The position numbers were made by a program, and so were the translations under genes. The notes below the pieces were generated by a model. That model searched no databases. It saw only the letters and a list, made by a program, of their open reading frames with translations, and had not been told where the DNA came from. From an uncultured virus (IMG/VR IMGVR_UViG_3300020180_000001) (taxonomy: Duplodnaviria > Heunggongvirae > Uroviricota > Caudoviricetes), in IMG/VR virus record IMGVR_UViG_3300020180_000001: a stretch of 64,000 bases of DNA; one strand, written 5' to 3'. Position 1 is the first letter of the stretch. Every line of letters begins with the position of its first letter. Shown here one piece after another: positions 1-64,000 of the stretch.

Positions 1-1415
1 GGATTTCCTAAGCAGTCCGGAATAACAGGATAGGTCGTATTCGTTTCATAATACCCCATTACACCAGTATCAGTAGCCGTAGAGATCTGTCTCCACCTCT
101 CGCTACCCCCTGAGAATAACCGTCCTAAACTAATAGGCGCAGTATCCCAAGGTGCCGGAGCGCCAACCCCGGCTGTACCTATACGTGGGTTAGAACCGGT
201 AACAGTATTTATGCTTCTGCCAGGAATATGAAAGACAGGAGATGCAGACCCGTCAGTATGTATATACGATATCCCTAAAGCAATTACTTCATCAAAAGGT
301 AAGGATGCTGTTTGATCGTGAATAGGATCCGCAGAATCAAGTATAGTAGTACTATTATTTTGAATCCATTTAATACCTATTTTAGAAGCATGTCTTTGGT
401 AATTAGTATAATCTCTCTCTCGTTCCGAAGATGATACAAACAACCTGTTATTGTGTATAACATGAGAAGTATTTAAATAAGGTCGGTACTTACTACTTAC
501 TATCTCATCAATAGAAGTAGTTGATTCTACCTGATCCTTATTACCTGTAAAAGTATATTCTAAAGGAAGAGATTGTTGTATAGCAATAGGGTAAGTAATC
601 GTTGCTTCTCCTAAAGAACCATTATCAGAAGTGCGTTCTATGAATGCTAATTGAATAGCAGAATAGGTAACACCCAATAGTCCGGTAAATCGTACTTTGA
701 TTGATTTATCTCCAGCCCGGGGTAAGAGAGTAGTTGATCCTCCGTAACTCTCATGAGTAGCAAGGGTTTTGTAGCCGTTACCATTAACTCCCAGTACAAC
801 TGGTTTGGTGGTTAAGGACCATGCAGAATAATTACTGTGCTTATCTTTGTATCTGTATGCTACATAGTAGAGACCGTTCTTAAGTAACGAGGATTCATTT
901 ACGACGCTTAATTCAGGGCACGGAGGATAATCACTGGGGGAATATAAAGTCCTGTCACAGGTTCTTTTTATACCGAGAACAATTTCATTGTAATAAGCAG
1001 GATCATCTATATTTATTACTCGAAGAGGAGTTGATTTAGAAGAGAAGAATACCAGTCTGTCACATCCGGAGAGGGCAAATGAAGTTTGAATGTATTCATC
1101 TGTTTTAAAGTTAAAACAATTATCGGAAACTATCTCAGTCAGAGTGTTTAGGATAGAGTTATGTTTTAGGATTCTATTTTGATTAGTGAAAAGAATAATA
1201 TCATTATCATCTAAAACTTTATGGCCTAAGATTGTCTCATTAGGCAGTAAAATTAATACCCTTTGGTTACCCCGCTCATTACTAATTGCACCATGATCTC
1301 CTATATCAGACTCTACTACTGCATTTAAAGCGTAACGGTATGTATTAGGAGGCTGCATTCTCGGGGTATTATCCGAAGACATTCCTAAATTAAAAAGGCG
1401 ATTAGTAATTGACAT
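1..1415 (-). CDS. crAss-like tail stabilization/muzzle protein (P22 gp10-like), 5' part; runs off the window
   Basis: Manual translation from ATG at 1415: MSITNRLFNLGMSSDNTPRMQPPNTYRYALNAVVES...NERGN; later DEVIALGISYIHTDGSASPVFHIPGR. Motifs and position after the ring-protein gene fit the crAss muzzle protein. Full frame not checked codon by codon. Confidence 0.75.
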   Translation of the reverse strand, partial: MSITNRLFNLGMSSDNTPRMQPPNTYRYALNAVVESDIGDHGAISNERGNQRVLILLPNETILGHKVLDDNDIILFTNQNRILKHNSILNTLTEIVSDNCFNFKTDEYIQTSFALSGCDRLVFFSSKSTPLRVINIDDPAYYNEIVLGIKRTCDRTLYSPSDYPPCPELSVVNESSLLKNGLYYVAYRYKDKHSNYSAWSLTTKPVVLGVNGNGYKTLATHESYGGSTTLLPRAGDKSIKVRFTGLLGVTYSAIQLAFIERTSDNGSLGEATITYPIAIQQSLPLEYTFTGNKDQVESTTSIDEIVSSKYRPYLNTSHVIHNNRLFVSSSERERDYTNYQRHASKIGIKWIQNNSTTILDSADPIHDQTASLPFDEVIALGISYIHTDGSASPVFHIPGRSINTVTGSNPRIGTAGVGAPAPWDTAPISLGRLFSGGSERWRQISTATDTGVMGYYETNTTYPVIPDCLGN

Positions 1416-2106
1416 GAGTGGCTAAATGTAAGTTTGTGAACAGACTATTATAATGAGAGGGGGAAACTAAAGTGTTTTGAATATTCTTTAGATTCTCTAA
1501 TTCATCTATTCCGGGATTATTGAGAGATAATGCTTTTAACTTATAGAGATTGTACATAGACAAAAAGAATTGCACTCTGGATTCAGCACCCTCTTCTTTC
1601 ATGTTATATTTCATTAGCCAGTAATGATATAGAACATAGTATACAAGTGACTGAGTAAGAGGTTCGTAATCCGGTATTAGATTATCTCCTTCTGAATCTT
1701 TAGGATAAGTCTTATAAGCAATAAACAAATAACCGTCCTTAATAGAAGTCCTGACTGTGTATCCTTTATCAATAGTGTAATAGTCTCTGCAAGAGGGGCA
1801 GGTATCCACATTTTGAGAACATACCCCAAAAGGCGTTGCTGCTCGTCTGATAGATTGTAAATTAGCAACATTCTTGTCTACCGAGTAGGCAATAGAATCT
1901 AAATACACTAAATCTTTTGGTAATCTGGTAATATGGGAATCAATCTTCAAACAAGAGATAGCAGATACTAATGTTTGAGTAGTGTTTGCATTCTTTAATC
2001 CTTTTAATAAGAGGTCTTCAAATAGTAAAGAATCAAAGTCCTCGTCTGGTATAACTAAGGATAGATCATAGAGCAGATCTTTTAATTTTCGAGAATTTGT
2101 AATCAT
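1402..2106 (-). CDS. Tail tubular/ring protein (crAss R1/P22 gp4-like)
   Basis: 234 aa with a GYLFIAYK...NLIPD...YY motif; lies between the IHF-like and muzzle genes as in crAss-like gene order. Confidence 0.65.
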   Translation of the reverse strand: MITNSRKLKDLLYDLSLVIPDEDFDSLLFEDLLLKGLKNANTTQTLVSAISCLKIDSHITRLPKDLVYLDSIAYSVDKNVANLQSIRRAATPFGVCSQNVDTCPSCRDYYTIDKGYTVRTSIKDGYLFIAYKTYPKDSEGDNLIPDYEPLTQSLVYYVLYHYWLMKYNMKEEGAESRVQFFLSMYNLYKLKALSLNNPGIDELENLKNIQNTLVSPSHYNSLFTNLHLATHVNY

Positions 2107-2524
2107 CTAAATGGAAATAATTTTCTTGATTTAATTCTGTCTTAATTATAGACGCTAACTCTCGTTTTAAATCACGAGTGGGTCTAAATTTAGTACAGTA
2201 GGATATTAGGCCGCGCCTAAAGAATTTAGTAGGAGGGATTAAAGTAATGACTGATATGTATCCGTCTGTATGAAGGTTGGTAAATTTTTTCTTAATCCCA
2301 GTTTCATTGAAGTACTTAAAATCAATTTTCCCACCTCCATAAGTTTTCTTTTTAAAAACTCCAAGAGTACCCAAAAAAGGTAATTGAAATACCTCTCCTC
2401 GTAGCACCCTCTTAAATAAAAGTTTGAAAAACAAATGAGAGATAGCAACAAATGCGGCATACGGCATTCCTTCTTTTTCAGAGTAATTGTTATAAAAATA
2501 TTTATGATTTAGTGCTACGGGCAT
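2066..2524 (-). CDS. IHF/HU-like DNA-binding protein of the crAss tail module
   Basis: VFQLPFLGTLGVFKKK and KFRPTRDLKRELA resemble the IHF beta-arm and C-terminal helix; basic; syntenic. Confidence 0.65.
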   Translation of the reverse strand: MPVALNHKYFYNNYSEKEGMPYAAFVAISHLFFKLLFKRVLRGEVFQLPFLGTLGVFKKKTYGGGKIDFKYFNETGIKKKFTNLHTDGYISVITLIPPTKFFRRGLISYCTKFRPTRDLKRELASIIKTELNQENYFHLDDYKFSKIKRSAL

Positions 2525-3125
2525 CGTCTACAGAATTGTTGGTTGTATCTTGAGGTGCTTTGTATGATATGAATAATTTCTCTACTACGATATCATACAT
2601 GGAATTTATTAAATCCTGTTCCATAGGAAACTCTATATTAAGAGGGTCGCATATATCTAAAGGACTAAGTCCGCAGGTATTGACTATCTCGTCAAATATA
2701 CCGACTAACACCACAGATTTAAGATCGGGTGCAGCCACAATATTAATACGGTTGTTTAATAGATAATAGGACGGAGCGGACTCTTTTCGGTATCGGTTAC
2801 GAGAGAAACTTGTTTTAGGGATCTCAGTCATAACTTCATCGAATACTCGTAAGGCAACCCCCCTTCTGGAATGAAGAAGGGAGGGTAATGTAGTGGTTGT
2901 TCTCACACATTGAAAAGGACTACAAACAGAGTCTAATACATCTAATTTTAAAGTCTGATACGAGAAGTCTGAGATATTCTTATACTTAGAGTGCCTTTGC
3001 TCCAGTAAAAAAGATCTTGCTACCTTAAGTAGATGTACTACAAAAGGAATAGAGATCTGTGAGTCATCACTAATACGAGGTTGTATTAGTTTTTTGACTG
3101 CGTAAGCATGTTCTTTAGTAGTCAT
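2502..3125 (-). CDS. Putative tail ring protein (crAss-like)
   Basis: 207 aa; SDDS..S near the N-terminus, YYLLNNRINI, C-terminal EFPM...APQDTTNNS pattern seen in crAss ring proteins. Confidence 0.55.
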   Translation of the reverse strand: MTTKEHAYAVKKLIQPRISDDSQISIPFVVHLLKVARSFLLEQRHSKYKNISDFSYQTLKLDVLDSVCSPFQCVRTTTTLPSLLHSRRGVALRVFDEVMTEIPKTSFSRNRYRKESAPSYYLLNNRINIVAAPDLKSVVLVGIFDEIVNTCGLSPLDICDPLNIEFPMEQDLINSMYDIVVEKLFISYKAPQDTTNNSVDDARSTKS

Positions 3126-3502
3126 ATTATATCTATTACAATTTCATCTTTGCTCCTTCTTAGAACTGTGAGCAGGTTCGTCAGGGTACTTTTGGATGAG
3201 AACAAACGGTTATTTTTTATTTTGCCTATTAAAATACAACCGCTTGTATTTGCGGTTATATTCCCTGCGTGGATACGTATACCTATAAAATTAGGAACAT
3301 TCAAGAGCAGAGGTAGTTTACATTTAAATCTGGGGGAGTAACTTACAACTACTTTATAAACGCCTTCGGGGATACAAGTCTCATGTTTAATCTTAACAGG
3401 TCTGCTAATATCTTCCAAAGTATCGCAAAAGTAAAGTCCGTCAACGTATAGTTTTCCGGCGGTGTAAGTATCAAAGTATTCTCTTTTTAATGTTAGTTTC
3501 AT
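3122..3502 (-). CDS. DUF5675 family protein (His/Cys motif, possible peptidoglycan-active enzyme)
   Basis: LKR...T.GKLYVDG.YFCDTLE, TCIPEGVY, IRIHAGN...TSGCILIG. Confidence 0.75.
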   Translation of the reverse strand: MKLTLKREYFDTYTAGKLYVDGLYFCDTLEDISRPVKIKHETCIPEGVYKVVVSYSPRFKCKLPLLLNVPNFIGIRIHAGNITANTSGCILIGKIKNNRLFSSKSTLTNLLTVLRRSKDEIVIDII

Positions 3503-4830
3503 AATATGTCTACGACTAAAGGAACAGGTAATGTATTAGGTAAAGAAGGGATAGTTAAAATTGTTTGTTTGGTACAACCGTTTTGTAAAGTAACATCGTA
3601 GTAATATATACCAGTTTGTTTTGCCTGAACGCAGTTGGATGCGGTTATAACAGTATCATAAGATCTTGTCCACTGCTGATATGCCACAGGACTAAAAGTT
3701 GTATTAATACCACAGAGTTTCCAATAACTACATGAAACAGGTGCTTTAGTGAAACTTAAAGCAGTAGTAGTTTTATTAGGAAGAGATATGAAGTTGAAAT
3801 TTGATAATGTAGTATTAACGTCAGGAGTGATAGTTTGGTAGGGCACTAAAGGCCGTACTACGCCACAGGATATAGTATTTATAAATGGGTAACTATAAAA
3901 CTTGATACTATTTACTACGTGTACTTTAATATCATCTGCCGGCCTGAAAATTATGGATTCTGAACCAGGTATAGAATACAGGTTAACATTTAAGTCAGGA
4001 GTACTAATACCTAATTTTAAATTACCTAAATGATGCGCTTTCTGTACAAACTTTAAATTAGGGGCTACAAAAGAGGCTGTAATATCATGGTGTGACAAAG
4101 TATCTCCGAATACTACACTCGTAATATTATTAAGCAGAGTAGTGAAGGCTGCACTAAAATTAGGAGATGTTATAAGAGCATTAGAAGGATTAACCGTAGT
4201 GCAAAGAGGGCACAGGACAGCATCGTTAGTATAGTAAGGAGAAATGCCTACACGCAGGTCGTAATCAGTATTCGATATAACGGCTCCCGAATCATCTGTT
4301 CTGTACAACCTGATTGCAGATACATGGGAAGTACTATAAGGAAAGGGGTAAGTTGTGTCTGTTACATCAATAGTATGATCGATAGAATACGATCCTTTTA
4401 GACTGTTATTACATACAGTGGCATTACAGCCTCCTTCTACTAAGTAATCATCGGGAGGAGGAATACAGGAATTCGTAAACTTCATGAAAGTGAAGGCATT
4501 AATCTCCTTCCCATTAATGGTGTAAGTAGGATAGTTATCAATTAATTTCATACCTATATTACACTGTATAGGTACTTGGGTGATAACAGTTTTTATCTGT
4601 TTATCACAAGTCAAAGTGTCGTCCGTAGCACAATCAAGGAGAACCAATGTTTTAATTCTGCACTCTTCTTCTTCTGTCAAACAGTTATTAAGATAGGATG
4701 CGTACAAAAACAAAAAAGCCCGAATCTTATTCAGACCGGGCTTTAGTATTGTTTTCTTACAATTAAAATAGTCCAGTATGTCTACTACAATCCTACACTT
4801 GAGATTATTCACATCCGCAAGCGCAATCAT
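3499..4830 (-). CDS. Cys-rich putative virion structural protein
   Basis: Long ORF in the tail module; start probably MIALAD at 4830. Confidence 0.5.
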   Translation of the reverse strand: MIALADVNNLKCRIVVDILDYFNCKKTILKPGLNKIRAFLFLYASYLNNCLTEEEECRIKTLVLLDCATDDTLTCDKQIKTVITQVPIQCNIGMKLIDNYPTYTINGKEINAFTFMKFTNSCIPPPDDYLVEGGCNATVCNNSLKGSYSIDHTIDVTDTTYPFPYSTSHVSAIRLYRTDDSGAVISNTDYDLRVGISPYYTNDAVLCPLCTTVNPSNALITSPNFSAAFTTLLNNITSVVFGDTLSHHDITASFVAPNLKFVQKAHHLGNLKLGISTPDLNVNLYSIPGSESIIFRPADDIKVHVVNSIKFYSYPFINTISCGVVRPLVPYQTITPDVNTTLSNFNFISLPNKTTTALSFTKAPVSCSYWKLCGINTTFSPVAYQQWTRSYDTVITASNCVQAKQTGIYYYDVTLQNGCTKQTILTIPSLPNTLPVPLVVDIL

Positions 4831-5257
4831 GGCAAGTTGTTTTTTGGGTAAATGTATATAAGTCGCATAAATCAGCGCAACTACATACACTACAATTATT
4901 AGATAAGGTTAAAGCAACAAAGGCTAACGATCTCTCGACAGAGTCAGGATCGTCTTCTTTAAATACTAATTTACATTCTTGTGTACAGTTTACAAAAGAA
5001 CATTCAGTTTCTGTTAAGACTACTGAAGTGTTCTTAGTAACTTCTAAGATTAGTCTGTAAACTCCGTCTTTAAATTTGGTGCCCATTCCGAGAAGAGTGG
5101 GAGTGATATTAAAAGAAGTTGCTACTAAAGGTATAGTAAGAATTACTTCATCTTTACATTGATATGCTACTTTAACACGTACTGCTAAGTTAGCAATCGA
5201 AAATTCAAGAGATTGTATAGTAATTACCGGAGTAACACAATTTATAGTAACGGTCAT
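4805..5257 (-). CDS. Small Cys-rich structural (tail hub-like) protein
   Basis: 150 aa; FKDGVY motif, C-terminal CHDCACGC. Confidence 0.45.
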   Translation of the reverse strand: MTVTINCVTPVITIQSLEFSIANLAVRVKVAYQCKDEVILTIPLVATSFNITPTLLGMGTKFKDGVYRLILEVTKNTSVVLTETECSFVNCTQECKLVFKEDDPDSVERSLAFVALTLSNNCSVCSCADLCDLYTFTQKTTCHDCACGCE

Positions 5258-5739
5258 TTTCTTTTAATAAGGAGTTTAAAGATGTTGAAGACATTTGACC
5301 GTAAGAAAGATCTAAATTCACTCGAGACTAAGAGGTCCTTCCATATATCTGCAAGTTGTTTTTTATCAGGCTTGATATTGTCAGACAAAGCGGCTAAACT
5401 TTTAATAACCGGAACTGAGAAAGTTTGTGCTGCCTGTTGCAAGGTTTTATTTTCTATCTTTTCACTAACAACTTTTTCGATAGTAGTAATAGCAGCATTT
5501 ACAATACGGATATCTGACAAAATAGTTTTCCAAAGATCTTGTATAACAGGATCCGTAATCTTAGTTCCTTCTGACAGAAGGGTTTCGGTTTTGGCAATCC
5601 GTACTATGACGGATTCTACTATTGCCTGGATAAGATCATTCTCCAGTGTAGGAAGTACCTGTCCTTGTATTTTATAGCGTACTATTGCTTTAGTAAGATC
5701 AATCTCTACGAGAGAAGTTATTTTATTTTTAGATGACAT
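5254..5739 (-). CDS. Hypothetical helical protein
   Basis: ORF track; likely start MSSKNK at 5739. Confidence 0.5.
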   Translation of the reverse strand: MSSKNKITSLVEIDLTKAIVRYKIQGQVLPTLENDLIQAIVESVIVRIAKTETLLSEGTKITDPVIQDLWKTILSDIRIVNAAITTIEKVVSEKIENKTLQQAAQTFSVPVIKSLAALSDNIKPDKKQLADIWKDLLVSSEFRSFLRSNVFNIFKLLIKRK

Positions 5740-5753
5740 TTTATTATTAAGTT

Positions 5754-8700
5754 TTAAAATATAGTCCACTCATCCGCAGCAGTGGCAATTAATCTTCGTG
5801 CGTAAATTATACTCGCAGTAGTCGCAGCAGAATTACTACTACCGGAACCCCCATCCGTAATAAGTACATCAGCGCCGGAACGGTTAATAGTTACGATCAC
5901 TGCTCTGTTTATTATTAAAAAGAGTTCATAACCAATACTTACCTGATTAGATCCGGGAGCACCACTCACAATTTCAGGGAGGGTTATAGTCGTGGTTGTA
6001 GCCGAAGTAGGTACTCTGACTACGGATACTCTGCCATCAAGTGTCAGAGTTGTAGCAGTACCATTAAATACCTCACGTGCAGTAGAGTTTTCAAATCGTG
6101 TTTCTTTAATTGCAGGTGTGATTGCGATATAAGTTTCAGAACCACCTGCTTCACCTACTTGCATTAGGAATTGATTGGTAACAGTACCCACCGGGTTAAG
6201 AGATGTAAAAGTAACATTATCATTTCCATTAATTGCTAAAGTAAATGCTACACCTACTCCATCCCCGTCTGTACCGTTATTCCGTACTCTGAGAGGTACA
6301 GTTACCACACTACTGGAGTTTTCAGTTACAAGTACTTTTTGTGCGGTAGTAGGCCCGCCTGTGCCGATGGACAGGTACCCGTTATCTGCCACTTCTAAAA
6401 CAGTAGTAGCATTATCCTGAACCAGTAAATCACCTGTACCTGCTAAATCTATAATGATATTATTAGCACCTGTGGATTCAAACTCTAATCCACCTGTTTG
6501 ACCTTCTGAGGCATTAACGTTAATCTTAGAAGGGGTGGGACCAAAAGCATCGTAGGATTGATCTAAATCCCCACCTGATCTAACTGCTACTACCCATTTA
6601 TTACCTGAAATATTAAATACTTCAAATGTTCCCTGACGAACTACTCCGGTAGGGATACTGTAAGAAGCAGTAGCAGCGGTAGCATTTTGTACCCAAAATT
6701 CAGAGCCTGCAGCGGATGTATTTACAGTAGTAGCAGATCCACTTAGTGCAGACATTACCCATTCTATCACGGTACCTTCCGGTATTGTCCCTGGATCAGG
6801 AAGAGTGAAAGTACCTCCTCCCGTCGTAATGTTATAAGTACCTACTCTGTTGGTTAATGCAGCAGTAATATCATAGGAACCTGAAACATAAACTATGTCC
6901 TTAGAAGAAAAACCATTGTAGCGTGTAACACGGTTAACACTGTGCATATCGATTCCTTTGTATGAACCCGATAGTAAATCAAGAACAACGCCTCCACCGA
7001 TAGAACCTCCTTCTATCGTAGAAATTATGCTACCCATAACTTGGGATGATATCCCTCTAAATTGTAGACGTGCTCCCTCCTCGTCAACATCCGCTAAATT
7101 ATTCTCTATAATTAACGGGATACTGATAGCATTGGCATGTTTACTAATAGTCTTAGTTCCGGTACCTAATGCCTGATCTGTAAGGGTAACAGCCCCGGGA
7201 TGGGTCGCAGTAGCAGCATGTAACCGTACTGCATTTGAAGCAATAGAAAGTCCGTCTGCAGTGCCGGATGTTTGGAAGGCTCCTATGGCTAAGTCGTCAC
7301 CTGAACTAACTTCTACTACCCATTTATTACCCGAGATGTTGATTACTTCAAATGTTCCTTTGCGAACTGCGCCCGTAGGAATACTGTAAGAAGGAGTTGC
7401 AGATAAAGAGTTCTGTACCCAAAATTCAGATCCGGAAGCAGCAGTATTGACAGTAGTGGCTGAACCGGTGAGTGCAGTCATTGCCCATGAAATCACTGTA
7501 CCTTGCGGGAGTGTTGTGGGATCAGGAAGAGTCAAAGTACCGCCTCCTGTGTTAATGTTATAAATACCTACCCTGTTTGCTAATGCAGCAGTAACATCAT
7601 AAGAACCACTGACAGTCACCATGTCTTTGCCACGGAAACCATTGTGGTCTGTAATACGAGTACCACTGTGCATATCCAATCCTTTGTACGGACCGGTCGC
7701 TAAAGAGAAAGAAACTCCTCCGGAAATAGAACCTCCTTCTATTACAGCAGATATGGCACCCAGAACGGGGGGTGCTGATCCTTTAAATTCCATCGTTGTT
7801 CCCTCAGTATCAACATTCGCTAAATTATTCATCAGAATTAACGGAGTAGCAAGAGCATTGACGTTGTGACTAAGACTCTTAATTCCGCTACCTAATTCCT
7901 GATCCCCAACAGAAACAATCCCGGGAGTGACCAAAGTAGCCTCGTGTAAGCGTAAATTATTTACAGAAATAGAAGCCCCGTTTGCGTTGCCGGATGATAC
8001 AACGCCTGTTATTGTGGTAACTGCCCCACCACCTGCAACAATACTCGCACGAGAAGCCCATGTGACGGGGCCGTTAGAGCCGTTGGATATAAATACATCA
8101 TTAACGTTCCCGGTGAAATTATTTACGTCACGAATATCGTTCCTAAACTGCACCCTTTGTTGAAACACAGCCCCGCCACCAACTGTGAAAACTTCCTGAG
8201 GACTTGACAAAAAACCAACATTGTAAACGTCGCCTCCAAACACCCAGGTACCATCTGATCTCAACCATCCTCGCTCACCCGAGGAAGATGATGCGTTGTT
8301 GAAGTTGATAGGGTCTCCTACGCCTAACTGTCCGGTGGGTAAAGCAAAAAAGGCAATAGTAAAACCTCCTCTCCCAAACTCTGCCCCGAAAACCGGACCT
8401 GTCGTTAATCTACGTATTACACCCGAAGCGTCAGGTCCCAAACCTTGAAAAAACCCTGGTGCTCCGGAAGACTGGTTAAAACCAAAAAAAGCATTAAGAC
8501 CTAACACAGGAGGGTAATAAATTCTTGGTTGCCCGGAGGTAAACTCCATTGGCCCCCCAAGCGTAAGTGTAGTATTCGGATCGGTAGGGGCTGCCCCACT
8601 TATACGAACATTTCCGGCAGTGTAACTAAGATTTACTCCTGTCCTGGTCCAATAGTTTGCCAAGGGTAAAAAAGTTGCAGGAGCAGTCCACGTACCCCCC

Positions 8701-8834
8701 GTAGTAGCCGTAGAGTAAAGCATGAAATCATTATTAGAGGCCCCAAAGGCACCTATCTGATTAGGGGTAATTTGTACTTCAGTTTGAGAGTAAATGGTGC
8801 TGCTCCATAGTAAAAATAAAAATAGTAATCTCAT
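5754..8834 (-). CDS. Tail fibre/receptor-binding-like protein with N-terminal signal peptide and ~240 aa internal duplication
   Basis: 1026 aa, G/T/S-rich; LRLHEATLVTPGIVS...SGNKWVVEV repeated as VRLHAATATHPGAVT...SGNKWVVAV; TLTLP motifs; N-terminus MRLLFLFLLWSSTIYSQ. Confidence 0.7.
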   Translation of the reverse strand: MRLLFLFLLWSSTIYSQTEVQITPNQIGAFGASNNDFMLYSTATTGGTWTAPATFLPLANYWTRTGVNLSYTAGNVRISGAAPTDPNTTLTLGGPMEFTSGQPRIYYPPVLGLNAFFGFNQSSGAPGFFQGLGPDASGVIRRLTTGPVFGAEFGRGGFTIAFFALPTGQLGVGDPINFNNASSSSGERGWLRSDGTWVFGGDVYNVGFLSSPQEVFTVGGGAVFQQRVQFRNDIRDVNNFTGNVNDVFISNGSNGPVTWASRASIVAGGGAVTTITGVVSSGNANGASISVNNLRLHEATLVTPGIVSVGDQELGSGIKSLSHNVNALATPLILMNNLANVDTEGTTMEFKGSAPPVLGAISAVIEGGSISGGVSFSLATGPYKGLDMHSGTRITDHNGFRGKDMVTVSGSYDVTAALANRVGIYNINTGGGTLTLPDPTTLPQGTVISWAMTALTGSATTVNTAASGSEFWVQNSLSATPSYSIPTGAVRKGTFEVINISGNKWVVEVSSGDDLAIGAFQTSGTADGLSIASNAVRLHAATATHPGAVTLTDQALGTGTKTISKHANAISIPLIIENNLADVDEEGARLQFRGISSQVMGSIISTIEGGSIGGGVVLDLLSGSYKGIDMHSVNRVTRYNGFSSKDIVYVSGSYDITAALTNRVGTYNITTGGGTFTLPDPGTIPEGTVIEWVMSALSGSATTVNTSAAGSEFWVQNATAATASYSIPTGVVRQGTFEVFNISGNKWVVAVRSGGDLDQSYDAFGPTPSKINVNASEGQTGGLEFESTGANNIIIDLAGTGDLLVQDNATTVLEVADNGYLSIGTGGPTTAQKVLVTENSSSVVTVPLRVRNNGTDGDGVGVAFTLAINGNDNVTFTSLNPVGTVTNQFLMQVGEAGGSETYIAITPAIKETRFENSTAREVFNGTATTLTLDGRVSVVRVPTSATTTTITLPEIVSGAPGSNQVSIGYELFLIINRAVIVTINRSGADVLITDGGSGSSNSAATTASIIYARRLIATAADEWTIF

Positions 8835-9310
8835 TGTTGTGGTGTGGTTACGGTTATAATTTCTCCTGCAACCAATGCTCTTGCAAAAGTAAAGACAGAG
8901 CCTGAACGAGTTGCATTACAAGCCCCACAGCCAGCCGCTCCTACTACGTATAATATACCATTTCGAGTTAACCTTATCTTAGAATTTTCAGTCGGTAAAG
9001 TTAATCCGGTAGTAGCGGTAAAGTTCGCAGGAGTAAAAGTAGCGTTTGCAGTTACATTTAAATCCTCTACATTGATAGTACTTCCCGTTACAGAGATAGT
9101 AACAATATTATTAGTAGATACTGATCTGCTCAGTGTTTGAGCCTCTGTATTGACTATGGTACCGGGTACCCACGCACTACCATTCCAGATCAATGCCTGG
9201 TTAGTAGTTGCTGTGGTACCCGCCCTAAATCCACCAGGGCCTATGACTGCTACTTGTGAGTACAAGCCAAAACTAATAAACACAAGTAGGATAGTTAGTG
9301 AATTTTTCAT
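8831..9310 (-). CDS. Fibre-associated protein with signal peptide
   Basis: MKNSLTILLVFISFGLYSQ; QALIWNGSAWVP fibre motif; RNG..Y C-terminal domain. Confidence 0.55.
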   Translation of the reverse strand: MKNSLTILLVFISFGLYSQVAVIGPGGFRAGTTATTNQALIWNGSAWVPGTIVNTEAQTLSRSVSTNNIVTISVTGSTINVEDLNVTANATFTPANFTATTGLTLPTENSKIRLTRNGILYVVGAAGCGACNATRSGSVFTFARALVAGEIITVTTPQQ

Positions 9311-9879
9311 ATTTTTCTTAGTCTGTGTTTAGTTTTGTCAATAGTAAAATACCATTCTTTAATACCACGAGTTAAGAGAACATTAATTTTCGTATTATTG
9401 AGGATAAAGTAATTTCTAATTTCAACAGACGAGTAACTCCACACTACTACGTTACCTGATTGTTTCCCTCTCGTTGTTAAAATGAGTCGTCCTGCTTTAC
9501 CCGAGGCAATATTAAAGGTATCATTTTTCCAAGTGTAAGTACCTAATAAATCAGGAGCATAGTTAATTGCTGCTCTTACATTATAACCCGAGGTATCGTA
9601 TTTGGCATATAATAACCGTGCCTGATTAGCAGATTTTTCAAGTTCTTCTAATTCTGTTCTTTTCAGTGTTAAGGTTTCATACAGCGCAATAGTATGTTTG
9701 AACAAATCACTTACCATACTCAAACTATCTACCGGGGAACTTCGATACGTAGTGGTACCATCGGGGGACTCATTAGTGACTTCCATGGAATATTTCAATA
9801 CACCATCCGTAGTCTCTCGTATAATCTTCTGGGAGTACATAGTGCTACTCCATAACAAAAATAAAAGTATTAATCTCAT
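9307..9879 (-). CDS. Hypothetical protein with signal peptide and coiled coil
   Basis: Start moved to MRLILLFLLWSSTMYSQ (ATG 9879); coiled-coil segment ETLTLKRTELEELEK. Confidence 0.55.
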   Translation of the reverse strand: MRLILLFLLWSSTMYSQKIIRETTDGVLKYSMEVTNESPDGTTTYRSSPVDSLSMVSDLFKHTIALYETLTLKRTELEELEKSANQARLLYAKYDTSGYNVRAAINYAPDLLGTYTWKNDTFNIASGKAGRLILTTRGKQSGNVVVWSYSSVEIRNYFILNNTKINVLLTRGIKEWYFTIDKTKHRLRKI

Positions 9880-9880
9880 A

Positions 9881-10741
9881 TTAGTTAAAGTAAACAACTT
9901 TAATTAAATCATTAACTGCGCAGGCAGCCGTAGTTACCGTAGTAGTTGTGTATGTGAATTGTGTGATATTAGGTCCGGAAGCAACCCAGTCTAAAGATAC
10001 TCCATTCCTATAAACAGCATAAGGTAGTGCAGTACCCGCTGCTGCCGGAGCAGTATAAGCAGTAGTAAAGGACGTTTGAGCAGCAGTTGCTGTGTAACGC
10101 TCTTCTCTACGTACAGGAGAGGGTAGAGTAGAAGGTGCCCAGGAAGACCCATTCCAGGTTAATGCTTGTGCGGTAGTAGCCCCCATCTGATCTATTTTAG
10201 CGGCAGTAACAGCACTATTTAGTATCTTAACAGTAGTTACAGCATTAGTGGCAAGTTCAGTAGCCGTTATGCTTCCCGCAATAATATCAGCGGTTACCTG
10301 TTGACCTGTCAGAGTAAAGTCAAGTCTGGCGTTGTCAGTCACAGTTACTGCTGCATGAGATGCGGTTCTAATAGCATCTAAGTCTGTTGTAGCAGTTACT
10401 GTTAAAAAGTCAGTCTTAACTTTGTCCGCAGCAAGCATAAGACCTGCTAAAGTACCAGTTGCAGCAGGTACTGAAACGTCTGCACCTGAAGAACTTTCTA
10501 ATAGAAACGTAGTAGAAGTCCTACCGGATATAGTTAAATCAGTCACGCTGGTACCCGCAGCAGCCGCTACCCAGTTAGTACCATTAAATTGGAGTATCTG
10601 TCCATTGGTAGCACCTGTGGTACGTAAACGTAATGTCTGTAAAGTATCGGTACGCACACCACCTTGTTTAAGGATATTAGTTTGCGCATGAACAGTAATT
10701 CCTAATAATAGGAAAGAAATAAGGATTAGTAAATTTTTCAT
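9881..10741 (-). CDS. Tail fibre-like protein with signal peptide
   Basis: MKNLLILISFLLLGITVHAQ; GQILQFNGTNW, AGLMLAADKVK and AVTTVKI fibre repeats; YRNGV C-terminal domain. Confidence 0.65.
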   Translation of the reverse strand: MKNLLILISFLLLGITVHAQTNILKQGGVRTDTLQTLRLRTTGATNGQILQFNGTNWVAAAAGTSVTDLTISGRTSTTFLLESSSGADVSVPAATGTLAGLMLAADKVKTDFLTVTATTDLDAIRTASHAAVTVTDNARLDFTLTGQQVTADIIAGSITATELATNAVTTVKILNSAVTAAKIDQMGATTAQALTWNGSSWAPSTLPSPVRREERYTATAAQTSFTTAYTAPAAAGTALPYAVYRNGVSLDWVASGPNITQFTYTTTTVTTAACAVNDLIKVVYFN

Positions 10742-11574
10742 TAGTTGTTAAATGTTATAGTAATTTCATCGTTTAAGCGACACCCTGCTAAAGTAACAGT
10801 TGCGCCTGAATAAGAGAATTGATTAACGGTAGGGCCGGATGCTACATAACGTAACTTAACCCCATTGCGGTAAACAGATATAGGATAGACTCCCCCTGCA
10901 GGTGCTATGGGTGTGTACCCGCTAATATTAAAAATAGTTTGATTTGATGTAGCAGTATAATACTGCTCAAAGTTTCTAAGTCCTCCTACAAGTACCCAAT
11001 CAGAAACTTCCCATCGATATAAAGGCCCGTCACCATCTTCTCCCATTGCTAAGAAGTAACCATCAATAATATTAAGACTGTTAGGAGGTGGTCCCGAAGC
11101 AGTATAGATAGCAACCTCATCTACGGCTTTTAATTCAGTTTCAATGTTTACTACATTATTATGTAGAAGTGTTTGTTGATTAGGATCAGTTATACCGGAT
11201 ATAAAAGGTGCAAGGTTATGGGCGGAGGGAGTATAGATTGCACCCTCCGTAACAGGTACCATAGACACTCCCGTAATACCATTGTTATTAATTCTAACAG
11301 TATAGTTAATAGAAGTGGTATTTACTACAACAGTGACAGGTAAATAGTAACCTACTCCGGCATCAGAGAAAAACACTATATCTCCTACCTGAATAGAAGT
11401 AGCATCCCAAAATCCAGTTTGATCAAAGAAAGTACCTGCTATCTCCCAATAACCAACTCCTGATCCGGTTTGAGCATTAATCTGCGTCCTCCCATAGAAG
11501 GGAGGCGATGATTGTACCTGAGCATAGATGGGGGAGGAGAGCACCAAAAAGAATAAAAAAATAATAATTTTCAT
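10741..11574 (-). CDS. Structural protein with signal peptide and YRNGV C-terminal domain
   Basis: MKIIIFLFFLVLSSPIYAQ; C-terminus is similar to that of 9881..10741. Confidence 0.55.
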   Translation of the reverse strand: MKIIIFLFFLVLSSPIYAQVQSSPPFYGRTQINAQTGSGVGYWEIAGTFFDQTGFWDATSIQVGDIVFFSDAGVGYYLPVTVVVNTTSINYTVRINNNGITGVSMVPVTEGAIYTPSAHNLAPFISGITDPNQQTLLHNNVVNIETELKAVDEVAIYTASGPPPNSLNIIDGYFLAMGEDGDGPLYRWEVSDWVLVGGLRNFEQYYTATSNQTIFNISGYTPIAPAGGVYPISVYRNGVKLRYVASGPTVNQFSYSGATVTLAGCRLNDEITITFNN

Positions 11575-13715
11575 ATGTTAGTGAATTTTAAGTGTCCTCC
11601 CTGAGCACCTGCTGTTAATCCTGAAATTCTAATAGTAATGGTACCGGATCCCACACCAACTATAGTAACAGCCGGATTGTTATCTATATCAATAGAAGCC
11701 GCATTGTTAAAGGCTAATGCCCCCGTAGAAGGTATCGCAGTTTTCTGTACAATGGGCACTCTCATATCATCTATGCCAGTGTTTCCTGTATTTGAATTAA
11801 GTACTACTCTAACCCATTGTGTAGTTACTCCGTCAGAAGCAGCCTGTATGTCCGCTGAGACGTATCTCCAGTCAACAGACATTATTCTTGTTGCTGCCGG
11901 AGGATTGCTCAGAGTCAACACTCCGCTGCTAAATGCTGCAGTTAAAGAGGGGGTAGTAGCAACCACCCGGAGTTTAGAATTAGTGTTTCCACTTGTTATG
12001 GGAATATCATATTCAAACATAACAGGAGGAGCAGTACTATATGAAAGTACCTCTGTCGAAGAATTGTAATGAACAATCTGAGATGAGGATAAAGATTTTA
12101 ACCCTTTAATAAAATGATCGGTAGAAGTAACCCCATAATTCTTTACGGGATTAATACCATCATTAGCAATCAACTCAGTTGATAAATGAGAGGGTATAAG
12201 TACCCCTGATTGAGCATCACCGAGTTGTTGTATAAACCGGGTTAAAGGCCCGTCTGCATCAACTCTGACCTCTGCTGCCTGAGTTGCGTTAGAGATGTGC
12301 TCCTGCCGTAAAAAAGATCCTAAAGATAAAGGAGTAGTTAGAGACAAGGTACCTTTAGACGCAGTTCCGTCATTAGCCTCAATGAACACAGAATCCATTT
12401 GAGTAAGCAGTAAATCATAGAGAGTAGCACCACTAATTGTAGTGTTTTCCGTAAGAGTACCTCCTAACTTAAACGGGGTAGAAGTAACACCAGTACCTGA
12501 AAGACCATTCGAGGATACCCCTAAAGCATCTAATTTAGTTTTATCCGCAGCAGACATTACACCTGCTAACGAAGATGTAGCCGGACTAAGAGTAGCATCC
12601 GTACCAGTATCTGAGGTAACTAAAACTGTCGTAGTAGTACGAGTAGATTCTGCTATGTTAGTTGATCCACCTCCACCACCACCACCAGTAACGTCTACAA
12701 CAAGAGTAGCCCCAATAGGAGTAAGGGCGACTGAAGCCCCTGTAAAGTTAATAGTAGAGAACTGCCCTGAAGTACCTACATTAGTAGCATCTTCCTGAAA
12801 TTGAATTTTACCTTGCTTTTCAGTATCTAATTCATTTAAAGCGGCTTGGAGATTGGTTGCTGAAATATTACCGGCAGGGATATTTGTAATCTCCGATCCA
12901 AGGTAAGAGAGCATTATCTTGACCTGTGAAGGAGTAAGATCCTCAGGAGTACCTAAAGTTACCGCACCTTTAATAGTAGAAGCAGGCATAGTGTTTAACT
13001 TAGCATTAGTCACTACACCATTATCTATAGTAAAAACAGTAGAAGTACCCGATACAGTTATATCTCCTTTATCTCCATCAGGCAAGCCCGAGGAATTTAA
13101 AGTAGCACCACTAATTGTTAAATTAGCACCCAGACTAATAGGTTGTATATCACCGGATGGACCTCGTCCTACCAATTGATTGTTAAGAACGAGCATATCC
13201 ACAGGGTCTCCCACAGTGCTTACATTACGAACCTTAACAGTGTTGGCAGGCATATCAGATAACTTTGTGTTGTTCACTGCATTAACTGATATAGTAGTTA
13301 CACCATCACTAACTGAGGTTACATCTCCGGAGTGGTTAGGATGGGTATAATTAGAGAGACTATCTAACTTTACTTTATCACTACCTGATAACAGACCTGC
13401 TAAAGTAGTAGTCGCAGCAGGTAATGTAACTCCAGTCCCATTAGAGTTACTAATAATGCGAGTGGTAAGAGTAACAGCACCTAAACTAAGATTGGATACG
13501 CCACTTCCACCAGTGGAAGCAAGTTCTCCGGAACCATTAATAAAAATGGAGGAAGAAAAAGGAGTAAAGGCTAATCCAGTTCCATCAAAACTTACTATAC
13601 CGGGAACATCTCCGCCTAAATACGCCAGTCTTCTGGTGTCATCAGTGACTACCCAGGAGAAAGGAAATTCAGACTTTCCTAATTGGTATTTACCAAAGAA
13701 ATTATTATATTCCAT
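11571..13715 (-). CDS. Tail fibre protein
   Basis: Fibre motifs AGLLSGSDKVKLD, YTHPNHSGDVTS, DGDKGDITVS, ATNLQAALNELD; start likely MEYNN at 13715; no signal peptide. Confidence 0.7.
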   Translation of the reverse strand: MEYNNFFGKYQLGKSEFPFSWVVTDDTRRLAYLGGDVPGIVSFDGTGLAFTPFSSSIFINGSGELASTGGSGVSNLSLGAVTLTTRIISNSNGTGVTLPAATTTLAGLLSGSDKVKLDSLSNYTHPNHSGDVTSVSDGVTTISVNAVNNTKLSDMPANTVKVRNVSTVGDPVDMLVLNNQLVGRGPSGDIQPISLGANLTISGATLNSSGLPDGDKGDITVSGTSTVFTIDNGVVTNAKLNTMPASTIKGAVTLGTPEDLTPSQVKIMLSYLGSEITNIPAGNISATNLQAALNELDTEKQGKIQFQEDATNVGTSGQFSTINFTGASVALTPIGATLVVDVTGGGGGGGSTNIAESTRTTTTVLVTSDTGTDATLSPATSSLAGVMSAADKTKLDALGVSSNGLSGTGVTSTPFKLGGTLTENTTISGATLYDLLLTQMDSVFIEANDGTASKGTLSLTTPLSLGSFLRQEHISNATQAAEVRVDADGPLTRFIQQLGDAQSGVLIPSHLSTELIANDGINPVKNYGVTSTDHFIKGLKSLSSSQIVHYNSSTEVLSYSTAPPVMFEYDIPITSGNTNSKLRVVATTPSLTAAFSSGVLTLSNPPAATRIMSVDWRYVSADIQAASDGVTTQWVRVVLNSNTGNTGIDDMRVPIVQKTAIPSTGALAFNNAASIDIDNNPAVTIVGVGSGTITIRISGLTAGAQGGHLKFTNI

Positions 13716-13723
13716 AGTTGTAC

Positions 13724-13756
13724 AAATAAAAAAGGCCACATTTTACAGTGGCCTTT
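13724..13756 (-). terminator. Rho-independent terminator after the capsid-associated operon
   Basis: Minus strand AAAGGCCAC-TGTAAAAT-GTGGCCTTT followed by a T-rich tail. Confidence 0.7.
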
Positions 13757-13760
13757 AGTT

Positions 13761-15074
13761 TTAGATAGTAATGATAGCCTGATTGTCACCAGAAGTTAAC
13801 CACGTATTTAAAAGAGTTTCAAGATTTGTCTGCAAAGTTGTATCTGCAGTAGGTATGAGAACTATTTCTTTAAGTGGAGAATAAATCATGTTAAAACTGT
13901 CGGGTTGGAAAGAATTACCATGATGTACTACGTACGTAGTGTAAGTAGCATTCACATTTACGGGAGAAGGATATTCAGGATTAACCGCATCTATAGTATG
14001 ACGTAAGTTGTACTTACGCTGTCCCTGAGTAGCACGGTAAAGTAGATCTAAAGATCTGCCGGAACCCTGACCTTCATCAGGAGTAGAAACTTTATCAATG
14101 CTAAGTTGTGGATGAAGTCCTTCAGTTGCACCAACACGAATGTCAGTTTTCAATTGGGGGATATAATCAATGAACGCTGTTCTATGATCCAAGCCTATCA
14201 AAAGAATCGTTTCTGTGTTAGCAGCAGTACCCGCAGTAGCAAGGTCTACAAGGCTTACATAAGTATAAGGACCTGCGGCAGCCGCCAGAGTGATAGCAGC
14301 CAGTATTCCGGGGGTTACAAATATTGATCTTGCACCGGAAGGAGTATTCATTATCGGCAGGATGCTGTTTGCAGTGATCGAAGAGATGAGTACACCAGCA
14401 GTATTACCTAAGCCGATAGCAGCAAGAGGAGCACGTCCTCTACGTATATTAGGAGAGATAATGCCAGCGGAACTACCATTAAGTTCTACAATCAAATTAG
14501 AATTGATCCAATCAATTGGTTGTGCAATTGCTGTATATGCAGCCCCCAGAGGAGTGCGTATAGTAGATATGATGCTAACTCCCTGTTGTCCAGAAAAGAA
14601 CTCTTCTGTTCTAAAAGAACTAAAGGCCACTTTAAGTGTATAGTCTGTATCAGAAGCAGGAATTATTTTACCTGAAGTAGCGGCAGTAGGTTTGCCTACA
14701 ATAACTGCTGCGTTGCGATCTGCACGGAATACCTGTTTGGTAACCTGTACATTCGTCTTACCGATAATTGGCATCGACACTTCGTAAGGACGAGGTGTAA
14801 GTGGATACCTGGTAGCAGAGAGGGAAGGTGCTGCAGAATCCCCCGTTCCCTGATAGATCAAAATAGTAGGGGAAGAATCAATTGTAGCGGAAGTGGGGAG
14901 GAAAGTATTTCGAGCGGCAGTTCCATAATCAGAACCTGCAGCAACACCGATTTGACCATTAGCCAAATCTACTGCACCGGAAGAAAGATTTACCTGACTT
15001 GCTACTTTAAGAGTAGTACCTGTAGTTGCTACTATAAAACTTTCTACAGGACGTTTGTTATTTACGTTTACCAT
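13761..15074 (-). CDS. Auxiliary capsid/structural protein (crAss gene 73-like)
   Basis: 437 aa; PDEGQGSG...L.Y...GQRKY...YP..V..NATY C-terminal pattern; position after the gene 74-like ring gene. Confidence 0.55.
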   Translation of the reverse strand: MVNVNNKRPVESFIVATTGTTLKVASQVNLSSGAVDLANGQIGVAAGSDYGTAARNTFLPTSATIDSSPTILIYQGTGDSAAPSLSATRYPLTPRPYEVSMPIIGKTNVQVTKQVFRADRNAAVIVGKPTAATSGKIIPASDTDYTLKVAFSSFRTEEFFSGQQGVSIISTIRTPLGAAYTAIAQPIDWINSNLIVELNGSSAGIISPNIRRGRAPLAAIGLGNTAGVLISSITANSILPIMNTPSGARSIFVTPGILAAITLAAAAGPYTYVSLVDLATAGTAANTETILLIGLDHRTAFIDYIPQLKTDIRVGATEGLHPQLSIDKVSTPDEGQGSGRSLDLLYRATQGQRKYNLRHTIDAVNPEYPSPVNVNATYTTYVVHHGNSFQPDSFNMIYSPLKEIVLIPTADTTLQTNLETLLNTWLTSGDNQAIITI

Positions 15075-15802
15075 TATTCGTGTATATTTAATTTCGATAA
15101 TTTGATCTGTACATCATTTGGATTTTCAAGTGCCATTGCCGCAAGCGTCACTGCAATATTGACAATCTGCTGATGTACATTAGAGGAGACTTCAAAAGTA
15201 TTCTCAGGGTACTTAACACCATCTAAATAAGTGTAGTTTCCGGTAGATACTTTAGAAGGGTATTTTATATAACCAAGTTTTAATTTAGTTACTTCTAATT
15301 TAGAGTGTAATAATAAAGACGGAGTGCCATCTAAAGATCTTCCAAATGTTGCTTTCACACCATTATAATCTTTAGAATCAAAAGGATCATTAAATCCTTC
15401 TTCTAAGGTATCATTACTATAAATTCTAATTGGGCTTTCATACTGACAATCAACACCCTGTGTCGTAGCAACTCCCGATATAAAATGTAAGTACGGGTAT
15501 TGTAGACTGTTTAACTTTACCTCGTAGACAGGGACTCCGTCAACAGATAATAACAGGGGAATAATTAAAGGTTGGAGAGGGTAAGTAATTGTTAGTGTGG
15601 ATAGATCATCTATCCTTACCTGAGACTGTTCAAAGCCTTTCTGGTATTTATTAGACATAGGGTTGTACCTTTGGTTAATGAACATCAGAAAGGCCTCGTT
15701 CAAGAAATAATCTACTTCAGCCTCATTGAAATCAGGTTTAGAAGAAGTATCTACTCTATCATAAGATAACTTAAAATGATAGTGCGCTTCTTTTACAGTC
15801 AT
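15074..15802 (-). CDS. Tail ring protein (crAss gene 74-like)
   Basis: HYHFKLSYDRVD...PDFNEAEVDYFLNEA, GFEQSQ.RIDDL, YIKYP, HQQIVNIAV. Confidence 0.75.
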   Translation of the reverse strand: MTVKEAHYHFKLSYDRVDTSSKPDFNEAEVDYFLNEAFLMFINQRYNPMSNKYQKGFEQSQVRIDDLSTLTITYPLQPLIIPLLLSVDGVPVYEVKLNSLQYPYLHFISGVATTQGVDCQYESPIRIYSNDTLEEGFNDPFDSKDYNGVKATFGRSLDGTPSLLLHSKLEVTKLKLGYIKYPSKVSTGNYTYLDGVKYPENTFEVSSNVHQQIVNIAVTLAAMALENPNDVQIKLSKLNIHE

Positions 15803-16764
15803 TGTGATTGTTTGATTGCCTGTATAATTTCTTCAACCTCTTTTTGTTTTTTCGGAGAGAGAATAAATTCTACAGCGTCCTCTAACCGGTCGCCTATCGT
15901 AAGTGGGGAATTGGGTCTGTTCCAGATATATGATCCTTGCTTTTCGTAAATGATCCTACGGTCGATTGCCTGCTGAATTATAAAACGAGCCTCAAACTGT
16001 TCTTTAGTAACAGCCTGTTCTAACATAGCCCTTAAAGCCAATAGTTTACTAATCGAGCCATCGGGAGTAAAAGAAGAGTGTTCGATAGCCTCAAATAAGA
16101 CATTATGCAATTGCTGCATAGTCAGATTTGATTTACTATTAACAATGCCAAGCAGAGTAGCCAGTTTTCGTTTAGTATCATCTGTAATAGCAGCATCATG
16201 AAGGATAGCCATAGCCTTTGTTTTCATGAAGGATCTGGCATACTTAATCTCCTCTCCTTCATTTTCAATTGCTATATAATATAATGCCTTGGGTGCTTTA
16301 TGTGCTCTCCAATCTTTTTCAGAATTGGCTACAAAAGAGGATGCTAACATTACGTAGTATCCCATCTCTTCATCCATGTTATCCAAAGAAAAAGGTGTAG
16401 CACCATCGTTCATCTTCCAGCCTTTACTTTGAAAGTAAGTAAGTTCTGTAGGATTGTCTGATGCTTTTACAGCCTGATTTGTAAAGAACCCTTTAGGCTT
16501 ATTCCACTTCTGCTCAAAATACTCCTGAAGCATTAGAGGATTACCTGAAGCATCAAGTACTGGTTTATTATCTCTTAACCAGGGAGTGTAAGAAATATGA
16601 TTAGCAAGCCCTCCTACTTTAGGAGAGTACAGTGCACGGATAGTATCCTTACACTTGCCTACTTTTGTTTTCGATAGTTTTTTCCCGGAGGAATCATTCG
16701 CCCATTCAGAAATCCCCAAAGCGGACGTGCGGGGTATAGAGTATATAAATACTAAGTTTGTCAT
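15799..16764 (-). CDS. Conserved crAss-like protein (gene 75-like)
   Basis: 321 aa downstream of the MCP; C-terminal IGDRLEDAVEFILSPKKQ. Confidence 0.6.
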   Translation of the reverse strand: MTNLVFIYSIPRTSALGISEWANDSSGKKLSKTKVGKCKDTIRALYSPKVGGLANHISYTPWLRDNKPVLDASGNPLMLQEYFEQKWNKPKGFFTNQAVKASDNPTELTYFQSKGWKMNDGATPFSLDNMDEEMGYYVMLASSFVANSEKDWRAHKAPKALYYIAIENEGEEIKYARSFMKTKAMAILHDAAITDDTKRKLATLLGIVNSKSNLTMQQLHNVLFEAIEHSSFTPDGSISKLLALRAMLEQAVTKEQFEARFIIQQAIDRRIIYEKQGSYIWNRPNSPLTIGDRLEDAVEFILSPKKQKEVEEIIQAIKQSQ

Positions 16765-16769
16765 AAACT

Positions 16770-17018
16770 TTAGACCTCGTAAGAAGTTTTATACGAGAAT
16801 TTGAAATACAAAATAAAAATTGTTAATAGTATAATCTGACAACTGATACCAAGAGTTGGTAAGTTCAGTGCTCCAATTATACTAAGTATGAAGACTAACC
16901 GTATTAAAAAATACTGCCTTCGATGTGTACTGTCTGGTAATGGCAATCTTCTTTGCAGAAAGAAAATGACTAATATGCTATAAATTAGCGCCAGGATCAG
17001 ATTTATTGCTTCTAACAT
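16770..17018 (-). CDS. Small membrane protein
   Basis: 82 aa with 2-3 hydrophobic segments, next to the holin-like gene. Confidence 0.5.
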   Translation of the reverse strand: MLEAINLILALIYSILVIFFLQRRLPLPDSTHRRQYFLIRLVFILSIIGALNLPTLGISCQIILLTIFILYFKFSYKTSYEV

Positions 17019-17295
17019 ACCGTAATAATATATGAGGATTAGATTTAAGTTTATCTAAAACTGCGGCTACAATAGCCATAGTCTTCATGGATAGGAGTCC
17101 CGTAATAAATGTTATTCCAGACGTATAATTCTCACCTAAACTAAAGTGTGACAGTATCATGGAGTGTGTAAACACCGCAGTGGCTGTACCAGAGAAAGTG
17201 AGAATTAAGGCTCTTACAAATGAAAGTTTATTTTCAAATACCAAAGAGGATACTGCCCCGGAAAAGGCTGTTATTAAAAGACTTAATTTAATCAT
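16978..17295 (-). CDS. Putative holin
   Basis: 105 aa, three TM-like segments (AFSGAVSSL; SGTATAVF; FITGLLSM), basic tail. Confidence 0.55.
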   Translation of the reverse strand: MIKLSLLITAFSGAVSSLVFENKLSFVRALILTFSGTATAVFTHSMILSHFSLGENYTSGITFITGLLSMKTMAIVAAVLDKLKSNPHILLRYVRSNKSDPGANL

Positions 17296-18767
17296 TAGTT
17301 TTCAAATGAAGGGATAAGTTCCCCACAGCGAGTGATATCACGAATAAACAGTCCGGCAGATCCTTCAGTAAAGCGATCATATCCAGCCTTCAGCGCAGTA
17401 ACCATCCCACCTTGTACCGGCCCGTTAGGACCTACAGTTCCGAGAGTATAACCGTGACGGAACGTATCTTTCTGTTTCAACACCATCATATTATTTTGAC
17501 CTTCAGAAGAACCCAAATCAAGGAATGTCATACGAGCAGAGTCGATAGGCATATCCGGATAATCAGGATGGAAGATCTTACAGTTAGTAGTAGAGTCATA
17601 AGAAGGGTTAACAACCACGTCTACAACTACCCCAAGTGCTCCATAATAACGAGTATACTCAGCGCCAAAAGCAAGATGAGGTACTTCAGTAGGAGATGCA
17701 ATTTTATGCTGGAACAGGGTATCTACGTTAAGAAATCCTGATGCTGCACGAGTCATTGCATTGTGGAACATCAGACGGCCCAAAGAACCAGTCATCAATA
17801 CCACTTTACGGTTGGTTTCATCTTCCCGAGAGAAGAAGATTGACATTAAGAAGTCTTGTAGCAAATTCGTAGTCAACGGGCCGGAGAAATAATCCTGCCA
17901 GGAATCCTTCATTTGTTCACGCATGCCGGAACCAGTTGCAACCCAGTATCCGGTACGACCTGGAAACTTAGATCTTTTACCATGTACCAACTGAGTTTCT
18001 ATGGAACGATAAAGGGTCTCCCACATCTTGCTTTCATAGTAAGGCATAAAACGACTTACTTTTTTAGTAGAACCAGCCGCATCAGTAGATAGGAAATCAA
18101 AGCCTAATCTACCTTCTTCCCGCATTGCTTTATCAGTAACAGTAAGTTTCTGAGCAAAGAAAGAAATGTAGTTTTCTAACATGAAAGATCCGGCTGCCTG
18201 TTGGGTACCGAACTCATCATTATACTCAGATGCAGTAGAAGTCCAACCTTTAGACCATTGACGGCCTGGTTGCAAATACTTAGGATCTAAGAATGCGTCA
18301 GGCTTGTCAGTCTGTAAGCGAAGAGTGTAGACGTAACCTGTACCATCCTGAAGAGGTCCATCTATTATTGCACATGGATATTCATTGTCTTCAGGAAGAA
18401 GCACGTCTGGCTTAGAGAAATAATCTAAGTCAAGTTTTACACGGAAAGTAGTAAAATTCATTCCGGGAGTTACAGAAGACTCAACTGACTCGATGGAACG
18501 AGCATTTTTCTCTTCTGCACCGGCAAGCCTCCAGCGATAGAACTCGGATTCAATTTCCATTGTTCCATTAGGTTTACCCATTGTCATGCCTAACAGAGGC
18601 TTGAGGGTAGTAAATTGGGTTTGCGCAGAGTAGATGCGTGCAAGTGTGTTCTGAAATACGTGGGGTGCTCCTGCATCATAAGAAGCGCCAAGGTATTGTG
18701 AATCTACAAAGTTACCGCCGAAACCGGCGTAATGTTTAATTATTAAAGATGATTGTGGGTATGCCAT
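17295..18767 (-). CDS. Major capsid protein (crAss-like)
   Basis: 490 aa; YRWRL, DGTGYVYTLRL, SE.NDE.G, TGSGMREQ, VLMTG..G, RMTFLD, IRDITRCGEL motifs of crAss-like MCPs. Confidence 0.85.
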   Translation of the reverse strand: MAYPQSSLIIKHYAGFGGNFVDSQYLGASYDAGAPHVFQNTLARIYSAQTQFTTLKPLLGMTMGKPNGTMEIESEFYRWRLAGAEEKNARSIESVESSVTPGMNFTTFRVKLDLDYFSKPDVLLPEDNEYPCAIIDGPLQDGTGYVYTLRLQTDKPDAFLDPKYLQPGRQWSKGWTSTASEYNDEFGTQQAAGSFMLENYISFFAQKLTVTDKAMREEGRLGFDFLSTDAAGSTKKVSRFMPYYESKMWETLYRSIETQLVHGKRSKFPGRTGYWVATGSGMREQMKDSWQDYFSGPLTTNLLQDFLMSIFFSREDETNRKVVLMTGSLGRLMFHNAMTRAASGFLNVDTLFQHKIASPTEVPHLAFGAEYTRYYGALGVVVDVVVNPSYDSTTNCKIFHPDYPDMPIDSARMTFLDLGSSEGQNNMMVLKQKDTFRHGYTLGTVGPNGPVQGGMVTALKAGYDRFTEGSAGLFIRDITRCGELIPSFEN

Positions 18768-18768
18768 T

Positions 18769-19716
18769 TTATATGTTCAGATAATCTTCCCAATTAAAAT
18801 CTTCTTTTAACGGGGCTTGATTCGATTTATTTGTCTTAGTAGTGGCTGTGGAAAGAAGGGTGCGTAAACTCTGATTTGCTTTAGAAGCGCCCTTAGTTTC
18901 AAAGCGTGCGAAGTCGATTCCTTTTTTAGGATCGTAGTTAATTAGTACGTCTGCCAACTGTATAGTATGCGCAGGGTTAGTTAGAATAGAAGAAACTACT
19001 TTAGAAAATTCTGTAGTAGTTCCTTCAGGAGAGTAGACTTCATTAAAAAAGAAGCCTTTCAATTTGTTTTTATATTTGGTATCAGTAGTATACTCCTCTA
19101 TAGTAGAGTTCAACTTATTGATAGTATCTGTTCGAGAGGCTTCTTGTGAGAGCCGATCGTTTTCAAGTTTTTGAGTTAGAAGGGACTGCTTACTGCCTGC
19201 AAGTTCTTTGAGGCCTGCTAAAGCATCTGTAGCCTCTGCTAATAATTCGTCAGGATCGTCAATCTTAGCAATTAAAGTATTAATCTTAGTATCAGAAAGT
19301 GACGTAGTCGCCTTATAATAATTAAAGAGTGTTTCCTTTTGATTAACTTCTGTATCAATATTATGCTTTGTACTACCAGATACTTCTGAAATGGAAGTTC
19401 CACCTTTAAGAGCATAATCAACCACTGCTCTCATCTCCTCATTAACTGAGGCAAGTATAGTAGTAGTTGCTTCCCTTAGAACATTCTTTTTGGTAGCAGC
19501 AATTGCAGCCCTAAAAGATTCTTCTGTGTTCTCAAATACAAAGTCATCAGCAATCCTGAGTACACCCTCATCCATTAATAAATCATAATAAGGAGTGTAG
19601 TCAAAGGTTGTAGAATCTTCGACAGGGGTATCGACATGGGTATCAATGGGGCTATTATCCGTAAAGATAATATCATTATTAGGGTCAATATAAGAATTAT
19701 TGTTTGTTTGTGGCAT
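18769..19716 (-). CDS. Acidic protein between portal and MCP (gene 77-like, putative scaffold)
   Basis: Acidic N-terminus, helical; conserved position. Confidence 0.55.
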   Translation of the reverse strand: MPQTNNNSYIDPNNDIIFTDNSPIDTHVDTPVEDSTTFDYTPYYDLLMDEGVLRIADDFVFENTEESFRAAIAATKKNVLREATTTILASVNEEMRAVVDYALKGGTSISEVSGSTKHNIDTEVNQKETLFNYYKATTSLSDTKINTLIAKIDDPDELLAEATDALAGLKELAGSKQSLLTQKLENDRLSQEASRTDTINKLNSTIEEYTTDTKYKNKLKGFFFNEVYSPEGTTTEFSKVVSSILTNPAHTIQLADVLINYDPKKGIDFARFETKGASKANQSLRTLLSTATTKTNKSNQAPLKEDFNWEDYLNI

Positions 19717-19740
19717 CTGTATGGCTTAAATTAATTTATT

Positions 19741-19818
19741 CATGCGTAAGTACAGTATATTCATGCGTAAGTATACCTTATTTATGAATAAGTATACCTT
19801 ATCTATAAGGTAAGTACA
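19741..19818. repeat. ~21 bp degenerate tandem repeat, about 4 copies (core TAAGTA)
   Basis: catgcgtaagtacagtatatt / catgcgtaagtataccttatt / tatgaataagtataccttatc / tataaggtaagtac. Confidence 0.75.
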
Positions 19819-19820
19819 AC

Positions 19821-22040
19821 TTATTTTAATTTATCTATCTGTAATTGGTCCGGAGTACCATCCTTATTAGAATCTTGTTCCTTTACGAACTTAAAAGATT
19901 CTATCTCCTGTATGCGTATTTCATGAGCCTTATCTCTAAGATCTCTCATATCTTCTGCTTGTAACTGCTTATCAAGTAACTCCTGCTGTTGCTGGAAAGT
20001 TTGTGCTTGTTGGTTATTAATTTCTTCCTTCTTAGCCTTCTCCGACTCAATAATACGAGTCTCAAGATCTTCGATAGAAGTAGACTTAAATATCTTAACT
20101 ATATCCGATATAGTAACTCGATCGCTCTGAAGTAACCTGTCAGACAATGCACGCAGCGTAGAGAAGATCTCATCTTCCTTAGAAGAAGAGGAAACAAATA
20201 CTCCAAATTCAGCATCCTGAAAATAGGTATCATCTAACTCCAAAGACGCAATCGACATATCATCCAAAACATACTGTTTAGTAACAGACTTAGAAGACCA
20301 TAAATCCTTAGTAACCTGAAGAAGTTGTGTTAGTACTTTCTCCCATAACTTATTATGCACATGAAAGTATATCTCAGTAATTACAGACGACATATGAATA
20401 TTAGAGTTAGCATTGTTTACAGCCTCTCCTGGTAATATCTGTCCTTCTCGTTGTTTAGACACGCCTGCTACATCAGAGATTTGGGCATCTAAAAACGAGA
20501 GAAGATTAATATAAGCCATAACATTCGAGGTGGTAGACATATCAGTAGAAGCATGTACTTTACCTCTTTGAAACGCGCCTGGTTGCTCAGCATTAACTAA
20601 AGGATTATAAAAATCAATATTGAGTTCCTTTAAATAATAAAGAGTTTTTTCAAGTCCTACCTGAGGATCTATCATAGAAGTATCAAAATGAAAGATCCTT
20701 CCGTTATCCTGAGCAACTAACTTTTTAAGTTTGTGCATCACGATAAAATAAAGATAGAGGAATGGTTTCATTCTATCCATAAGAGATACCGGCTCTGAAT
20801 TAGTAGCATTGTATACTACTCCTAAATAAGATAAAGACAACTTAGTAGGATCATCAGACATTCTAAACTGATGTTTAGCAGGACCTACCATAGCATAAAT
20901 ATCACCACCTATCTTAGTACCTGTCCATATCTCAGGGATATACGACCATTCCAACTCATAGGGGACAGATCCAATACTAAAAGAGTAATAAGTACACTTA
21001 CGTCCATACTCCTTAGTGCGAACAGATTTGATGGCAGTAGGAGGAACGGGGAAAGACTCATCCACCATAACAGTCTTGTCAGAAGTTAAGAACCCTACCT
21101 TTCTTTGCGATCTCCATTCTACATGCTGTACTAATATCTGATTACCCTGAGTGGGATTATCATTTAACCTGTCATTACCATACTCAATAGTCTTATTAGA
21201 AGAAACCTGTATTCCATAAGGAGAAAGAGAAAGTTTATCTATCTTCTCGATCTCATCATCAGTAAGATAAACCGCGTACTTATCAAGTACCTCTCCGGAA
21301 GTAAGGTACGTTCGATAGCCGGCATAAGAACCTTCCTGAATATACTTTACATCATTCGACTTCTCATAAAATACTCCTAAAGGATTAAGAATCTCTATCA
21401 CAGGAGCATCATTGGTGGACGTAACATAGATAAATTCTCGTGCAGAGAGTAATGCGTGCTTGAAAGCATCTAATTTAAGATCTTTAAGATCTAACTTCTT
21501 ATGAAGATAATTAAGAATAGCCGACGCTGTTATCTCTTTAACAGAAAGATAAGAGGAGGAAAGATACCGTTTAATATCCTCTTCGGGTATAAGATTGTCA
21601 GAGAACTCTTGAGGGAGTTCCGGTATCTTAGCACTAAGGGAGGCATATATATAAGACCTGAGAGCAATCGTTCGATCATTTAATTTAGACTGTATACCCT
21701 CCTGATTAGTAAGAGTAACTTTGTGATTAAAAGGCCGTTTAAGTTCTTCACCTAAAAGTACCTGTATTTTGTTATACGCCTTATTATAAGGCTGTATCTC
21801 ATCTATCAACTGGCCTATATCAATACCTAAAGGGTTACATAACCTTGTAAAATCTTTTTGATTAATCTTATTGTTATATAACTGATAATTAGAGAGCATA
21901 CGCTCATACTCATTCTTATACTCATTGACGGTATCAGAATCAAGAGAGTAAGACATCAATATCTTATCTATAGTCTCTCTGGCCCATTTAAAATTTGATT
22001 TTGACTTCTCGTTAAAAGAAAGTCTCTGTTTTGTTAACAT
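19821..22040 (-). CDS. Portal protein
   Basis: 739 aa; NYQLYN, LLGEELKRPF, SLMDRMKPF.YLY, GVSKQREGQI. Confidence 0.85.
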   Translation of the reverse strand: MLTKQRLSFNEKSKSNFKWARETIDKILMSYSLDSDTVNEYKNEYERMLSNYQLYNNKINQKDFTRLCNPLGIDIGQLIDEIQPYNKAYNKIQVLLGEELKRPFNHKVTLTNQEGIQSKLNDRTIALRSYIYASLSAKIPELPQEFSDNLIPEEDIKRYLSSSYLSVKEITASAILNYLHKKLDLKDLKLDAFKHALLSAREFIYVTSTNDAPVIEILNPLGVFYEKSNDVKYIQEGSYAGYRTYLTSGEVLDKYAVYLTDDEIEKIDKLSLSPYGIQVSSNKTIEYGNDRLNDNPTQGNQILVQHVEWRSQRKVGFLTSDKTVMVDESFPVPPTAIKSVRTKEYGRKCTYYSFSIGSVPYELEWSYIPEIWTGTKIGGDIYAMVGPAKHQFRMSDDPTKLSLSYLGVVYNATNSEPVSLMDRMKPFLYLYFIVMHKLKKLVAQDNGRIFHFDTSMIDPQVGLEKTLYYLKELNIDFYNPLVNAEQPGAFQRGKVHASTDMSTTSNVMAYINLLSFLDAQISDVAGVSKQREGQILPGEAVNNANSNIHMSSVITEIYFHVHNKLWEKVLTQLLQVTKDLWSSKSVTKQYVLDDMSIASLELDDTYFQDAEFGVFVSSSSKEDEIFSTLRALSDRLLQSDRVTISDIVKIFKSTSIEDLETRIIESEKAKKEEINNQQAQTFQQQQELLDKQLQAEDMRDLRDKAHEIRIQEIESFKFVKEQDSNKDGTPDQLQIDKLK

Positions 22041-24186
22041 TTGAAAATAAACGTGAGTTTAATTTATTAAATTGAGAGTTGATTACAGGATCAACCTTAG
22101 ATCTCCTTACAGAAAGGTTGTGGAGTTCCTGTAACCCTACTATACAACCTATAAAACCCATTACACGATCATAGTTACCCTTATCCATAGAGAAGGCAAG
22201 CAACTCCTGAAGAAGTCCCGGATCAGGTATAACATCAAGATTGAGATAATTATCATGATGAGTCTCGAGTAAGAAGTTACGAAGATACTGTACGGCCTCC
22301 CATTTAATCTTTTCATTAGACATAGGGTACCCGTACGTGGTAGAGGGCGCAGTATTATATCCTGCTTTCCTCTGAAAAATGGTATTAGGCTGGGAAGCAA
22401 GTAAATCCAGTCTGCCAATCCTTTCAAAGTAATCCTTTACATTCCCTACCTGTGCTTCAAAGTAGATAGTAGCATTACCATAAAAAAGAGATAACTTATG
22501 TAATATATCATTTATAGCATTCTTACCTTCATAAGGTCTTCCAATAAAAGAAGCGACAATCTCATGATGCCCGTTTGAAGAAAAGTAAGCGGAAGTCTTC
22601 ATAACATATATAGTCGCAAGAGACGGACCTGTAGGAGAATCTTCCTTAATAGGATCATGCCCTATAATATAAGCATCTTTCGGAGTATGGGATCCAAAAA
22701 GAGAGGGTAACTCATATATAGTTATAGACCCGTCTCTTGACTCAGACGTAGTAGGGAATGTCTTAAGAGGTACTGCGTGAGGGTTAAGATCATAATTAAC
22801 TCCCTGATAAGGAGAAGTGGGATCGAAAAATAGAGTCACCTCAATAGGAGTAGCAGGTGCTAACATCAATCTGCGAAGAGATGAAGATAACTCAGCCGAA
22901 GGGAAAATATTGGCTTTTCTCGAAAGAAACATCTCAGACGGGGTAAACGGCTTATACTGTATCGCCTTATTAAGAGCATCAGGAGAACCTTGTTGCAGGC
23001 GCTTTCTCTCATCTAATAAAGCCTGTTTAGCAGTGGGGACATCCGTAATACCATTCTCATCCTTATACTCATTAAGGGAAAGATATGCAGGTATAAAATA
23101 ACCTATCTCAGAGGAAGACTCCTCATAAATATTAGGAAATTTAAGAATATTATACTTATCGGGCTCAAAAAACATTTGGGATGCCGGAATAGATCCTTTT
23201 TCCATATCACCTCCGGTACCCAACATAATGAGGGAGCCAGTCTTACGTAAACCATCTCTTAAATTATCTACCGTATTATTATGTATATCTAAAAGATTAG
23301 GTACAAGCCCACACTCTTCCACTATCAAAATAGAGGGGCGGGTACCTTGTGCTGCAAATGAGTTCTCATTAAAAGATCTATGCTTGATAGTTGAGTTAGA
23401 CCCTACAATAGTATTCTTAACTCTTCGTCCTGAAATAACCTCTGAATTAAGTGCGAAGGATCCTACATAAGCCTTTGAGAGGGGAGAGGGAGAATTAAGA
23501 TTATTAGAATCATACTTACCCGGAAGAAGGTTCATACAATCTCTTGCCTTATTAAGTAAGTCCGCAGACTTATCAGACACCACAGAGCCTACCAGAATCT
23601 CTGTAGAAGCGCGAGGTGCGGTCAGGTTCAATCTATTATCAAAAAGAAACGTATAAGCAATTAACCCTGCACCTATCATATAAGACTTACCTAAGTTACG
23701 TGAGCCCATCAACATAAAGTTAGAAACCTGATTATCATAAAGAGGAGTATCAAAATGAGGATGGGGAGATACTAAATAATCCCGAGGGTGAATATACTTT
23801 TTAAGTATACCATTGAATAACGTATGAGGCAACTTAGAAGAGTAATAATCTAAAGAATAGTTTTCCAACACTTCGTGACAACAAGTATACTCAGTATCCT
23901 CTAAAAAACCTGAAAATCCTTTAGCCTCAAAAAGGTAGGAGAACACATCCCATTCAAGATCACGAAGAGTAGGACGGGCATAAGACTTTGCCTGAGATCT
24001 CCCCTTATTCAACTTAATAGTTGCAAGATTAGCATAAAAATATAAAGCCGGAGGCATATAATAACCATTAGACCAATACCCTACAATACACCTCCTTATC
24101 TGCTCTGACCAAAAGATCTTATACTCTTGAGAATTAGGATGGTAAGAAGGAATTGTAACTAAATAATTAGAATTGTCAGGCCGCAT
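22012..24186 (-). CDS. terL: Terminase large subunit
   Basis: Walker A GSRNLGKS, Walker B IVEECG, GTGGD coupling motif, nuclease GHDP and NYDRV. Confidence 0.9.
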   Translation of the reverse strand: MRPDNSNYLVTIPSYHPNSQEYKIFWSEQIRRCIVGYWSNGYYMPPALYFYANLATIKLNKGRSQAKSYARPTLRDLEWDVFSYLFEAKGFSGFLEDTEYTCCHEVLENYSLDYYSSKLPHTLFNGILKKYIHPRDYLVSPHPHFDTPLYDNQVSNFMLMGSRNLGKSYMIGAGLIAYTFLFDNRLNLTAPRASTEILVGSVVSDKSADLLNKARDCMNLLPGKYDSNNLNSPSPLSKAYVGSFALNSEVISGRRVKNTIVGSNSTIKHRSFNENSFAAQGTRPSILIVEECGLVPNLLDIHNNTVDNLRDGLRKTGSLIMLGTGGDMEKGSIPASQMFFEPDKYNILKFPNIYEESSSEIGYFIPAYLSLNEYKDENGITDVPTAKQALLDERKRLQQGSPDALNKAIQYKPFTPSEMFLSRKANIFPSAELSSSLRRLMLAPATPIEVTLFFDPTSPYQGVNYDLNPHAVPLKTFPTTSESRDGSITIYELPSLFGSHTPKDAYIIGHDPIKEDSPTGPSLATIYVMKTSAYFSSNGHHEIVASFIGRPYEGKNAINDILHKLSLFYGNATIYFEAQVGNVKDYFERIGRLDLLASQPNTIFQRKAGYNTAPSTTYGYPMSNEKIKWEAVQYLRNFLLETHHDNYLNLDVIPDPGLLQELLAFSMDKGNYDRVMGFIGCIVGLQELHNLSVRRSKVDPVINSQFNKLNSRLFSNVNKTETFF

Positions 24187-25651
24187 GTATAGTATAATGA
24201 GTATTAAGCAGAAGAGTCGCCGTAGTAATCGCAGTAGTAAGAGCCTCCTTCAGAGTAGAAGCAGGATCTACTACACCCGTTTGAAGAAGATCCTCATAAG
24301 AGGAGGTCGAAGCATTATACCCTAAAGAGGTGGATAGTATCTTCTCAATCACAACGTCGGGGTTAGGGGCAAGTAATCGAATAGGGGCAAGTAACATCCC
24401 TTTGAGGGGAATGGGGAAATCTAAAGAAAGTAGGAGGGGCACATAACCACCTCCGGGAATTACACCATAAAGATCCGCCTGCTTAATAGACCGTACAGCA
24501 TCATCTATCTTAGCCTTGAGGGAAGCATGTGCAGCCTCAGTAGGTGCCCCTACATGAATAGTACCAACCTTAGAAAGGAGCGAGGAGGCCCTAAGTGCAT
24601 ATTTCTGCTGTAAGTAAGGGGGGAGGGTACTAATCTCCGAAAGAATGGAATCTACCCGGGAAGAGATTTGAGGCGTAATAACATTAATAAAAGTCGTCTT
24701 ATCAGCCTTAACAATAACTCGTTTACAGGTACCCAACTGTAAAGGCCTGAAATCCTTAGCAAGTTGTGCAGAGTTCTCCGAGATAATCTCAGAAGAAGTA
24801 TAGACCGCCATATCCTGAAGAAGAAGATGTCTCATCTCCGAATAAGAAGGTGCTTTGATAGCTACTACCTTAAGAGGCGTGCGTAGCGTATTAACAATCA
24901 ATAACTGTATTACCTGAGGATCGAAATCATCAGCAATAATAACTCCGGGTTTATCTACCTTAACAAGATACTCTAAAAAAGGTACTATATCCTGCGTAGA
25001 CTTAAGTTTAGAATCCGTAATAAAAATAAGAGGGTTATCAAAAGAAACCTGTTTACCATCTTCAGCAAACATAGAAGACATAAACCCCCTCTCGATAGAA
25101 TACCCATCAGTGATGGAGGTGGAGGTATAGGGAGCAGGAGAATCCTCTATAAGAATAGTCCCTGAAAGAGTAACCTCCTGATAGAGATCATAAATAAGTT
25201 TTCCTGTGAGAGGATCATTATCAGACGCAATCGTAGCAATATTAAGAAGATGGGCGGGAGTGGACGGTACCGTAAAAGAATCTATTGACGCCATAAGACG
25301 GGGAAGATGATTGGTAAGTTCCCGCTTAAGGGAAGCCGGAGACTTATTAGTCGAAATAAGGTACTTAATACTATCCTCTAAAAGAGTAGTCGTAAAAAGG
25401 ATGGAAGTAGTAGTACCATCCCCTTGGGAGAGAAGAGTGTTGGTCGCAGCCTGTTTGATAATACTAACTATAGGAGCAATATCAGGGGGAGGAATCAGGA
25501 ACTTAGCCACAGTAGCCCCATCCTTAGTAGTAGTAGAAGAAAACTGATCATGTATAATAACCTCAGATCCATTAGGACCTAAAGTAGGAGTAACAGCATC
25601 CTTAATAAAAGAAGACGCTGTCAATAACAAAGAATGGTGAGGACTAATCAT
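24176..25651 (-). CDS. groEL: Phage-encoded chaperonin GroEL (Cpn60)
   Basis: TLGPNG, TKDGATVA, GDGTTT, KAPSY, GVIPGGG, GVVDP; start likely MISPHH at 25651. Confidence 0.9.
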   Translation of the reverse strand: MISPHHSLLLTASSFIKDAVTPTLGPNGSEVIIHDQFSSTTTKDGATVAKFLIPPPDIAPIVSIIKQAATNTLLSQGDGTTTSILFTTTLLEDSIKYLISTNKSPASLKRELTNHLPRLMASIDSFTVPSTPAHLLNIATIASDNDPLTGKLIYDLYQEVTLSGTILIEDSPAPYTSTSITDGYSIERGFMSSMFAEDGKQVSFDNPLIFITDSKLKSTQDIVPFLEYLVKVDKPGVIIADDFDPQVIQLLIVNTLRTPLKVVAIKAPSYSEMRHLLLQDMAVYTSSEIISENSAQLAKDFRPLQLGTCKRVIVKADKTTFINVITPQISSRVDSILSEISTLPPYLQQKYALRASSLLSKVGTIHVGAPTEAAHASLKAKIDDAVRSIKQADLYGVIPGGGYVPLLLSLDFPIPLKGMLLAPIRLLAPNPDVVIEKILSTSLGYNASTSSYEDLLQTGVVDPASTLKEALTTAITTATLLLNTHYTIHAA

Positions 25652-26072
25652 ATTGTTCAAGTAAAGATAATTTAGACTCAGTACCATCCTTATCAATAAG
25701 AGACAGTATCTGTAAGTATTGTTTCCACATAAGAGAAGTAGCCTCTAACATAGCATCAAGCATCTTATAATTAGAAGCATCATAAGGAAGACTCTTTATA
25801 AAAAGATCTCTTTCGTGGAGTTTATTCTCCCAGTTATGAAGTAAAAGAGAGTTCTTAGTAGTAAAATAGGGGATAAGAGTATCATCAGGTACAAAAGACG
25901 GATCTATCTTCTGAGAAGATAGTAACCGTAAGCGAGGAGGTAAATGGGAAGTAGGCGACTTTAAGTGATAATAATACACATAAGCCCACATAAGAGAAGA
26001 AGGTAAATCTAAAGGAAAGAGAACCTTATTCTCCGGTGTCCAAAAATCAAGCTGGTAATCGAACGTGTTCAA
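25644..26072 (-). CDS. Hypothetical protein (possible terminase small subunit-type)
   Basis: 142 aa close upstream of groEL/terL; function inferred from position only. Confidence 0.35.
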   Translation of the reverse strand: MNTFDYQLDFWTPENKVLFPLDLPSSLMWAYVYYYHLKSPTSHLPPRLRLLSSQKIDPSFVPDDTLIPYFTTKNSLLLHNWENKLHERDLFIKSLPYDASNYKMLDAMLEATSLMWKQYLQILSLIDKDGTESKLSLLEQYD

Positions 26073-26388
26073 AATAAGCCTGTATCAAAGTAGGAGGGAT
26101 AAGAATCATACCTTCAAATTCAAGTACGAGTGAATCCCTATCAAGAAAGAACTGATAATGAGGAGATACAGCAGAAGGAGATACATATACCCTAGTACCT
26201 ACTTTCAAATCCATATAAGGATACATCAGAGTCCCCTTAGAAAGGTAATTTACATCTGAAATCTTAGTAGCAGGTCTACCACCTTCAGTCTCATACGCCA
26301 TATAAAGAGGTATAATAATAGAAGAAGAGTTAGAATTTTCCCGAACCTCGTCGAGAAGGATCAAACATTGATCGTGCATTAATTTCAT
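26047..26388 (-). CDS. GroES-like co-chaperonin
   Basis: MKLMHDQCLI (cf. MKPLHDRVLV), SSIIIP mobile loop, LKVGTRVY; ORF can extend to 26451. Confidence 0.55.
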   Translation of the reverse strand: MKLMHDQCLILLDEVRENSNSSSIIIPLYMAYETEGGRPATKISDVNYLSKGTLMYPYMDLKVGTRVYVSPSAVSPHYQFFLDRDSLVLEFEGMILIPPTLIQAYFEHVRLPA

Positions 26389-26671
26389 GCCTAGTGGCAA
26401 AGAGACGGGAGATTTTCTCTCTGTTTTCGAGAGAGGGTTGTGATCGTTCATATTTAATAAGTGTTTTAATAATCATTAGCGGACTCTTAGTAACAAACTT
26501 CCCAAAGTGTGGGATCATAAGAAACTTGCGAGTAGGCTCTTGTGTAAAATCGTAGATAGAAGATAGTAAATACCTAATCTGCTTATCTACAATCTCTTCC
26601 GGTATCTGCAACTGTAAAGCCACTTCCTTTACAATGCTTGATATATTTCTTGTTACAGTCACAGTGTTCAC
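26330..26671 (-). CDS. HU/IHF-like DNA-binding protein
   Basis: IVKEVALQLQIPEEIVDKQI...LMIPHFGKF. Confidence 0.65.
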   Translation of the reverse strand: MNTVTVTRNISSIVKEVALQLQIPEEIVDKQIRYLLSSIYDFTQEPTRKFLMIPHFGKFVTKSPLMIIKTLIKYERSQPSLENREKISRLFATRHEINARSMFDPSRRGSGKF

Positions 26672-26792
26672 ATTTAAAGCCCTGGTAGGCTATCTCGTAG
26701 CCTTGAGGACACGGATTAGCAGGAACGAAATGGTCATCATTCCCTTTAGAAGGGTTCTCTGTAGTTAAAAAAAAGTTAGAAACAGTAACCAT
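26583..26792 (-). CDS. Hypothetical small protein
   Basis: ORF track; in line with neighbours but overlaps the HU-like gene. Confidence 0.35.
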   Translation of the reverse strand: MVTVSNFFLTTENPSKGNDDHFVPANPCPQGYEIAYQGFKCEHCDCNKKYIKHCKGSGFTVADTGRDCR

Positions 26793-26797
26793 GTTAT

Positions 26798-26971
26798 TTA
26801 AGAAGTAAATTCATAGTCAGGATGATCAGACTTAACCTTTTCTAAAGCCTCTTCGTAAGAAGTAGCCCTAATCTTGAAAGTCTTTTTAAGAGAACTAAAC
26901 CTGTGATAGCCAGGAAAAGAATACCACTGATACACCGTATTTCCTGTCTTCCTTAGTAAAAAACTAAACAT
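26798..26971 (-). CDS. Hypothetical 57 aa protein (below ORF-track cutoff)
   Basis: MFSFLLRKTG...KIRATSYEEALEKVKSDHPDYEFTS; AT-rich leader. Confidence 0.5.
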   Translation of the reverse strand: MFSFLLRKTGNTVYQWYSFPGYHRFSSLKKTFKIRATSYEEALEKVKSDHPDYEFTS

Positions 26972-27004
26972 AATTAGGTTATAGTATATTTTGTATTTCG
27001 TATA

Positions 27005-27628
27005 AAAATAGTAGCGAACATGGCTTCGCCACGCCAGAATTTAACGTCTAAATTTTACAGGAGAGGGCTACACTGTAAACACGACGGAGCAGTTTTGTTT
27101 TTAACCTATTTGGTGCCGAAGAAAGGACAATAAGTGTTGATTCATCAATAAGTTGATAAACCAACACGGAGCGTTTTAAAGACGAACTTATATACGCACG
27201 GACACAACTATACACATGATAACCCTCTTTTCGTTAGTATCTTACTATCACTATGGTAGTGACCGATTTTACACCATTACTTACCATTAATATTAGTTAA
27301 GAAGAGCGGTAATCTTCTAAAAACCGGGTTTAAAAAAACCCTCAGAACCAATATTAGAAAGTACAAGTATAAGGCGAAGAGGCATGTGTAACCTATTAGG
27401 GTTAAGGATTTCATCATTATGATTCAGCAATCGAACAAATTACTATTAAGTGATAAATCGACTTAATAGGTCACACTCTCTTCTTACCACCATAATAACT
27501 ACTGTATAGAAGAAAGGTCTCGACGTTCCGTAATGATTTGTAGCCGCCACCCTTAGAAATCCCTATCAACCCTCCTTTTCAGGAGAAAACTTCAGGGCTA
27601 AGGGCAGGAACTATAACTATCTCGAATC
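27005..27628 (-). ncRNA. Candidate large structured ncRNA, copy A
   Basis: No ORF of 60 aa or more; many stems with G-U wobbles and a GAAA loop on the minus strand; follows a TATCTTTG promoter; shares five ordered sequence blocks with 47010..47530. Confidence 0.6.
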
Positions 27629-27630
27629 CA

Positions 27631-27670
27631 GTACAAAGATACAACATTTAAAGTTCAAAACCTAATTTAT
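27631..27670 (-). promoter_or_regulatory. Bacteroidota sigma-A type promoter (-7 TAnnTTTG)
   Basis: TATCTTTG at 27641-27634; surrounding sequence nearly repeated at 47534-47572. Confidence 0.65.
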
Positions 27671-27694
27671 TTACCCCTTTAACATATCGTTAAC

Positions 27695-27945
27695 ATACAC
27701 CCTAAAAAAGCCTAAAAAATACACCCTAAAAAATATAACCCCCCCCCCAACCTTTATCATGCTCCCTAAATACATGGTCCCTAACCTTTATGACGGTCCT
27801 TAAGTACATACTTCACAAAAAATACACCGTAACTTTTAACACGGTCCTTAACCTTTATGACACCCCCTAAAAAATATAACCGTAACCTTTAGCATGGTCC
27901 TAAAAAAATATACCTCTAACTTTTACCATGCTCCCCAAGTACATA
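27695..27945. repeat. Degenerate C/A-rich direct repeats at the divergent junction
   Basis: Recurrent CCTAAAAAATA(T/C)A, TAACCTTTA/TAACTTTTA and CATG(G/C)TCC units. Confidence 0.65.
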
Positions 27946-28042
27946 CCCCCCTATCGTGATTGCTGACGCACATAGGGGGGACGTTGGTAAGGACTATATA
28001 ATACAATATTATATAGCCTTTAATCCCTTAACATTAAGACTC

Positions 28043-28561
28043 ATGAGTATATATGAAAAGGACTTGAGACAACTAAAGGCAGCCAATCAGGCGGCATTGG
28101 TATCTCCAGTCACATCATCCACGGGCAATTCTGTGCCTGTCGATGAGAGTACAAAGGCGCTCATTGAAGGCGCTGTATCGGTTAAATTAGTGGCTGTGGG
28201 GCCACTTAAAATAAGTCCCATATTGAAGGAAAATGCAGATAAAGTCCGGATTCCGACGGGCCTTAACACTGCAAAGTTTTCCTGCACATTGATAGCAAAT
28301 GGCTGTGCCTTTGCAATCAATCTCCATTCCGTGACTCTTTACGCGTTATTGCAAGGCGGTGCACAGTGCACCCTTGCGTTTTACGAAAACACTCTGACAA
28401 AGCCCGGGGGCTTTTGGTTAGGCATGACGTGTGCCGGACAGCCGGCCTCACTGTCAGGGCCGCAAATCGACGAAATGTCTGCCTTACTTGAGGCGTGGAC
28501 ACAGAAGAAAGAATCTGAAGTTGAAGTATTAGAGGTCGAACCGTTAGAAGTATCGGAATAA
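28043..28561 (+). CDS. Hypothetical protein, first gene of the rightward arm
   Basis: Start moved to MSIYEK at 28043; acidic C-terminus. Confidence 0.55.
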   Translation: MSIYEKDLRQLKAANQAALVSPVTSSTGNSVPVDESTKALIEGAVSVKLVAVGPLKISPILKENADKVRIPTGLNTAKFSCTLIANGCAFAINLHSVTLYALLQGGAQCTLAFYENTLTKPGGFWLGMTCAGQPASLSGPQIDEMSALLEAWTQKKESEVEVLEVEPLEVSE

Positions 28562-28673
28562 AACCCTTAAAAGAGAGAGGGACAGACAGCGCACCGTATC
28601 ACCATATTAGGTAAGATACAAAGCCTACCTGTGCCCTCTCTCATCTTAATTAAATTTAAATTAACAATAAAAA

Positions 28674-28856
28674 ATGATTGGTATTACTTTTAGCCAGTTA
28701 ATCCGCTTTATTGCGGGCTGGTTAGGTTTTTGGGGTTTGGTAGCCCTGATTACCTACCTGTTAGGGGGCGACCCCACACATCCCGCCGTGGGAGTCGTCT
28801 CATTCATCTTTGGAATTATTCCGGCCCTTGTTTTGGCCGGTGATGACGAAAAATAA
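28674..28856 (+). CDS. Small two-TM membrane protein
   Basis: Two hydrophobic helices; AT-rich leader. Confidence 0.55.
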   Translation: MIGITFSQLIRFIAGWLGFWGLVALITYLLGGDPTHPAVGVVSFIFGIIPALVLAGDDEK

Positions 28857-28863
28857 CACGGCT

Positions 28864-28892
28864 GCGTTCTCTTAATCGGGAACGCTTTTTTT
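28864..28892 (+). terminator. Rho-independent terminator
   Basis: GCGTTCTC-TTAATC-GGGAACGC followed by T7. Confidence 0.7.
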
Positions 28893-28897
28893 AGGCT

Positions 28898-29016
28898 TTT
28901 TTTATAGGCTTTTTAAAGCCGGTTTTATAGGGTTTTTTAACCCGGTTTTATAGGGTTTTTTAACCCGGTTTTATAGGGTTTTTTAACCCGGTTTTATTAT
29001 AGGCTTTTTAAAGCCG
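28898..29016. repeat. 23 bp tandem repeat (3 exact copies, 2 variant flanking copies), each with an internal hairpin
   Basis: GGTTTTATAGGGTTTTTTAACCC at 28921, 28944, 28967; flanks carry GGCTTTTTAAAGCC. Confidence 0.85.
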
Positions 29017-29049
29017 ATTTTTATAAGGGCGTTTAGACGACGCCAAATC

Positions 29050-29094
29050 ATCGTGGGGAAAGCCCAATAAGGTTCGCTACCTTAAACGATACCA
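29050..29094 (+). ncRNA. tRNA-like minihelix (T-arm, acceptor-like stem, ACCA end)
   Basis: ATCGT/ACGAT stem followed by ACCA; TAAGG-TTCGCTA-CCTTA T-arm. Confidence 0.45.
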
Positions 29095-29095
29095 G

Positions 29096-29121
29096 GACCA
29101 GGCAATTCCGCCTCGGTTCAA
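29096..29121 (+). promoter_or_regulatory. Conserved pre-gene hairpin motif, copy 1 of 7
   Basis: CCAGGCAATTCCGCCTCGGTTCAA upstream of 29149. Confidence 0.7.
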
Positions 29122-29148
29122 CTTTAAATTTTTAAAATATAAATAAGT

Positions 29149-29514
29149 ATGTCAAATATTGTAACGTTTGCCGAGCAAGTCAACGGCTATATCCAATTTA
29201 CCGTTCCTACCGGCTATTACGCCGGTGCTTCCCACTACGAGAATGATCAGACGGAGATCGTTTACATACCGAACTACATATCGGTCGGAAAAACCGTTGA
29301 AGAGTATATCACCATTAAACCGCTCAAGTCTGTGTGCAACTCACAACCCTACACAGACTCACACAACGCGTGCACGCGCGTTGACGTGCACTTGGCAAGA
29401 ATTGTTAATTCAGGCTGCCCGAAAGGGTGGTCGGTCGCAGAAATAGAGCATAAGCTCTACGGGGATGAGGTGTCTATGGAAGTGAAGGAGATCCTTTACA
29501 CGTGCCACTTTTGA
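29149..29514 (+). CDS. CPxGWS family paralogue 1
   Basis: NGYIQF...GYY...RVDVH...GCPKGWS...VKEILYT. Confidence 0.75.
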   Translation: MSNIVTFAEQVNGYIQFTVPTGYYAGASHYENDQTEIVYIPNYISVGKTVEEYITIKPLKSVCNSQPYTDSHNACTRVDVHLARIVNSGCPKGWSVAEIEHKLYGDEVSMEVKEILYTCHF

Positions 29515-29524
29515 AGTAAAAAAA

Positions 29525-29561
29525 GCATCCTCGTAGACTCAAATCTATGGGGATGTTTTTT
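29525..29561 (+). terminator. Terminator hairpin (repeated at 30451; degenerate at 31504)
   Basis: GCATCCTCGTAGA-CTCAAA-TCTATGGGGATGT followed by a T-tract. Confidence 0.75.
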
Positions 29562-29579
29562 AACCTCGTCACAACATTA

Positions 29580-29649
29580 ACACCTGAACAAGTGTATAAA
29601 CTGCTCAACCTTAACACCGTAACACCTGAACAAGTGTATAAACTGTTCA
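29580..29649 (+). ncRNA. Two tandem H-type pseudoknot motifs
   Basis: ACAC-C-TGAACA-A-GTGT-ATAAAC-TG(C/T)TCA at 29580-29607 and 29622-29649. Confidence 0.6.
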
Positions 29650-29654
29650 ACAAT

Positions 29655-29682
29655 AACTCGGGGCAATTCCGCCTCGGTTCAA
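29655..29682 (+). promoter_or_regulatory. Pre-gene hairpin motif, copy 2
   Basis: CTCGGGGCAATTCCGCCTCGGTTCAA, 18 nt before ATG 29701. Confidence 0.7.
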
Positions 29683-29700
29683 AATTAATTTTTAAATAAC

Positions 29701-30444
29701 ATGAACAATTTAATAGAATTCCAACAACAAGAAAACGGGTATATCGATTTTACCGTCGATCCTGCATACTATGGAACAGCAGCCTTACAACATGAGGCAC
29801 TGTATTATGCTGCAAACCCGATAGTGGGCGAGGAGCCACCCCTTAAAACGTGGGTAGCGCCCGACGTCAGAATAACAGAGACGCAGTTCGATGACACGAA
29901 CCACGCGGAGTGCCGCGTTGACGTGTATCCAAAAGAAGACGTAAAATCTGGCTGCCCTCCAGGGTGGTCTGTCGTTGTCATCGAGAGCAAGCAGTACGGG
30001 GATAAAGTGTATGACGAAGTCAAGGAGGTGTTGTACACGCATTTATTTGAAATGAAAGAGGGGGACGACCAGCCTCGAAAACTTAGAGTTTACGACAGTA
30101 TCACCGTCGACACAATGGAGACTGAAGAAGTCGCCCGTATTAGTGAGACGAAACAGGAACTTACGATCCAGGAGGCTTTCCTCCTATCGCTGTATTCCGA
30201 CGGATGCGTCCATGCGGCGGTCCACGAATTCGGGAAATTCCCAACATTTTTGTTAGGCAAAATAACCTCCTATACCGACCATGTGTTGTCTAACGACTTT
30301 TTAGTCGAAGACGAGGAGCAAACGCAGGAAAGGATTAATGCCGTCAACGCCGGAGCAGCACAGGCGGCTTCGGACTGGTCTGCTATGGCATACGCCGTGT
30401 TGGGAGAGGAGGACTTCCGGGGACTCTGCTATGAAATTAAGTAA
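29701..30444 (+). CDS. CPxGWS family paralogue 2
   Basis: NGYIDF...RVDVY...GCPPGWS...VKEVLYT; C-terminal LTIQEA domain. Confidence 0.75.
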   Translation: MNNLIEFQQQENGYIDFTVDPAYYGTAALQHEALYYAANPIVGEEPPLKTWVAPDVRITETQFDDTNHAECRVDVYPKEDVKSGCPPGWSVVVIESKQYGDKVYDEVKEVLYTHLFEMKEGDDQPRKLRVYDSITVDTMETEEVARISETKQELTIQEAFLLSLYSDGCVHAAVHEFGKFPTFLLGKITSYTDHVLSNDFLVEDEEQTQERINAVNAGAAQAASDWSAMAYAVLGEEDFRGLCYEIK

Positions 30445-30450
30445 GATAAA

Positions 30451-30490
30451 GTATCCTCGTAGACTTAGGTCTATGGGGATACTTTTTTTT
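30451..30490 (+). terminator. Terminator hairpin
   Basis: GTATCCTCGTAGAC-TTAG-GTCTATGGGGATAC followed by T8. Confidence 0.75.
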
Positions 30491-30497
30491 AAAATAG

Positions 30498-30525
30498 CCA
30501 CCTGAGCAAGTGTATAAACTGTTCA
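30498..30525 (+). ncRNA. Pseudoknot motif, copy 3
   Basis: CCAC-C-TGAGCA-A-GTGT-ATAAAC-TGTTCA. Confidence 0.6.
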
Positions 30526-30532
30526 ACCTTAA

Positions 30533-30558
30533 GCCACGGCAATTTCGCCTTGGTTCAA
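30533..30558 (+). promoter_or_regulatory. Pre-gene hairpin motif, copy 3
   Basis: GCCACGGCAATTTCGCCTTGGTTCAA. Confidence 0.7.
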
Positions 30559-30575
30559 AATTAATTTTTAAAAAA

Positions 30576-31514
30576 ATGGAAAAGGAAAAGGAAAAGGAAT
30601 TAATAACGTTCTACACACAGAAGAACGGGGTCATCGATTTTAAGGTAAGACGTGGCTACTATGCCGCTGCTTCCCTCAATGAAAATGATCAGAGCGAGAT
30701 AGTCTACGTGCCAAACGGCACACTCGTTGACCATGTGGCCGACGATTACATGACGATAGAACCGACGGCGACTAAATCACAAGAGTACACGAAGACACGC
30801 GTTGACGTGCACCGCAAAAGCACTGTAAAGGCAAACTGCCCGAAAGGGTGGTCGGCAGTATTGGTACAGCTTACGTGGTGTTACGGGGACGAATACGTCT
30901 CCATGAAAGTCAAAAGCGTACTTTTCACGCGCCCCTTTCAAATGAAAGAAGTGGCAGCATTCTTCCGCAAGGAAGGGATGTCTGCCAAAGAGGCTAAAGA
31001 ATTGTACGAGAAGGAAATGAATGTCATCAACATTCACCCGATGAGGGTGTTTGACGTACTTGAAGCATACGAAACAGTGTCCGCAGAACGGGCGATGAAT
31101 CAATATTTGACGTTTGAAGAGGCACTGTATGTGTCTCACGATCACTACACGCTGGTGTACTGCCAGCAACCCTTCCAATTCTTTGGTGCAGAAGATAGAT
31201 ACCCGGTCTTTTACCGGGGGGAACTTATCTGCACCGGAGAACTCCGGCAGAATGACAGTTTCCAGATTGTGCTTCCACCGCAGGAAAAGGTGGCTTTTGA
31301 ATGGTCTTCAGATGACCATAGGGTCGCAGTGCTTCAAATAACGGAGGAACAAATTAACGTGACCGATGACGAAGCCGGTGATGGCGATGAGGTCGCGTAC
31401 CTTCAAATAACGCAGGAAAGGAATGTGGCCAACGAAGCAGCCCAGGCTATGAACGAGGTTTACCTCCAATCGCACTATTTTGCTTGGTGTGCTGCAGGCG
31501 GTCTCGTAGACTGA
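30576..31514 (+). CDS. CPxGWS family paralogue 3
   Basis: Start moved to ATG 30576 (MEKEKE), after the motif; NCPKGWS; VYCQQPF...YPVF..GE. Confidence 0.75.
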   Translation: MEKEKEKELITFYTQKNGVIDFKVRRGYYAAASLNENDQSEIVYVPNGTLVDHVADDYMTIEPTATKSQEYTKTRVDVHRKSTVKANCPKGWSAVLVQLTWCYGDEYVSMKVKSVLFTRPFQMKEVAAFFRKEGMSAKEAKELYEKEMNVINIHPMRVFDVLEAYETVSAERAMNQYLTFEEALYVSHDHYTLVYCQQPFQFFGAEDRYPVFYRGELICTGELRQNDSFQIVLPPQEKVAFEWSSDDHRVAVLQITEEQINVTDDEAGDGDEVAYLQITQERNVANEAAQAMNEVYLQSHYFAWCAAGGLVD

Positions 31515-31549
31515 AGTCTATGGAAATGTTTTTTCTATACTGAATAGTA

Positions 31550-31573
31550 ACCCACGGCAATTACGCCTTGGGT
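31550..31573 (+). promoter_or_regulatory. Pre-gene hairpin motif, copy 4
   Basis: ACCCACGGCAATTACGCCTTGGGT. Confidence 0.7.
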
Positions 31574-31592
31574 AAAATTTAATTTTAACATA

Positions 31593-32288
31593 ATGCCAAA
31601 GACAGTAAAAAATGCAACCGCCACCCCATTTACCGTCAATCGTGGCTACTATGCCGTGGCGGCAGAAAATGAAGCAATCTATTACACTCCAAACCCGATA
31701 GTGGGCGAGGAGGCCGCACATAAGGTCTGGGTAGAACACGACCTCTCAATAGTAACAGAAGTGATTGGTGACGGCTATGACGCGGAGTGCCGAGTAAACG
31801 CGTATGAAAAAAAGTTCGTTAAGGCAAAGTGCCCGCAAGGGTGGTCGGCAGTTGTAATGCACGTCGAAGAGGTAGGAAATGATGTGATCGCCAAAGTGAA
31901 GCAGGTGTTGTACACCCGCCCATTACGGGTGGTGGATGACCTGGATATGCAGTGCCTAATTAGGTTCTTCCGCAGCGAGGGGATGTCCGTAAAGGTCGCG
32001 AACGCTACATTTCTTGAAGAACTGAAACACATATGCAAAACCCCGATGAGGGTGTTTGACGTATTCGAGTCGCATGAAAAGGTGCCCAAAGGACGGTGGA
32101 TGGATCCAAACCTATCAATACGGGAGGCACACTACGCGTCCCTGTGTCATAAACATCTGGTGTACTGCCAGGAACCATTTAGGTTCTTTTGGAAGACAGA
32201 ATACCCGGTCTTTTTCATGGGAGAGATCTTGCGCACCGTTGAACAACTCCGTCAGAATGACACGTTCAGAATTGCGCTGCCGCAATAA
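31593..32288 (+). CDS. CPxGWS family paralogue 4
   Basis: RGYYA...KCPQGWS...VKQVLYT; VYCQEPF...YPVFFMGE. Confidence 0.75.
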   Translation: MPKTVKNATATPFTVNRGYYAVAAENEAIYYTPNPIVGEEAAHKVWVEHDLSIVTEVIGDGYDAECRVNAYEKKFVKAKCPQGWSAVVMHVEEVGNDVIAKVKQVLYTRPLRVVDDLDMQCLIRFFRSEGMSVKVANATFLEELKHICKTPMRVFDVFESHEKVPKGRWMDPNLSIREAHYASLCHKHLVYCQEPFRFFWKTEYPVFFMGEILRTVEQLRQNDTFRIALPQ

Positions 32289-32311
32289 CCCACGGTAATA
32301 CCGCCTTGGGT
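32288..32311 (+). promoter_or_regulatory. Pre-gene hairpin motif, copy 5
   Basis: ACCCACGGTAATACCGCCTTGGGT. Confidence 0.7.
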
Positions 32312-32332
32312 AAAATATTAAAATAGTAAAGC

Positions 32333-32959
32333 ATGAAAAAGAATTCGTTGTACATAACGTATGGGGTCACACAACTACTGTACGTGCGGGTAAAGGATCA
32401 AATTATATGCAACGAGCCAATACCCGTACAAGCCTCTTGCATGACCCTCGAGCAGGGTTGCGACAACAAGAGGATACGAACGTACGATAAGAAGAAGGTT
32501 GTTGCAGGATGCCCAAAAGAATGGTCCGTGGCACTATGCCTGTGGATAGGACCCGGGACCTCCTGCGACATAATAGAAATCCTGCACAAGCCTGCAGAGA
32601 CGTTGGCAGAGATGCCTATGCAGTACATCCGAAGGTTCCTCACAAAAAGGCCCAACATGTCTGCGGCGAAACAAAATCAACTGTTTCGTAAAGAGGTCAA
32701 ATACCTGTCCGCCTTCAAAGTACGCATATTAGAAATTGTAGGCTCCGACGAGGAACTGACTATTGCCCGGGAGGTGATAAAACTCACCATTGAGGAGGCA
32801 TGCAACGTGTCCATGACATCTGACATGCTGGTGTATTCCTCCCAAGCATTTAAGATGTTTGGAACGGAGGCGGCAAGATATCCCGTCTTTCGTGGAGGGG
32901 AGATTCAATACCTGAGTAGTCGCGACAGGCCCAATCCCTTCGACGTTGTAATGGTGTAA
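32333..32959 (+). CDS. CPxGWS family paralogue 5
   Basis: GCPKEWSVALC; PMQYIRRF; LTIEEA; YPVFRGGEI. Confidence 0.75.
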   Translation: MKKNSLYITYGVTQLLYVRVKDQIICNEPIPVQASCMTLEQGCDNKRIRTYDKKKVVAGCPKEWSVALCLWIGPGTSCDIIEILHKPAETLAEMPMQYIRRFLTKRPNMSAAKQNQLFRKEVKYLSAFKVRILEIVGSDEELTIAREVIKLTIEEACNVSMTSDMLVYSSQAFKMFGTEAARYPVFRGGEIQYLSSRDRPNPFDVVMV

Positions 32960-32976
32960 TTATATAAGATTAAAGC

Positions 32977-33003
32977 GGCCACGGCAATTCCGCCTTGGTT
33001 CAA
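32977..33003 (+). promoter_or_regulatory. Pre-gene hairpin motif, copy 6
   Basis: GGCCACGGCAATTCCGCCTTGGTTCAA. Confidence 0.7.
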
Positions 33004-33021
33004 ATTTAAAAATTTTAAAAC

Positions 33022-33729
33022 ATGAAACGAATAGTAAAATTCTACGAGCAGGAAGAGGGGTATATCGATTTTGATACCCCCCGCAAGTACTATGTCGAAG
33101 TCACAACCGGAATAGCAGATAAGAAGGGAGACGTCCTGCTATTGTACGTCCTTGGGGGTGATATAGGGAGTGAAGTAAAAATGTGTACCCTCGTGGGCCA
33201 ACCCGTACATACGGCGATGAATGAGCAATCTTACGGGCATGAAAAATGCTGGGTAAGATTATTTCTTCATGAGAAGGCCGGGATACATAAGTACTGCCCT
33301 GAAGGATGGTCCGTGGCGCTGTGCCGGTGGAGGATCTCTCGAAACATAAAAGATCTGCAGATAACTCGGATCTTGTACGAGAAGAAAGTACCGCTAAGGA
33401 AACTGCCAATGCAGTACATCCGAAAGTACTTCGCTGAACGTACCTGGCTGCCCTCAAGCGATATACATGATTACTTCCGTAGGGAGGTCAAATTATTGAC
33501 GGGCCAACCCGTACGTTCATTAAGGATTTGCAACGAGGGATCGGACAAGATAGAACTGTCTATCCAGGAGGCGTACAACCTATCCTTGCAAACCCCGGAG
33601 CATGTACACTCTTCCCAAGGATTCTCCACCTTTTTTTCGGGCGAGGGAAACTACCCCACTTTTCAACAAGGGGAGATTATCTTTTTGGGGGTCGAACAGA
33701 GAAACGTTTTTAACGTGGAAATAATATGA
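33022..33729 (+). CDS. CPxGWS family paralogue 6
   Basis: EGYIDF; YCPEGWSVALCRW; PMQYIRKY; LSIQEA; YPTFQQGEI. Confidence 0.75.
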   Translation: MKRIVKFYEQEEGYIDFDTPRKYYVEVTTGIADKKGDVLLLYVLGGDIGSEVKMCTLVGQPVHTAMNEQSYGHEKCWVRLFLHEKAGIHKYCPEGWSVALCRWRISRNIKDLQITRILYEKKVPLRKLPMQYIRKYFAERTWLPSSDIHDYFRREVKLLTGQPVRSLRICNEGSDKIELSIQEAYNLSLQTPEHVHSSQGFSTFFSGEGNYPTFQQGEIIFLGVEQRNVFNVEII

Positions 33730-34145
33730 AGAAGAAGCAACGAAGGATCAAATTTTTACCTCTCGTCAATGGGATTATTGAAGTTGAGGTAAATACGGAG
33801 GAATACTACTACTCCACGGTGTCAGGAACGGGAATCGTTACTGAACATCATGAAATATTCTATCTCCCAACAGGGGTAGTTTCTGAGGAGGATGTAGCGA
33901 AGTATTTAAAGGCAGTTGAACCATCCGAGGTAAGGACTAAGCGCCAAAATTACAAAGGTGTTAAGTACTCCGTCAAAGTTAGCCTATTCCCGAAAAAGGA
34001 TGTTGAGGCAAACTGCCCGCAAGGTCACGAAATAGTACTCTGCCGATGGGAAATTAATGGTGGTTACTACGAAGTCCTCAGAATTTTATACACGAAGAAT
34101 GGCAATAATGCCAAAATAAAAATAAAACAAAATACTTATGTTTAA
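33726..34145 (+). CDS. CPxGWS family paralogue 7 (N-terminal domain only)
   Basis: NGIIE; NCPQGHEIVLCRW; RILYT; ATGA overlap with the previous gene. Confidence 0.7.
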   Translation: MKKKQRRIKFLPLVNGIIEVEVNTEEYYYSTVSGTGIVTEHHEIFYLPTGVVSEEDVAKYLKAVEPSEVRTKRQNYKGVKYSVKVSLFPKKDVEANCPQGHEIVLCRWEINGGYYEVLRILYTKNGNNAKIKIKQNTYV

Positions 34146-34377
34146 AATAACTTTATTCCTTATACTATCGCAAGGGATTACCGACCAGCATGGTAACAAC
34201 TTGTCGATGAGAGACAACGTAGTCATCTTCACCCCCAAAGTGGGCGAAGCGATGTACCTTCCCAATCCCCAAGGGGTAAGTTACTTCGACGGAAGTTGGG
34301 GAGTGTTTATAAGATCTTCAACACCCTTCGTCCATATCGACGGGGCTGGAATTTATGCAGTATCGGGTCAAAAGTGA
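34138..34377 (+). CDS. Hypothetical protein
   Basis: ORF track; overlaps the previous gene's stop. Confidence 0.45.
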   Translation: MFKITLFLILSQGITDQHGNNLSMRDNVVIFTPKVGEAMYLPNPQGVSYFDGSWGVFIRSSTPFVHIDGAGIYAVSGQK

Positions 34378-34424
34378 TCTGGAATTTATACATTATCGGA
34401 TCAAAAGTGATCTGGTAATAATTA

Positions 34425-34688
34425 AGCGGGCGTTTAGTACCTTTCCCAGTCGTAAGATTGGGAAGGGTTTTTATACCTCGAGAAGAGGTAGTATCTGCCT
34501 GGTGGCTACGATGGGTTCGATTCCCATAGATGCACGATAATATAGTGCCGGCCATGCTACTCATCCCTATCAAAAGAGATGGGGAGAGTAATTGCAAAAT
34601 GGATAGGCGATCTCCTCATGGTCGGGATCGGCCTATCCAACCTTTTAAGCCCCTAATGGTAAGACAAGTTCGACTCTTGTAAGGGGTA
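34425..34688 (+). ncRNA. Structured RNA cluster containing two truncated tRNA-like T-arm elements
   Basis: GTAA-loop hairpin ~34440-34466; GTATCT..ATGGG-TTCGATT-CCCAT-AGATGC (34491-34534); GCCCCT..ACAAG-TTCGACT-CTTGT.AGGGGT (34649-34688); further long stems between them. Confidence 0.55.
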
Positions 34689-34691
34689 CTT

Positions 34692-34718
34692 ACCCAAGGT
34701 AATTCCGCCTTGGTTCAA
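34692..34718 (+). promoter_or_regulatory. Pre-gene hairpin motif, copy 7
   Basis: ACCCAAGGTAATTCCGCCTTGGTTCAA before ATG 34735. Confidence 0.7.
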
Positions 34719-34734
34719 ATTAATTTTTAAAAAA

Positions 34735-34917
34735 ATGATAGACATTGATAGTCTAATTGAGAGTGTGGCCAAAGCAAAGAGGCCTCTCACCACAAAAGCG
34801 TACAAGACTTTGTTGGAAAACAAGAAGGAGGTACAGAAGTGGATTTTAACTGCCACTGCTACTCAGGAGAATAGGATTAAAACTATATTCCCAAACGCTT
34901 CTGAGATATGGACCTGA
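34735..34917 (+). CDS. Hypothetical protein
   Basis: ORF directly after the conserved motif. Confidence 0.55.
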   Translation: MIDIDSLIESVAKAKRPLTTKAYKTLLENKKEVQKWILTATATQENRIKTIFPNASEIWT

Positions 34918-35483
34918 TGCTCCAGGGGTTCATAACCAACAATTTTAGGAGATGGACTACCACTCAATTCAATCAGTACAGCAGAGTGTTGGGAAAGAGG
35001 CTGTACCTCGGGATTGAATTGGAACTGGCAGGTGTCCAAAGTAGCGCAAGCCCCCCGAAAGGGTGGGAAAAATGCTTTAATACTGATGAGTTGGAGATAT
35101 CTAAGATATACTCCACGAAAAACCCTATCGAACTACGAAAGCAGATCGAGGAGGATTGGATTTTTCTCAACAAGACCTATGGTGCCAAATCCATGCTGGG
35201 CTCCATGCACATCAATTTTGTGACAGAAGTGCATGGAACGTTACAGAACCACACGAAGTGGCTGAAATACTGGGGGTGGCACCGAGACTTCGTTGTCATG
35301 CCTGAACAAGGAGGAGAAGGAAATGGGAGGATAGAGCAGACAGGCTTTAGCAATAGTCTGTATCCTGAAGACATTGCCTTTCAATTTCTCGAGTCTTCCC
35401 TGAGGCTGAATGCCATGCAGTCAAACACCAAGAAGGTGGAAATTAAAATGCCCTGCAACCTGATATTTTCTGTAGTGGGGTAA
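34908..35483 (+). CDS. Putative amidoligase (COOH-NH2 ligase-like) protein
   Basis: LGIELE...LEIS...GSMHINF...RIE pattern. Confidence 0.45.
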   Translation: MDLMLQGFITNNFRRWTTTQFNQYSRVLGKRLYLGIELELAGVQSSASPPKGWEKCFNTDELEISKIYSTKNPIELRKQIEEDWIFLNKTYGAKSMLGSMHINFVTEVHGTLQNHTKWLKYWGWHRDFVVMPEQGGEGNGRIEQTGFSNSLYPEDIAFQFLESSLRLNAMQSNTKKVEIKMPCNLIFSVVG

Positions 35484-35509
35484 TTATATCACATAAAATA
35501 AACAAAAAA

Positions 35510-36169
35510 ATGTATAGCACACTTGTATCTTTGAAAGAAATCTTGGCTTGTTATGATAAAATCGAACAACCTGCAAGACATCTCTACGCCCATTATCCTG
35601 AAAATATGGACTTCAAGATTGGGTTGGCCTTTTCGTATTTAAAAATTACGAGGGAGTACATCGCGATGTTCGATCTGACCAACGCGTTGGCTTCTTTTAA
35701 AGAAATGTCCAGATTGTTTGTAGAACGCTTCGACGTCTATAGTACAAACCCGTTTTTCAAACACAAAGAAGCCGGTCCCTACTCAGAAGTTCGGACGTAC
35801 AAGTCGTTGGGAACTATGGAAGAAACGTTTGCTTCTATTGAAAAAGACGTCCTGAGTTTAATAGAGTCCTACGACGATCCTAAAAGTGACCACCTCAAAA
35901 AGGAATTGGTAATCGGCTACTTAAAACTCGGTGAGATGCAGACCGAAATGGGAAATCCGAACAAGGCGTTGGAATTTTATGGAAGGGCCACTGAGTTGAT
36001 GGAAATTCTCTACGCCAAATATCCTGAAAATATCAACTTCAAGATTGGGTTGGCCTTTTTGTTTCAACGTCTTGGCGATACACACAAGGCGATAGGAAAT
36101 CGACACAATGCGTTGCCTTGTTATAAAAGAGACATCGAGATTTCAATAGAACTCTCGATGAACGTCTAA
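35510..36169 (+). CDS. TPR-repeat protein
   Basis: Duplicated YPEN.[DN]FKIGLAF; YLKLGE...GNPNKALEFY; RLGD...GNRHNAL. Confidence 0.75.
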   Translation: MYSTLVSLKEILACYDKIEQPARHLYAHYPENMDFKIGLAFSYLKITREYIAMFDLTNALASFKEMSRLFVERFDVYSTNPFFKHKEAGPYSEVRTYKSLGTMEETFASIEKDVLSLIESYDDPKSDHLKKELVIGYLKLGEMQTEMGNPNKALEFYGRATELMEILYAKYPENINFKIGLAFLFQRLGDTHKAIGNRHNALPCYKRDIEISIELSMNV

Positions 36170-36246
36170 CCGACGTTAAACTTTAGTCAGGCTTCTGCGA
36201 AGAGGATCACTCCGCTTTGGCGGGGGAAGTGTTTCCTGATGACCCT

Positions 36247-36281
36247 GGAAGGAATGCAATCTGTGTTCCTTCTTGATTTTT
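36247..36281 (+). terminator. Probable terminator at the end of a structured intergenic region
   Basis: GAAGGAATGCA-ATC-TGTGTTCCTTC-TTGATTTTT. Confidence 0.5.
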
Positions 36282-36305
36282 AACCTTTTAAAATAAAATT
36301 AATAT

Positions 36306-37100
36306 ATGTCAAAAGAAGTGCAGAGGGTAGATGCAAGTCCAGGACCTTCTTACGGAATGTTGTGCTCCATAGTGAAGCAGAAGATTACATATCGAATGAC
36401 CAGTTGGTGCGATGAGATGAGGGAGGAGTGGCCGTACATAGGTGTTATAGTCGTCTTAGTCTTATTTAGGATGGTACTTGAAATGGATTGCGATGAACTT
36501 CCAAAACTCCCTCCGACCACGAAGGGAGTGTCATTGGATTGGCCACACGTCCGCACGAAGAAGACTGGAGTGACTACCACTAAGAATGAGGCTGCTCCGG
36601 ACAACGTTAAACAACTCCCTAAGAATGAGGCTGCTCCGGTCAGTGCTGGCCAACTCACCGAGGCCATGACATTGGCTTATATCAACCGGTTCCATGAAAC
36701 TGCCCGACAAGAAATGAAGATTTACGGTATTCCGGCCAGTATCAGCCTCGCACAGGGCATCGTGGAAAGTAGGGCTGGTGACAGCAGATTGGCGCTCAAC
36801 AACAACAACCATTTTGGCATCAAGTGCTTTTCGCGTCGTTGCCGAAAAGGGCACTGCTCCAATTTTACGGATGACTCGCACAAAGATTTTTTCCGAAAAT
36901 TTAAGTCTCCCTGGGAAAGTTGGAGGGCACACAGCCAATTGCTTGCATCAGGCAGGTACGCTAAACTCAAGTGCTATGGTCGAGACTACCGTCAGTGGGC
37001 TCATGGGTTGAAATCGGTCGGGTACGCCACTGATCCGAATTACGCCGAAAAACTGATCGGCGTGATCAAACTGTATGACTTAGACCAGTACGATCAATGA
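36306..37100 (+). CDS. GH73 glucosaminidase (FlgJ-type peptidoglycan hydrolase) with N-terminal TM
   Basis: IPASISLAQGIVES, NNHFGIKC, GYATDPNYA. Confidence 0.9.
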   Translation: MSKEVQRVDASPGPSYGMLCSIVKQKITYRMTSWCDEMREEWPYIGVIVVLVLFRMVLEMDCDELPKLPPTTKGVSLDWPHVRTKKTGVTTTKNEAAPDNVKQLPKNEAAPVSAGQLTEAMTLAYINRFHETARQEMKIYGIPASISLAQGIVESRAGDSRLALNNNNHFGIKCFSRRCRKGHCSNFTDDSHKDFFRKFKSPWESWRAHSQLLASGRYAKLKCYGRDYRQWAHGLKSVGYATDPNYAEKLIGVIKLYDLDQYDQ

Positions 37101-37351
37101 CGTGGGCATTATTACTGGTACTGTACCTCCTTACGAAGGTGGATAACGTGCCACGGAAAACCTCCGGCAGACCCCGGAGCAAGTTACCTGTTGGGAAACC
37201 TATTAGGTTACCTGTTAGTAGGCAACTACAAGAAGTGGGTACCATAATTATAAGAGAGGCCTCATTAAAAGAAGCCATTGCCTTGAGAAAACCTTATAAA
37301 TGGTTTGTATCGTGGGCAGATGGCAAGGCCCATATTTATAGGTACCGGTAG
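37097..37351 (+). CDS. Hypothetical protein
   Basis: ATGA overlap with the GH73 gene. Confidence 0.45.
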   Translation: MTWALLLVLYLLTKVDNVPRKTSGRPRSKLPVGKPIRLPVSRQLQEVGTIIIREASLKEAIALRKPYKWFVSWADGKAHIYRYR

Positions 37352-37406
37352 CGCTGATGGTCTCCTCAAAAGAGAGGGGGACGAGGTTCGATTCCTCGGA
37401 GCGCAC
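37348..37406 (+). ncRNA. D-arm-less tRNA-like element (CAA anticodon-like loop)
   Basis: GCGCT/AGCGC stem, TCTC-CTCAAAA-GAGA arm, CGAGG-TTCGATT-CCTCG T-arm. Confidence 0.5.
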
Positions 37407-37407
37407 T

Positions 37408-38409
37408 ATGGATAGTATTTTAAAATCTAATTTCGACAGAGCGGCGAAACGAATTAGAGAAAAGTACGTGCACGTTGATTCGTTTTTAAGTGTCACCGAA
37501 AGCGCGTTAGAGGCCGACACCCACGTAATCCTTTTTGGACCGGGGGGGTATGGAAAATCGAAGATTACCGAGGAGTTCCTAAAGTTGTTGTATGATAAAG
37601 ACCCGTTTATCACTTCTTTCGACCCTCATATGGATCCGTCGAGAGTATTTGGTAATACGATAGTGAAAACTGTTAGTACTGAAGACTCTCAGATGATGTC
37701 ATTTGAGCACGACCCACTTACTTCGTTTACTCACTATCGGGGAGTTATTTTTGAGGAAATGGGCGATGGTCCTCCCTCAATATTAGCGAGTTTAAAGGAT
37801 ACACTTACAAGGGGTCGCGAGTGTACGGGTAAGATTTGCTATCCGATGGCTACCCAACTTATCTTCGGATGTACGAATGTCTCACCTAAGGAGTGGGTGG
37901 CAAAGGCACAGCCAGCGGACAAACTATCGAGAGAGGCACTTCTACAGAGGTTTCTCTACCAAATAGAGATGGTGTGGCCTGACCATAGCGCAGACTCATA
38001 CAGAGAGATGTTTAAAAAACAGGGCATCAATGTAGATGACACTTACATTAAAGTCTTAGAGAAGTTGGGAGGGAACGGCCAGTTCGTATCCCCTCGTACG
38101 GCTATTAAACTGCACGAACCCTACAAGCGGTTTGGATTACCCGGCTTGGGCAACGCCAACGTAGATAAAGACTTACTTTTAGGACTTGCCACGTTCGTCA
38201 AGAGGCAGGAGGAACTGCAGGCTATGCAGAAGGCTATTGCTGAGATAACGGAGTTCAAGAGTAAAGATCTGTTCAAGTTTATCAGTAAGGGTAAGGAGTT
38301 CATAGAAGATACGAAAACTAACGATGTAACTATCCCAACAATGATCGCATTTAATAGTCTTATCCAGAGTAGCGAAAAATCTTACTGGCGTGGTCGTTCC
38401 TCACAATAA
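37408..38409 (+). CDS. MoxR/RavA-like AAA+ ATPase
   Basis: HVILFGPGGYGKS, IFEE Walker B, GCTN sensor, ALLQRF, VSPRT; start likely MDSILK at 37408. Confidence 0.75.
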   Translation: MDSILKSNFDRAAKRIREKYVHVDSFLSVTESALEADTHVILFGPGGYGKSKITEEFLKLLYDKDPFITSFDPHMDPSRVFGNTIVKTVSTEDSQMMSFEHDPLTSFTHYRGVIFEEMGDGPPSILASLKDTLTRGRECTGKICYPMATQLIFGCTNVSPKEWVAKAQPADKLSREALLQRFLYQIEMVWPDHSADSYREMFKKQGINVDDTYIKVLEKLGGNGQFVSPRTAIKLHEPYKRFGLPGLGNANVDKDLLLGLATFVKRQEELQAMQKAIAEITEFKSKDLFKFISKGKEFIEDTKTNDVTIPTMIAFNSLIQSSEKSYWRGRSSQ

Positions 38410-39544
38410 TCTCGAGGTATCTCTTGGAGAGATAGATAATGGGCTTAAGAAGTATGTCGGTAAGGTAGATCCCAAACTGGCAGTAAAAATTCTTGATGCA
38501 GCGTCTTGGGCTGTATACGGCCAGAATCAGACAGACCAGGCTTTTATAGATCCAACTCAAGATGAGGAGGTACTGAGAGAGTACATGAAAGCAATTAACC
38601 TCTCCGATGTTCCTGGAACGACTATCTTGGATAAGTCGGTTGCGATTGCTGCGGCTATTGAACGGCAAGAAGCCGATGATAAAGACACTGTTATTAAGAG
38701 AAGCACTCAATCTAAAGCAGAAGACGTGGCTAAGGAATTGAAAGAAGTAAAGAGTTTCATGGAGAAGTCCGGGATGGGAGATAAGGATGATAGTGGTCCT
38801 TACACTACGACCTTAGTAACCGCACTGACTGCGCAGCAACAGAGGATTCTCTCCTCTCTTGGCCGGATAGAGGCGTCCTCCCTATTTAACTTCGGAAAAA
38901 AAGACGTTTCTTTTGTACCAGGGGATGATGTAATGGTTTACAAACGAGCCCGTTTATCTGACGCAGCCTCGATCTCGGTTAGTGACTGGGTTTTACCACA
39001 CGCGGTTGAGAGGATAATTAAGAATCGGGTTTCTGTGGGTAAACTTACAGAGTATGCCGATAAAAGGCAGTCTGTAATCTTACTCATAGACCATTCGGGA
39101 TCTATGAAGACTCCCTTCAAGCAGTCGTGCGTAGTTGCTATTCTAATGCACATAGTAGAGCAGTTGAGGACAAACGACATCCAACTCTGGATAGGAGGGT
39201 ATGTAGAGAAGATCCAGGGACTTGTCCCCATTCTTACTTATGAGGAGGGGCTTAACTACATTAAAGACTATAAATGTCTTGGTGGAGGTGATACGGAGAT
39301 TGGAGAGATCATTGTCCGTTTACAAGCAAAAGTCTCCACAGGCTTTCTAAAAAAGCAGGAGTGTCCCCCCGATACAAATATCGTGCTTATAAATGACGGT
39401 CAGGACAAAATCCATCCGGTAACATTGACGTGTAAAGTACATGCCATAATGCTTGGGAATGGGATGGAAAGCACTAATGCTGTCGATCTACAGAATTTAG
39501 CGAAGAAAAGTGGAGGAGACTACATCATCTTTAAGGATGCTTAG
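38390..39544 (+). CDS. vWA (MIDAS) domain protein, partner of the MoxR ATPase
   Basis: LLIDHSGSM, GGGDT, LINDGQD. Confidence 0.8.
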   Translation: MVVPHNNLEVSLGEIDNGLKKYVGKVDPKLAVKILDAASWAVYGQNQTDQAFIDPTQDEEVLREYMKAINLSDVPGTTILDKSVAIAAAIERQEADDKDTVIKRSTQSKAEDVAKELKEVKSFMEKSGMGDKDDSGPYTTTLVTALTAQQQRILSSLGRIEASSLFNFGKKDVSFVPGDDVMVYKRARLSDAASISVSDWVLPHAVERIIKNRVSVGKLTEYADKRQSVILLIDHSGSMKTPFKQSCVVAILMHIVEQLRTNDIQLWIGGYVEKIQGLVPILTYEEGLNYIKDYKCLGGGDTEIGEIIVRLQAKVSTGFLKKQECPPDTNIVLINDGQDKIHPVTLTCKVHAIMLGNGMESTNAVDLQNLAKKSGGDYIIFKDA

Positions 39545-39809
39545 TTTACTTCATTCCTACGTGGGCGCATTTAACGACGGGGAGAATCATCACTATGGAT
39601 TCAAACTGAAGCAAGTGTTATACGTAATAACGAGTTCTGTACCAAGAAACTCTTATGTTAAGATTGATACAGATTCCGTATTCGGAAAGCATATTAGAGA
39701 GACAAAACAAACCTTTTTGACTTTGGCTACAAACCAACTTGCAAAGAGGTTTAACAATATTCCTGCGGGTAAGATACTCTTGCCTGAGGATTTCACAATT
39801 AATAAATAG
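39537..39809 (+). CDS. Hypothetical protein
   Basis: Likely start MLSLL overlapping the vWA stop. Confidence 0.5.
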   Translation: MLSLLHSYVGAFNDGENHHYGFKLKQVLYVITSSVPRNSYVKIDTDSVFGKHIRETKQTFLTLATNQLAKRFNNIPAGKILLPEDFTINK

Positions 39810-39818
39810 TAAAAAAAA

Positions 39819-40754
39819 ATGCTTAAAATCACGAATTTCGTAGAACTGGTGACCTTGCCGGATCAAGTCATTGTCATACCAGTTAGCCCTGTACCTGCCT
39901 CCTTACTGCCGCCTTTGGATAATCTCATTAAGTTCACGGTAGCAGGTAATACAGATGTAATCTCACTATCAACTGCGGCTGAAGCGGCTGAGTGGCTATT
40001 GAAAAATCCGAAGTATTTCGGGCAGATGGAAGGTACCGCAAGCAGCGTAAAAACGATGCTGCACACTTATGCGACAAATTTGAGTGTAAACGCCACAGCG
40101 GCGTTTGATGAAATCTGCGACTGGATTATCGCAATGGAAAACAAGTATGTGTATCCTAATCTCATTATGGAAGCGTTGAATAATGCTGAGAACCGTGAAT
40201 CCGCGCTCCTATTCTTAGATGAGGTTGAAGGGAAGACGGAAGAGGCTGTTTTGAAACTCTTCCAGACGCTGGCCGAACTTACGAACTATGTAGTTGCAGA
40301 AGTTGTAGCGACTCCAGAAGCTGTTGCAGAAGCACCAGCAGAAGTTGTAGTGATTGCGGAAGTTGTAGCGACTCCAGAAGCACCAGTAGAAGTTCCAGCG
40401 ATTCCGGAAGTTGTAGTGATTGCACAAGTTGATGCAGTGACTGCACAAGTTGTTGCAGAAGTTGTTGCAGAAGTTGTAGTGATTGCAGAAGCAGAAGTTG
40501 TTGCAGAAGCACCATCGATTGAAACACTGCCCGTGGCCGTACCCGTAATAACCTCAGTGGCCGCAACGAAGAGAGATGCGTTAGTTGTAGCGACCGGTAT
40601 TCTTAAGGCCCTTGAGACGGCACACGTTGCGCTGGCAGAAGCGGTGGGTGGAGTCAGGGATTTCTTAGAAACGATTAATGGTATTGAAGAAACCATCGTC
40701 GTAGAAAACGATGATGCAGAAACGATACTGGTAGAACCCATCGTCGTAAAATAA
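39819..40754 (+). CDS. Acidic protein with AEVV low-complexity repeats
   Basis: GCAGAAGTTGT-type repeats ~40290-40515. Confidence 0.65.
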   Translation: MLKITNFVELVTLPDQVIVIPVSPVPASLLPPLDNLIKFTVAGNTDVISLSTAAEAAEWLLKNPKYFGQMEGTASSVKTMLHTYATNLSVNATAAFDEICDWIIAMENKYVYPNLIMEALNNAENRESALLFLDEVEGKTEEAVLKLFQTLAELTNYVVAEVVATPEAVAEAPAEVVVIAEVVATPEAPVEVPAIPEVVVIAQVDAVTAQVVAEVVAEVVVIAEAEVVAEAPSIETLPVAVPVITSVAATKRDALVVATGILKALETAHVALAEAVGGVRDFLETINGIEETIVVENDDAETILVEPIVVK

Positions 40755-40808
40755 ACCGTGAAAAACCAGATGAAAACTTTTTTTTCACTATTAAAAATTT
40801 TTAGTTTT

Positions 40809-41531
40809 ATGGAAGTAAAAGGAAGATTAAAACAAGGTGAGAAACCTGGTGCTGGATCAATATACGGGATAGTTACCGTATTGATCGATGGTAGGCAGGT
40901 CAAAGTCAACGTGACGATGTCTGACAATATTAGGAATGCCTTAGAAAAATTTAAGGTGACCGACTACTGTTTTAGAACAATCCTGGACCCAGCAAAGGTC
41001 ACTGTGAAAAATACCTACGCGGCAACGGAAAAGACCATCGTGGCCCCGATTTTCCATGTCGATACTGGGCAAGATGAGACGATTGTATGGAAAGGTCAAC
41101 GGTTGATACCGAGTCACGAGAGTTCGGTTTTCTTCTCGTTTCTGCAAGGGCCTAAGCAATTAGCCACCAGAGTGCCTATGGGCGTGAGATTTTTAGGGGT
41201 CAATGGCATAACCCCCAAGTCATGGTTAAATGCCATGCTCGAACAACTCAAGTTGCAGATCGATGCTGACGCGAAGCAAAATCAGTTTCGTGATCCGGAT
41301 AATCGGTTCCCTCTTTTCAATTTGACGCAATACTATACCGACGGATTTGCATGCGCGAAGTACCCCGAAGATAGGGCATTAATCACTTCCCTCATCCGTG
41401 CTGCTCAGGAGATGGAAACCGTTTTCAATTTCCCTAAGCAGCAGTACCCGAACGTTGTATCCCTGCCGCAAGGGTTAAATGACCCGTGGAATTTCAGAAG
41501 TAAGATAGAAGTAATAGACGTACTTGACTAA
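40809..41531 (+). CDS. Hypothetical protein
   Basis: ORF 40758..41531; likely start MEVKGR. Confidence 0.55.
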   Translation: MEVKGRLKQGEKPGAGSIYGIVTVLIDGRQVKVNVTMSDNIRNALEKFKVTDYCFRTILDPAKVTVKNTYAATEKTIVAPIFHVDTGQDETIVWKGQRLIPSHESSVFFSFLQGPKQLATRVPMGVRFLGVNGITPKSWLNAMLEQLKLQIDADAKQNQFRDPDNRFPLFNLTQYYTDGFACAKYPEDRALITSLIRAAQEMETVFNFPKQQYPNVVSLPQGLNDPWNFRSKIEVIDVLD

Positions 41532-41533
41532 TA

Positions 41534-41568
41534 ATGACGGGCAGGGCTAAGGTCCTGCTCGTTATTTT
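41534..41568 (+). terminator. Rho-independent terminator
   Basis: GACGGGCAGGGC-TAAG-GTCCTGCTCGTT-ATTTT. Confidence 0.6.
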
Positions 41569-41582
41569 ACAAACTGCCAAGA

Positions 41583-41924
41583 ATGGAAGGAATAATAACA
41601 AAGTTAGAACCGTTAACCGTGTATGCTAAAAATACCTATGTAACCACGGTAGATATTATTGACTTTATTCCCGAATTGGGAGATATTGTCACAATTGAAG
41701 TCGTGGTTAGTTCCATATGGAAAATGGACTTATTACGCAGGTCTTTTGATTCTATAATACGAAGTATGATAGAGAATGCAACTAATGCTCCTAAAATTAA
41801 AATAATGCCGTTATCAGAATACATCATTAAACTATACAATTTTGAGACTCTACCTAATGTTGATTTATTCGGATCTTGTTATATCCAGGGCGAGTTATGT
41901 CTGATTTACGTACCCTCGGAGTAA
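41583..41924 (+). CDS. Hypothetical protein
   Basis: ORF track. Confidence 0.5.
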   Translation: MEGIITKLEPLTVYAKNTYVTTVDIIDFIPELGDIVTIEVVVSSIWKMDLLRRSFDSIIRSMIENATNAPKIKIMPLSEYIIKLYNFETLPNVDLFGSCYIQGELCLIYVPSE

Positions 41925-42466
41925 TTATACTCCTCATTTGGGTTTGTAACAACTGCCCCGTAGAAATATCGGAAGAGTTTAGTATATTAAGATCTGTCTA
42001 TACGCCCTTATTAGACAATGCGGCTTCTATTGATATCGATACTGTTCCAAAACTTTCCATAAAGAGTTACGTAGACACTTATAAAGAACTTGCTATTACA
42101 GAAGGAGAGTTGTACAATATTCCCTGGAAGATAATCTTAGGGCAGGCAATAATAGAATCCGATATAGGACGAAGTTATCTTGCTAAACAGGCTAACAATC
42201 ACTTTGGAATGAAGTGTTTTTCCAAGACATGTGCTAAGGGTCATTGTATCAACCGACAAGATGATACTCATAAAGATTTCTTCTTGTGCTTCGCAACGGT
42301 GAAAGATTCTTATAGACAACACTCTATACTGCTGATGAAGAAAAGATACCGAAAACTAAGGGGAGTTAAAGATTTTAAGGAATACGCAATAGGACTTCAA
42401 GAATGTGGTTATGCCACAGATCGGTCCTACGCATCAAAATTAACAAAAATATGTCTGTTGCTTTAA
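41897..42466 (+). CDS. Second GH73 glucosaminidase with N-terminal hydrophobic segment
   Basis: IPWKIILGQAIIES, NNHFGMKC, GYATDRSYA. Confidence 0.88.
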   Translation: MSDLRTLGVIILLIWVCNNCPVEISEEFSILRSVYTPLLDNAASIDIDTVPKLSIKSYVDTYKELAITEGELYNIPWKIILGQAIIESDIGRSYLAKQANNHFGMKCFSKTCAKGHCINRQDDTHKDFFLCFATVKDSYRQHSILLMKKRYRKLRGVKDFKEYAIGLQECGYATDRSYASKLTKICLLL

Positions 42467-43806
42467 CTATGCTCATAGCAGTGCTAATTATATTCGTTGT
42501 GGTGACCTTGTGGTTGCACAGAGTAGAGACTGCAAGAAGTAAAAGGGAGGAAGAAAACCTAAAAACCGTTGGAAAGTTAGAGGTAAGTATGCAAATACTT
42601 GCAGATGCTTCTACCCTTAGTGAGGATGAGAAGTCACGGCCATCTAAAGGCTTTAGCCAATTATCAATAGATGGAGTATTTCTGTATGCGTTTGTAATGC
42701 AGCAGATTAAAACAGAATATGATGACATAGTGGCCAAAACGCAAGTAGTAGATATTGCTACCGGGCTGTGCCAGAGTATCACGTACTGTATCACTTATAT
42801 CGAGAATATTATAGAAGTAACTTTTGTCCTGCAGAACTACAGCAAGACTCAACTGGAACTGTGGTTCGATATCAGTGAAGACATGCGAGTTTGGGTAGAA
42901 GATACTACGTCGATAATATCGTCGGTGCAAGTCTGCACTCCCATCTATTGCAACGAAGCCTGTATCTTGCAAGTTGCTGCCGAGTTGAAAAACATCTTTA
43001 AGGTGAGTAGAGTGAATTACAAGGCACGCGTGCCGGAAGCATCGACTCGTTCAGTATATACTCTGACACGAATCCAAGGTAATCTCGAAGTGATACCGAC
43101 CCTATTAACAGGGCTCGTGTATGACAAGGAAACTGTAGATATGTACTACAAGCCCCCCACAGTACATGTAGGCAACGATCTCTACTACCCTCCTATGAGT
43201 AAGATAGTAGATTTACTGGCTGGTATAGGCTTCCGGGGAAGGAGCGCCATCATTACAGGTATGACCGGGGTTGGAAAATCAACCATATTAAAGTATGTGA
43301 TCCATGAAACGGACAGGTTCATATTGCAACTGACTATTGAAGATTTAGGTATAATGGCTACTCCGGAGGGTAAGGGGGTAATATTGAACTTCCTTGCATC
43401 ATATAAAGACGTAATCTTGATAATAGACGAGGCGCAAGGCTTAGTTGACGACTCCAAGTTTGTAGCAATCCTCGAGTTGATGGATGGGATTGCCAAAGCA
43501 ACCTGTCCAGACATAACGGTGATTTTGGCACTAAATACGAAGGTTGAGTCGCTTAACCCGACGCTGTCGAGGGCAGGACGAACGACCTGTATAATAGATG
43601 TAGTGCCTCAAAATGAAGCAGGGGCAGCAAATATTGCGGCGCTCGCTTCAAAAAAAGGAAATTTGTTTCAAGATGCAAAGTTGAAGGGTTTCCTACAACA
43701 ACCCACATTAGGCGAGGTTACTCTTGCAGAAATAATTGAGTGCATCATAGTTCCCGAGGACGATCCTTTGGCTGCTATAAGAACGTATAAACTTGACACG
43801 CTTTGA
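42451..43806 (+). CDS. Membrane-anchored AAA+ ATPase
   Basis: N-terminal TM, GMTGVGKS, IIDEAQ, LELMDG, LSRAGR. Confidence 0.75.
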   Translation: MSVALTMLIAVLIIFVVVTLWLHRVETARSKREEENLKTVGKLEVSMQILADASTLSEDEKSRPSKGFSQLSIDGVFLYAFVMQQIKTEYDDIVAKTQVVDIATGLCQSITYCITYIENIIEVTFVLQNYSKTQLELWFDISEDMRVWVEDTTSIISSVQVCTPIYCNEACILQVAAELKNIFKVSRVNYKARVPEASTRSVYTLTRIQGNLEVIPTLLTGLVYDKETVDMYYKPPTVHVGNDLYYPPMSKIVDLLAGIGFRGRSAIITGMTGVGKSTILKYVIHETDRFILQLTIEDLGIMATPEGKGVILNFLASYKDVILIIDEAQGLVDDSKFVAILELMDGIAKATCPDITVILALNTKVESLNPTLSRAGRTTCIIDVVPQNEAGAANIAALASKKGNLFQDAKLKGFLQQPTLGEVTLAEIIECIIVPEDDPLAAIRTYKLDTL

Positions 43807-44149
43807 AGTAGGAAAAAAGGTACAACTTAGAGTACCCTTCACTATTTTAAGTATAGAGAGCGCTTATGTAAATGTCCACACTGAATTGGGGGAGTTCATC
43901 TTACCTAAAGACCTCGCTGTTTTACAGTGCGCTAAAGTAGGTGATGTTTTTGATGGGAGTTGTATATCAGCAGTCTTGACAATCCTCTTTGCAGCGTATC
44001 CCATCGATTCATCGCACAAAATCGTAATTCTAAATAATTACGGGTGCCGTGTAGACAGACCTCGACTGAGTACTACGATTTTGTACTTGGGTTTAGTATT
44101 AATAGATAAAGTAGAATTTATGGTAAACTTAAAAAACTATGAAGTGTAA
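43793..44149 (+). CDS. Hypothetical protein
   Basis: ORF track. Confidence 0.45.
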   Translation: MTRFEVGKKVQLRVPFTILSIESAYVNVHTELGEFILPKDLAVLQCAKVGDVFDGSCISAVLTILFAAYPIDSSHKIVILNNYGCRVDRPRLSTTILYLGLVLIDKVEFMVNLKNYEV

Positions 44150-44675
44150 AATCCCCAAAAGAAATTTGTTAGGGGTGATAGAGTATTATGAAAAAGAATT
44201 TATCACTCCATATATTATAGATCGTGCTTTCGAGTTGTATGGGCGGGAAACTACAGCCGTAGTATATGATAACTTCGTTATAAAAAACCTAAGGATGAGA
44301 TATCTAAATCAAGTACTCAAAGACTTAGATTCTAATAAAGAGGAATTAATAATGAAGACCTGGTATTTCGACTTTGGTTTTTACGATAATGCGACTTCCG
44401 AATCTTGTATCAAAGGATACCTGACTCCTTACCAATTATTCGAGGCTCTTACGAGTCCTGCTATAATAGACAGTCCTCTCTACAACTTACTGACTCCCTT
44501 AGATTTGGAGTCATTAAAACAAGACTGCCCAATACAAGGCTGGAAAAAAGGACAAATAAAAGAATTTATCGAGAGATGTGTCTTTTCACTACCGGTACCT
44601 ATTACAATAACCCAAAATAGAATCTCAACGAGATTTTATTATACAAACTTAATAAAAGAATGTATAAATTTATAG
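44139..44675 (+). CDS. Hypothetical protein
   Basis: ORF track. Confidence 0.5.
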   Translation: MKCKIPKRNLLGVIEYYEKEFITPYIIDRAFELYGRETTAVVYDNFVIKNLRMRYLNQVLKDLDSNKEELIMKTWYFDFGFYDNATSESCIKGYLTPYQLFEALTSPAIIDSPLYNLLTPLDLESLKQDCPIQGWKKGQIKEFIERCVFSLPVPITITQNRISTRFYYTNLIKECINL

Positions 44676-45115
44676 TACTGCTACTACTGACATCCTGTGG
44701 TCAGGAAGTACCTGATGCTCATACGATAAAAGTAATGGATTCTATTCTCCAAAATGTCAATGTGAAGCAGCCTACGTATTCATTTTATTCAGAAAATAAT
44801 AAAATCTACGGGGGTAATCTTCAATACATACTGACGGATAGTACGGTAACTTTTACAAGTCCTGTAGTAGTAGTGTATAAGATTGATGGAAATAATCTAT
44901 ATCGCTCCATCAACAGTATCTCAAATCCGATACTGGAAGTATTACCATATCGAATTACTGACGAGTATTTTAAAATCGGACAAAGAGTATACTATAAACA
45001 TATTCCAACAAGCCGAGTATATACAATAAAAAAAGGAGACACAGAGGCCTCCTTAAAAACAAACTATGATGTCGAAATTGAAAACCCGAAAGCGGGACAC
45101 ACATTTACTTACTGA
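44660..45115 (+). CDS. Lipoprotein with C-terminal LysM-like motif
   Basis: Lipobox LLLTSC; YTIKKGDTEASL. Confidence 0.6.
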   Translation: MYKFIVLLLLTSCGQEVPDAHTIKVMDSILQNVNVKQPTYSFYSENNKIYGGNLQYILTDSTVTFTSPVVVVYKIDGNNLYRSINSISNPILEVLPYRITDEYFKIGQRVYYKHIPTSRVYTIKKGDTEASLKTNYDVEIENPKAGHTFTY

Positions 45116-45356
45116 AGAGTTCCAATTCTCTTTAGAAAGAGTGAATACTGTTATCCAAGAGCCTGATGAAATCTCCCGAAAAGTTAAATTCCGAATTAAT
45201 GCTTCAGAAGATAATAAGAACAAGGTAGCAAGAATGAAGGTACTAAAGAAAAAACTGGCAATATGGGAAGTTAAAGACACTATCGATGCAGAGATTGCGG
45301 AAGTAAACAAAGGTAAGATACAGAATCTTAAAAACCGACTGTCTAAACTAAAATGA
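45066..45356 (+). CDS. Hypothetical coiled-coil protein
   Basis: ORF track. Confidence 0.4.
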   Translation: MMSKLKTRKRDTHLLTEEFQFSLERVNTVIQEPDEISRKVKFRINASEDNKNKVARMKVLKKKLAIWEVKDTIDAEIAEVNKGKIQNLKNRLSKLK

Positions 45357-45706
45357 TCTTTTATCAACAGGAACATTTAGATTTTAAATGTATTAATTTT
45401 GCATTTCCTATAAGGCTGGAACTACATCGGATTTACAATAAAGAATTTGGAAAGTCTTATATCCATATTTTAAGAGGTATGGCCACTATTTTTCAATTTA
45501 CCATAGTCATTACTTTGGTAAAAGATATGTATAAGTGTACTTATGAATTTTACACTATAATTAAAGACCCTCACCATCAGGTAGTACATAATTTGCTAAG
45601 TACGGTAACAACGATTGGAGCAACCCTCCGTAAAGTATTTGACCAAGTAGTAATTTTATTTATTACAATTTTTAAGAATTTAATAAAATTAGGTTCAACT
45701 AAATAA
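45353..45706 (+). CDS. Hypothetical protein
   Basis: ORF track. Confidence 0.4.
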   Translation: MIFYQQEHLDFKCINFAFPIRLELHRIYNKEFGKSYIHILRGMATIFQFTIVITLVKDMYKCTYEFYTIIKDPHHQVVHNLLSTVTTIGATLRKVFDQVVILFITIFKNLIKLGSTK

Positions 45707-45712
45707 CTCGTC

Positions 45713-46282
45713 GTGAATATAGGAATAATATTGTTAGACCCCATTTCCCAAGAACGCATATATCGAGTCCATCTTGAGGAGCTGTTGCTCATCCTCACTA
45801 CAAATGAGAATGTAATAAGCCTCATAGAACCCTGGAAACTACCCGAAGATTACCCCGATGTAGATGTTATCATAATCCCGGACACCTTAGGTCTGAGTCT
45901 TGATAGAGCAATGCCCAATGTGTCATTTCTACCTTCTATAGCCACCCATGCGCAAACGCCGGGGAGGTTCTTTAGAGATTATATGCCATTATGGATAAAT
46001 TCTAAAAAGAGGCTCATAACTATTGGAAACTCATCCTTTGAACTTTACCAATTCTTAGGAGGAAAATTCGAGTATAGCGAGGGTAGCGTGTGGTTAGTAT
46101 ATAATACCGACTTTAATTTTGAGTACCCAGTAAAATCTAAAGTCCCGCTTAATAACTTGATATTCGAGTTTTTCGCTTTCTCTCACCATAATGTAAGCGG
46201 AGTATCAAATATCCCACAGTCTGGGGATCCACTGAGTTTAAACGATCTTCTGCATGGAACTGAAGAACTGACGGAACTATAG
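45713..46282 (+). CDS. Hypothetical protein, weak class I glutamine amidotransferase-like pattern
   Basis: DVDVIIIP; LITIGNSSFELYQFLGGK resembles LGICRG.QL....GG but lacks the catalytic Cys. Confidence 0.35.
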   Translation: MNIGIILLDPISQERIYRVHLEELLLILTTNENVISLIEPWKLPEDYPDVDVIIIPDTLGLSLDRAMPNVSFLPSIATHAQTPGRFFRDYMPLWINSKKRLITIGNSSFELYQFLGGKFEYSEGSVWLVYNTDFNFEYPVKSKVPLNNLIFEFFAFSHHNVSGVSNIPQSGDPLSLNDLLHGTEELTEL

Positions 46283-46574
46283 ACCTAACGCACAATCAGA
46301 TACTCATCTGTAGTAGAAAAGTATTTAGTAAGCCTCTCGGGTGCGTCCCGGAGAGCCCAAAAATATACTATACTATGGGTGAGTATTCTGTTTTACTAAT
46401 AGTGCTGTAGAATCTCTGTAGAGGCCTCTAATTTGCCTTCTAAGAGACTTTCTTATTTAACTAACCCGAATACTAAGGGGTAGAAATAATAATCTCTTAG
46501 AAGGAAGATATAAGATAATTATCGAAGGGAGGGATTAAGCAGGAAGCGGGCTTGTCGAAGAGTAAGTATAGAAT

Positions 46575-46955
46575 AATTCACTTAGGAAGGTAATTACAAC
46601 TCTATTAACAGAAGTAATTAAAGAATACTTACCTTAGGAAGGTAAAGAAAACTACCCTTAGGAAGGTAAAAATACCTCCCTAAGGTAATGCACCGCCTTT
46701 AAAAAAGGGAAAAATATAATGCTATAAGGAGGGTAATTGGCGGCCTTTAAAAAAGGGAAAAATAGAATGCTATGAGGAAGAATAAGGACAATCCCCCTTA
46801 AAAGGGAAAAATAGAATGCTATAAGGAAGCAAAATTCCCCTTTTTTTAAAGTAAAGAATGCTATAAAGACTAACGCTCCCCCTTTTTTTTAAAGTAAAGA
46901 ATGCTATAAGGAGGATTAACCCTCCCCCTTAACAGGGAAAAATAGAATATTCTTA
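46575..46955. repeat. Iteron-like direct repeats (putative replication origin)
   Basis: CTTAGGAAGGTAA three times (~46580-46670); about 6 copies of CC(C/T)TT..AAAG..AAA.AATGCTATAAG at 42-49 bp spacing. Confidence 0.7.
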
Positions 46956-47009
46956 AGAAGACTTTTGAGCCCTTTTTTTTATAAGTAGTAAATAGGTTCA
47001 GTAGTAGAT

Positions 47010-47530
47010 ACTTCTCCCCCTACCCAATTAAATGGGCTCAACGGGCAGACTTTTCAGCTACACGCCCTCGACGACCAGCCAAGGATTACCAAATTACCTG
47101 TTAAAGTAAGTTGGCTGTTTTTAAAGCGAACTGTTCGCCATCTATCAGTGTTTCTCAGTATATCGAGATGCCTCATTGACATAACACCTTCTCTTGGGAG
47201 AGAAGGGGACCTTTTCTGCTAAAAGATCTGGAAAACTCGTTAGTGACTTTCTAATGGAGGTTGTTGCCAGTGGCTACAAGATACTCATCACTACTCCCCT
47301 TGTTCCTACGATCAGCCCCACGGGCCTACGCTTGCCGTTTCTTTATCCCTAATTAAAGTTAGAGATATCACGGCTATGTCAATTCAATAGATGCTTATTG
47401 GAACGCCAATTTGTTGCCTCGAGGAGAAAATAGACGAATCCTCGGTCTTTTCCCGCGCTACTCTCTGTTTACGATGGTGCTAAGGGACGAATTACGATAT
47501 GGAACGATACCGCAGGCTATGCTCTGTGCA
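47010..47530 (-). ncRNA. Candidate large structured ncRNA, copy B
   Basis: No minus-strand ORF of 60 aa or more; more GC-rich than its flanks; many stems; paralogous blocks shared with 27005..27628. Confidence 0.6.
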
Positions 47531-47533
47531 ATG

Positions 47534-47572
47534 GTACAAAGATACAACATTAAAACGTTCAAACCTAATGAT
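47534..47572 (-). promoter_or_regulatory. Bacteroidota sigma-A type promoter (-7 TAnnTTTG)
   Basis: TATCTTTG at 47544-47537; plus-strand GTACAAAGATACAACATT identical to 27631. Confidence 0.65.
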
Positions 47573-47714
47573 TTAACATATATTGTAGCACTTGTATAGC
47601 GTATATTACCTTAATATAGGCTAAAATACCTTATAATTAGGTGTTCATTAACACAATCGTAATAACATTGCGATGAAACTTGCCTGATAACTTTCACAAT
47701 TTTAAAACAAAAAC

Positions 47715-48641
47715 ATGTATTTACCTATTAACATTTCAATCGAAACTGATTTCTCTGACTCGGTGTTTAAAAACGAAGAGTGCGAAATAGTTCTGGGAAA
47801 CCTTGTACGCATGCAGAAGAGTACAAACGAACTCTATTGGACATCCTTCACATGGGAGGACTACAAAAACTTTTGCACTCACAATGTTACCGATCGGGAG
47901 CGCTCGGTTTTGACCGCTTTCGTAAACGGTGGGAAGCCTACGTCGAACGCATCTGCTGATCTGGATGGGGGTTGGTTACATTTAGAGGACGGAAATTACT
48001 TCTTTAGCAAGAAAATGATTAAGATGCTTGGAGACGAATACTGGGTTGATCTAAGGGTATGGCTACGCGAACAGGATTATAACCCTCTTGAGGAGTTAGA
48101 ACCGCCAAAACGCTTAGTACCCTCAATACCAAAATCGTTGACCTTATACACACCCAAAATAAGGTTGCCCCAACGACGACGCAAAAGTTGGTTGCCCTTA
48201 CCCGATTCAGTCGAAGCATTGGTGAACAAAGAGCCGGCACAAACAAATATACCATTACCGGTAGAAGTACCAATATATGACATCCCTCCCATCTTTTCCA
48301 AGTTCAAATTCGGTGATTTTGGGAACGAAGGACAAGTTTGTGCTTTAACGCGGATTGAAACCGTATTCTCTCATGAAAAAGTCATATTCTTCCCGATTGA
48401 AGCGGCAGTTAACAACCCCACAGGCTGTCTCTGTATGATTGTACTTAACAAGGAAAGAAATTATGCTTCAATCGTCTGTACAGATTCAGAAAAAGTTTTA
48501 ATAGTAAGACCTCCTACCGAGATAGAACTTATGCACATTACGGACAATCCTGATAATTACGCCTTCAAAGCTGGTAAGGAGTTGTCTAATAGTGAAAACG
48601 TTTTTCACTGGTTCGCATTTAAAGCAAAGCAGGCAATTTAA
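47715..48641 (+). CDS. Hypothetical protein (two domains with a Pro-rich linker)
   Basis: ORF track; AT-rich leader. Confidence 0.6.
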   Translation: MYLPINISIETDFSDSVFKNEECEIVLGNLVRMQKSTNELYWTSFTWEDYKNFCTHNVTDRERSVLTAFVNGGKPTSNASADLDGGWLHLEDGNYFFSKKMIKMLGDEYWVDLRVWLREQDYNPLEELEPPKRLVPSIPKSLTLYTPKIRLPQRRRKSWLPLPDSVEALVNKEPAQTNIPLPVEVPIYDIPPIFSKFKFGDFGNEGQVCALTRIETVFSHEKVIFFPIEAAVNNPTGCLCMIVLNKERNYASIVCTDSEKVLIVRPPTEIELMHITDNPDNYAFKAGKELSNSENVFHWFAFKAKQAI

Positions 48642-48666
48642 ATTCACTCTTTAAAAAATAAAAATC

Positions 48667-48903
48667 ATGGGTACGGAAGAAGCCCTCAATGAAAAGATGA
48701 AAGAACAACTAATGAAATTAACGAAAATAGAAATAATTAAGTGGTATTTAGATGAATGCCGTAAAAGACAAAGGCTTACCTTATTAAGGAACCAATGTCA
48801 TGAGTATCTGATGAGCACCTACCCTTACCAACTGACTATAGATGATACTCTTGTTCAACTTGGATATGATCACCGTGGGAATGAGGCTAACTTGAATGTA
48901 TAG
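48667..48903 (+). CDS. Hypothetical protein
   Basis: ORF track. Confidence 0.5.
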   Translation: MGTEEALNEKMKEQLMKLTKIEIIKWYLDECRKRQRLTLLRNQCHEYLMSTYPYQLTIDDTLVQLGYDHRGNEANLNV

Positions 48904-49138
48904 GTACAACTACAATACTGTATTAACTATCTCATCAAGGTTGGCTGTAACTCATGTAGTTATTCCTTCCGGTACAAGAGACACGATGGTACAAGACATC
49001 AAGTGGGAAATAGAGTATGAAACCCCGATCATATTCGTCAAATCAAACTGCGAGAATATCTTCCAGATCTGTCAGATTGACGGGTATACAACACATAAAC
49101 TTCCAGATGGATTTGTTATGATCAAAGATCTGCATTAA
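48896..49138 (+). CDS. Hypothetical protein
   Basis: ORF track. Confidence 0.45.
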   Translation: MYRYNYNTVLTISSRLAVTHVVIPSGTRDTMVQDIKWEIEYETPIIFVKSNCENIFQICQIDGYTTHKLPDGFVMIKDLH

Positions 49139-49239
49139 AGCAGTGATTTTTGGCTATAGAAAGTAAGTATACTGATAATAAAGTAGTACTCCTAACCGTT
49201 AATAGTAGTATCTTTATAACAATTTTAATTAAGACACTA

Positions 49240-49593
49240 ATGACAATTAGAGAAATTGAACCTTGGGTAATCACTTTTATTGGTGCTACTAATTTATGGG
49301 TTCTTCGTAGAAAGAAGGATGGGGCTGCATTAAATGTATCCTATTCTGAAGAAGGCTTAAAATGGTCCTGCAATAAAACAGGTCGAGCAATATACTTTCA
49401 AAAAGGATATATTCGCGGAGGTAAATTACCCGAGGGAATAATGTCTGCGGAAGTGTACGTAGAACGTTTTAAGCCTGGAAACAAGAAATCCCAATTTCTA
49501 CAACAAGCGGAATGTACTTGGATAGGTAAGGCTTTACGTCTTATGTATTTCCAAAGCCGTGATAGAGAAGTAGGTACATATGCTTCTATTTAG
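49240..49593 (+). CDS. Hypothetical protein
   Basis: Likely start MTIREIE. Confidence 0.45.
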   Translation: MTIREIEPWVITFIGATNLWVLRRKKDGAALNVSYSEEGLKWSCNKTGRAIYFQKGYIRGGKLPEGIMSAEVYVERFKPGNKKSQFLQQAECTWIGKALRLMYFQSRDREVGTYASI

Positions 49594-49611
49594 TATACGA
49601 ATACAAAATAT

Positions 49612-50100
49612 ATGAAAAGTATTATATTGGCACTACTGATGAGCATACCGACAATATCATCTCCTTACGAGGTTGTAGTACACATACCTCTTGATGAAGT
49701 GGTTATTACCGCTAAGAGAATCCAAAGATCTTTTAAAACAGTTTTTTTCTTTGGGTTTAAATTATTAGGCGATGTAAAAACTGTCGGTATCTCAGGCTCT
49801 TTAAAGGAGGCAATGGATAATTATAAAGGCCCTAAAGACGCTGTAACTTCTGTAATGAGGCTTAATTCATTTAAATCCCAACACAGAGTAGGGAAAGCAA
49901 TTGATTTTCGCTTCTCAGAAGAACTTATCTGTTACCTCCTTAGTGATGAAGGGCAGGAATGGTTGACAACATATTCTATAACTTTTTACATAGAAGGCCG
50001 TCCAGGCTCTTCTAAGGTTAAATCATACGAGTCCACTGCACCTAAGTATGTGTTTTATAACCCCCGGGCAACCGGGGATCACATTCATTTAGGATTTTAA
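49612..50100 (+). CDS. Peptidase M15-like zinc peptidase with N-terminal signal-like segment
   Basis: SQHRVGKAIDF (SxHxxGxAxD) and C-terminal HIH. Confidence 0.7.
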   Translation: MKSIILALLMSIPTISSPYEVVVHIPLDEVVITAKRIQRSFKTVFFFGFKLLGDVKTVGISGSLKEAMDNYKGPKDAVTSVMRLNSFKSQHRVGKAIDFRFSEELICYLLSDEGQEWLTTYSITFYIEGRPGSSKVKSYESTAPKYVFYNPRATGDHIHLGF

Positions 50101-51944
50101 TGAGATACATAACGGCCTCCTTTCCTACTTGGGAAGAAATTAGTTTATCTGATGCTATTGCCAAAGTCAAAACATGGCCTCACTTAGCATTAGATATTGA
50201 AACAACGGGTGATTTCCAACATGTTCATACACAACGTGTTGTACTACTACAATTAACCTATAAAGAGGATACTGTGGTAATCACTAACAACTTTAAAAGC
50301 GTACTAAGGACTATACTAAAAAAGTTAGTAATCGGTCATAATATCAAGTATGACTTACAAATAATTAAGAACGAGTTCGGTTACACGTTTGAACACATAT
50401 ATGATACTATGCTTGCAGCACAGGTCATAGAATGTGGTGCTGAACGTAAAAAAGGACACTTTACTTTGGAATCAGTTGCTAAGAGATATGTAAACCCTCT
50501 GGCATATAGCCTCCAAGGCTCCTTATTTGAGTCCACAGTCACTAAAAAGATTAGAGACTCCTTTCATAAGTTTGATACGCTGACTCTCGCTCAGATCGAT
50601 TATGGGGCCACAGATGCAGAATACACTTACAGGCTTTACGGCAGACTAAATAAGATTCTTGAAAAAGAAGACTTAATGGATACCCTTAAACTTGAACTTG
50701 AGTTCTGCAAACTGCTGGTAGATATGGAATTGGAAGGAATAGGCGTAAACAGATCTTCATGGATGTTAGCATCTAATGCTGCGTTCGACAAACTAACTAC
50801 TTTGCAGGGAATACTATCATCTTATAAAGATCTTAACTGGAACTCCCCAAAGCAAATATTACCTTACTTTAAGTCTTTGGGAGTGGATACCACTCTTTTC
50901 GATCGTAATACAGGTATATATAAAGAGACCGTTGCGAAGACTATCTTAGAATCCCAGGTATCTAAACACGAGATAATCAAGTACTACTTAGATTATAAGA
51001 AATATCAAAAGCAGTACTCCACCTACGGAGAAGAATTCTTAGATAAACATACTTCTCCGGTCACGAATAAGATACATTCCTCGTTTCACCAAATAATGGT
51101 CACAGGAAGGACATCTTCTTCCTCTCCTAATTTACAGAACATTCCAAAATCTTCTGTTTATAGAAGCGCATTCGGTAAAAAAGGGTTGATTAAAGCCGAT
51201 TTTAAAGCACAAGAACTGCATATTGCAGCATCTTATGCTAAGGAACAAACTTTACTAACCTCTTTACGAGAAGGGAAAGATCCTCACTTAGAAACCGCTA
51301 AGTTAGTTTATGATGACAACACTTTAACAGCCGATAGCCGAGAAAGGCAATACGCGAAATCTATTAACTTTCTCGTAATATATGGTGGAGGACCTTCTAA
51401 ACTGGCATCTACGTTTAATATACCGATTAAAAAGGCTAAAGATGTAATTAAAAAATACTTCGAGTCTTACCAGGCATTTGCCAAGTACTTTAAATTAGTC
51501 GGAGAAGATGCTGAAGAAAAAGGGTACATCTTATGTGATAACTATATTCGCAGAAAAACATACCCTCATTTTTACAGTAAGATGATGTTTGCTAAAGAAC
51601 GTGTAGATTATTTTACTGCACGAGGATGGGTAGTCCCGTCTGTATACGCAGATACTTATTCATACTGGAGGTCCTTTTTACAAAGGATGGCACAAAACTA
51701 CAGGATCCAGAGTACAGGAGCCACTATGGCAAAACTTGCAGGGGTTTTAATAAAGAAAGAACTAAAGGCTATGAAGACGGATGGTAAGTTAGTTTTGTTA
51801 GTCCATGATGAATGGGTAGCAACGTCAACTGAAGATACCGTTTTAGTAGCAAAAATAGTTAAAGATTCGATGGAGAAAGCCTCCCTCGATATACTTAAAA
51901 ATATTAAAATACCAGCAGATGTTCAAATTTCTGACCATTGGTAA
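50100..51944 (+). CDS. polA: DNA polymerase family A (3'-5' exonuclease + polymerase)
   Basis: DIETTG, HNIKYD, TGRTSSSSPNLQNIP, DFKAQE, KSINFLVIYG, IQSTGA, VHDE. Confidence 0.95.
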   Translation: MRYITASFPTWEEISLSDAIAKVKTWPHLALDIETTGDFQHVHTQRVVLLQLTYKEDTVVITNNFKSVLRTILKKLVIGHNIKYDLQIIKNEFGYTFEHIYDTMLAAQVIECGAERKKGHFTLESVAKRYVNPLAYSLQGSLFESTVTKKIRDSFHKFDTLTLAQIDYGATDAEYTYRLYGRLNKILEKEDLMDTLKLELEFCKLLVDMELEGIGVNRSSWMLASNAAFDKLTTLQGILSSYKDLNWNSPKQILPYFKSLGVDTTLFDRNTGIYKETVAKTILESQVSKHEIIKYYLDYKKYQKQYSTYGEEFLDKHTSPVTNKIHSSFHQIMVTGRTSSSSPNLQNIPKSSVYRSAFGKKGLIKADFKAQELHIAASYAKEQTLLTSLREGKDPHLETAKLVYDDNTLTADSRERQYAKSINFLVIYGGGPSKLASTFNIPIKKAKDVIKKYFESYQAFAKYFKLVGEDAEEKGYILCDNYIRRKTYPHFYSKMMFAKERVDYFTARGWVVPSVYADTYSYWRSFLQRMAQNYRIQSTGATMAKLAGVLIKKELKAMKTDGKLVLLVHDEWVATSTEDTVLVAKIVKDSMEKASLDILKNIKIPADVQISDHW

Positions 51945-52973
51945 GTGAATACACAACAATTATTAGGAACTGTTTTTGCAATCTTCATTCTTGGAATGGG
52001 ATTTTGGGGTATTAACCGCCTTATGATCCTCGGGAAGTCCCAATCAAAGCAGTGGGGAGAACTCTTTCTGCAGTTGATGTCTGACAATGCAATCTCTACG
52101 AGACTACTCTTGATATTGGTGATTATATTAGGAGAATCTATGCTGGCTGCATCGCTGGTAGATGACAGGACTAACGTAGTCGCAAGATTTATCACTCACA
52201 TAGGCATAGGGTTCTTCTCCTTAATAGGAGCAATATCTTTTGTCAAGGCGTTCAAGTCAGTAGGAGAAGATCTATCTCCGTTTAACTTTCCCCGACTACT
52301 GTTAAAAAGCCTGATTGCACTTATTTACACGGCCCTCTTTATCTTCGGACCTATGGCTAATACCATAATTATGGCTAACGGTTACGGACAGTTAGATTTA
52401 ATAGGACTCATGTGGACTCAGGTATTTGGAAACTCAACACAATACCAATACGCAGTATTGTATTCAGGTAAATCTTGGCCTTTTAATGCTTGGGCAATGT
52501 GTAATAATGCACTACTTTCCTCGATACTACTTAACGTAGTTTCTATGTTTTTGAGTTTCCTGGAAGTACTTTCAGCATTAGTATCCATGAAGGTTATTGA
52601 GCCTAAGCCTAAGAAAGCCGTGCCTGACGCATCTAAACCGACTACGACTACATCGACTGTAAAACCTAATACTGGTGTGCAGGATGGGTTTACCAAAATC
52701 TTTACCTTTTACGGCTACCGGGATACCATACTCGACAGCATGTTAAAGATCGCTCTTAGTAACGTAAAGAAACTGGAGGAAACACCGGAGAATTCTAATA
52801 CAGTTATTCAGGTTATGAGAAACGTTGCAACGCTTGTCCAGAGAATTACGAGCGTACGAACTGAAGATGAACCTGCCCTTAGAGACGATATTAAGACCAT
52901 TCTGGGCAATTCGCCAGACATGACAGATAACGGCCTCAAAGGGTTGAGAATTACTTTTCCGAGGGTGTCGTAG
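51945..52973 (+). CDS. Multi-pass membrane protein
   Basis: Several hydrophobic segments in the N-terminal two thirds. Confidence 0.6.
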   Translation: MNTQQLLGTVFAIFILGMGFWGINRLMILGKSQSKQWGELFLQLMSDNAISTRLLLILVIILGESMLAASLVDDRTNVVARFITHIGIGFFSLIGAISFVKAFKSVGEDLSPFNFPRLLLKSLIALIYTALFIFGPMANTIIMANGYGQLDLIGLMWTQVFGNSTQYQYAVLYSGKSWPFNAWAMCNNALLSSILLNVVSMFLSFLEVLSALVSMKVIEPKPKKAVPDASKPTTTTSTVKPNTGVQDGFTKIFTFYGYRDTILDSMLKIALSNVKKLEETPENSNTVIQVMRNVATLVQRITSVRTEDEPALRDDIKTILGNSPDMTDNGLKGLRITFPRVS

Positions 52974-53005
52974 GCACCTGTCAGAATTGTTTTGCTCAAG
53001 AAGAG

Positions 53006-53647
53006 TTGAGTACTGTACTTATAAAAACACTGTCTCCCAGTCTCGGATCCTTTGCAACATGTTTCCAATGCGGAGAGCCTAACATACTCGATATTGATAG
53101 TTACTGTTCTAATTGTAGAACAGAGAAAGTCCTGTCAGTTTCGGTTTGCTCAGACTGCTCATCTTTTCTACCTACGATTTGTAAGATGTGTAAATCTGTT
53201 GCAGAGGTAAACCGGGATAGTGTTTGTCATTCTTGCAGAATCTCGGCAAAGTTTCGTGTACAGGATACCCCCAACTCAATTAGACTGAGTAAATGCACGA
53301 GATGCGATCTACGAGCCTCCTTAAATAAAGACGGCATCTGTTCGGTCTGCTTTATGAAGGAGTCTGCGTACAGTGACCCATATATAGAGGGTACGTACTG
53401 TCCTTGTGGGGATGCAATCTCAAAAGGTCATTTACTATGTAAAAAATGTACATTAAAAGTAAGAACTTGTAAACATGATGGATGTAACACTATCTTCCTA
53501 CCTAAAGTAAGTAGACAGTTACATTGCCCGGAGCACACTAACAAATGCACTAAGTGTTCTACAGAAATCTATTCAGATGAACAATTGTGTTCAGGCTGCG
53601 CTAATGATAATGACTTTGGTTTAAACACAGTCAGACTTAATATATGA
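53006..53647 (+). CDS. Cys-rich multi zinc-ribbon protein
   Basis: More than 10 CxxC-type pairs. Confidence 0.6.
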   Translation: MSTVLIKTLSPSLGSFATCFQCGEPNILDIDSYCSNCRTEKVLSVSVCSDCSSFLPTICKMCKSVAEVNRDSVCHSCRISAKFRVQDTPNSIRLSKCTRCDLRASLNKDGICSVCFMKESAYSDPYIEGTYCPCGDAISKGHLLCKKCTLKVRTCKHDGCNTIFLPKVSRQLHCPEHTNKCTKCSTEIYSDEQLCSGCANDNDFGLNTVRLNI

Positions 53648-54750
53648 CGAAAGATAGCATTCAGCAGAATGCAATTGAACATTGGATTGCTGCTGGAAAA
53701 ATAGGTACAATAATCTTACCTACGGGAGTTGGTAAGACTCGTATTGGAATAATGGCCCACGATCAAGTTGGTGGGAAAACCTTAATAGTTACTTCCTTAG
53801 GAGTTATCGTTGAAGGTTGGCATAAAGAACTTGGAAGTAGGGAGGCTGTAGTTCAGGTAATTAACTCGGCCCATAAGACAAAAGTCGAAGTAGATCTTTT
53901 AATAGTAGACGAAGTACATAGGGCACTTAGCCCCACTTTCTCAAAAGTATTTGAAAACGTTACTTATAAATATCTACTATGCCTGACGGCCTCCCTACCG
54001 GAATCAGAAGAGAGACAACAACTCCTGATCTCTAAAGCCCCTATTGTATACAGTAAAAATATAAAAGATGTTAAAGAAGTAATGGCACCCTGTACGGTTC
54101 ATAAAGTAGTCGTAAACTTGAATAAGATACAAAAAGCACAGTATAATTTCTTTAACCAGAAATTTATTGCTGCTGCTATACAGGTAGCCAAACTAAAAAA
54201 ACAAACACACCCTGCAACCTCGGTATTTGATTTTGCAAAACTCCACGCAACCTCTACCAAGCATAATGACGTAACAAAAGTATGTAAAGCGTATTGGTCT
54301 TACATGCAGTTAAGAAAACGGGTATTATACAATAATGACGAGAAGATTAAGACAATTAAAAAAATACTTAGTTACCCTTCGTCTACCAAAACTATTGTCT
54401 TCTGTAATACAATTATGTTTGCTGAGAAAGTAGCGAGGATTTTAGATAAGCCTGTATATCATTCTAAACTTACCCATAAGGAACGGGAACTTGCTCTATC
54501 CTTATTTAAAGACTGTATAGTCACAGTTAGTGCATTAAACGAAGGGATTGACATAGTAGACGCTGATACCGGAATTGCGGTCTCCAGCGTTTCTTCTCGC
54601 ATAATTAATACACAGCAATTAGGGAGAGTAAATAGAAAGTACGGAAACAAAGTATCTAACTTCTACAATCTCTACGTAGAAGGAACTCCTGAAGAAAGAT
54701 GGGTAAATTCTAAATTAAAATCTATGGAGTGGAAACAAACAATCGTTTAG
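53644..54750 (+). CDS. Superfamily 2 helicase (DExH, UvsW/XPB-like)
   Basis: PTGVGKT, DEVH, LTAS, LNEGID, QQLGRVNR. Confidence 0.9.
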   Translation: MTKDSIQQNAIEHWIAAGKIGTIILPTGVGKTRIGIMAHDQVGGKTLIVTSLGVIVEGWHKELGSREAVVQVINSAHKTKVEVDLLIVDEVHRALSPTFSKVFENVTYKYLLCLTASLPESEERQQLLISKAPIVYSKNIKDVKEVMAPCTVHKVVVNLNKIQKAQYNFFNQKFIAAAIQVAKLKKQTHPATSVFDFAKLHATSTKHNDVTKVCKAYWSYMQLRKRVLYNNDEKIKTIKKILSYPSSTKTIVFCNTIMFAEKVARILDKPVYHSKLTHKERELALSLFKDCIVTVSALNEGIDIVDADTGIAVSSVSSRIINTQQLGRVNRKYGNKVSNFYNLYVEGTPEERWVNSKLKSMEWKQTIV

Positions 54751-55805
54751 ATCTATTCATTAAAAGTCACCTTTCAAAACTACCACTAAATTTTGTCACA
54801 TACAGAATAGGAGGGGTGAATGCTGAACTTTGCCTTTTTTGTGGAAATCAACATGTCGGGCATACTGTTTTTACTTACCTGAACAGAGAATTAGACACTT
54901 ACACTAATACGAAGACTCGCATGTGTGAGATGTGCTATGAGGAAGTTCATGTAGCAGAAATGGAACTTAAAGACGGGACATCAAATCCCAGACTGGAACG
55001 GATACCATTTGCCGACAGTTCACTTGCTTATCGTATTAGCATGTATGCTGTTGATGCTACTTTTGACGAGTGTGTACACTCGTACTACAACTTCACAGTA
55101 GTACTCCCTGAGTCAATATTAGAGAGTATCTGGCTAATGTTTCGACATTGTTATTTTTGCCGAAACTTAGCAACAGATCAGTATTCGTTACTCACAGTAC
55201 CGGTACATTCCTCCACTTTAGTTAGTGGAGGGATGGTACGAAGTTGTAATAGTTGTACTAAAAAACTACAAACCTTTGAGGGAGGTATTAGTGCCTTAGA
55301 AGCAAGATATCCGGAAGATATTTGCAAGTCGTGTAACAACTACTATGCTATATCGGAATCAGAACTTACGAATAGATCTTATTATAGTGATAAGGGTAAA
55401 TACATGTGCCCCAACTGCGTAACTAAGCATCTTTATACTGATCCGATTGTGGCGGATAAAATAATACTGAATGATGCCGAAAACCTCTTCCGTAATGTTG
55501 CTTTACCTTGTATTATCTGTGATACTAAGTATAATGTAGACTTGCTAAGCCCGAATAATAATTTATATAGCAAATCTAAAAAGTCTATCTGCCCGGATTG
55601 TTTTTTTGTGAATGTACCTGCTATCACTGCTCTTCACATAGGAGATAATTCATATAGATTCTTCTCTATGCAAGATAAGATATTTATGTCATGTTCAAGG
55701 CCCAACGCAAAGACTATTACCATACAATTAACTCAACCAATAAGTGAGATAATTGCTAAACTGTATAACTTGAATGAGACGACACTTGATCTACGAACCT
55801 TCTAA
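54729..55805 (+). CDS. Zinc-ribbon-rich hypothetical protein
   Basis: About 8 CxxC pairs. Confidence 0.55.
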   Translation: METNNRLDLFIKSHLSKLPLNFVTYRIGGVNAELCLFCGNQHVGHTVFTYLNRELDTYTNTKTRMCEMCYEEVHVAEMELKDGTSNPRLERIPFADSSLAYRISMYAVDATFDECVHSYYNFTVVLPESILESIWLMFRHCYFCRNLATDQYSLLTVPVHSSTLVSGGMVRSCNSCTKKLQTFEGGISALEARYPEDICKSCNNYYAISESELTNRSYYSDKGKYMCPNCVTKHLYTDPIVADKIILNDAENLFRNVALPCIICDTKYNVDLLSPNNNLYSKSKKSICPDCFFVNVPAITALHIGDNSYRFFSMQDKIFMSCSRPNAKTITIQLTQPISEIIAKLYNLNETTLDLRTF

Positions 55806-56175
55806 CATAATTTGGACTAATAATACTAATACAAAGAAGTATGAAACTACGTTTAAAATTATCTATGAATATCAAAAGAAATACTATGGAGAATTAAAGG
55901 AATGGACACAGGGAAGTACCGCATTTAGAGTTCCTCCTATGGAATCTATTCATGAACTATTAGACTTAATTGAAAATATAGATTATCAGGATATTGTCAC
56001 TGTATATACTTATTTAAAAGGAACAAAAGAGTTGATATCTATAATAGAGGTAGGTAATAAGCCTTCTATTTATTATGCTACGGGTATCGATATATTAACG
56101 GGAGAGGAACTTTGGAAAAGTCACTTTTACTACAGCCTGTCACAATTAACAATCGATAAGGTACATGGATACTGA
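55774..56175 (+). CDS. Small protein, SLSEV-like family
   Basis: C-terminal YYSLSQL. Confidence 0.5.
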   Translation: MRRHLIYEPSNIIWTNNTNTKKYETTFKIIYEYQKKYYGELKEWTQGSTAFRVPPMESIHELLDLIENIDYQDIVTVYTYLKGTKELISIIEVGNKPSIYYATGIDILTGEELWKSHFYYSLSQLTIDKVHGY

Positions 56176-56338
56176 CTGGACAATACTTGCAATCATTGAT
56201 ACCGACATAGTACTACTCGAAGGATACAATAAAATGTATAAAGTAGTGTTATACGATACAGCACAAGATTCCTCCGAAGTATTAAGTGTGGGCTACAGCC
56301 TGAGTGAGGTAATGTACAGAGCCTGGAGACAACTTTGA
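56165..56338 (+). CDS. 57 aa protein, SLSEV family (not in ORF track)
   Basis: MDTDWT...GYSLSEVMYRAWRQL. Confidence 0.55.
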   Translation: MDTDWTILAIIDTDIVLLEGYNKMYKVVLYDTAQDSSEVLSVGYSLSEVMYRAWRQL

Positions 56339-56544
56339 TGCAGATTATATTTGAACTATCGATTATGGGTATAGATGATGAATCTTACCTCATCATAATA
56401 ACAAAAACGGCAGACAAACGTTTTAAATCTTGTATTCAGGGAGTGTATGTAGATTTCTACCATCAAGGTTTAGAAAGGTACAGTCTCTCCGAAGTTTCTT
56501 ACACCATATTTTTGTTTTGGAATCAGCATGACTCACATATATGA
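56338..56544 (+). CDS. Small protein, SLSEV family
   Basis: RYSLSEVSYTIF. Confidence 0.55.
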   Translation: MQIIFELSIMGIDDESYLIIITKTADKRFKSCIQGVYVDFYHQGLERYSLSEVSYTIFLFWNQHDSHI

Positions 56545-56713
56545 AGAGGTACGGGTAATCAGCGGAAGGAATTATAGGTACGAAATCTGCTATAATGACG
56601 ATAGTTTAGAGTACGAAGGAGAAATACGTTGTGCCACTCCTTTTTACTACTACGCTGAAAAAGGATCTTTATCAGAGGTATCCTTCCTTCTTTTCATTGC
56701 GTCTAATGCCTAG
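56528..56713 (+). CDS. Small protein, SLSEV family
   Basis: GSLSEVSFLLF. Confidence 0.55.
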   Translation: MTHIYEEVRVISGRNYRYEICYNDDSLEYEGEIRCATPFYYYAEKGSLSEVSFLLFIASNA

Positions 56714-56951
56714 TATATACTATGATAAAGAAGATAAAAAGTTCTGGACAGTGATTTTTAAAAAAACAGTTACCGTAAAGGGTATACCAAAAGATTATTA
56801 CTGGTATCAAATCACTACGTTAGACGGAAGAAAAACTATTACTCAATCTCGTTACTTTGATACGCTAAGTCACTGTTCTTACCAAGCCCAATGTTACATT
56901 TTAAAGGCCAAAGGAAATCTTCTTATGTTAGGTAACGAATTAAATGTCTAA
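56706..56951 (+). CDS. Small protein, SLSEV-like family
   Basis: YQIT...SRYFDTLSHCSY; start ATG 56706. Confidence 0.5.
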   Translation: MPSIYYDKEDKKFWTVIFKKTVTVKGIPKDYYWYQITTLDGRKTITQSRYFDTLSHCSYQAQCYILKAKGNLLMLGNELNV

Positions 56952-57153
56952 ACTACATAGTCACAAAAAGATTACTCCTAAATTTGGTATAGTAATACTA
57001 TCACATGATAAACATAAGATCCGTAATTACCAGTACCAAATTACAAGTAGATGGGGACACACTACAGTATTTCACTCTGGTTACTTCATTAGCCTGAGTG
57101 CTTGTGTCTTAGACGGGTGTCTAAAGGTATATGACATGAACATGAAAGCATGA
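56944..57153 (+). CDS. Small protein, SLSEV-like family
   Basis: YQIT...SGYFISLSACV. Confidence 0.5.
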   Translation: MSKLHSHKKITPKFGIVILSHDKHKIRNYQYQITSRWGHTTVFHSGYFISLSACVLDGCLKVYDMNMKA

Positions 57154-57359
57154 TACGCTACGAAGAAACCTTTCATGTCGTAGGGTCTGATAGTTATGAA
57201 TTCACACTATGTATTCATCTTTTAAATGGTACCTACGTAGGCGAAATTACATTCGAGACAGACACAGTGTTTTTTAAAGACGGCATTTCTTTAAATGAAG
57301 TCGCCTTTGCTACCTTCACAGAGAAAGAAGAAATGTTTAACCAATATAGTTATGATTAA
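57150..57359 (+). CDS. Small protein, SLSEV family
   Basis: YEE..V.G..Y...Y.GEI...GISLNEVAF, similar to 56528. Confidence 0.55.
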   Translation: MIRYEETFHVVGSDSYEFTLCIHLLNGTYVGEITFETDTVFFKDGISLNEVAFATFTEKEEMFNQYSYD

Positions 57360-57846
57360 AAGTATATTATGCCTTTCTTTAGCGAGAAATATTAACGCCC
57401 AGGCAATCCTCGAGTTAATTCTTCGTTCTAATAACGAAGAGATCGTAGAACTCGATGACCTCCTTATTAAGGAGAATCTAATTAACGATACTCGTGAGTT
57501 TACTGAAGTGGCTTACGATATTTTGGCATCCTTACATACTAATATAACCCCTTTAAGATTTGAAGAGTTTTGGAAACTAATTCCTTATAATGATAGTCAT
57601 TCTAATTTCCCATCTTCTCGTATTCTTAGAACCAACCGGCAAGAAGTAGCCAAATGGTATGAGATTTGTATGTATTCCTGTCAAGAGCAGGAGATGATTG
57701 AAGGACTTAAAAATTACATCAATCAATTAAAAGCAGATCAGACAACTAACCAACTATTGTACATGAAACCAATAGAGAAGTTTCTTATCAATCAAGAATT
57801 TAAAAATTACTCTAACTTAACGAAAGCACTTAATGTATTACTCTAA
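57352..57846 (+). CDS. Putative replication initiator/helicase-loader-like protein
   Basis: FEEFWKLIP...YMKPIEKFL pattern; directly upstream of DnaB. Confidence 0.5.
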   Translation: MIKSILCLSLARNINAQAILELILRSNNEEIVELDDLLIKENLINDTREFTEVAYDILASLHTNITPLRFEEFWKLIPYNDSHSNFPSSRILRTNRQEVAKWYEICMYSCQEQEMIEGLKNYINQLKADQTTNQLLYMKPIEKFLINQEFKNYSNLTKALNVLL

Positions 57847-58699
57847 CGGCGCAAAGCATATTTCAGAAGGAGTTGAGAGTTACCTTTCTCAGCAGAAAAA
57901 TCAAATCCCTCCTGCGAATATCTTTTGTTTAAAATTACATAATCTGTTTAACGGGCTTCCCTGGGGTAGAATATTATCTATATCAGGGTTACCTTCATCT
58001 GGCAAATCTCTTTTCTTAGAGATGCTTAAATCAGAGTTTCTAAAAGATGAGAGTATAGAAATACTATCCTTTGAATTAGAAATGTTGATTGAGGATCAGA
58101 TAGAGAGAAGGGTGAAGTATAATACTTTAGATGCTATTTCAAATCAAAATTTGCACTACATAGATAAGTTATTAACTCCTGCTCAGATCATAGAACAGAT
58201 AACAGCGTTTGCACAATCTTATGTCCAACCCCGGGGAAAGAAACTAATAGTTACCTTAGACCATACCCTTATGATAAAGGGTGATGATGAAAAGAAGAAA
58301 ATAGATGCTCTAATGCAAGGATTAGTAGAACTCAAAATAGAACTGCATACCCTTAATATTCCTGCATCTTTTGTGATACTGTCTCAATTAAACAGGGATA
58401 TAGAAAACGACTCTCGGGTAACTAATCCCTTTTTACATTACCCGAAGAAATCTGACATCTTCGCAGCGTCTTCAGTATTCTATTGCAGTGACTATCATTT
58501 CACTGTTCACAGACCTAAAATAATTTCAGGGATAGGTGAGTACTACGGACCTCCTATGGAAGGATATCCAAGAGGGCTTCCTACTACCAAAGATGGTAAG
58601 GACGCTGTTTACGTACATGTACTAAAAAACCGATTTGGCAGATTGGGCGTAATTGCTTTTTACGAAGATTACGAAAATGCTAAAATTATAGAATGGTAG
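57833..58699 (+). CDS. dnaB: DnaB-like replicative helicase
   Basis: GLPSSGKS, FELEM, LDH, LSQLNR, KNRFG. Confidence 0.85.
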   Translation: MYYSNGAKHISEGVESYLSQQKNQIPPANIFCLKLHNLFNGLPWGRILSISGLPSSGKSLFLEMLKSEFLKDESIEILSFELEMLIEDQIERRVKYNTLDAISNQNLHYIDKLLTPAQIIEQITAFAQSYVQPRGKKLIVTLDHTLMIKGDDEKKKIDALMQGLVELKIELHTLNIPASFVILSQLNRDIENDSRVTNPFLHYPKKSDIFAASSVFYCSDYHFTVHRPKIISGIGEYYGPPMEGYPRGLPTTKDGKDAVYVHVLKNRFGRLGVIAFYEDYENAKIIEW

Positions 58700-59061
58700 A
58701 AAACGAACCCGATAATCAGATCTCATACGACTCTATGTATAAGTCCAAATTACACTTTGGACAGATCATAAAAACTCGTAATAGAATAGGTAGAGTGTCT
58801 CTAAAAAGAACCTTTCCCTTTTGTAGATTTAGCACAGAAGCAATATCATCCTTCGATGGAATGTTACGGTGGGCTATGCACAATTTATCCAATTCCGCTT
58901 TCAAAGCCTTCTCAGCACGTTTGGAGCAGAGAGATGGAACATGGCACTTTGATAATCAGCCCACATATATGGGGTACTATTATGCAGTACTCTTAGAAAA
59001 AACGAAAATACAATTACTACCAGCGGACGAGTTTTCTCGAATGTTCGCATATACAGATTAA
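58693..59061 (+). CDS. Hypothetical protein
   Basis: ORF track. Confidence 0.45.
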   Translation: MVENEPDNQISYDSMYKSKLHFGQIIKTRNRIGRVSLKRTFPFCRFSTEAISSFDGMLRWAMHNLSNSAFKAFSARLEQRDGTWHFDNQPTYMGYYYAVLLEKTKIQLLPADEFSRMFAYTD

Positions 59062-59063
59062 TT

Positions 59064-59393
59064 ATGAATATCATACATACACTACCTAAAGTAACACCTG
59101 CATTATTTCTTATATTCAGTCTCGAAGAGATTGAAACCTTAAAGAATGATCCCCGGTATAATATATACACTTCAACTTGGGATAATGAACTTGTTGGAAA
59201 CGAGTTTGTATTCCCGGAAGGGAAAGTGCAAGGTCCTCAGTACGCATTGCTACTGGATCAACAGGCTCTTGTGGCTTTAAAACATAGCCCCGTCTATTCT
59301 TTATCGGATGTGTTGAATTATAACTACGTTTACCAAAATGAGACACAGCTGGATAATACTGGTACTACTCCTGACGAGTTGCCATTACGATAG
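59064..59393 (+). CDS. Hypothetical protein
   Basis: ORF track. Confidence 0.45.
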   Translation: MNIIHTLPKVTPALFLIFSLEEIETLKNDPRYNIYTSTWDNELVGNEFVFPEGKVQGPQYALLLDQQALVALKHSPVYSLSDVLNYNYVYQNETQLDNTGTTPDELPLR

Positions 59394-59619
59394 ATACTAC
59401 AGAAGCGACTACCATCTACATAGTTATCTAACGAATAGTTCCAACGGTAAGGTTTTCAAGGTAAATGGGCAACCATATACCTTGAAAGCCCCTTATGGAG
59501 TAATGGACAGTGTGTACAGACGGTATTATCCTGATGTACGACTGGTTAAGAAAATAAGGAGATCTAAATATAGGAACATAAGTCACGAAGATCTACTATA
59601 CTGGTTAAAATTGGAATGA
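59338..59619 (+). CDS. Small lipoprotein
   Basis: MRHSWIILVLLLTSC lipobox. Confidence 0.55.
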   Translation: MRHSWIILVLLLTSCHYDRYYRSDYHLHSYLTNSSNGKVFKVNGQPYTLKAPYGVMDSVYRRYYPDVRLVKKIRRSKYRNISHEDLLYWLKLE

Positions 59620-59867
59620 AAAAGTACGAAATCAAGATCCCACACTCTATATTAGAAGAAGAAGTAATTCTCATGAACCCCTGTGGGAGGAGAGTTACTT
59701 CTGCAGACGACTACCCATTCTTTTCCAAATTGGAAGAGTTGGTAGAAGAATTATTACATACCACCTGGGACCAAACCTTTACTACGGTCAATAGCCAGAT
59801 AATCATAGCAACAGACGATGAAAAATGTAAAAACATTGCCGCCAAATACGGATACCGCTGTTCCTGA
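59616..59867 (+). CDS. Hypothetical protein
   Basis: ORF track. Confidence 0.45.
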   Translation: MKKYEIKIPHSILEEEVILMNPCGRRVTSADDYPFFSKLEELVEELLHTTWDQTFTTVNSQIIIATDDEKCKNIAAKYGYRCS

Positions 59868-60021
59868 GATTAAATTGAATAATCAAGGGACGAGTAAAAC
59901 TACACGTAACTGTTCTAAGTGTAAGAGTACTGGTAAAAGCATGACATACGGTGATCTTATTCTTAAATGTATCAAATGTAAAGGGACAGGGTTTGTTACA
60001 ATAAACCCCGAACTTGTCTAA
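59818..60021 (+). CDS. Small protein with DnaJ-type zinc finger (CxxCxGxG)
   Basis: CSKCKSTG...CIKCKGTG. Confidence 0.5.
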   Translation: MKNVKTLPPNTDTAVPEIKLNNQGTSKTTRNCSKCKSTGKSMTYGDLILKCIKCKGTGFVTINPELV

Positions 60022-60323
60022 TGGACTTATTTAATTTTATAAACTCAAACAAAGAAGAGTTTTTAGATGAACACGATATGAATAAAGATGTTCGTGATTG
60101 GTGGGGCACCCTGAGTTCTACCGAACAGTTTCACCTCGCCCAGCAGATGTACCCCAATGCCAACGCTGCTCTGACAAACGTAAAGATTACCAAATCCGAT
60201 ATGACCACCATGAGGAAGTTGTATACCAACGACCCTACTATAGGAGGAGGATTTGGAAACATGTCATCGTTTGATATATTTGGTACTAAGGAAAAGGAAA
60301 AGAAAAAGGGATGGTTTTTTTAA
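60021..60323 (+). CDS. Hypothetical protein
   Basis: ORF track. Confidence 0.45.
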   Translation: MDLFNFINSNKEEFLDEHDMNKDVRDWWGTLSSTEQFHLAQQMYPNANAALTNVKITKSDMTTMRKLYTNDPTIGGGFGNMSSFDIFGTKEKEKKKGWFF

Positions 60324-60515
60324 TATGTTTTAACGCGTCCATAAGGGCACTGCAGAAGGCAAAGAAAAAACTCCCCAAAGATGTAGTGATTAAGATCCGA
60401 CCTGCCCTGTTAAAGGTTAATGAGGTAACACTTGATCACAACAAAGAATACGTTATCTTTTCAAAATATGGCGATAAGCCAATACTGACTCGTAAAGAAT
60501 TATACGAAAATACAT

Positions 60516-61175
60516 ATGGCAATATTAGTTCAAATTACTGGGGATCCAGCCTCACGAAAAACGACTGGTGGGTCCTTTTTGGTCCCAAAAAATACGTTCT
60601 GGATTGATGCAGACGGCAAGGGGTTACCGTGGACTCAATGGAAACGGGATTATGTAAAAAATGTAAACTACTTCGTGCCTAACAGTACGGAGCAGGCTAT
60701 TAATGTAATCAAAAAGATTGCTCAACAGCCTGAAATAACTGCTATAGTGGTTGACACTATCAACGCACTAATGACCAATGCGGAGATGGATATCTACAAG
60801 AACCAAAATAGTAGAGATGCCTGGTCTGACTTAGCAGCAGATATCTATGAACTTTACAAAGTTGTTAGGGAAATCCAGAGGGACGATTTAGTTGTATTTG
60901 TATTAGCCCATCCTGAGTACTACGACGTTAACGGTATTACCAAGGTAAGGACTAAAACTAATGGAAGGAAACTAAGTAAGATTGTACTTGGTGCATTTCT
61001 GAATTACAACTTCAGAGCAGAGTTAGCACCAACCGGGGACTCAGGACAGTTTGATGCTCTCTTGAGAACTCAAACAGATGGTCAGGATGAGTCTCGTTCT
61101 CCCCATAACATGTTTGAGTATAGAATTCCTAACAATTTAGAAATAATAAGAAAAACAATTATCGAAAATGAATAG
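60516..61175 (+). CDS. AAA_24/Sak4-like P-loop ATPase
   Basis: ITGDPASRKTT, IDADGKGLP, IVVDT, LAH, KTNGRK, RSP..MF. Confidence 0.75.
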   Translation: MAILVQITGDPASRKTTGGSFLVPKNTFWIDADGKGLPWTQWKRDYVKNVNYFVPNSTEQAINVIKKIAQQPEITAIVVDTINALMTNAEMDIYKNQNSRDAWSDLAADIYELYKVVREIQRDDLVVFVLAHPEYYDVNGITKVRTKTNGRKLSKIVLGAFLNYNFRAELAPTGDSGQFDALLRTQTDGQDESRSPHNMFEYRIPNNLEIIRKTIIENE

Positions 61176-61677
61176 TTATCAGACAAAAATGTATCTCCCG
61201 CAAATAAAGTCGGCGGGACTTACTCCGGGAGTACATGAAGTAACAATTAAAGCAATAACCGTCGACCGCCAGTTTATTGAAATCAGTTTTACCTCGGTTA
61301 ATGGAGGGGCCAGAATGCGTCTCTGGACAGAGCCTAAGATTTGGGGTAAGGAAACTTTATTAGAGGCTGTTGCGAACCGGGATTTGAAGAATATCCCGCA
61401 GTTAGTACATATCGCAACAACAATTGTTGGGATAGAAAAGGTATCGAAGTTACAAGCGGAGACTTATGAAGACTTGATGGCTCTGCTCGTCAAGGAAATT
61501 AATATGGCTGGCCCTAAGCCTTTCCTGCTAAAAGTTGTTATGGATAAGGAAAATAAATACAGTATTGTACCTTCATATTTCCCCTTTACTGAACCTATAG
61601 GGGGAACTACTTTAAAGGTAAACCCTAAAGAAATGGGTGAGCAAAGGAATGCGGTAGTTGACGACTTCCCATTCTAA
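61168..61677 (+). CDS. Putative ssDNA-binding protein (DUF669-like)
   Basis: LTPGVHEVTI, acidic C-terminus DDFPF; follows the Sak4-like gene. Confidence 0.6.
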   Translation: MNSYQTKMYLPQIKSAGLTPGVHEVTIKAITVDRQFIEISFTSVNGGARMRLWTEPKIWGKETLLEAVANRDLKNIPQLVHIATTIVGIEKVSKLQAETYEDLMALLVKEINMAGPKPFLLKVVMDKENKYSIVPSYFPFTEPIGGTTLKVNPKEMGEQRNAVVDDFPF

Positions 61678-61732
61678 ATAAGGCGGGAGTGCAGTGTACT
61701 GCTATATGGGGGTTCATTACCCCCACTCCCAC

Positions 61733-62002
61733 ATGGATATATTTGAGTTGTTCAATCTTTACCTCAGAAGTAATAATCAGCAAAGAATCAAAATAAAAGA
61801 ATCGATAGAGAAACGATTAGAAGGTATAGTTAGAGTAAGTTTTGAATGTGTTATAGTTGTACAAGACGTCTCAAAGCCGTGTAAAGGAGAGGTTAATATA
61901 ACATTACATATAGACCAAGTATGGCAAATAGAATGCTACATCATAGAACAAACTAAATGCAGCACTATTAAGGATCTCAAGATTAAGCATATAAAATTAT
62001 AA
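61733..62002 (+). CDS. Hypothetical protein
   Basis: Likely start MDIFEL. Confidence 0.4.
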   Translation: MDIFELFNLYLRSNNQQRIKIKESIEKRLEGIVRVSFECVIVVQDVSKPCKGEVNITLHIDQVWQIECYIIEQTKCSTIKDLKIKHIKL

Positions 62003-62937
62003 TGTTATTGGCAAAGAACTTCGTTCCCTTGGGAGAACGGCAATTAATGGAATACTTCGGAGGACCAGTAATCTTCGGAGTTAATATAGCAAACCCATGT
62101 AGGAAAGATAGTTCAGACACCTCATCTTCTTTCCTGCAAACTAATACCGGAGGAGTAGTTATTATGGACTACGCACGTGCTACTTTACATAACTGGAGAG
62201 ATGTAGCAAGAATGAAATTAGGGACTGATAATCTTGGAGTAAGGAAACACGTACAAAAGCACTATGACGAGATTAGTCAGTACTCTAATGCAATGGTCGT
62301 GTCTTCTCGAAAGGAATTTGATTTTGTACTCAAGCCTTTTAGTAAAGAAGAATTGGATTGGTGGAAAGCCCAAGGTATAGAACAAGATACACTTCAAAAG
62401 TTTAATGTACGCAGTGTAAAAACTGTCTACATAGATTGCCAAGTGGCTTACAAGAGTACTTCTATAAACCCCATATACTTATACAAGTATAGTTCAGGAA
62501 GTATAAAATTGTACAGGCCTTTTGCTCCGAAGAAAAATAAATGGGTGTCTACTACTTCTGTACAGGATGTAGCGGGGCTACCCCAGTTACAACCAGGTAG
62601 ATTACTAATCATTACAAAATCCCATAAAGATGTAATGTTTCTTAGTAGTCTTGGACTCAATGCTATCTCTTTTCAGGGTGAGAGTGTAGGTGTAGGCAAG
62701 AACGAGGAGCCATATATAAAGACTTTAATATCATACTTAAAAACTAAATACAAGTATATAGTGTGGCTATATGATAATGACGAGACCGGTTTGAAAGCAG
62801 CGATTAAACTGTCTTCTTTATACGGAGGAAATTATCTGTTGTTGCCTGAAAAAGATGCTACCGATACTTACAAAAAATACAAAAAAAAGACATGGAAAAT
62901 CTTAAAAAGGCGTTTAGCACAATGCTTACGCCATTGA
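62002..62937 (+). CDS. DNA primase (Toprim, crAss-like)
   Basis: KLYRP...KW, IITKSHKDVM, QGES, YDNDETG, KDATD. Confidence 0.85.
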   Translation: MLLAKNFVPLGERQLMEYFGGPVIFGVNIANPCRKDSSDTSSSFLQTNTGGVVIMDYARATLHNWRDVARMKLGTDNLGVRKHVQKHYDEISQYSNAMVVSSRKEFDFVLKPFSKEELDWWKAQGIEQDTLQKFNVRSVKTVYIDCQVAYKSTSINPIYLYKYSSGSIKLYRPFAPKKNKWVSTTSVQDVAGLPQLQPGRLLIITKSHKDVMFLSSLGLNAISFQGESVGVGKNEEPYIKTLISYLKTKYKYIVWLYDNDETGLKAAIKLSSLYGGNYLLLPEKDATDTYKKYKKKTWKILKRRLAQCLRH

Positions 62938-63179
62938 TATTGGTATTATGGTTGCTAACACTGTTTATTATAATTGATTATAGGTTAACTCGCCCTATAC
63001 CTCAATCCTGTGGATACTATCTAATCTACAATAAAGGCTCCAAAGGATTTATGGATAGTCAGGCAGAGTTTTACCCTTCTATGCCTATAATAGATGCCAG
63101 GTTAAAAATGCTTCAGGAGGCCGTAGATTATCCGGATGATAGCATTAAGTACGATATAATCCCATCCTGTGATAAATAG
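62922..63179 (+). CDS. Small membrane-anchored protein
   Basis: N-terminal TM segment; likely start MLTPL. Confidence 0.4.
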   Translation: MLTPLILVLWLLTLFIIIDYRLTRPIPQSCGYYLIYNKGSKGFMDSQAEFYPSMPIIDARLKMLQEAVDYPDDSIKYDIIPSCDK

Positions 63180-63738
63180 GACATCAGTACTATATGCCGA
63201 GTATCAGAAAAATGCAGATAGTTCATATATGGCTTACCTGCGTAACAGCGGTATTACTGAGGATTACCTGGTATTACTATATAAAGAGTTTGAAATATTA
63301 AGGACCTTAGCAATTACTAAAGGAATCCCTGTTGATCCCTTACGGGCATTTAAGACTACAGATGTAACTGAGATTAAACGGGTTATTGTGGGCTTGAGGC
63401 CTTCTATAGGATGCAACGGCATAGCGTTTTCTAATATGCCTTACAACAGGTTCCTATATAAAGGAGTGATATCAAAGAGTGACTATAATGAGTTCAAAGA
63501 TTTACTATGGGTGAGAGACACTCTTTATCTTAACCTGTCTTTATCCTATCGTGTAAAGACTAATGATAACGAAACTATATGGTGGGAGTTCACAATCCCC
63601 GTACTGCAACGTCTACACACACTTGGGTGCCCAATAATAACTCTTCATAGTGAGAGTACCAGCATCTTAACAAAACACAATATCCCATGTATTAAGATGC
63701 ATTGGGAGGATGTACATAAAATATGCCTTACTCAATAA
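63169..63738 (+). CDS. Hypothetical protein
   Basis: ORF track. Confidence 0.5.
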   Translation: MINRTSVLYAEYQKNADSSYMAYLRNSGITEDYLVLLYKEFEILRTLAITKGIPVDPLRAFKTTDVTEIKRVIVGLRPSIGCNGIAFSNMPYNRFLYKGVISKSDYNEFKDLLWVRDTLYLNLSLSYRVKTNDNETIWWEFTIPVLQRLHTLGCPIITLHSESTSILTKHNIPCIKMHWEDVHKICLTQ

Positions 63739-64000
63739 AATTAGCAAACCCAGGAGCAAAACAACTATCCTTGGGCGAATACAAGCAAAATATTGCAGTT
63801 CTTTTTCATTCAACTAACGATGAACCGAAAGGTATCCCCTTCAACTCCAACTCAGGACTTAGAACTATTGAAAACAAACCAAAACTATTTCGTCTGTTGG
63901 ATGACCTAAAGATTGAAACAGTACCCTACAGTACGGTAATAAACGCAGAGGCGGATGGGACTGCATTCTCCTTCTTAGAAGGAGAGTTTCTGTCTAATGA
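63723..64000 (+). CDS. Hypothetical protein, truncated by the window end
   Basis: MPYSIKLANPGAKQLSLGEYKQN... appears open to the end. Confidence 0.45.
   Translation, partial: MPYSIKLANPGAKQLSLGEYKQNIAVLFHSTNDEPKGIPFNSNSGLRTIENKPKLFRLLDDLKIETVPYSTVINAEADGTAFSFLEGEFLSN

Follow-up and report, generated by a model that had tools for sequence, protein, structure and literature searches.

A duplicated Bacteroidota-type promoter precedes two dissimilar non-coding regions in an environmental crAss-like phage

The closest precedent for the regions described here is, by analogy, the Cellulophaga crAss-like phage phi14:2, for which two long intergenic transcripts, located between g004 and g005 and between g005 and g006, are reported to be more abundant than most mRNAs and are given no function there (Drobysheva et al., bioRxiv 10.1101/2020.03.07.982082). 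The first of these transcripts is preceded by TACCTTTG, a motif of the TAnnTTTG type, and the second region matches tmRNA at 46 bits, just under the gathering score of 47 (E 2.6e-16). Other systems also provide points of comparison. In phage lambda the strong host-type promoter pR′ stands before the late structural operon and is associated with a terminated 6S leader and Q antitermination, whilst transcript-dependent origins are represented by RNA II of ColE1 and by the origin promoters of phages T4 and T7. The large RNAs ROOL, GOLLD, OLE and HEARO are comparable in size class and in their association with phages.

The DNA analysed here, referred to as the window, is a stretch of 64,000 nucleotides from an environmental crAss-like phage. 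It contains two non-coding regions on its minus strand, A (27005..27630), which is ~620 nt of untranslated sequence extending from promoter A to the first ORF of the late operon, and B (47010..47533), which is 524 nt long and has no same-strand gene downstream. The likeness to phi14:2 consists of a crAss-like genome, a Bacteroidota host and two non-coding regions, those of phi14:2 being ~600–700 nt. Whereas the regions of phi14:2 are reported to be transcribed more strongly than most genes, the transcripts of A and B are predicted. Moreover, the phi14:2 regions are described as lying side by side in the replication-side module, whereas A is found at the late operon. The phi14:2 intergenic regions have no sequence similarity to A or B, and the window is without a tmRNA, with ARAGORN returning 0 genes.

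Both regions lie directly behind the same promoter sequence. The 18-mer AATGTTGTATCTTTGTAC has exactly two sites in the window, both on the minus strand (27631-27648 and 47534-47551); no further site appears at up to three mismatches, and two matches were reached in none of 100 shuffles. The ungapped 36-mers 27631-27666 and 47534-47569 are identical at 31 of 36 positions, and a looser similarity of the promoter regions (ATATGTTAAA) extends to about -60. The TAnnTTTG motif is defined as the -7 element in the promoter literature on Bacteroides and Flavobacterium. Promoter copy A (27631..27666) contains TTTG at -33 (27656-27659), a 14-nt spacer and the -7 element TATCTTTG (27634-27641), and copy B (47534..47569) contains TTTG at -33 (47560-47563), a 15-nt spacer and TATCTTTG at 47537-47544. 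With a -7 TAnnTTTG and a suitably spaced -33 TTTG/TTG at both loci, the two sites are, by motif and spacing, TTTG/TAnnTTTG promoters of the Bacteroidota primary-sigma type with predicted starts, that of promoter A falling near 27629. Among the sites listed in the window, they are the only ones with a full intergenic TTTG/TAnnTTTG arrangement. Copy B is unchanged in the close relatives L039 and L040. Elsewhere, 30 IMG/VR phage stretches contain the exact 18-mer. They represent 20 distinct downstream contexts, and in 10 of these an ORF that begins with ATG and encodes at least 50 aa starts no more than 60 nt away; TTTG or TTG at the -33 place is also seen in most of the 30 sites. The duplicated promoter of the initial annotation is thus borne out by the unique 18-mer pair and the 31 shared bases, and its assignment to the Bacteroidota -7 class is supported both by promoter architecture and by the position of the 18-mer before ORFs in other Bacteroidota-type phage contigs.

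Promoter A stands at the head of the late structural operon (3..26971, minus strand), which is made up of small ORFs from 26971, a GroEL-like chaperonin (24176-25696), TerL (22012-24186), the portal and the major head protein. Five records with the exact 18-mer were searched for TerL, which was matched in four crAss-like contigs (G002, G003, G004 and G006); the fifth record, G005, estimated to be 46% complete, gave no TerL match. In all four the promoter and TerL share a strand, the promoter being 6-8 kb upstream, and the promoter is followed by a non-coding gap (about 405, 463, 548 and 312 nt) and then by unbroken same-strand ORFs leading to a ~500-aa chaperonin homologue and to TerL. The position of A at the head of a chaperonin–TerL operon is syntenic among crAss-like contigs. 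The leader of G006 has a folding z of -0.17, so a structured leader is not general. Upstream of promoter A is a repeat-rich divergent region (27707..27934) with 34-bp repeats and a G10 run, and comparable G-runs and repeats are present at the equivalent place in G006.

In two of these contigs, G002 and G003, both of ~100 kb, the gap behind the promoter core contains an ncRNA of ~200 nt that heads the operon of small genes, chaperonin and TerL. This RNA belongs to a family found in 10 IMG/VR contigs (L058-L067, G002 and G003 being two of them), in which double changes affect 11 of 54 pairs compared with 5.0 in shuffles, and its 3′ end is formed by a clear intrinsic terminator, with a second promoter after it. 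A covariance model of nine members (R3), with which the training relatives score 208-227 bits, gave a best match in the window of 13.2 bits (E 0.32) at 62916, with no match in A, in B or in the G006 leader. The family therefore has the promoter core and the operon-head slot in common with A, but differs in being shorter, in having a clear terminator and second promoter, and in its covariation support.

The non-coding nature of both stretches, as initially annotated, is confirmed. The longest ORF encodes 55 aa in A and, on the minus strand of B, 42 aa. Even with TGA, TAG or TAA treated as a sense codon, neither region is spanned by a stop-free frame; the longest such runs are 97 codons in A and 141 codons in B (plus strand, TAA read), compared with 240-242 in coding controls. 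The search against Rfam that had been proposed was carried out and matched no known family in A or B. At gathering score there were 0 matches in the whole window, a result that covers ROOL, GOLLD, OLE, HEARO, tmRNA, RNase P, group I and II introns, self-cleaving ribozymes and riboswitches, and local scans of A and B at E<=10 returned only chance-level matches of 11-21 bits to unrelated eukaryotic families. A and B hence differ from ROOL, GOLLD, OLE and HEARO in being without an Rfam match.

Region A is read from its sequence as a 5′ leader, or leader RNA, of the late operon, its transcript being predicted. At its 3′ end is an 8-bp hairpin followed by UAUUUUUAUA (27011..27032), which is terminator- or attenuator-like. 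Only 34-40 nt separate this element from the first ATG (26971), with no second promoter between; expression of the late operon thus appears to require read-through, which points to A as a leader. Within A are also a 15-bp hairpin (27134..27167) and a palindromic hairpin element, GGGTTTTTTTAAACCC (27326..27341), which is the same type of element as the 23-bp tandem units at 28900-28997. Two near-identical relatives, L002 and L004, cover the 3′ part of A. The 98%-identical L002 differs at 5 positions in 247 aligned nt, with a further 33 nt unaligned; it retains the base of the 15-bp stem with a shortened tip and has extra copies of the GGGTTTTTTTAAACCC-type element inserted. In L002 the 3′ hairpin is weakened by two adjacent substitutions and in L004 the U-run is shifted by a 9-nt insertion, which is evidence against a fixed terminator, though not against a leader. 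Region A thus tolerates indels and has no extra conservation in comparison with its close relatives. Its folding z is -4.7 on the minus strand (20 shuffles) and -2.7 on the other strand.

As a working analogy, A resembles the lambda pR′ arrangement in that an untranslated leader with terminator-like hairpins directly precedes the late structural operon. It differs in being three times longer than the 6S leader and in having a terminator hairpin that is not conserved in 98%-identical relatives, and no Q-like factor or binding element for A was identified. Host RNA polymerase would start near 27629 and would have three hairpin/U-run elements to traverse ahead of the first ATG. These elements may serve attenuation, processing or timing, and A may be released as a leader RNA of the operon for the small genes, chaperonin, TerL, portal and capsid.

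Region B is a lineage-specific orphan unit that is conserved in comparison with L040. It is found only in the close relatives of the window, L039 and L040, which are near-identical and form one lineage. Over its 524 nt B differs from L040 by 2 substitutions (47402 and 47069), whilst the median window has 12. Within a 12-kb comparison B is the most conserved 524-nt window and ranks lowest among 22 non-overlapping windows; two differences or fewer are seen in only 3.2% of sliding windows. Third codon positions differ by 1.73% (Fisher p 0.019 against B) and all coding positions by 2.76% (p 1.2e-4). Both substitutions fit the predicted fold, one being in a hairpin loop and the other converting G-U to A-U. 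There is no B-like gap near the DNA polymerase gene of G006 or upstream of the homologues of the 308-aa gene in L041-L045, and B is hence not a feature conserved among crAss-like phages. The folding energy of B is ordinary for the genome. Its z is -2.6 on the minus strand (100 shuffles) and -0.3 on the plus strand, and 18 coding segments of the phage have a mean z of -1.55 (sd 1.54, minimum -5.75), with three of the 18 at or below the value of B and one at or below that of A.

Promoter B is directed away from the replication module, the first gene of which encodes a 308-aa protein (47715..48641, plus strand) and is divergent from the promoter. In the path of the predicted transcription is an iteron-like repeat array (46560..46960), which contains 6 copies of AGAATGCTATAAGG-type units at a spacing of 42-49 bp and 3-4 copies of CTTAGGAAGGTAA, among them a 13-bp inverted pair. 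The array is more variable than B in comparison with L040 (93.7% identity in 46602-46851). Past the array, a convergent gene has its end at 46282, and no minus-strand gene lies between it and B. By analogy, and by pure inference, B resembles the origins of ColE1 (RNA II), T4 and T7 in having a host-type promoter that would send a ~500-nt non-coding transcript towards repeats beside replication genes, and the predicted transcript would carry G-runs across the repeats. An origin function here is putative, and a search for an origin signal at B by GC skew gave none. The copied promoter would thus drive a conserved 520-nt non-coding transcript towards the array, upstream of the replication module, and either the transcript or the act of transcribing may work in cis on the array, to activate or prime an origin or to insulate it. 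Such an action in cis is preferred to that of a trans-acting, ribozyme-like RNA.

Taken together, the reading favoured here, with moderate confidence, is that A and B share only a duplicated promoter region of ~36-70 nt, that their bodies are unrelated, and that A is a late-operon leader and B a cis-acting orphan unit; the two bodies probably do different jobs. Transcription itself, the RNA ends and all functions of A and B we infer from sequence. The initial annotation had instead seen A and B as paralogues within a possibly undescribed large-RNA family, structured around a five-block core with long-range GTTCC/GGAAC and GGCT/AGC pairings and varying at the periphery; this now appears very improbable. 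The five blocks are all present and in the same order, namely b1 (27607-15 in A, 47501-09 in B), b2 (27597-604, 47479-86), b3 (27542-50, 47314-21), b4 (27174-88, 47119-32) and b5 (27067-85, 47057-75). Moreover, the minus strand of the window has no other copy of block 4 or block 5, the minus strands of A and B both fold better than their complements, and neither region matches Rfam. The similarity is, however, not above chance. BLAST between the bodies gave a best E of 0.35, and local alignment with cheap long gaps under five scoring schemes gave z of -0.6 to 1.5, between 108 of 289 and 268 of 290 natural window segments scoring at least as well as B against A. Collinear chains of exact seeds were matched by 6-19 of 200 shuffles and by 21-54 of 200 natural segments, so that the blocks fail the shuffled control that had been suggested for them. 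Covariance models of the two ends of B, R1 (3′ 140 nt, blocks 4-5) and R2 (5′ 240 nt, blocks 1-3), each effectively of one sequence and of limited power, did not find the corresponding blocks of A at E<=10 with filters off, and the sole match inside A was a 26-nt hairpin (27137-27162, E 1.4) found by R2. Block 4 of A is interrupted by an insertion in L002, and conservation differs sharply between the two regions. The GTTCC/GGAAC pairings, put forward as closing helices, are isolated 5-bp pairings that appear in neither the MFE nor the centroid folds. Neither a relation between the bodies of A and B nor a conserved core is supported.

If the bodies are unrelated, A and B might nevertheless be discrete, abundant, trans-acting long ncRNAs made by the host RNA polymerase throughout infection and acting on phage or host factors as a sponge, decoy or regulator. 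The phi14:2 precedent would fit such RNAs, as would the covariation-supported, self-terminated ncRNA in the slot of A in related phages, the hairpin and U-run at the end of A and the strong conservation of B. This is rather unlikely, however, as the late operon seems to need read-through of A, B is followed by no terminator-like site before 46809/46685, within the repeats, a search for complementarity elsewhere in the window gave nothing significant, and the folding of B is ordinary. It is less probable again that B is functionless, a copy of the late promoter beside a repeat array with spacer or decayed DNA behind it. The near-identity to L040 could then reflect a recent recombination tract, and the windows with two differences or fewer do span about 46824-47631, reaching past B on both sides to include some repeats and promoter B; the restriction of B to L039 and L040 and its unremarkable folding energy point the same way. 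Against this, divergence from L040 is 4-7% in the 308-aa gene and the flanking repeats, compared with 0.4% in B, the folding z of B is better by 2.3 units on the minus strand than on the plus strand, and no sign of a pseudogene emerged when B was compared in six frames with 360 kb of phage DNA. A strong consensus promoter directed against a convergent operon would, moreover, be costly if useless.

The 308-aa protein encoded beside promoter B is predicted to be winged-helix-like over its N-terminal ~110 residues, within an overall model of low confidence (mean pLDDT 48.6), and the best structural match has a Z of 8.9.

The PHROG matches in the window comprise a major head protein, a portal, the large terminase, a GroEL-like chaperonin, a family-A DNA polymerase, helicases and a primase. 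The closest named relatives of the head protein belong to Flavobacterium phage FpV4 (30% identity), Bacteroides crAss-like phages and Cellulophaga phages, and on this gene content the window, which is part of a contig of ~95 kb, is assigned to an environmental crAss-like phage. Late and structural genes occupy 3-26971 on the minus strand, behind the non-coding region A (27005-27630, minus strand). A block of plus-strand genes (27956-46282) is followed by a 1.43-kb non-coding region (46283-47714) that holds a repeat array (46560-46960) and region B (47010-47533, minus strand), after which the replication module runs from 47715 on. Paralogous genes stand in tandem within 29097-35500, and in front of each recurs an intergenic element of ~42 nt (GGCAATTCCGCCTTGGTTCAAA...). 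The array also contains repeated hairpins, and a 550-nt segment of it has a folding z of -5.75, the lowest of the coding-segment background set.

Regions A and B are non-coding, as the initial annotation held: their longest ORFs measure 55 and 42 aa, respectively, and reading through any single stop codon opens no frame in either. The window has no tRNA or tmRNA genes and no Rfam family at gathering score, and local scans of A and B at E<=10 return only chance-level matches, in keeping with the earlier proposal of RNAs outside the described families. A blastn search of each region against 50,697 phage records gives no match. A pseudogene origin was rejected, six-frame tblastn against 360 kb of fetched loci having produced a single match (E 0.21), as was trans-pairing of A or B with the whole window, where nothing significant emerged save a palindromic hairpin element. 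A 46-aa hydrophobic peptide ORF inside A (27277-27417, minus strand) and a 42-aa ORF inside B (47054-47182, minus strand), in which one of two substitutions relative to the metagenome locus L040 would be synonymous, may be chance ORFs in T-rich sequence.

What the two regions do share is the element in front of them. The 18-mer AATGTTGTATCTTTGTAC occurs at only two minus-strand sites and nowhere else in the window, 27631-27648 and 47534-47551, even with up to three mismatches allowed, and none of 100 shuffles contains two matches. The enclosing 36-mers (27631-27666 and 47534-47569) are identical at 31 of 36 positions, with a weaker likeness out to about -60, which bears out the claimed duplication. 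Each copy consists of TTTG, a 14-15 nt spacer and then TATCTTTG, and no other intergenic site in the window has both elements. The exact 18-mer is present in 30 IMG/VR stretches that represent 20 distinct downstream contexts; an ATG ORF of at least 50 aa begins within 60 nt downstream in 10 of these, and the first such ORF is at least 300 nt away or missing in 8. At the -33 place most of these sites have TTTG or TTG. TTTG/TAnnTTTG is the promoter motif of the Bacteroidota, and both the downstream contexts and the -33 element agree with it, so that the duplicated element fits the host-type promoter originally proposed. In other phage contigs (L024, L035 and L038, which have identical downstream sequence, and L014 and L037) the 18-mer is followed by 300-600 nt of non-coding sequence, and such sequence is partly homologous among L014, L020, L034 and L037; stretches of this type have no Rfam match at gathering score. 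A ~340-nt G+C-rich stretch precedes a second promoter in L024.

The similarity between the transcribed regions themselves is a different matter. The initial annotation described five short blocks shared by A and B and took them as the core of one paralogous structured RNA family. The blocks are indeed found, in the same order, at the places described, and the match is at chance level. BLAST of one body against the other has a best E of 0.35, and local alignments in which long gaps cost little give z values of -0.6 to 1.5 against dinucleotide shuffles across the five scoring schemes used, with between 108/289 and 268/290 natural window segments scoring at least as well as B against A. The best collinear chain of exact seeds is equalled by 6-19 of 200 shuffles and by 21-54 of 200 natural segments. 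Covariance models built from the 3' 140 nt of B (blocks 4-5) and its 5' 240 nt (blocks 1-3) were searched with filters off and recover B itself at 179 and 306 bits, respectively; being effectively models of one sequence they have limited power, and they leave the corresponding blocks of A unmatched at E<=10, the sole match within A being a generic 26-nt hairpin (E 1.4). In L002, a contig 98% identical to the window, block 4 of A is interrupted by an insertion of palindromic hairpin elements. The GTTCC/GGAAC helices proposed for both copies are 5-bp pairings that stand alone and are absent from the MFE and centroid folds of A and B alike. A single paralogous structured RNA family is thus not supported, and short ordered blocks between two 500-nt stretches prove to be convincing to the eye yet at chance level.

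The position of region A is repeated in other genomes. Five of the records that carry the 18-mer (G002-G006) were searched for TerL. It is present in four of them, at 53% identity in G006 and about 29-30% in G002, G003 and G004, and has no match in G005, which is estimated to be 46% complete. Each of these four has its promoter 6-8 kb ahead of a TerL gene in the same orientation, and an unbroken series of same-strand ORFs, among them one for a ~500-aa homologue of the chaperonin (26% identity, E 2e-37), leads to TerL. The non-coding gap behind the promoter is about 405 nt in G006, 463 in G002, 548 in G003 and 312 in G004. Five genomes, the window included, thus head the late operon with an identical promoter core and a long untranslated stretch. 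The contents of the stretch are not homologous: BLAST of A against the post-promoter stretches of the other genomes gives no match. Folding of the G006 leader is no stronger than that of shuffles (z -0.17).

In the window, the 3' hairpin of A is separated from the first ATG by 34-40 nt without a second promoter, and for this reason the late operon appears to depend on read-through, which would make A a leader. Three terminator-like hairpins lie within A, of which the last is weakened in L002 and has its U-run displaced in L004. Over 247 nt aligned with L002 there are 5 differences, and a further 33 nt do not align, a level of conservation no better than that of the adjacent genes. The contigs L002 and L004 end within A and L003 and L005 fall short of it, none of the seven loci from a chaperonin scan spans the whole region, and the nearest record, G001, covers just its 3' part; a relative of 40% identity (L006) has genes in its place. 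Tandem copies of a 23-bp terminator-like palindromic hairpin (GGGTTTTTTAACCC and GGTTTTATAG) are found at 28884-29021, with one copy in A (27326-27341) and extra copies inserted into the A of L002 (about 130-190), which suggests a small spreading element. The divergent region upstream of the late promoter (27707-27934) has 34-bp repeats and a G10 run, and the same place in G006 (L049 4940-5180) has G-runs, a (TA)n tract and repeats, with a second promoter copy 300 nt upstream. G006, the closest relative approaching completeness, also appears to read TGA as sense, given 5-6 in-frame TGA codons in its TerL (L049 11422-13779) and one in its DNA polymerase (contig 24216-26012); the genes of the window are intact under the standard code.

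In two of these relatives the head of the chaperonin-TerL operon contains a ~200-nt non-coding RNA, at 9183-9386 of G002 (L056) and 10409-10610 of G003 (L055), both on the minus strand. The family extends to 10 IMG/VR contigs (L058-L067) and has a TGTATCTTTGTA-type promoter in front and an intrinsic terminator at its end, followed by a second TAnnTTTG promoter. Of 54 predicted pairs, 11 have changed on both sides; shuffles give 5.0+-1.4 such pairs (0/500) and slid controls 1, the structure having been derived from the same alignment. No Rfam family matches it at E<=0.1.

Region B has no minus-strand gene downstream. The array beside it consists of six AGAATGCTATAAGG-type units, spaced by 42-49 bp, and three to four CTTAGGAAGGTAA units, and a transcript from B would enter this array and head towards the convergent operon, whose end is at 46282. 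Among sequencing runs searched with 46283-47714, none of RNA was listed as containing it. The 308-aa protein encoded divergently from B (47715-48641, plus strand) served as the anchor of a metagenome scan; of the seven loci that this returned, only L039 and L040 carry B. Both align with the window at about 97.3% identity for as much as 12 kb; their copy of B has 2 substitutions in 524 nt, and their promoter is unchanged. The median 524-nt window of the same comparison has 12 differences, two or fewer occur in only 3.2% of sliding windows, and B is the lowest of 22 non-overlapping windows. Its divergence of 0.38% compares with 1.73% at third codon positions (Fisher p 0.019) and 2.76% at all coding positions (p 1.2e-4). 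In the predicted fold, one of the two substitutions is in a hairpin loop and the other replaces a G-U pair with A-U, although two events prove nothing about structure. Three results speak against B as a special RNA. Its folding z (-2.6) is equalled or beaten by 3 of 18 coding segments. The tract of low divergence is not confined to B but reaches past it, so that recent recombination is a live alternative to constraint as the source of its near-identity. In the more distant contexts L041-L045 B is absent, with coding sequence upstream of the 308-aa homologue instead, and no B-like gap lies near the G006 DNA polymerase gene. Neither the 308-aa protein nor the DNA polymerase has a relative in the IMG/VR scans made with them.

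The model of the 308-aa protein is of low confidence (mean pLDDT 48.6), with a moderately confident N-domain and an unreliable remainder. The N-domain aligns with winged-helix domains only (Z up to 8.9; numerous MarR/PadR/HxlR regulators score Z 6-7), matches that possibly reflect a common arrangement. The protein is 87% identical to its L040 counterpart at about 95% DNA identity, and across 14 ORFs of 37602-49528 substitutions relative to L040 number 99/106/54 at codon positions 1/2/3, an excess of amino-acid-changing differences in accessory and early genes that is unlike the chaperonin (99% protein identity to L002). In L043, a related 108-kb metagenome contig, a Hatchet ribozyme (9669-9752, plus strand, 85 bits) lies directly upstream of a short homologue of the 308-aa gene, and a tmRNA and five tRNAs are also present (13958-14286, plus strand, and 14416-19187).

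Beyond the presence of the promoters, we infer every step at A and B from sequence. Host RNA polymerase would start at both copies. At A it would cross a 620-nt leader with hairpin and U-run elements before reaching the late genes, and the leader could serve in timing, attenuation or processing; the lambda pR' leader offers an analogy in outline. At B, the copied promoter would send a conserved non-coding transcript into an iteron-like array beside the replication genes, and a cis role at the array, either in origin activation or priming or in insulation from the convergent operon, is favoured over a trans-acting structured RNA. A joint and rather unlikely reading is that crAss-like late operons possess an RNA 'slot' behind a near-invariant host-type promoter, which would be filled with unrelated RNAs in each lineage (region A here, the covariation-supported ~200-nt RNA elsewhere), made by host polymerase from entry on and gating late expression, and that the copied promoter would send B, as a conserved RNA of 520 nt, into the iteron array and so create a transcript-activated or RNA-primed origin. 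If true, this would be the first origin mechanism proposed for the Crassvirales; a full-text literature search found no paper on crAss-like replication origins together with intergenic regions or on Crassvirales long non-coding RNA, and a search on crAssphage structured RNA or covariation found nothing relevant. The timing of late genes and the sites of replication start are standing questions in crAss-like phages. To these the window adds an identical host-type promoter and several hundred untranslated bases common to five late operons, with non-homologous contents, and a lineage that seems to have copied its late promoter to an orphan, unusually conserved non-coding unit by a repeat array and replication genes. 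Both loci are concrete targets for transcript and origin mapping in cultured relatives, the orphan unit B being the most worthwhile.

A and B are filed with a known, poorly understood kind of feature of crAss-like phages, the long untranslated transcription units that follow host-type promoters, for which phage phi14:2 is the closest precedent. Two long intergenic regions of this phage are reported to exceed most genes in transcript level from the first time point onwards and to remain abundant (10.1101/2020.03.07.982082). The g005-g006 region, given there as a long non-coding RNA of unassigned function (10.1101/2020.03.07.982082), matches tmRNA (L046, NC_021806, 4031-4502, plus strand) at 46 bits against a gathering score of 47, with E 2.6e-16. 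The first phi14:2 RNA has a TACCTTTG motif in front and no similarity to either region, and it has no Rfam family at E<=0.1. An apparent CTAA..AAGAGGGT motif may be shared between it and these regions. The ~100-nt hairpin core of this RNA (L046 3256-3364) recurs at about 75% identity in L047 and L048 (1501-1600), which derive from the unrelated Cellulophaga phages phi4:1 and phi17:2 and have the copies in a 143-nt gap without annotation.
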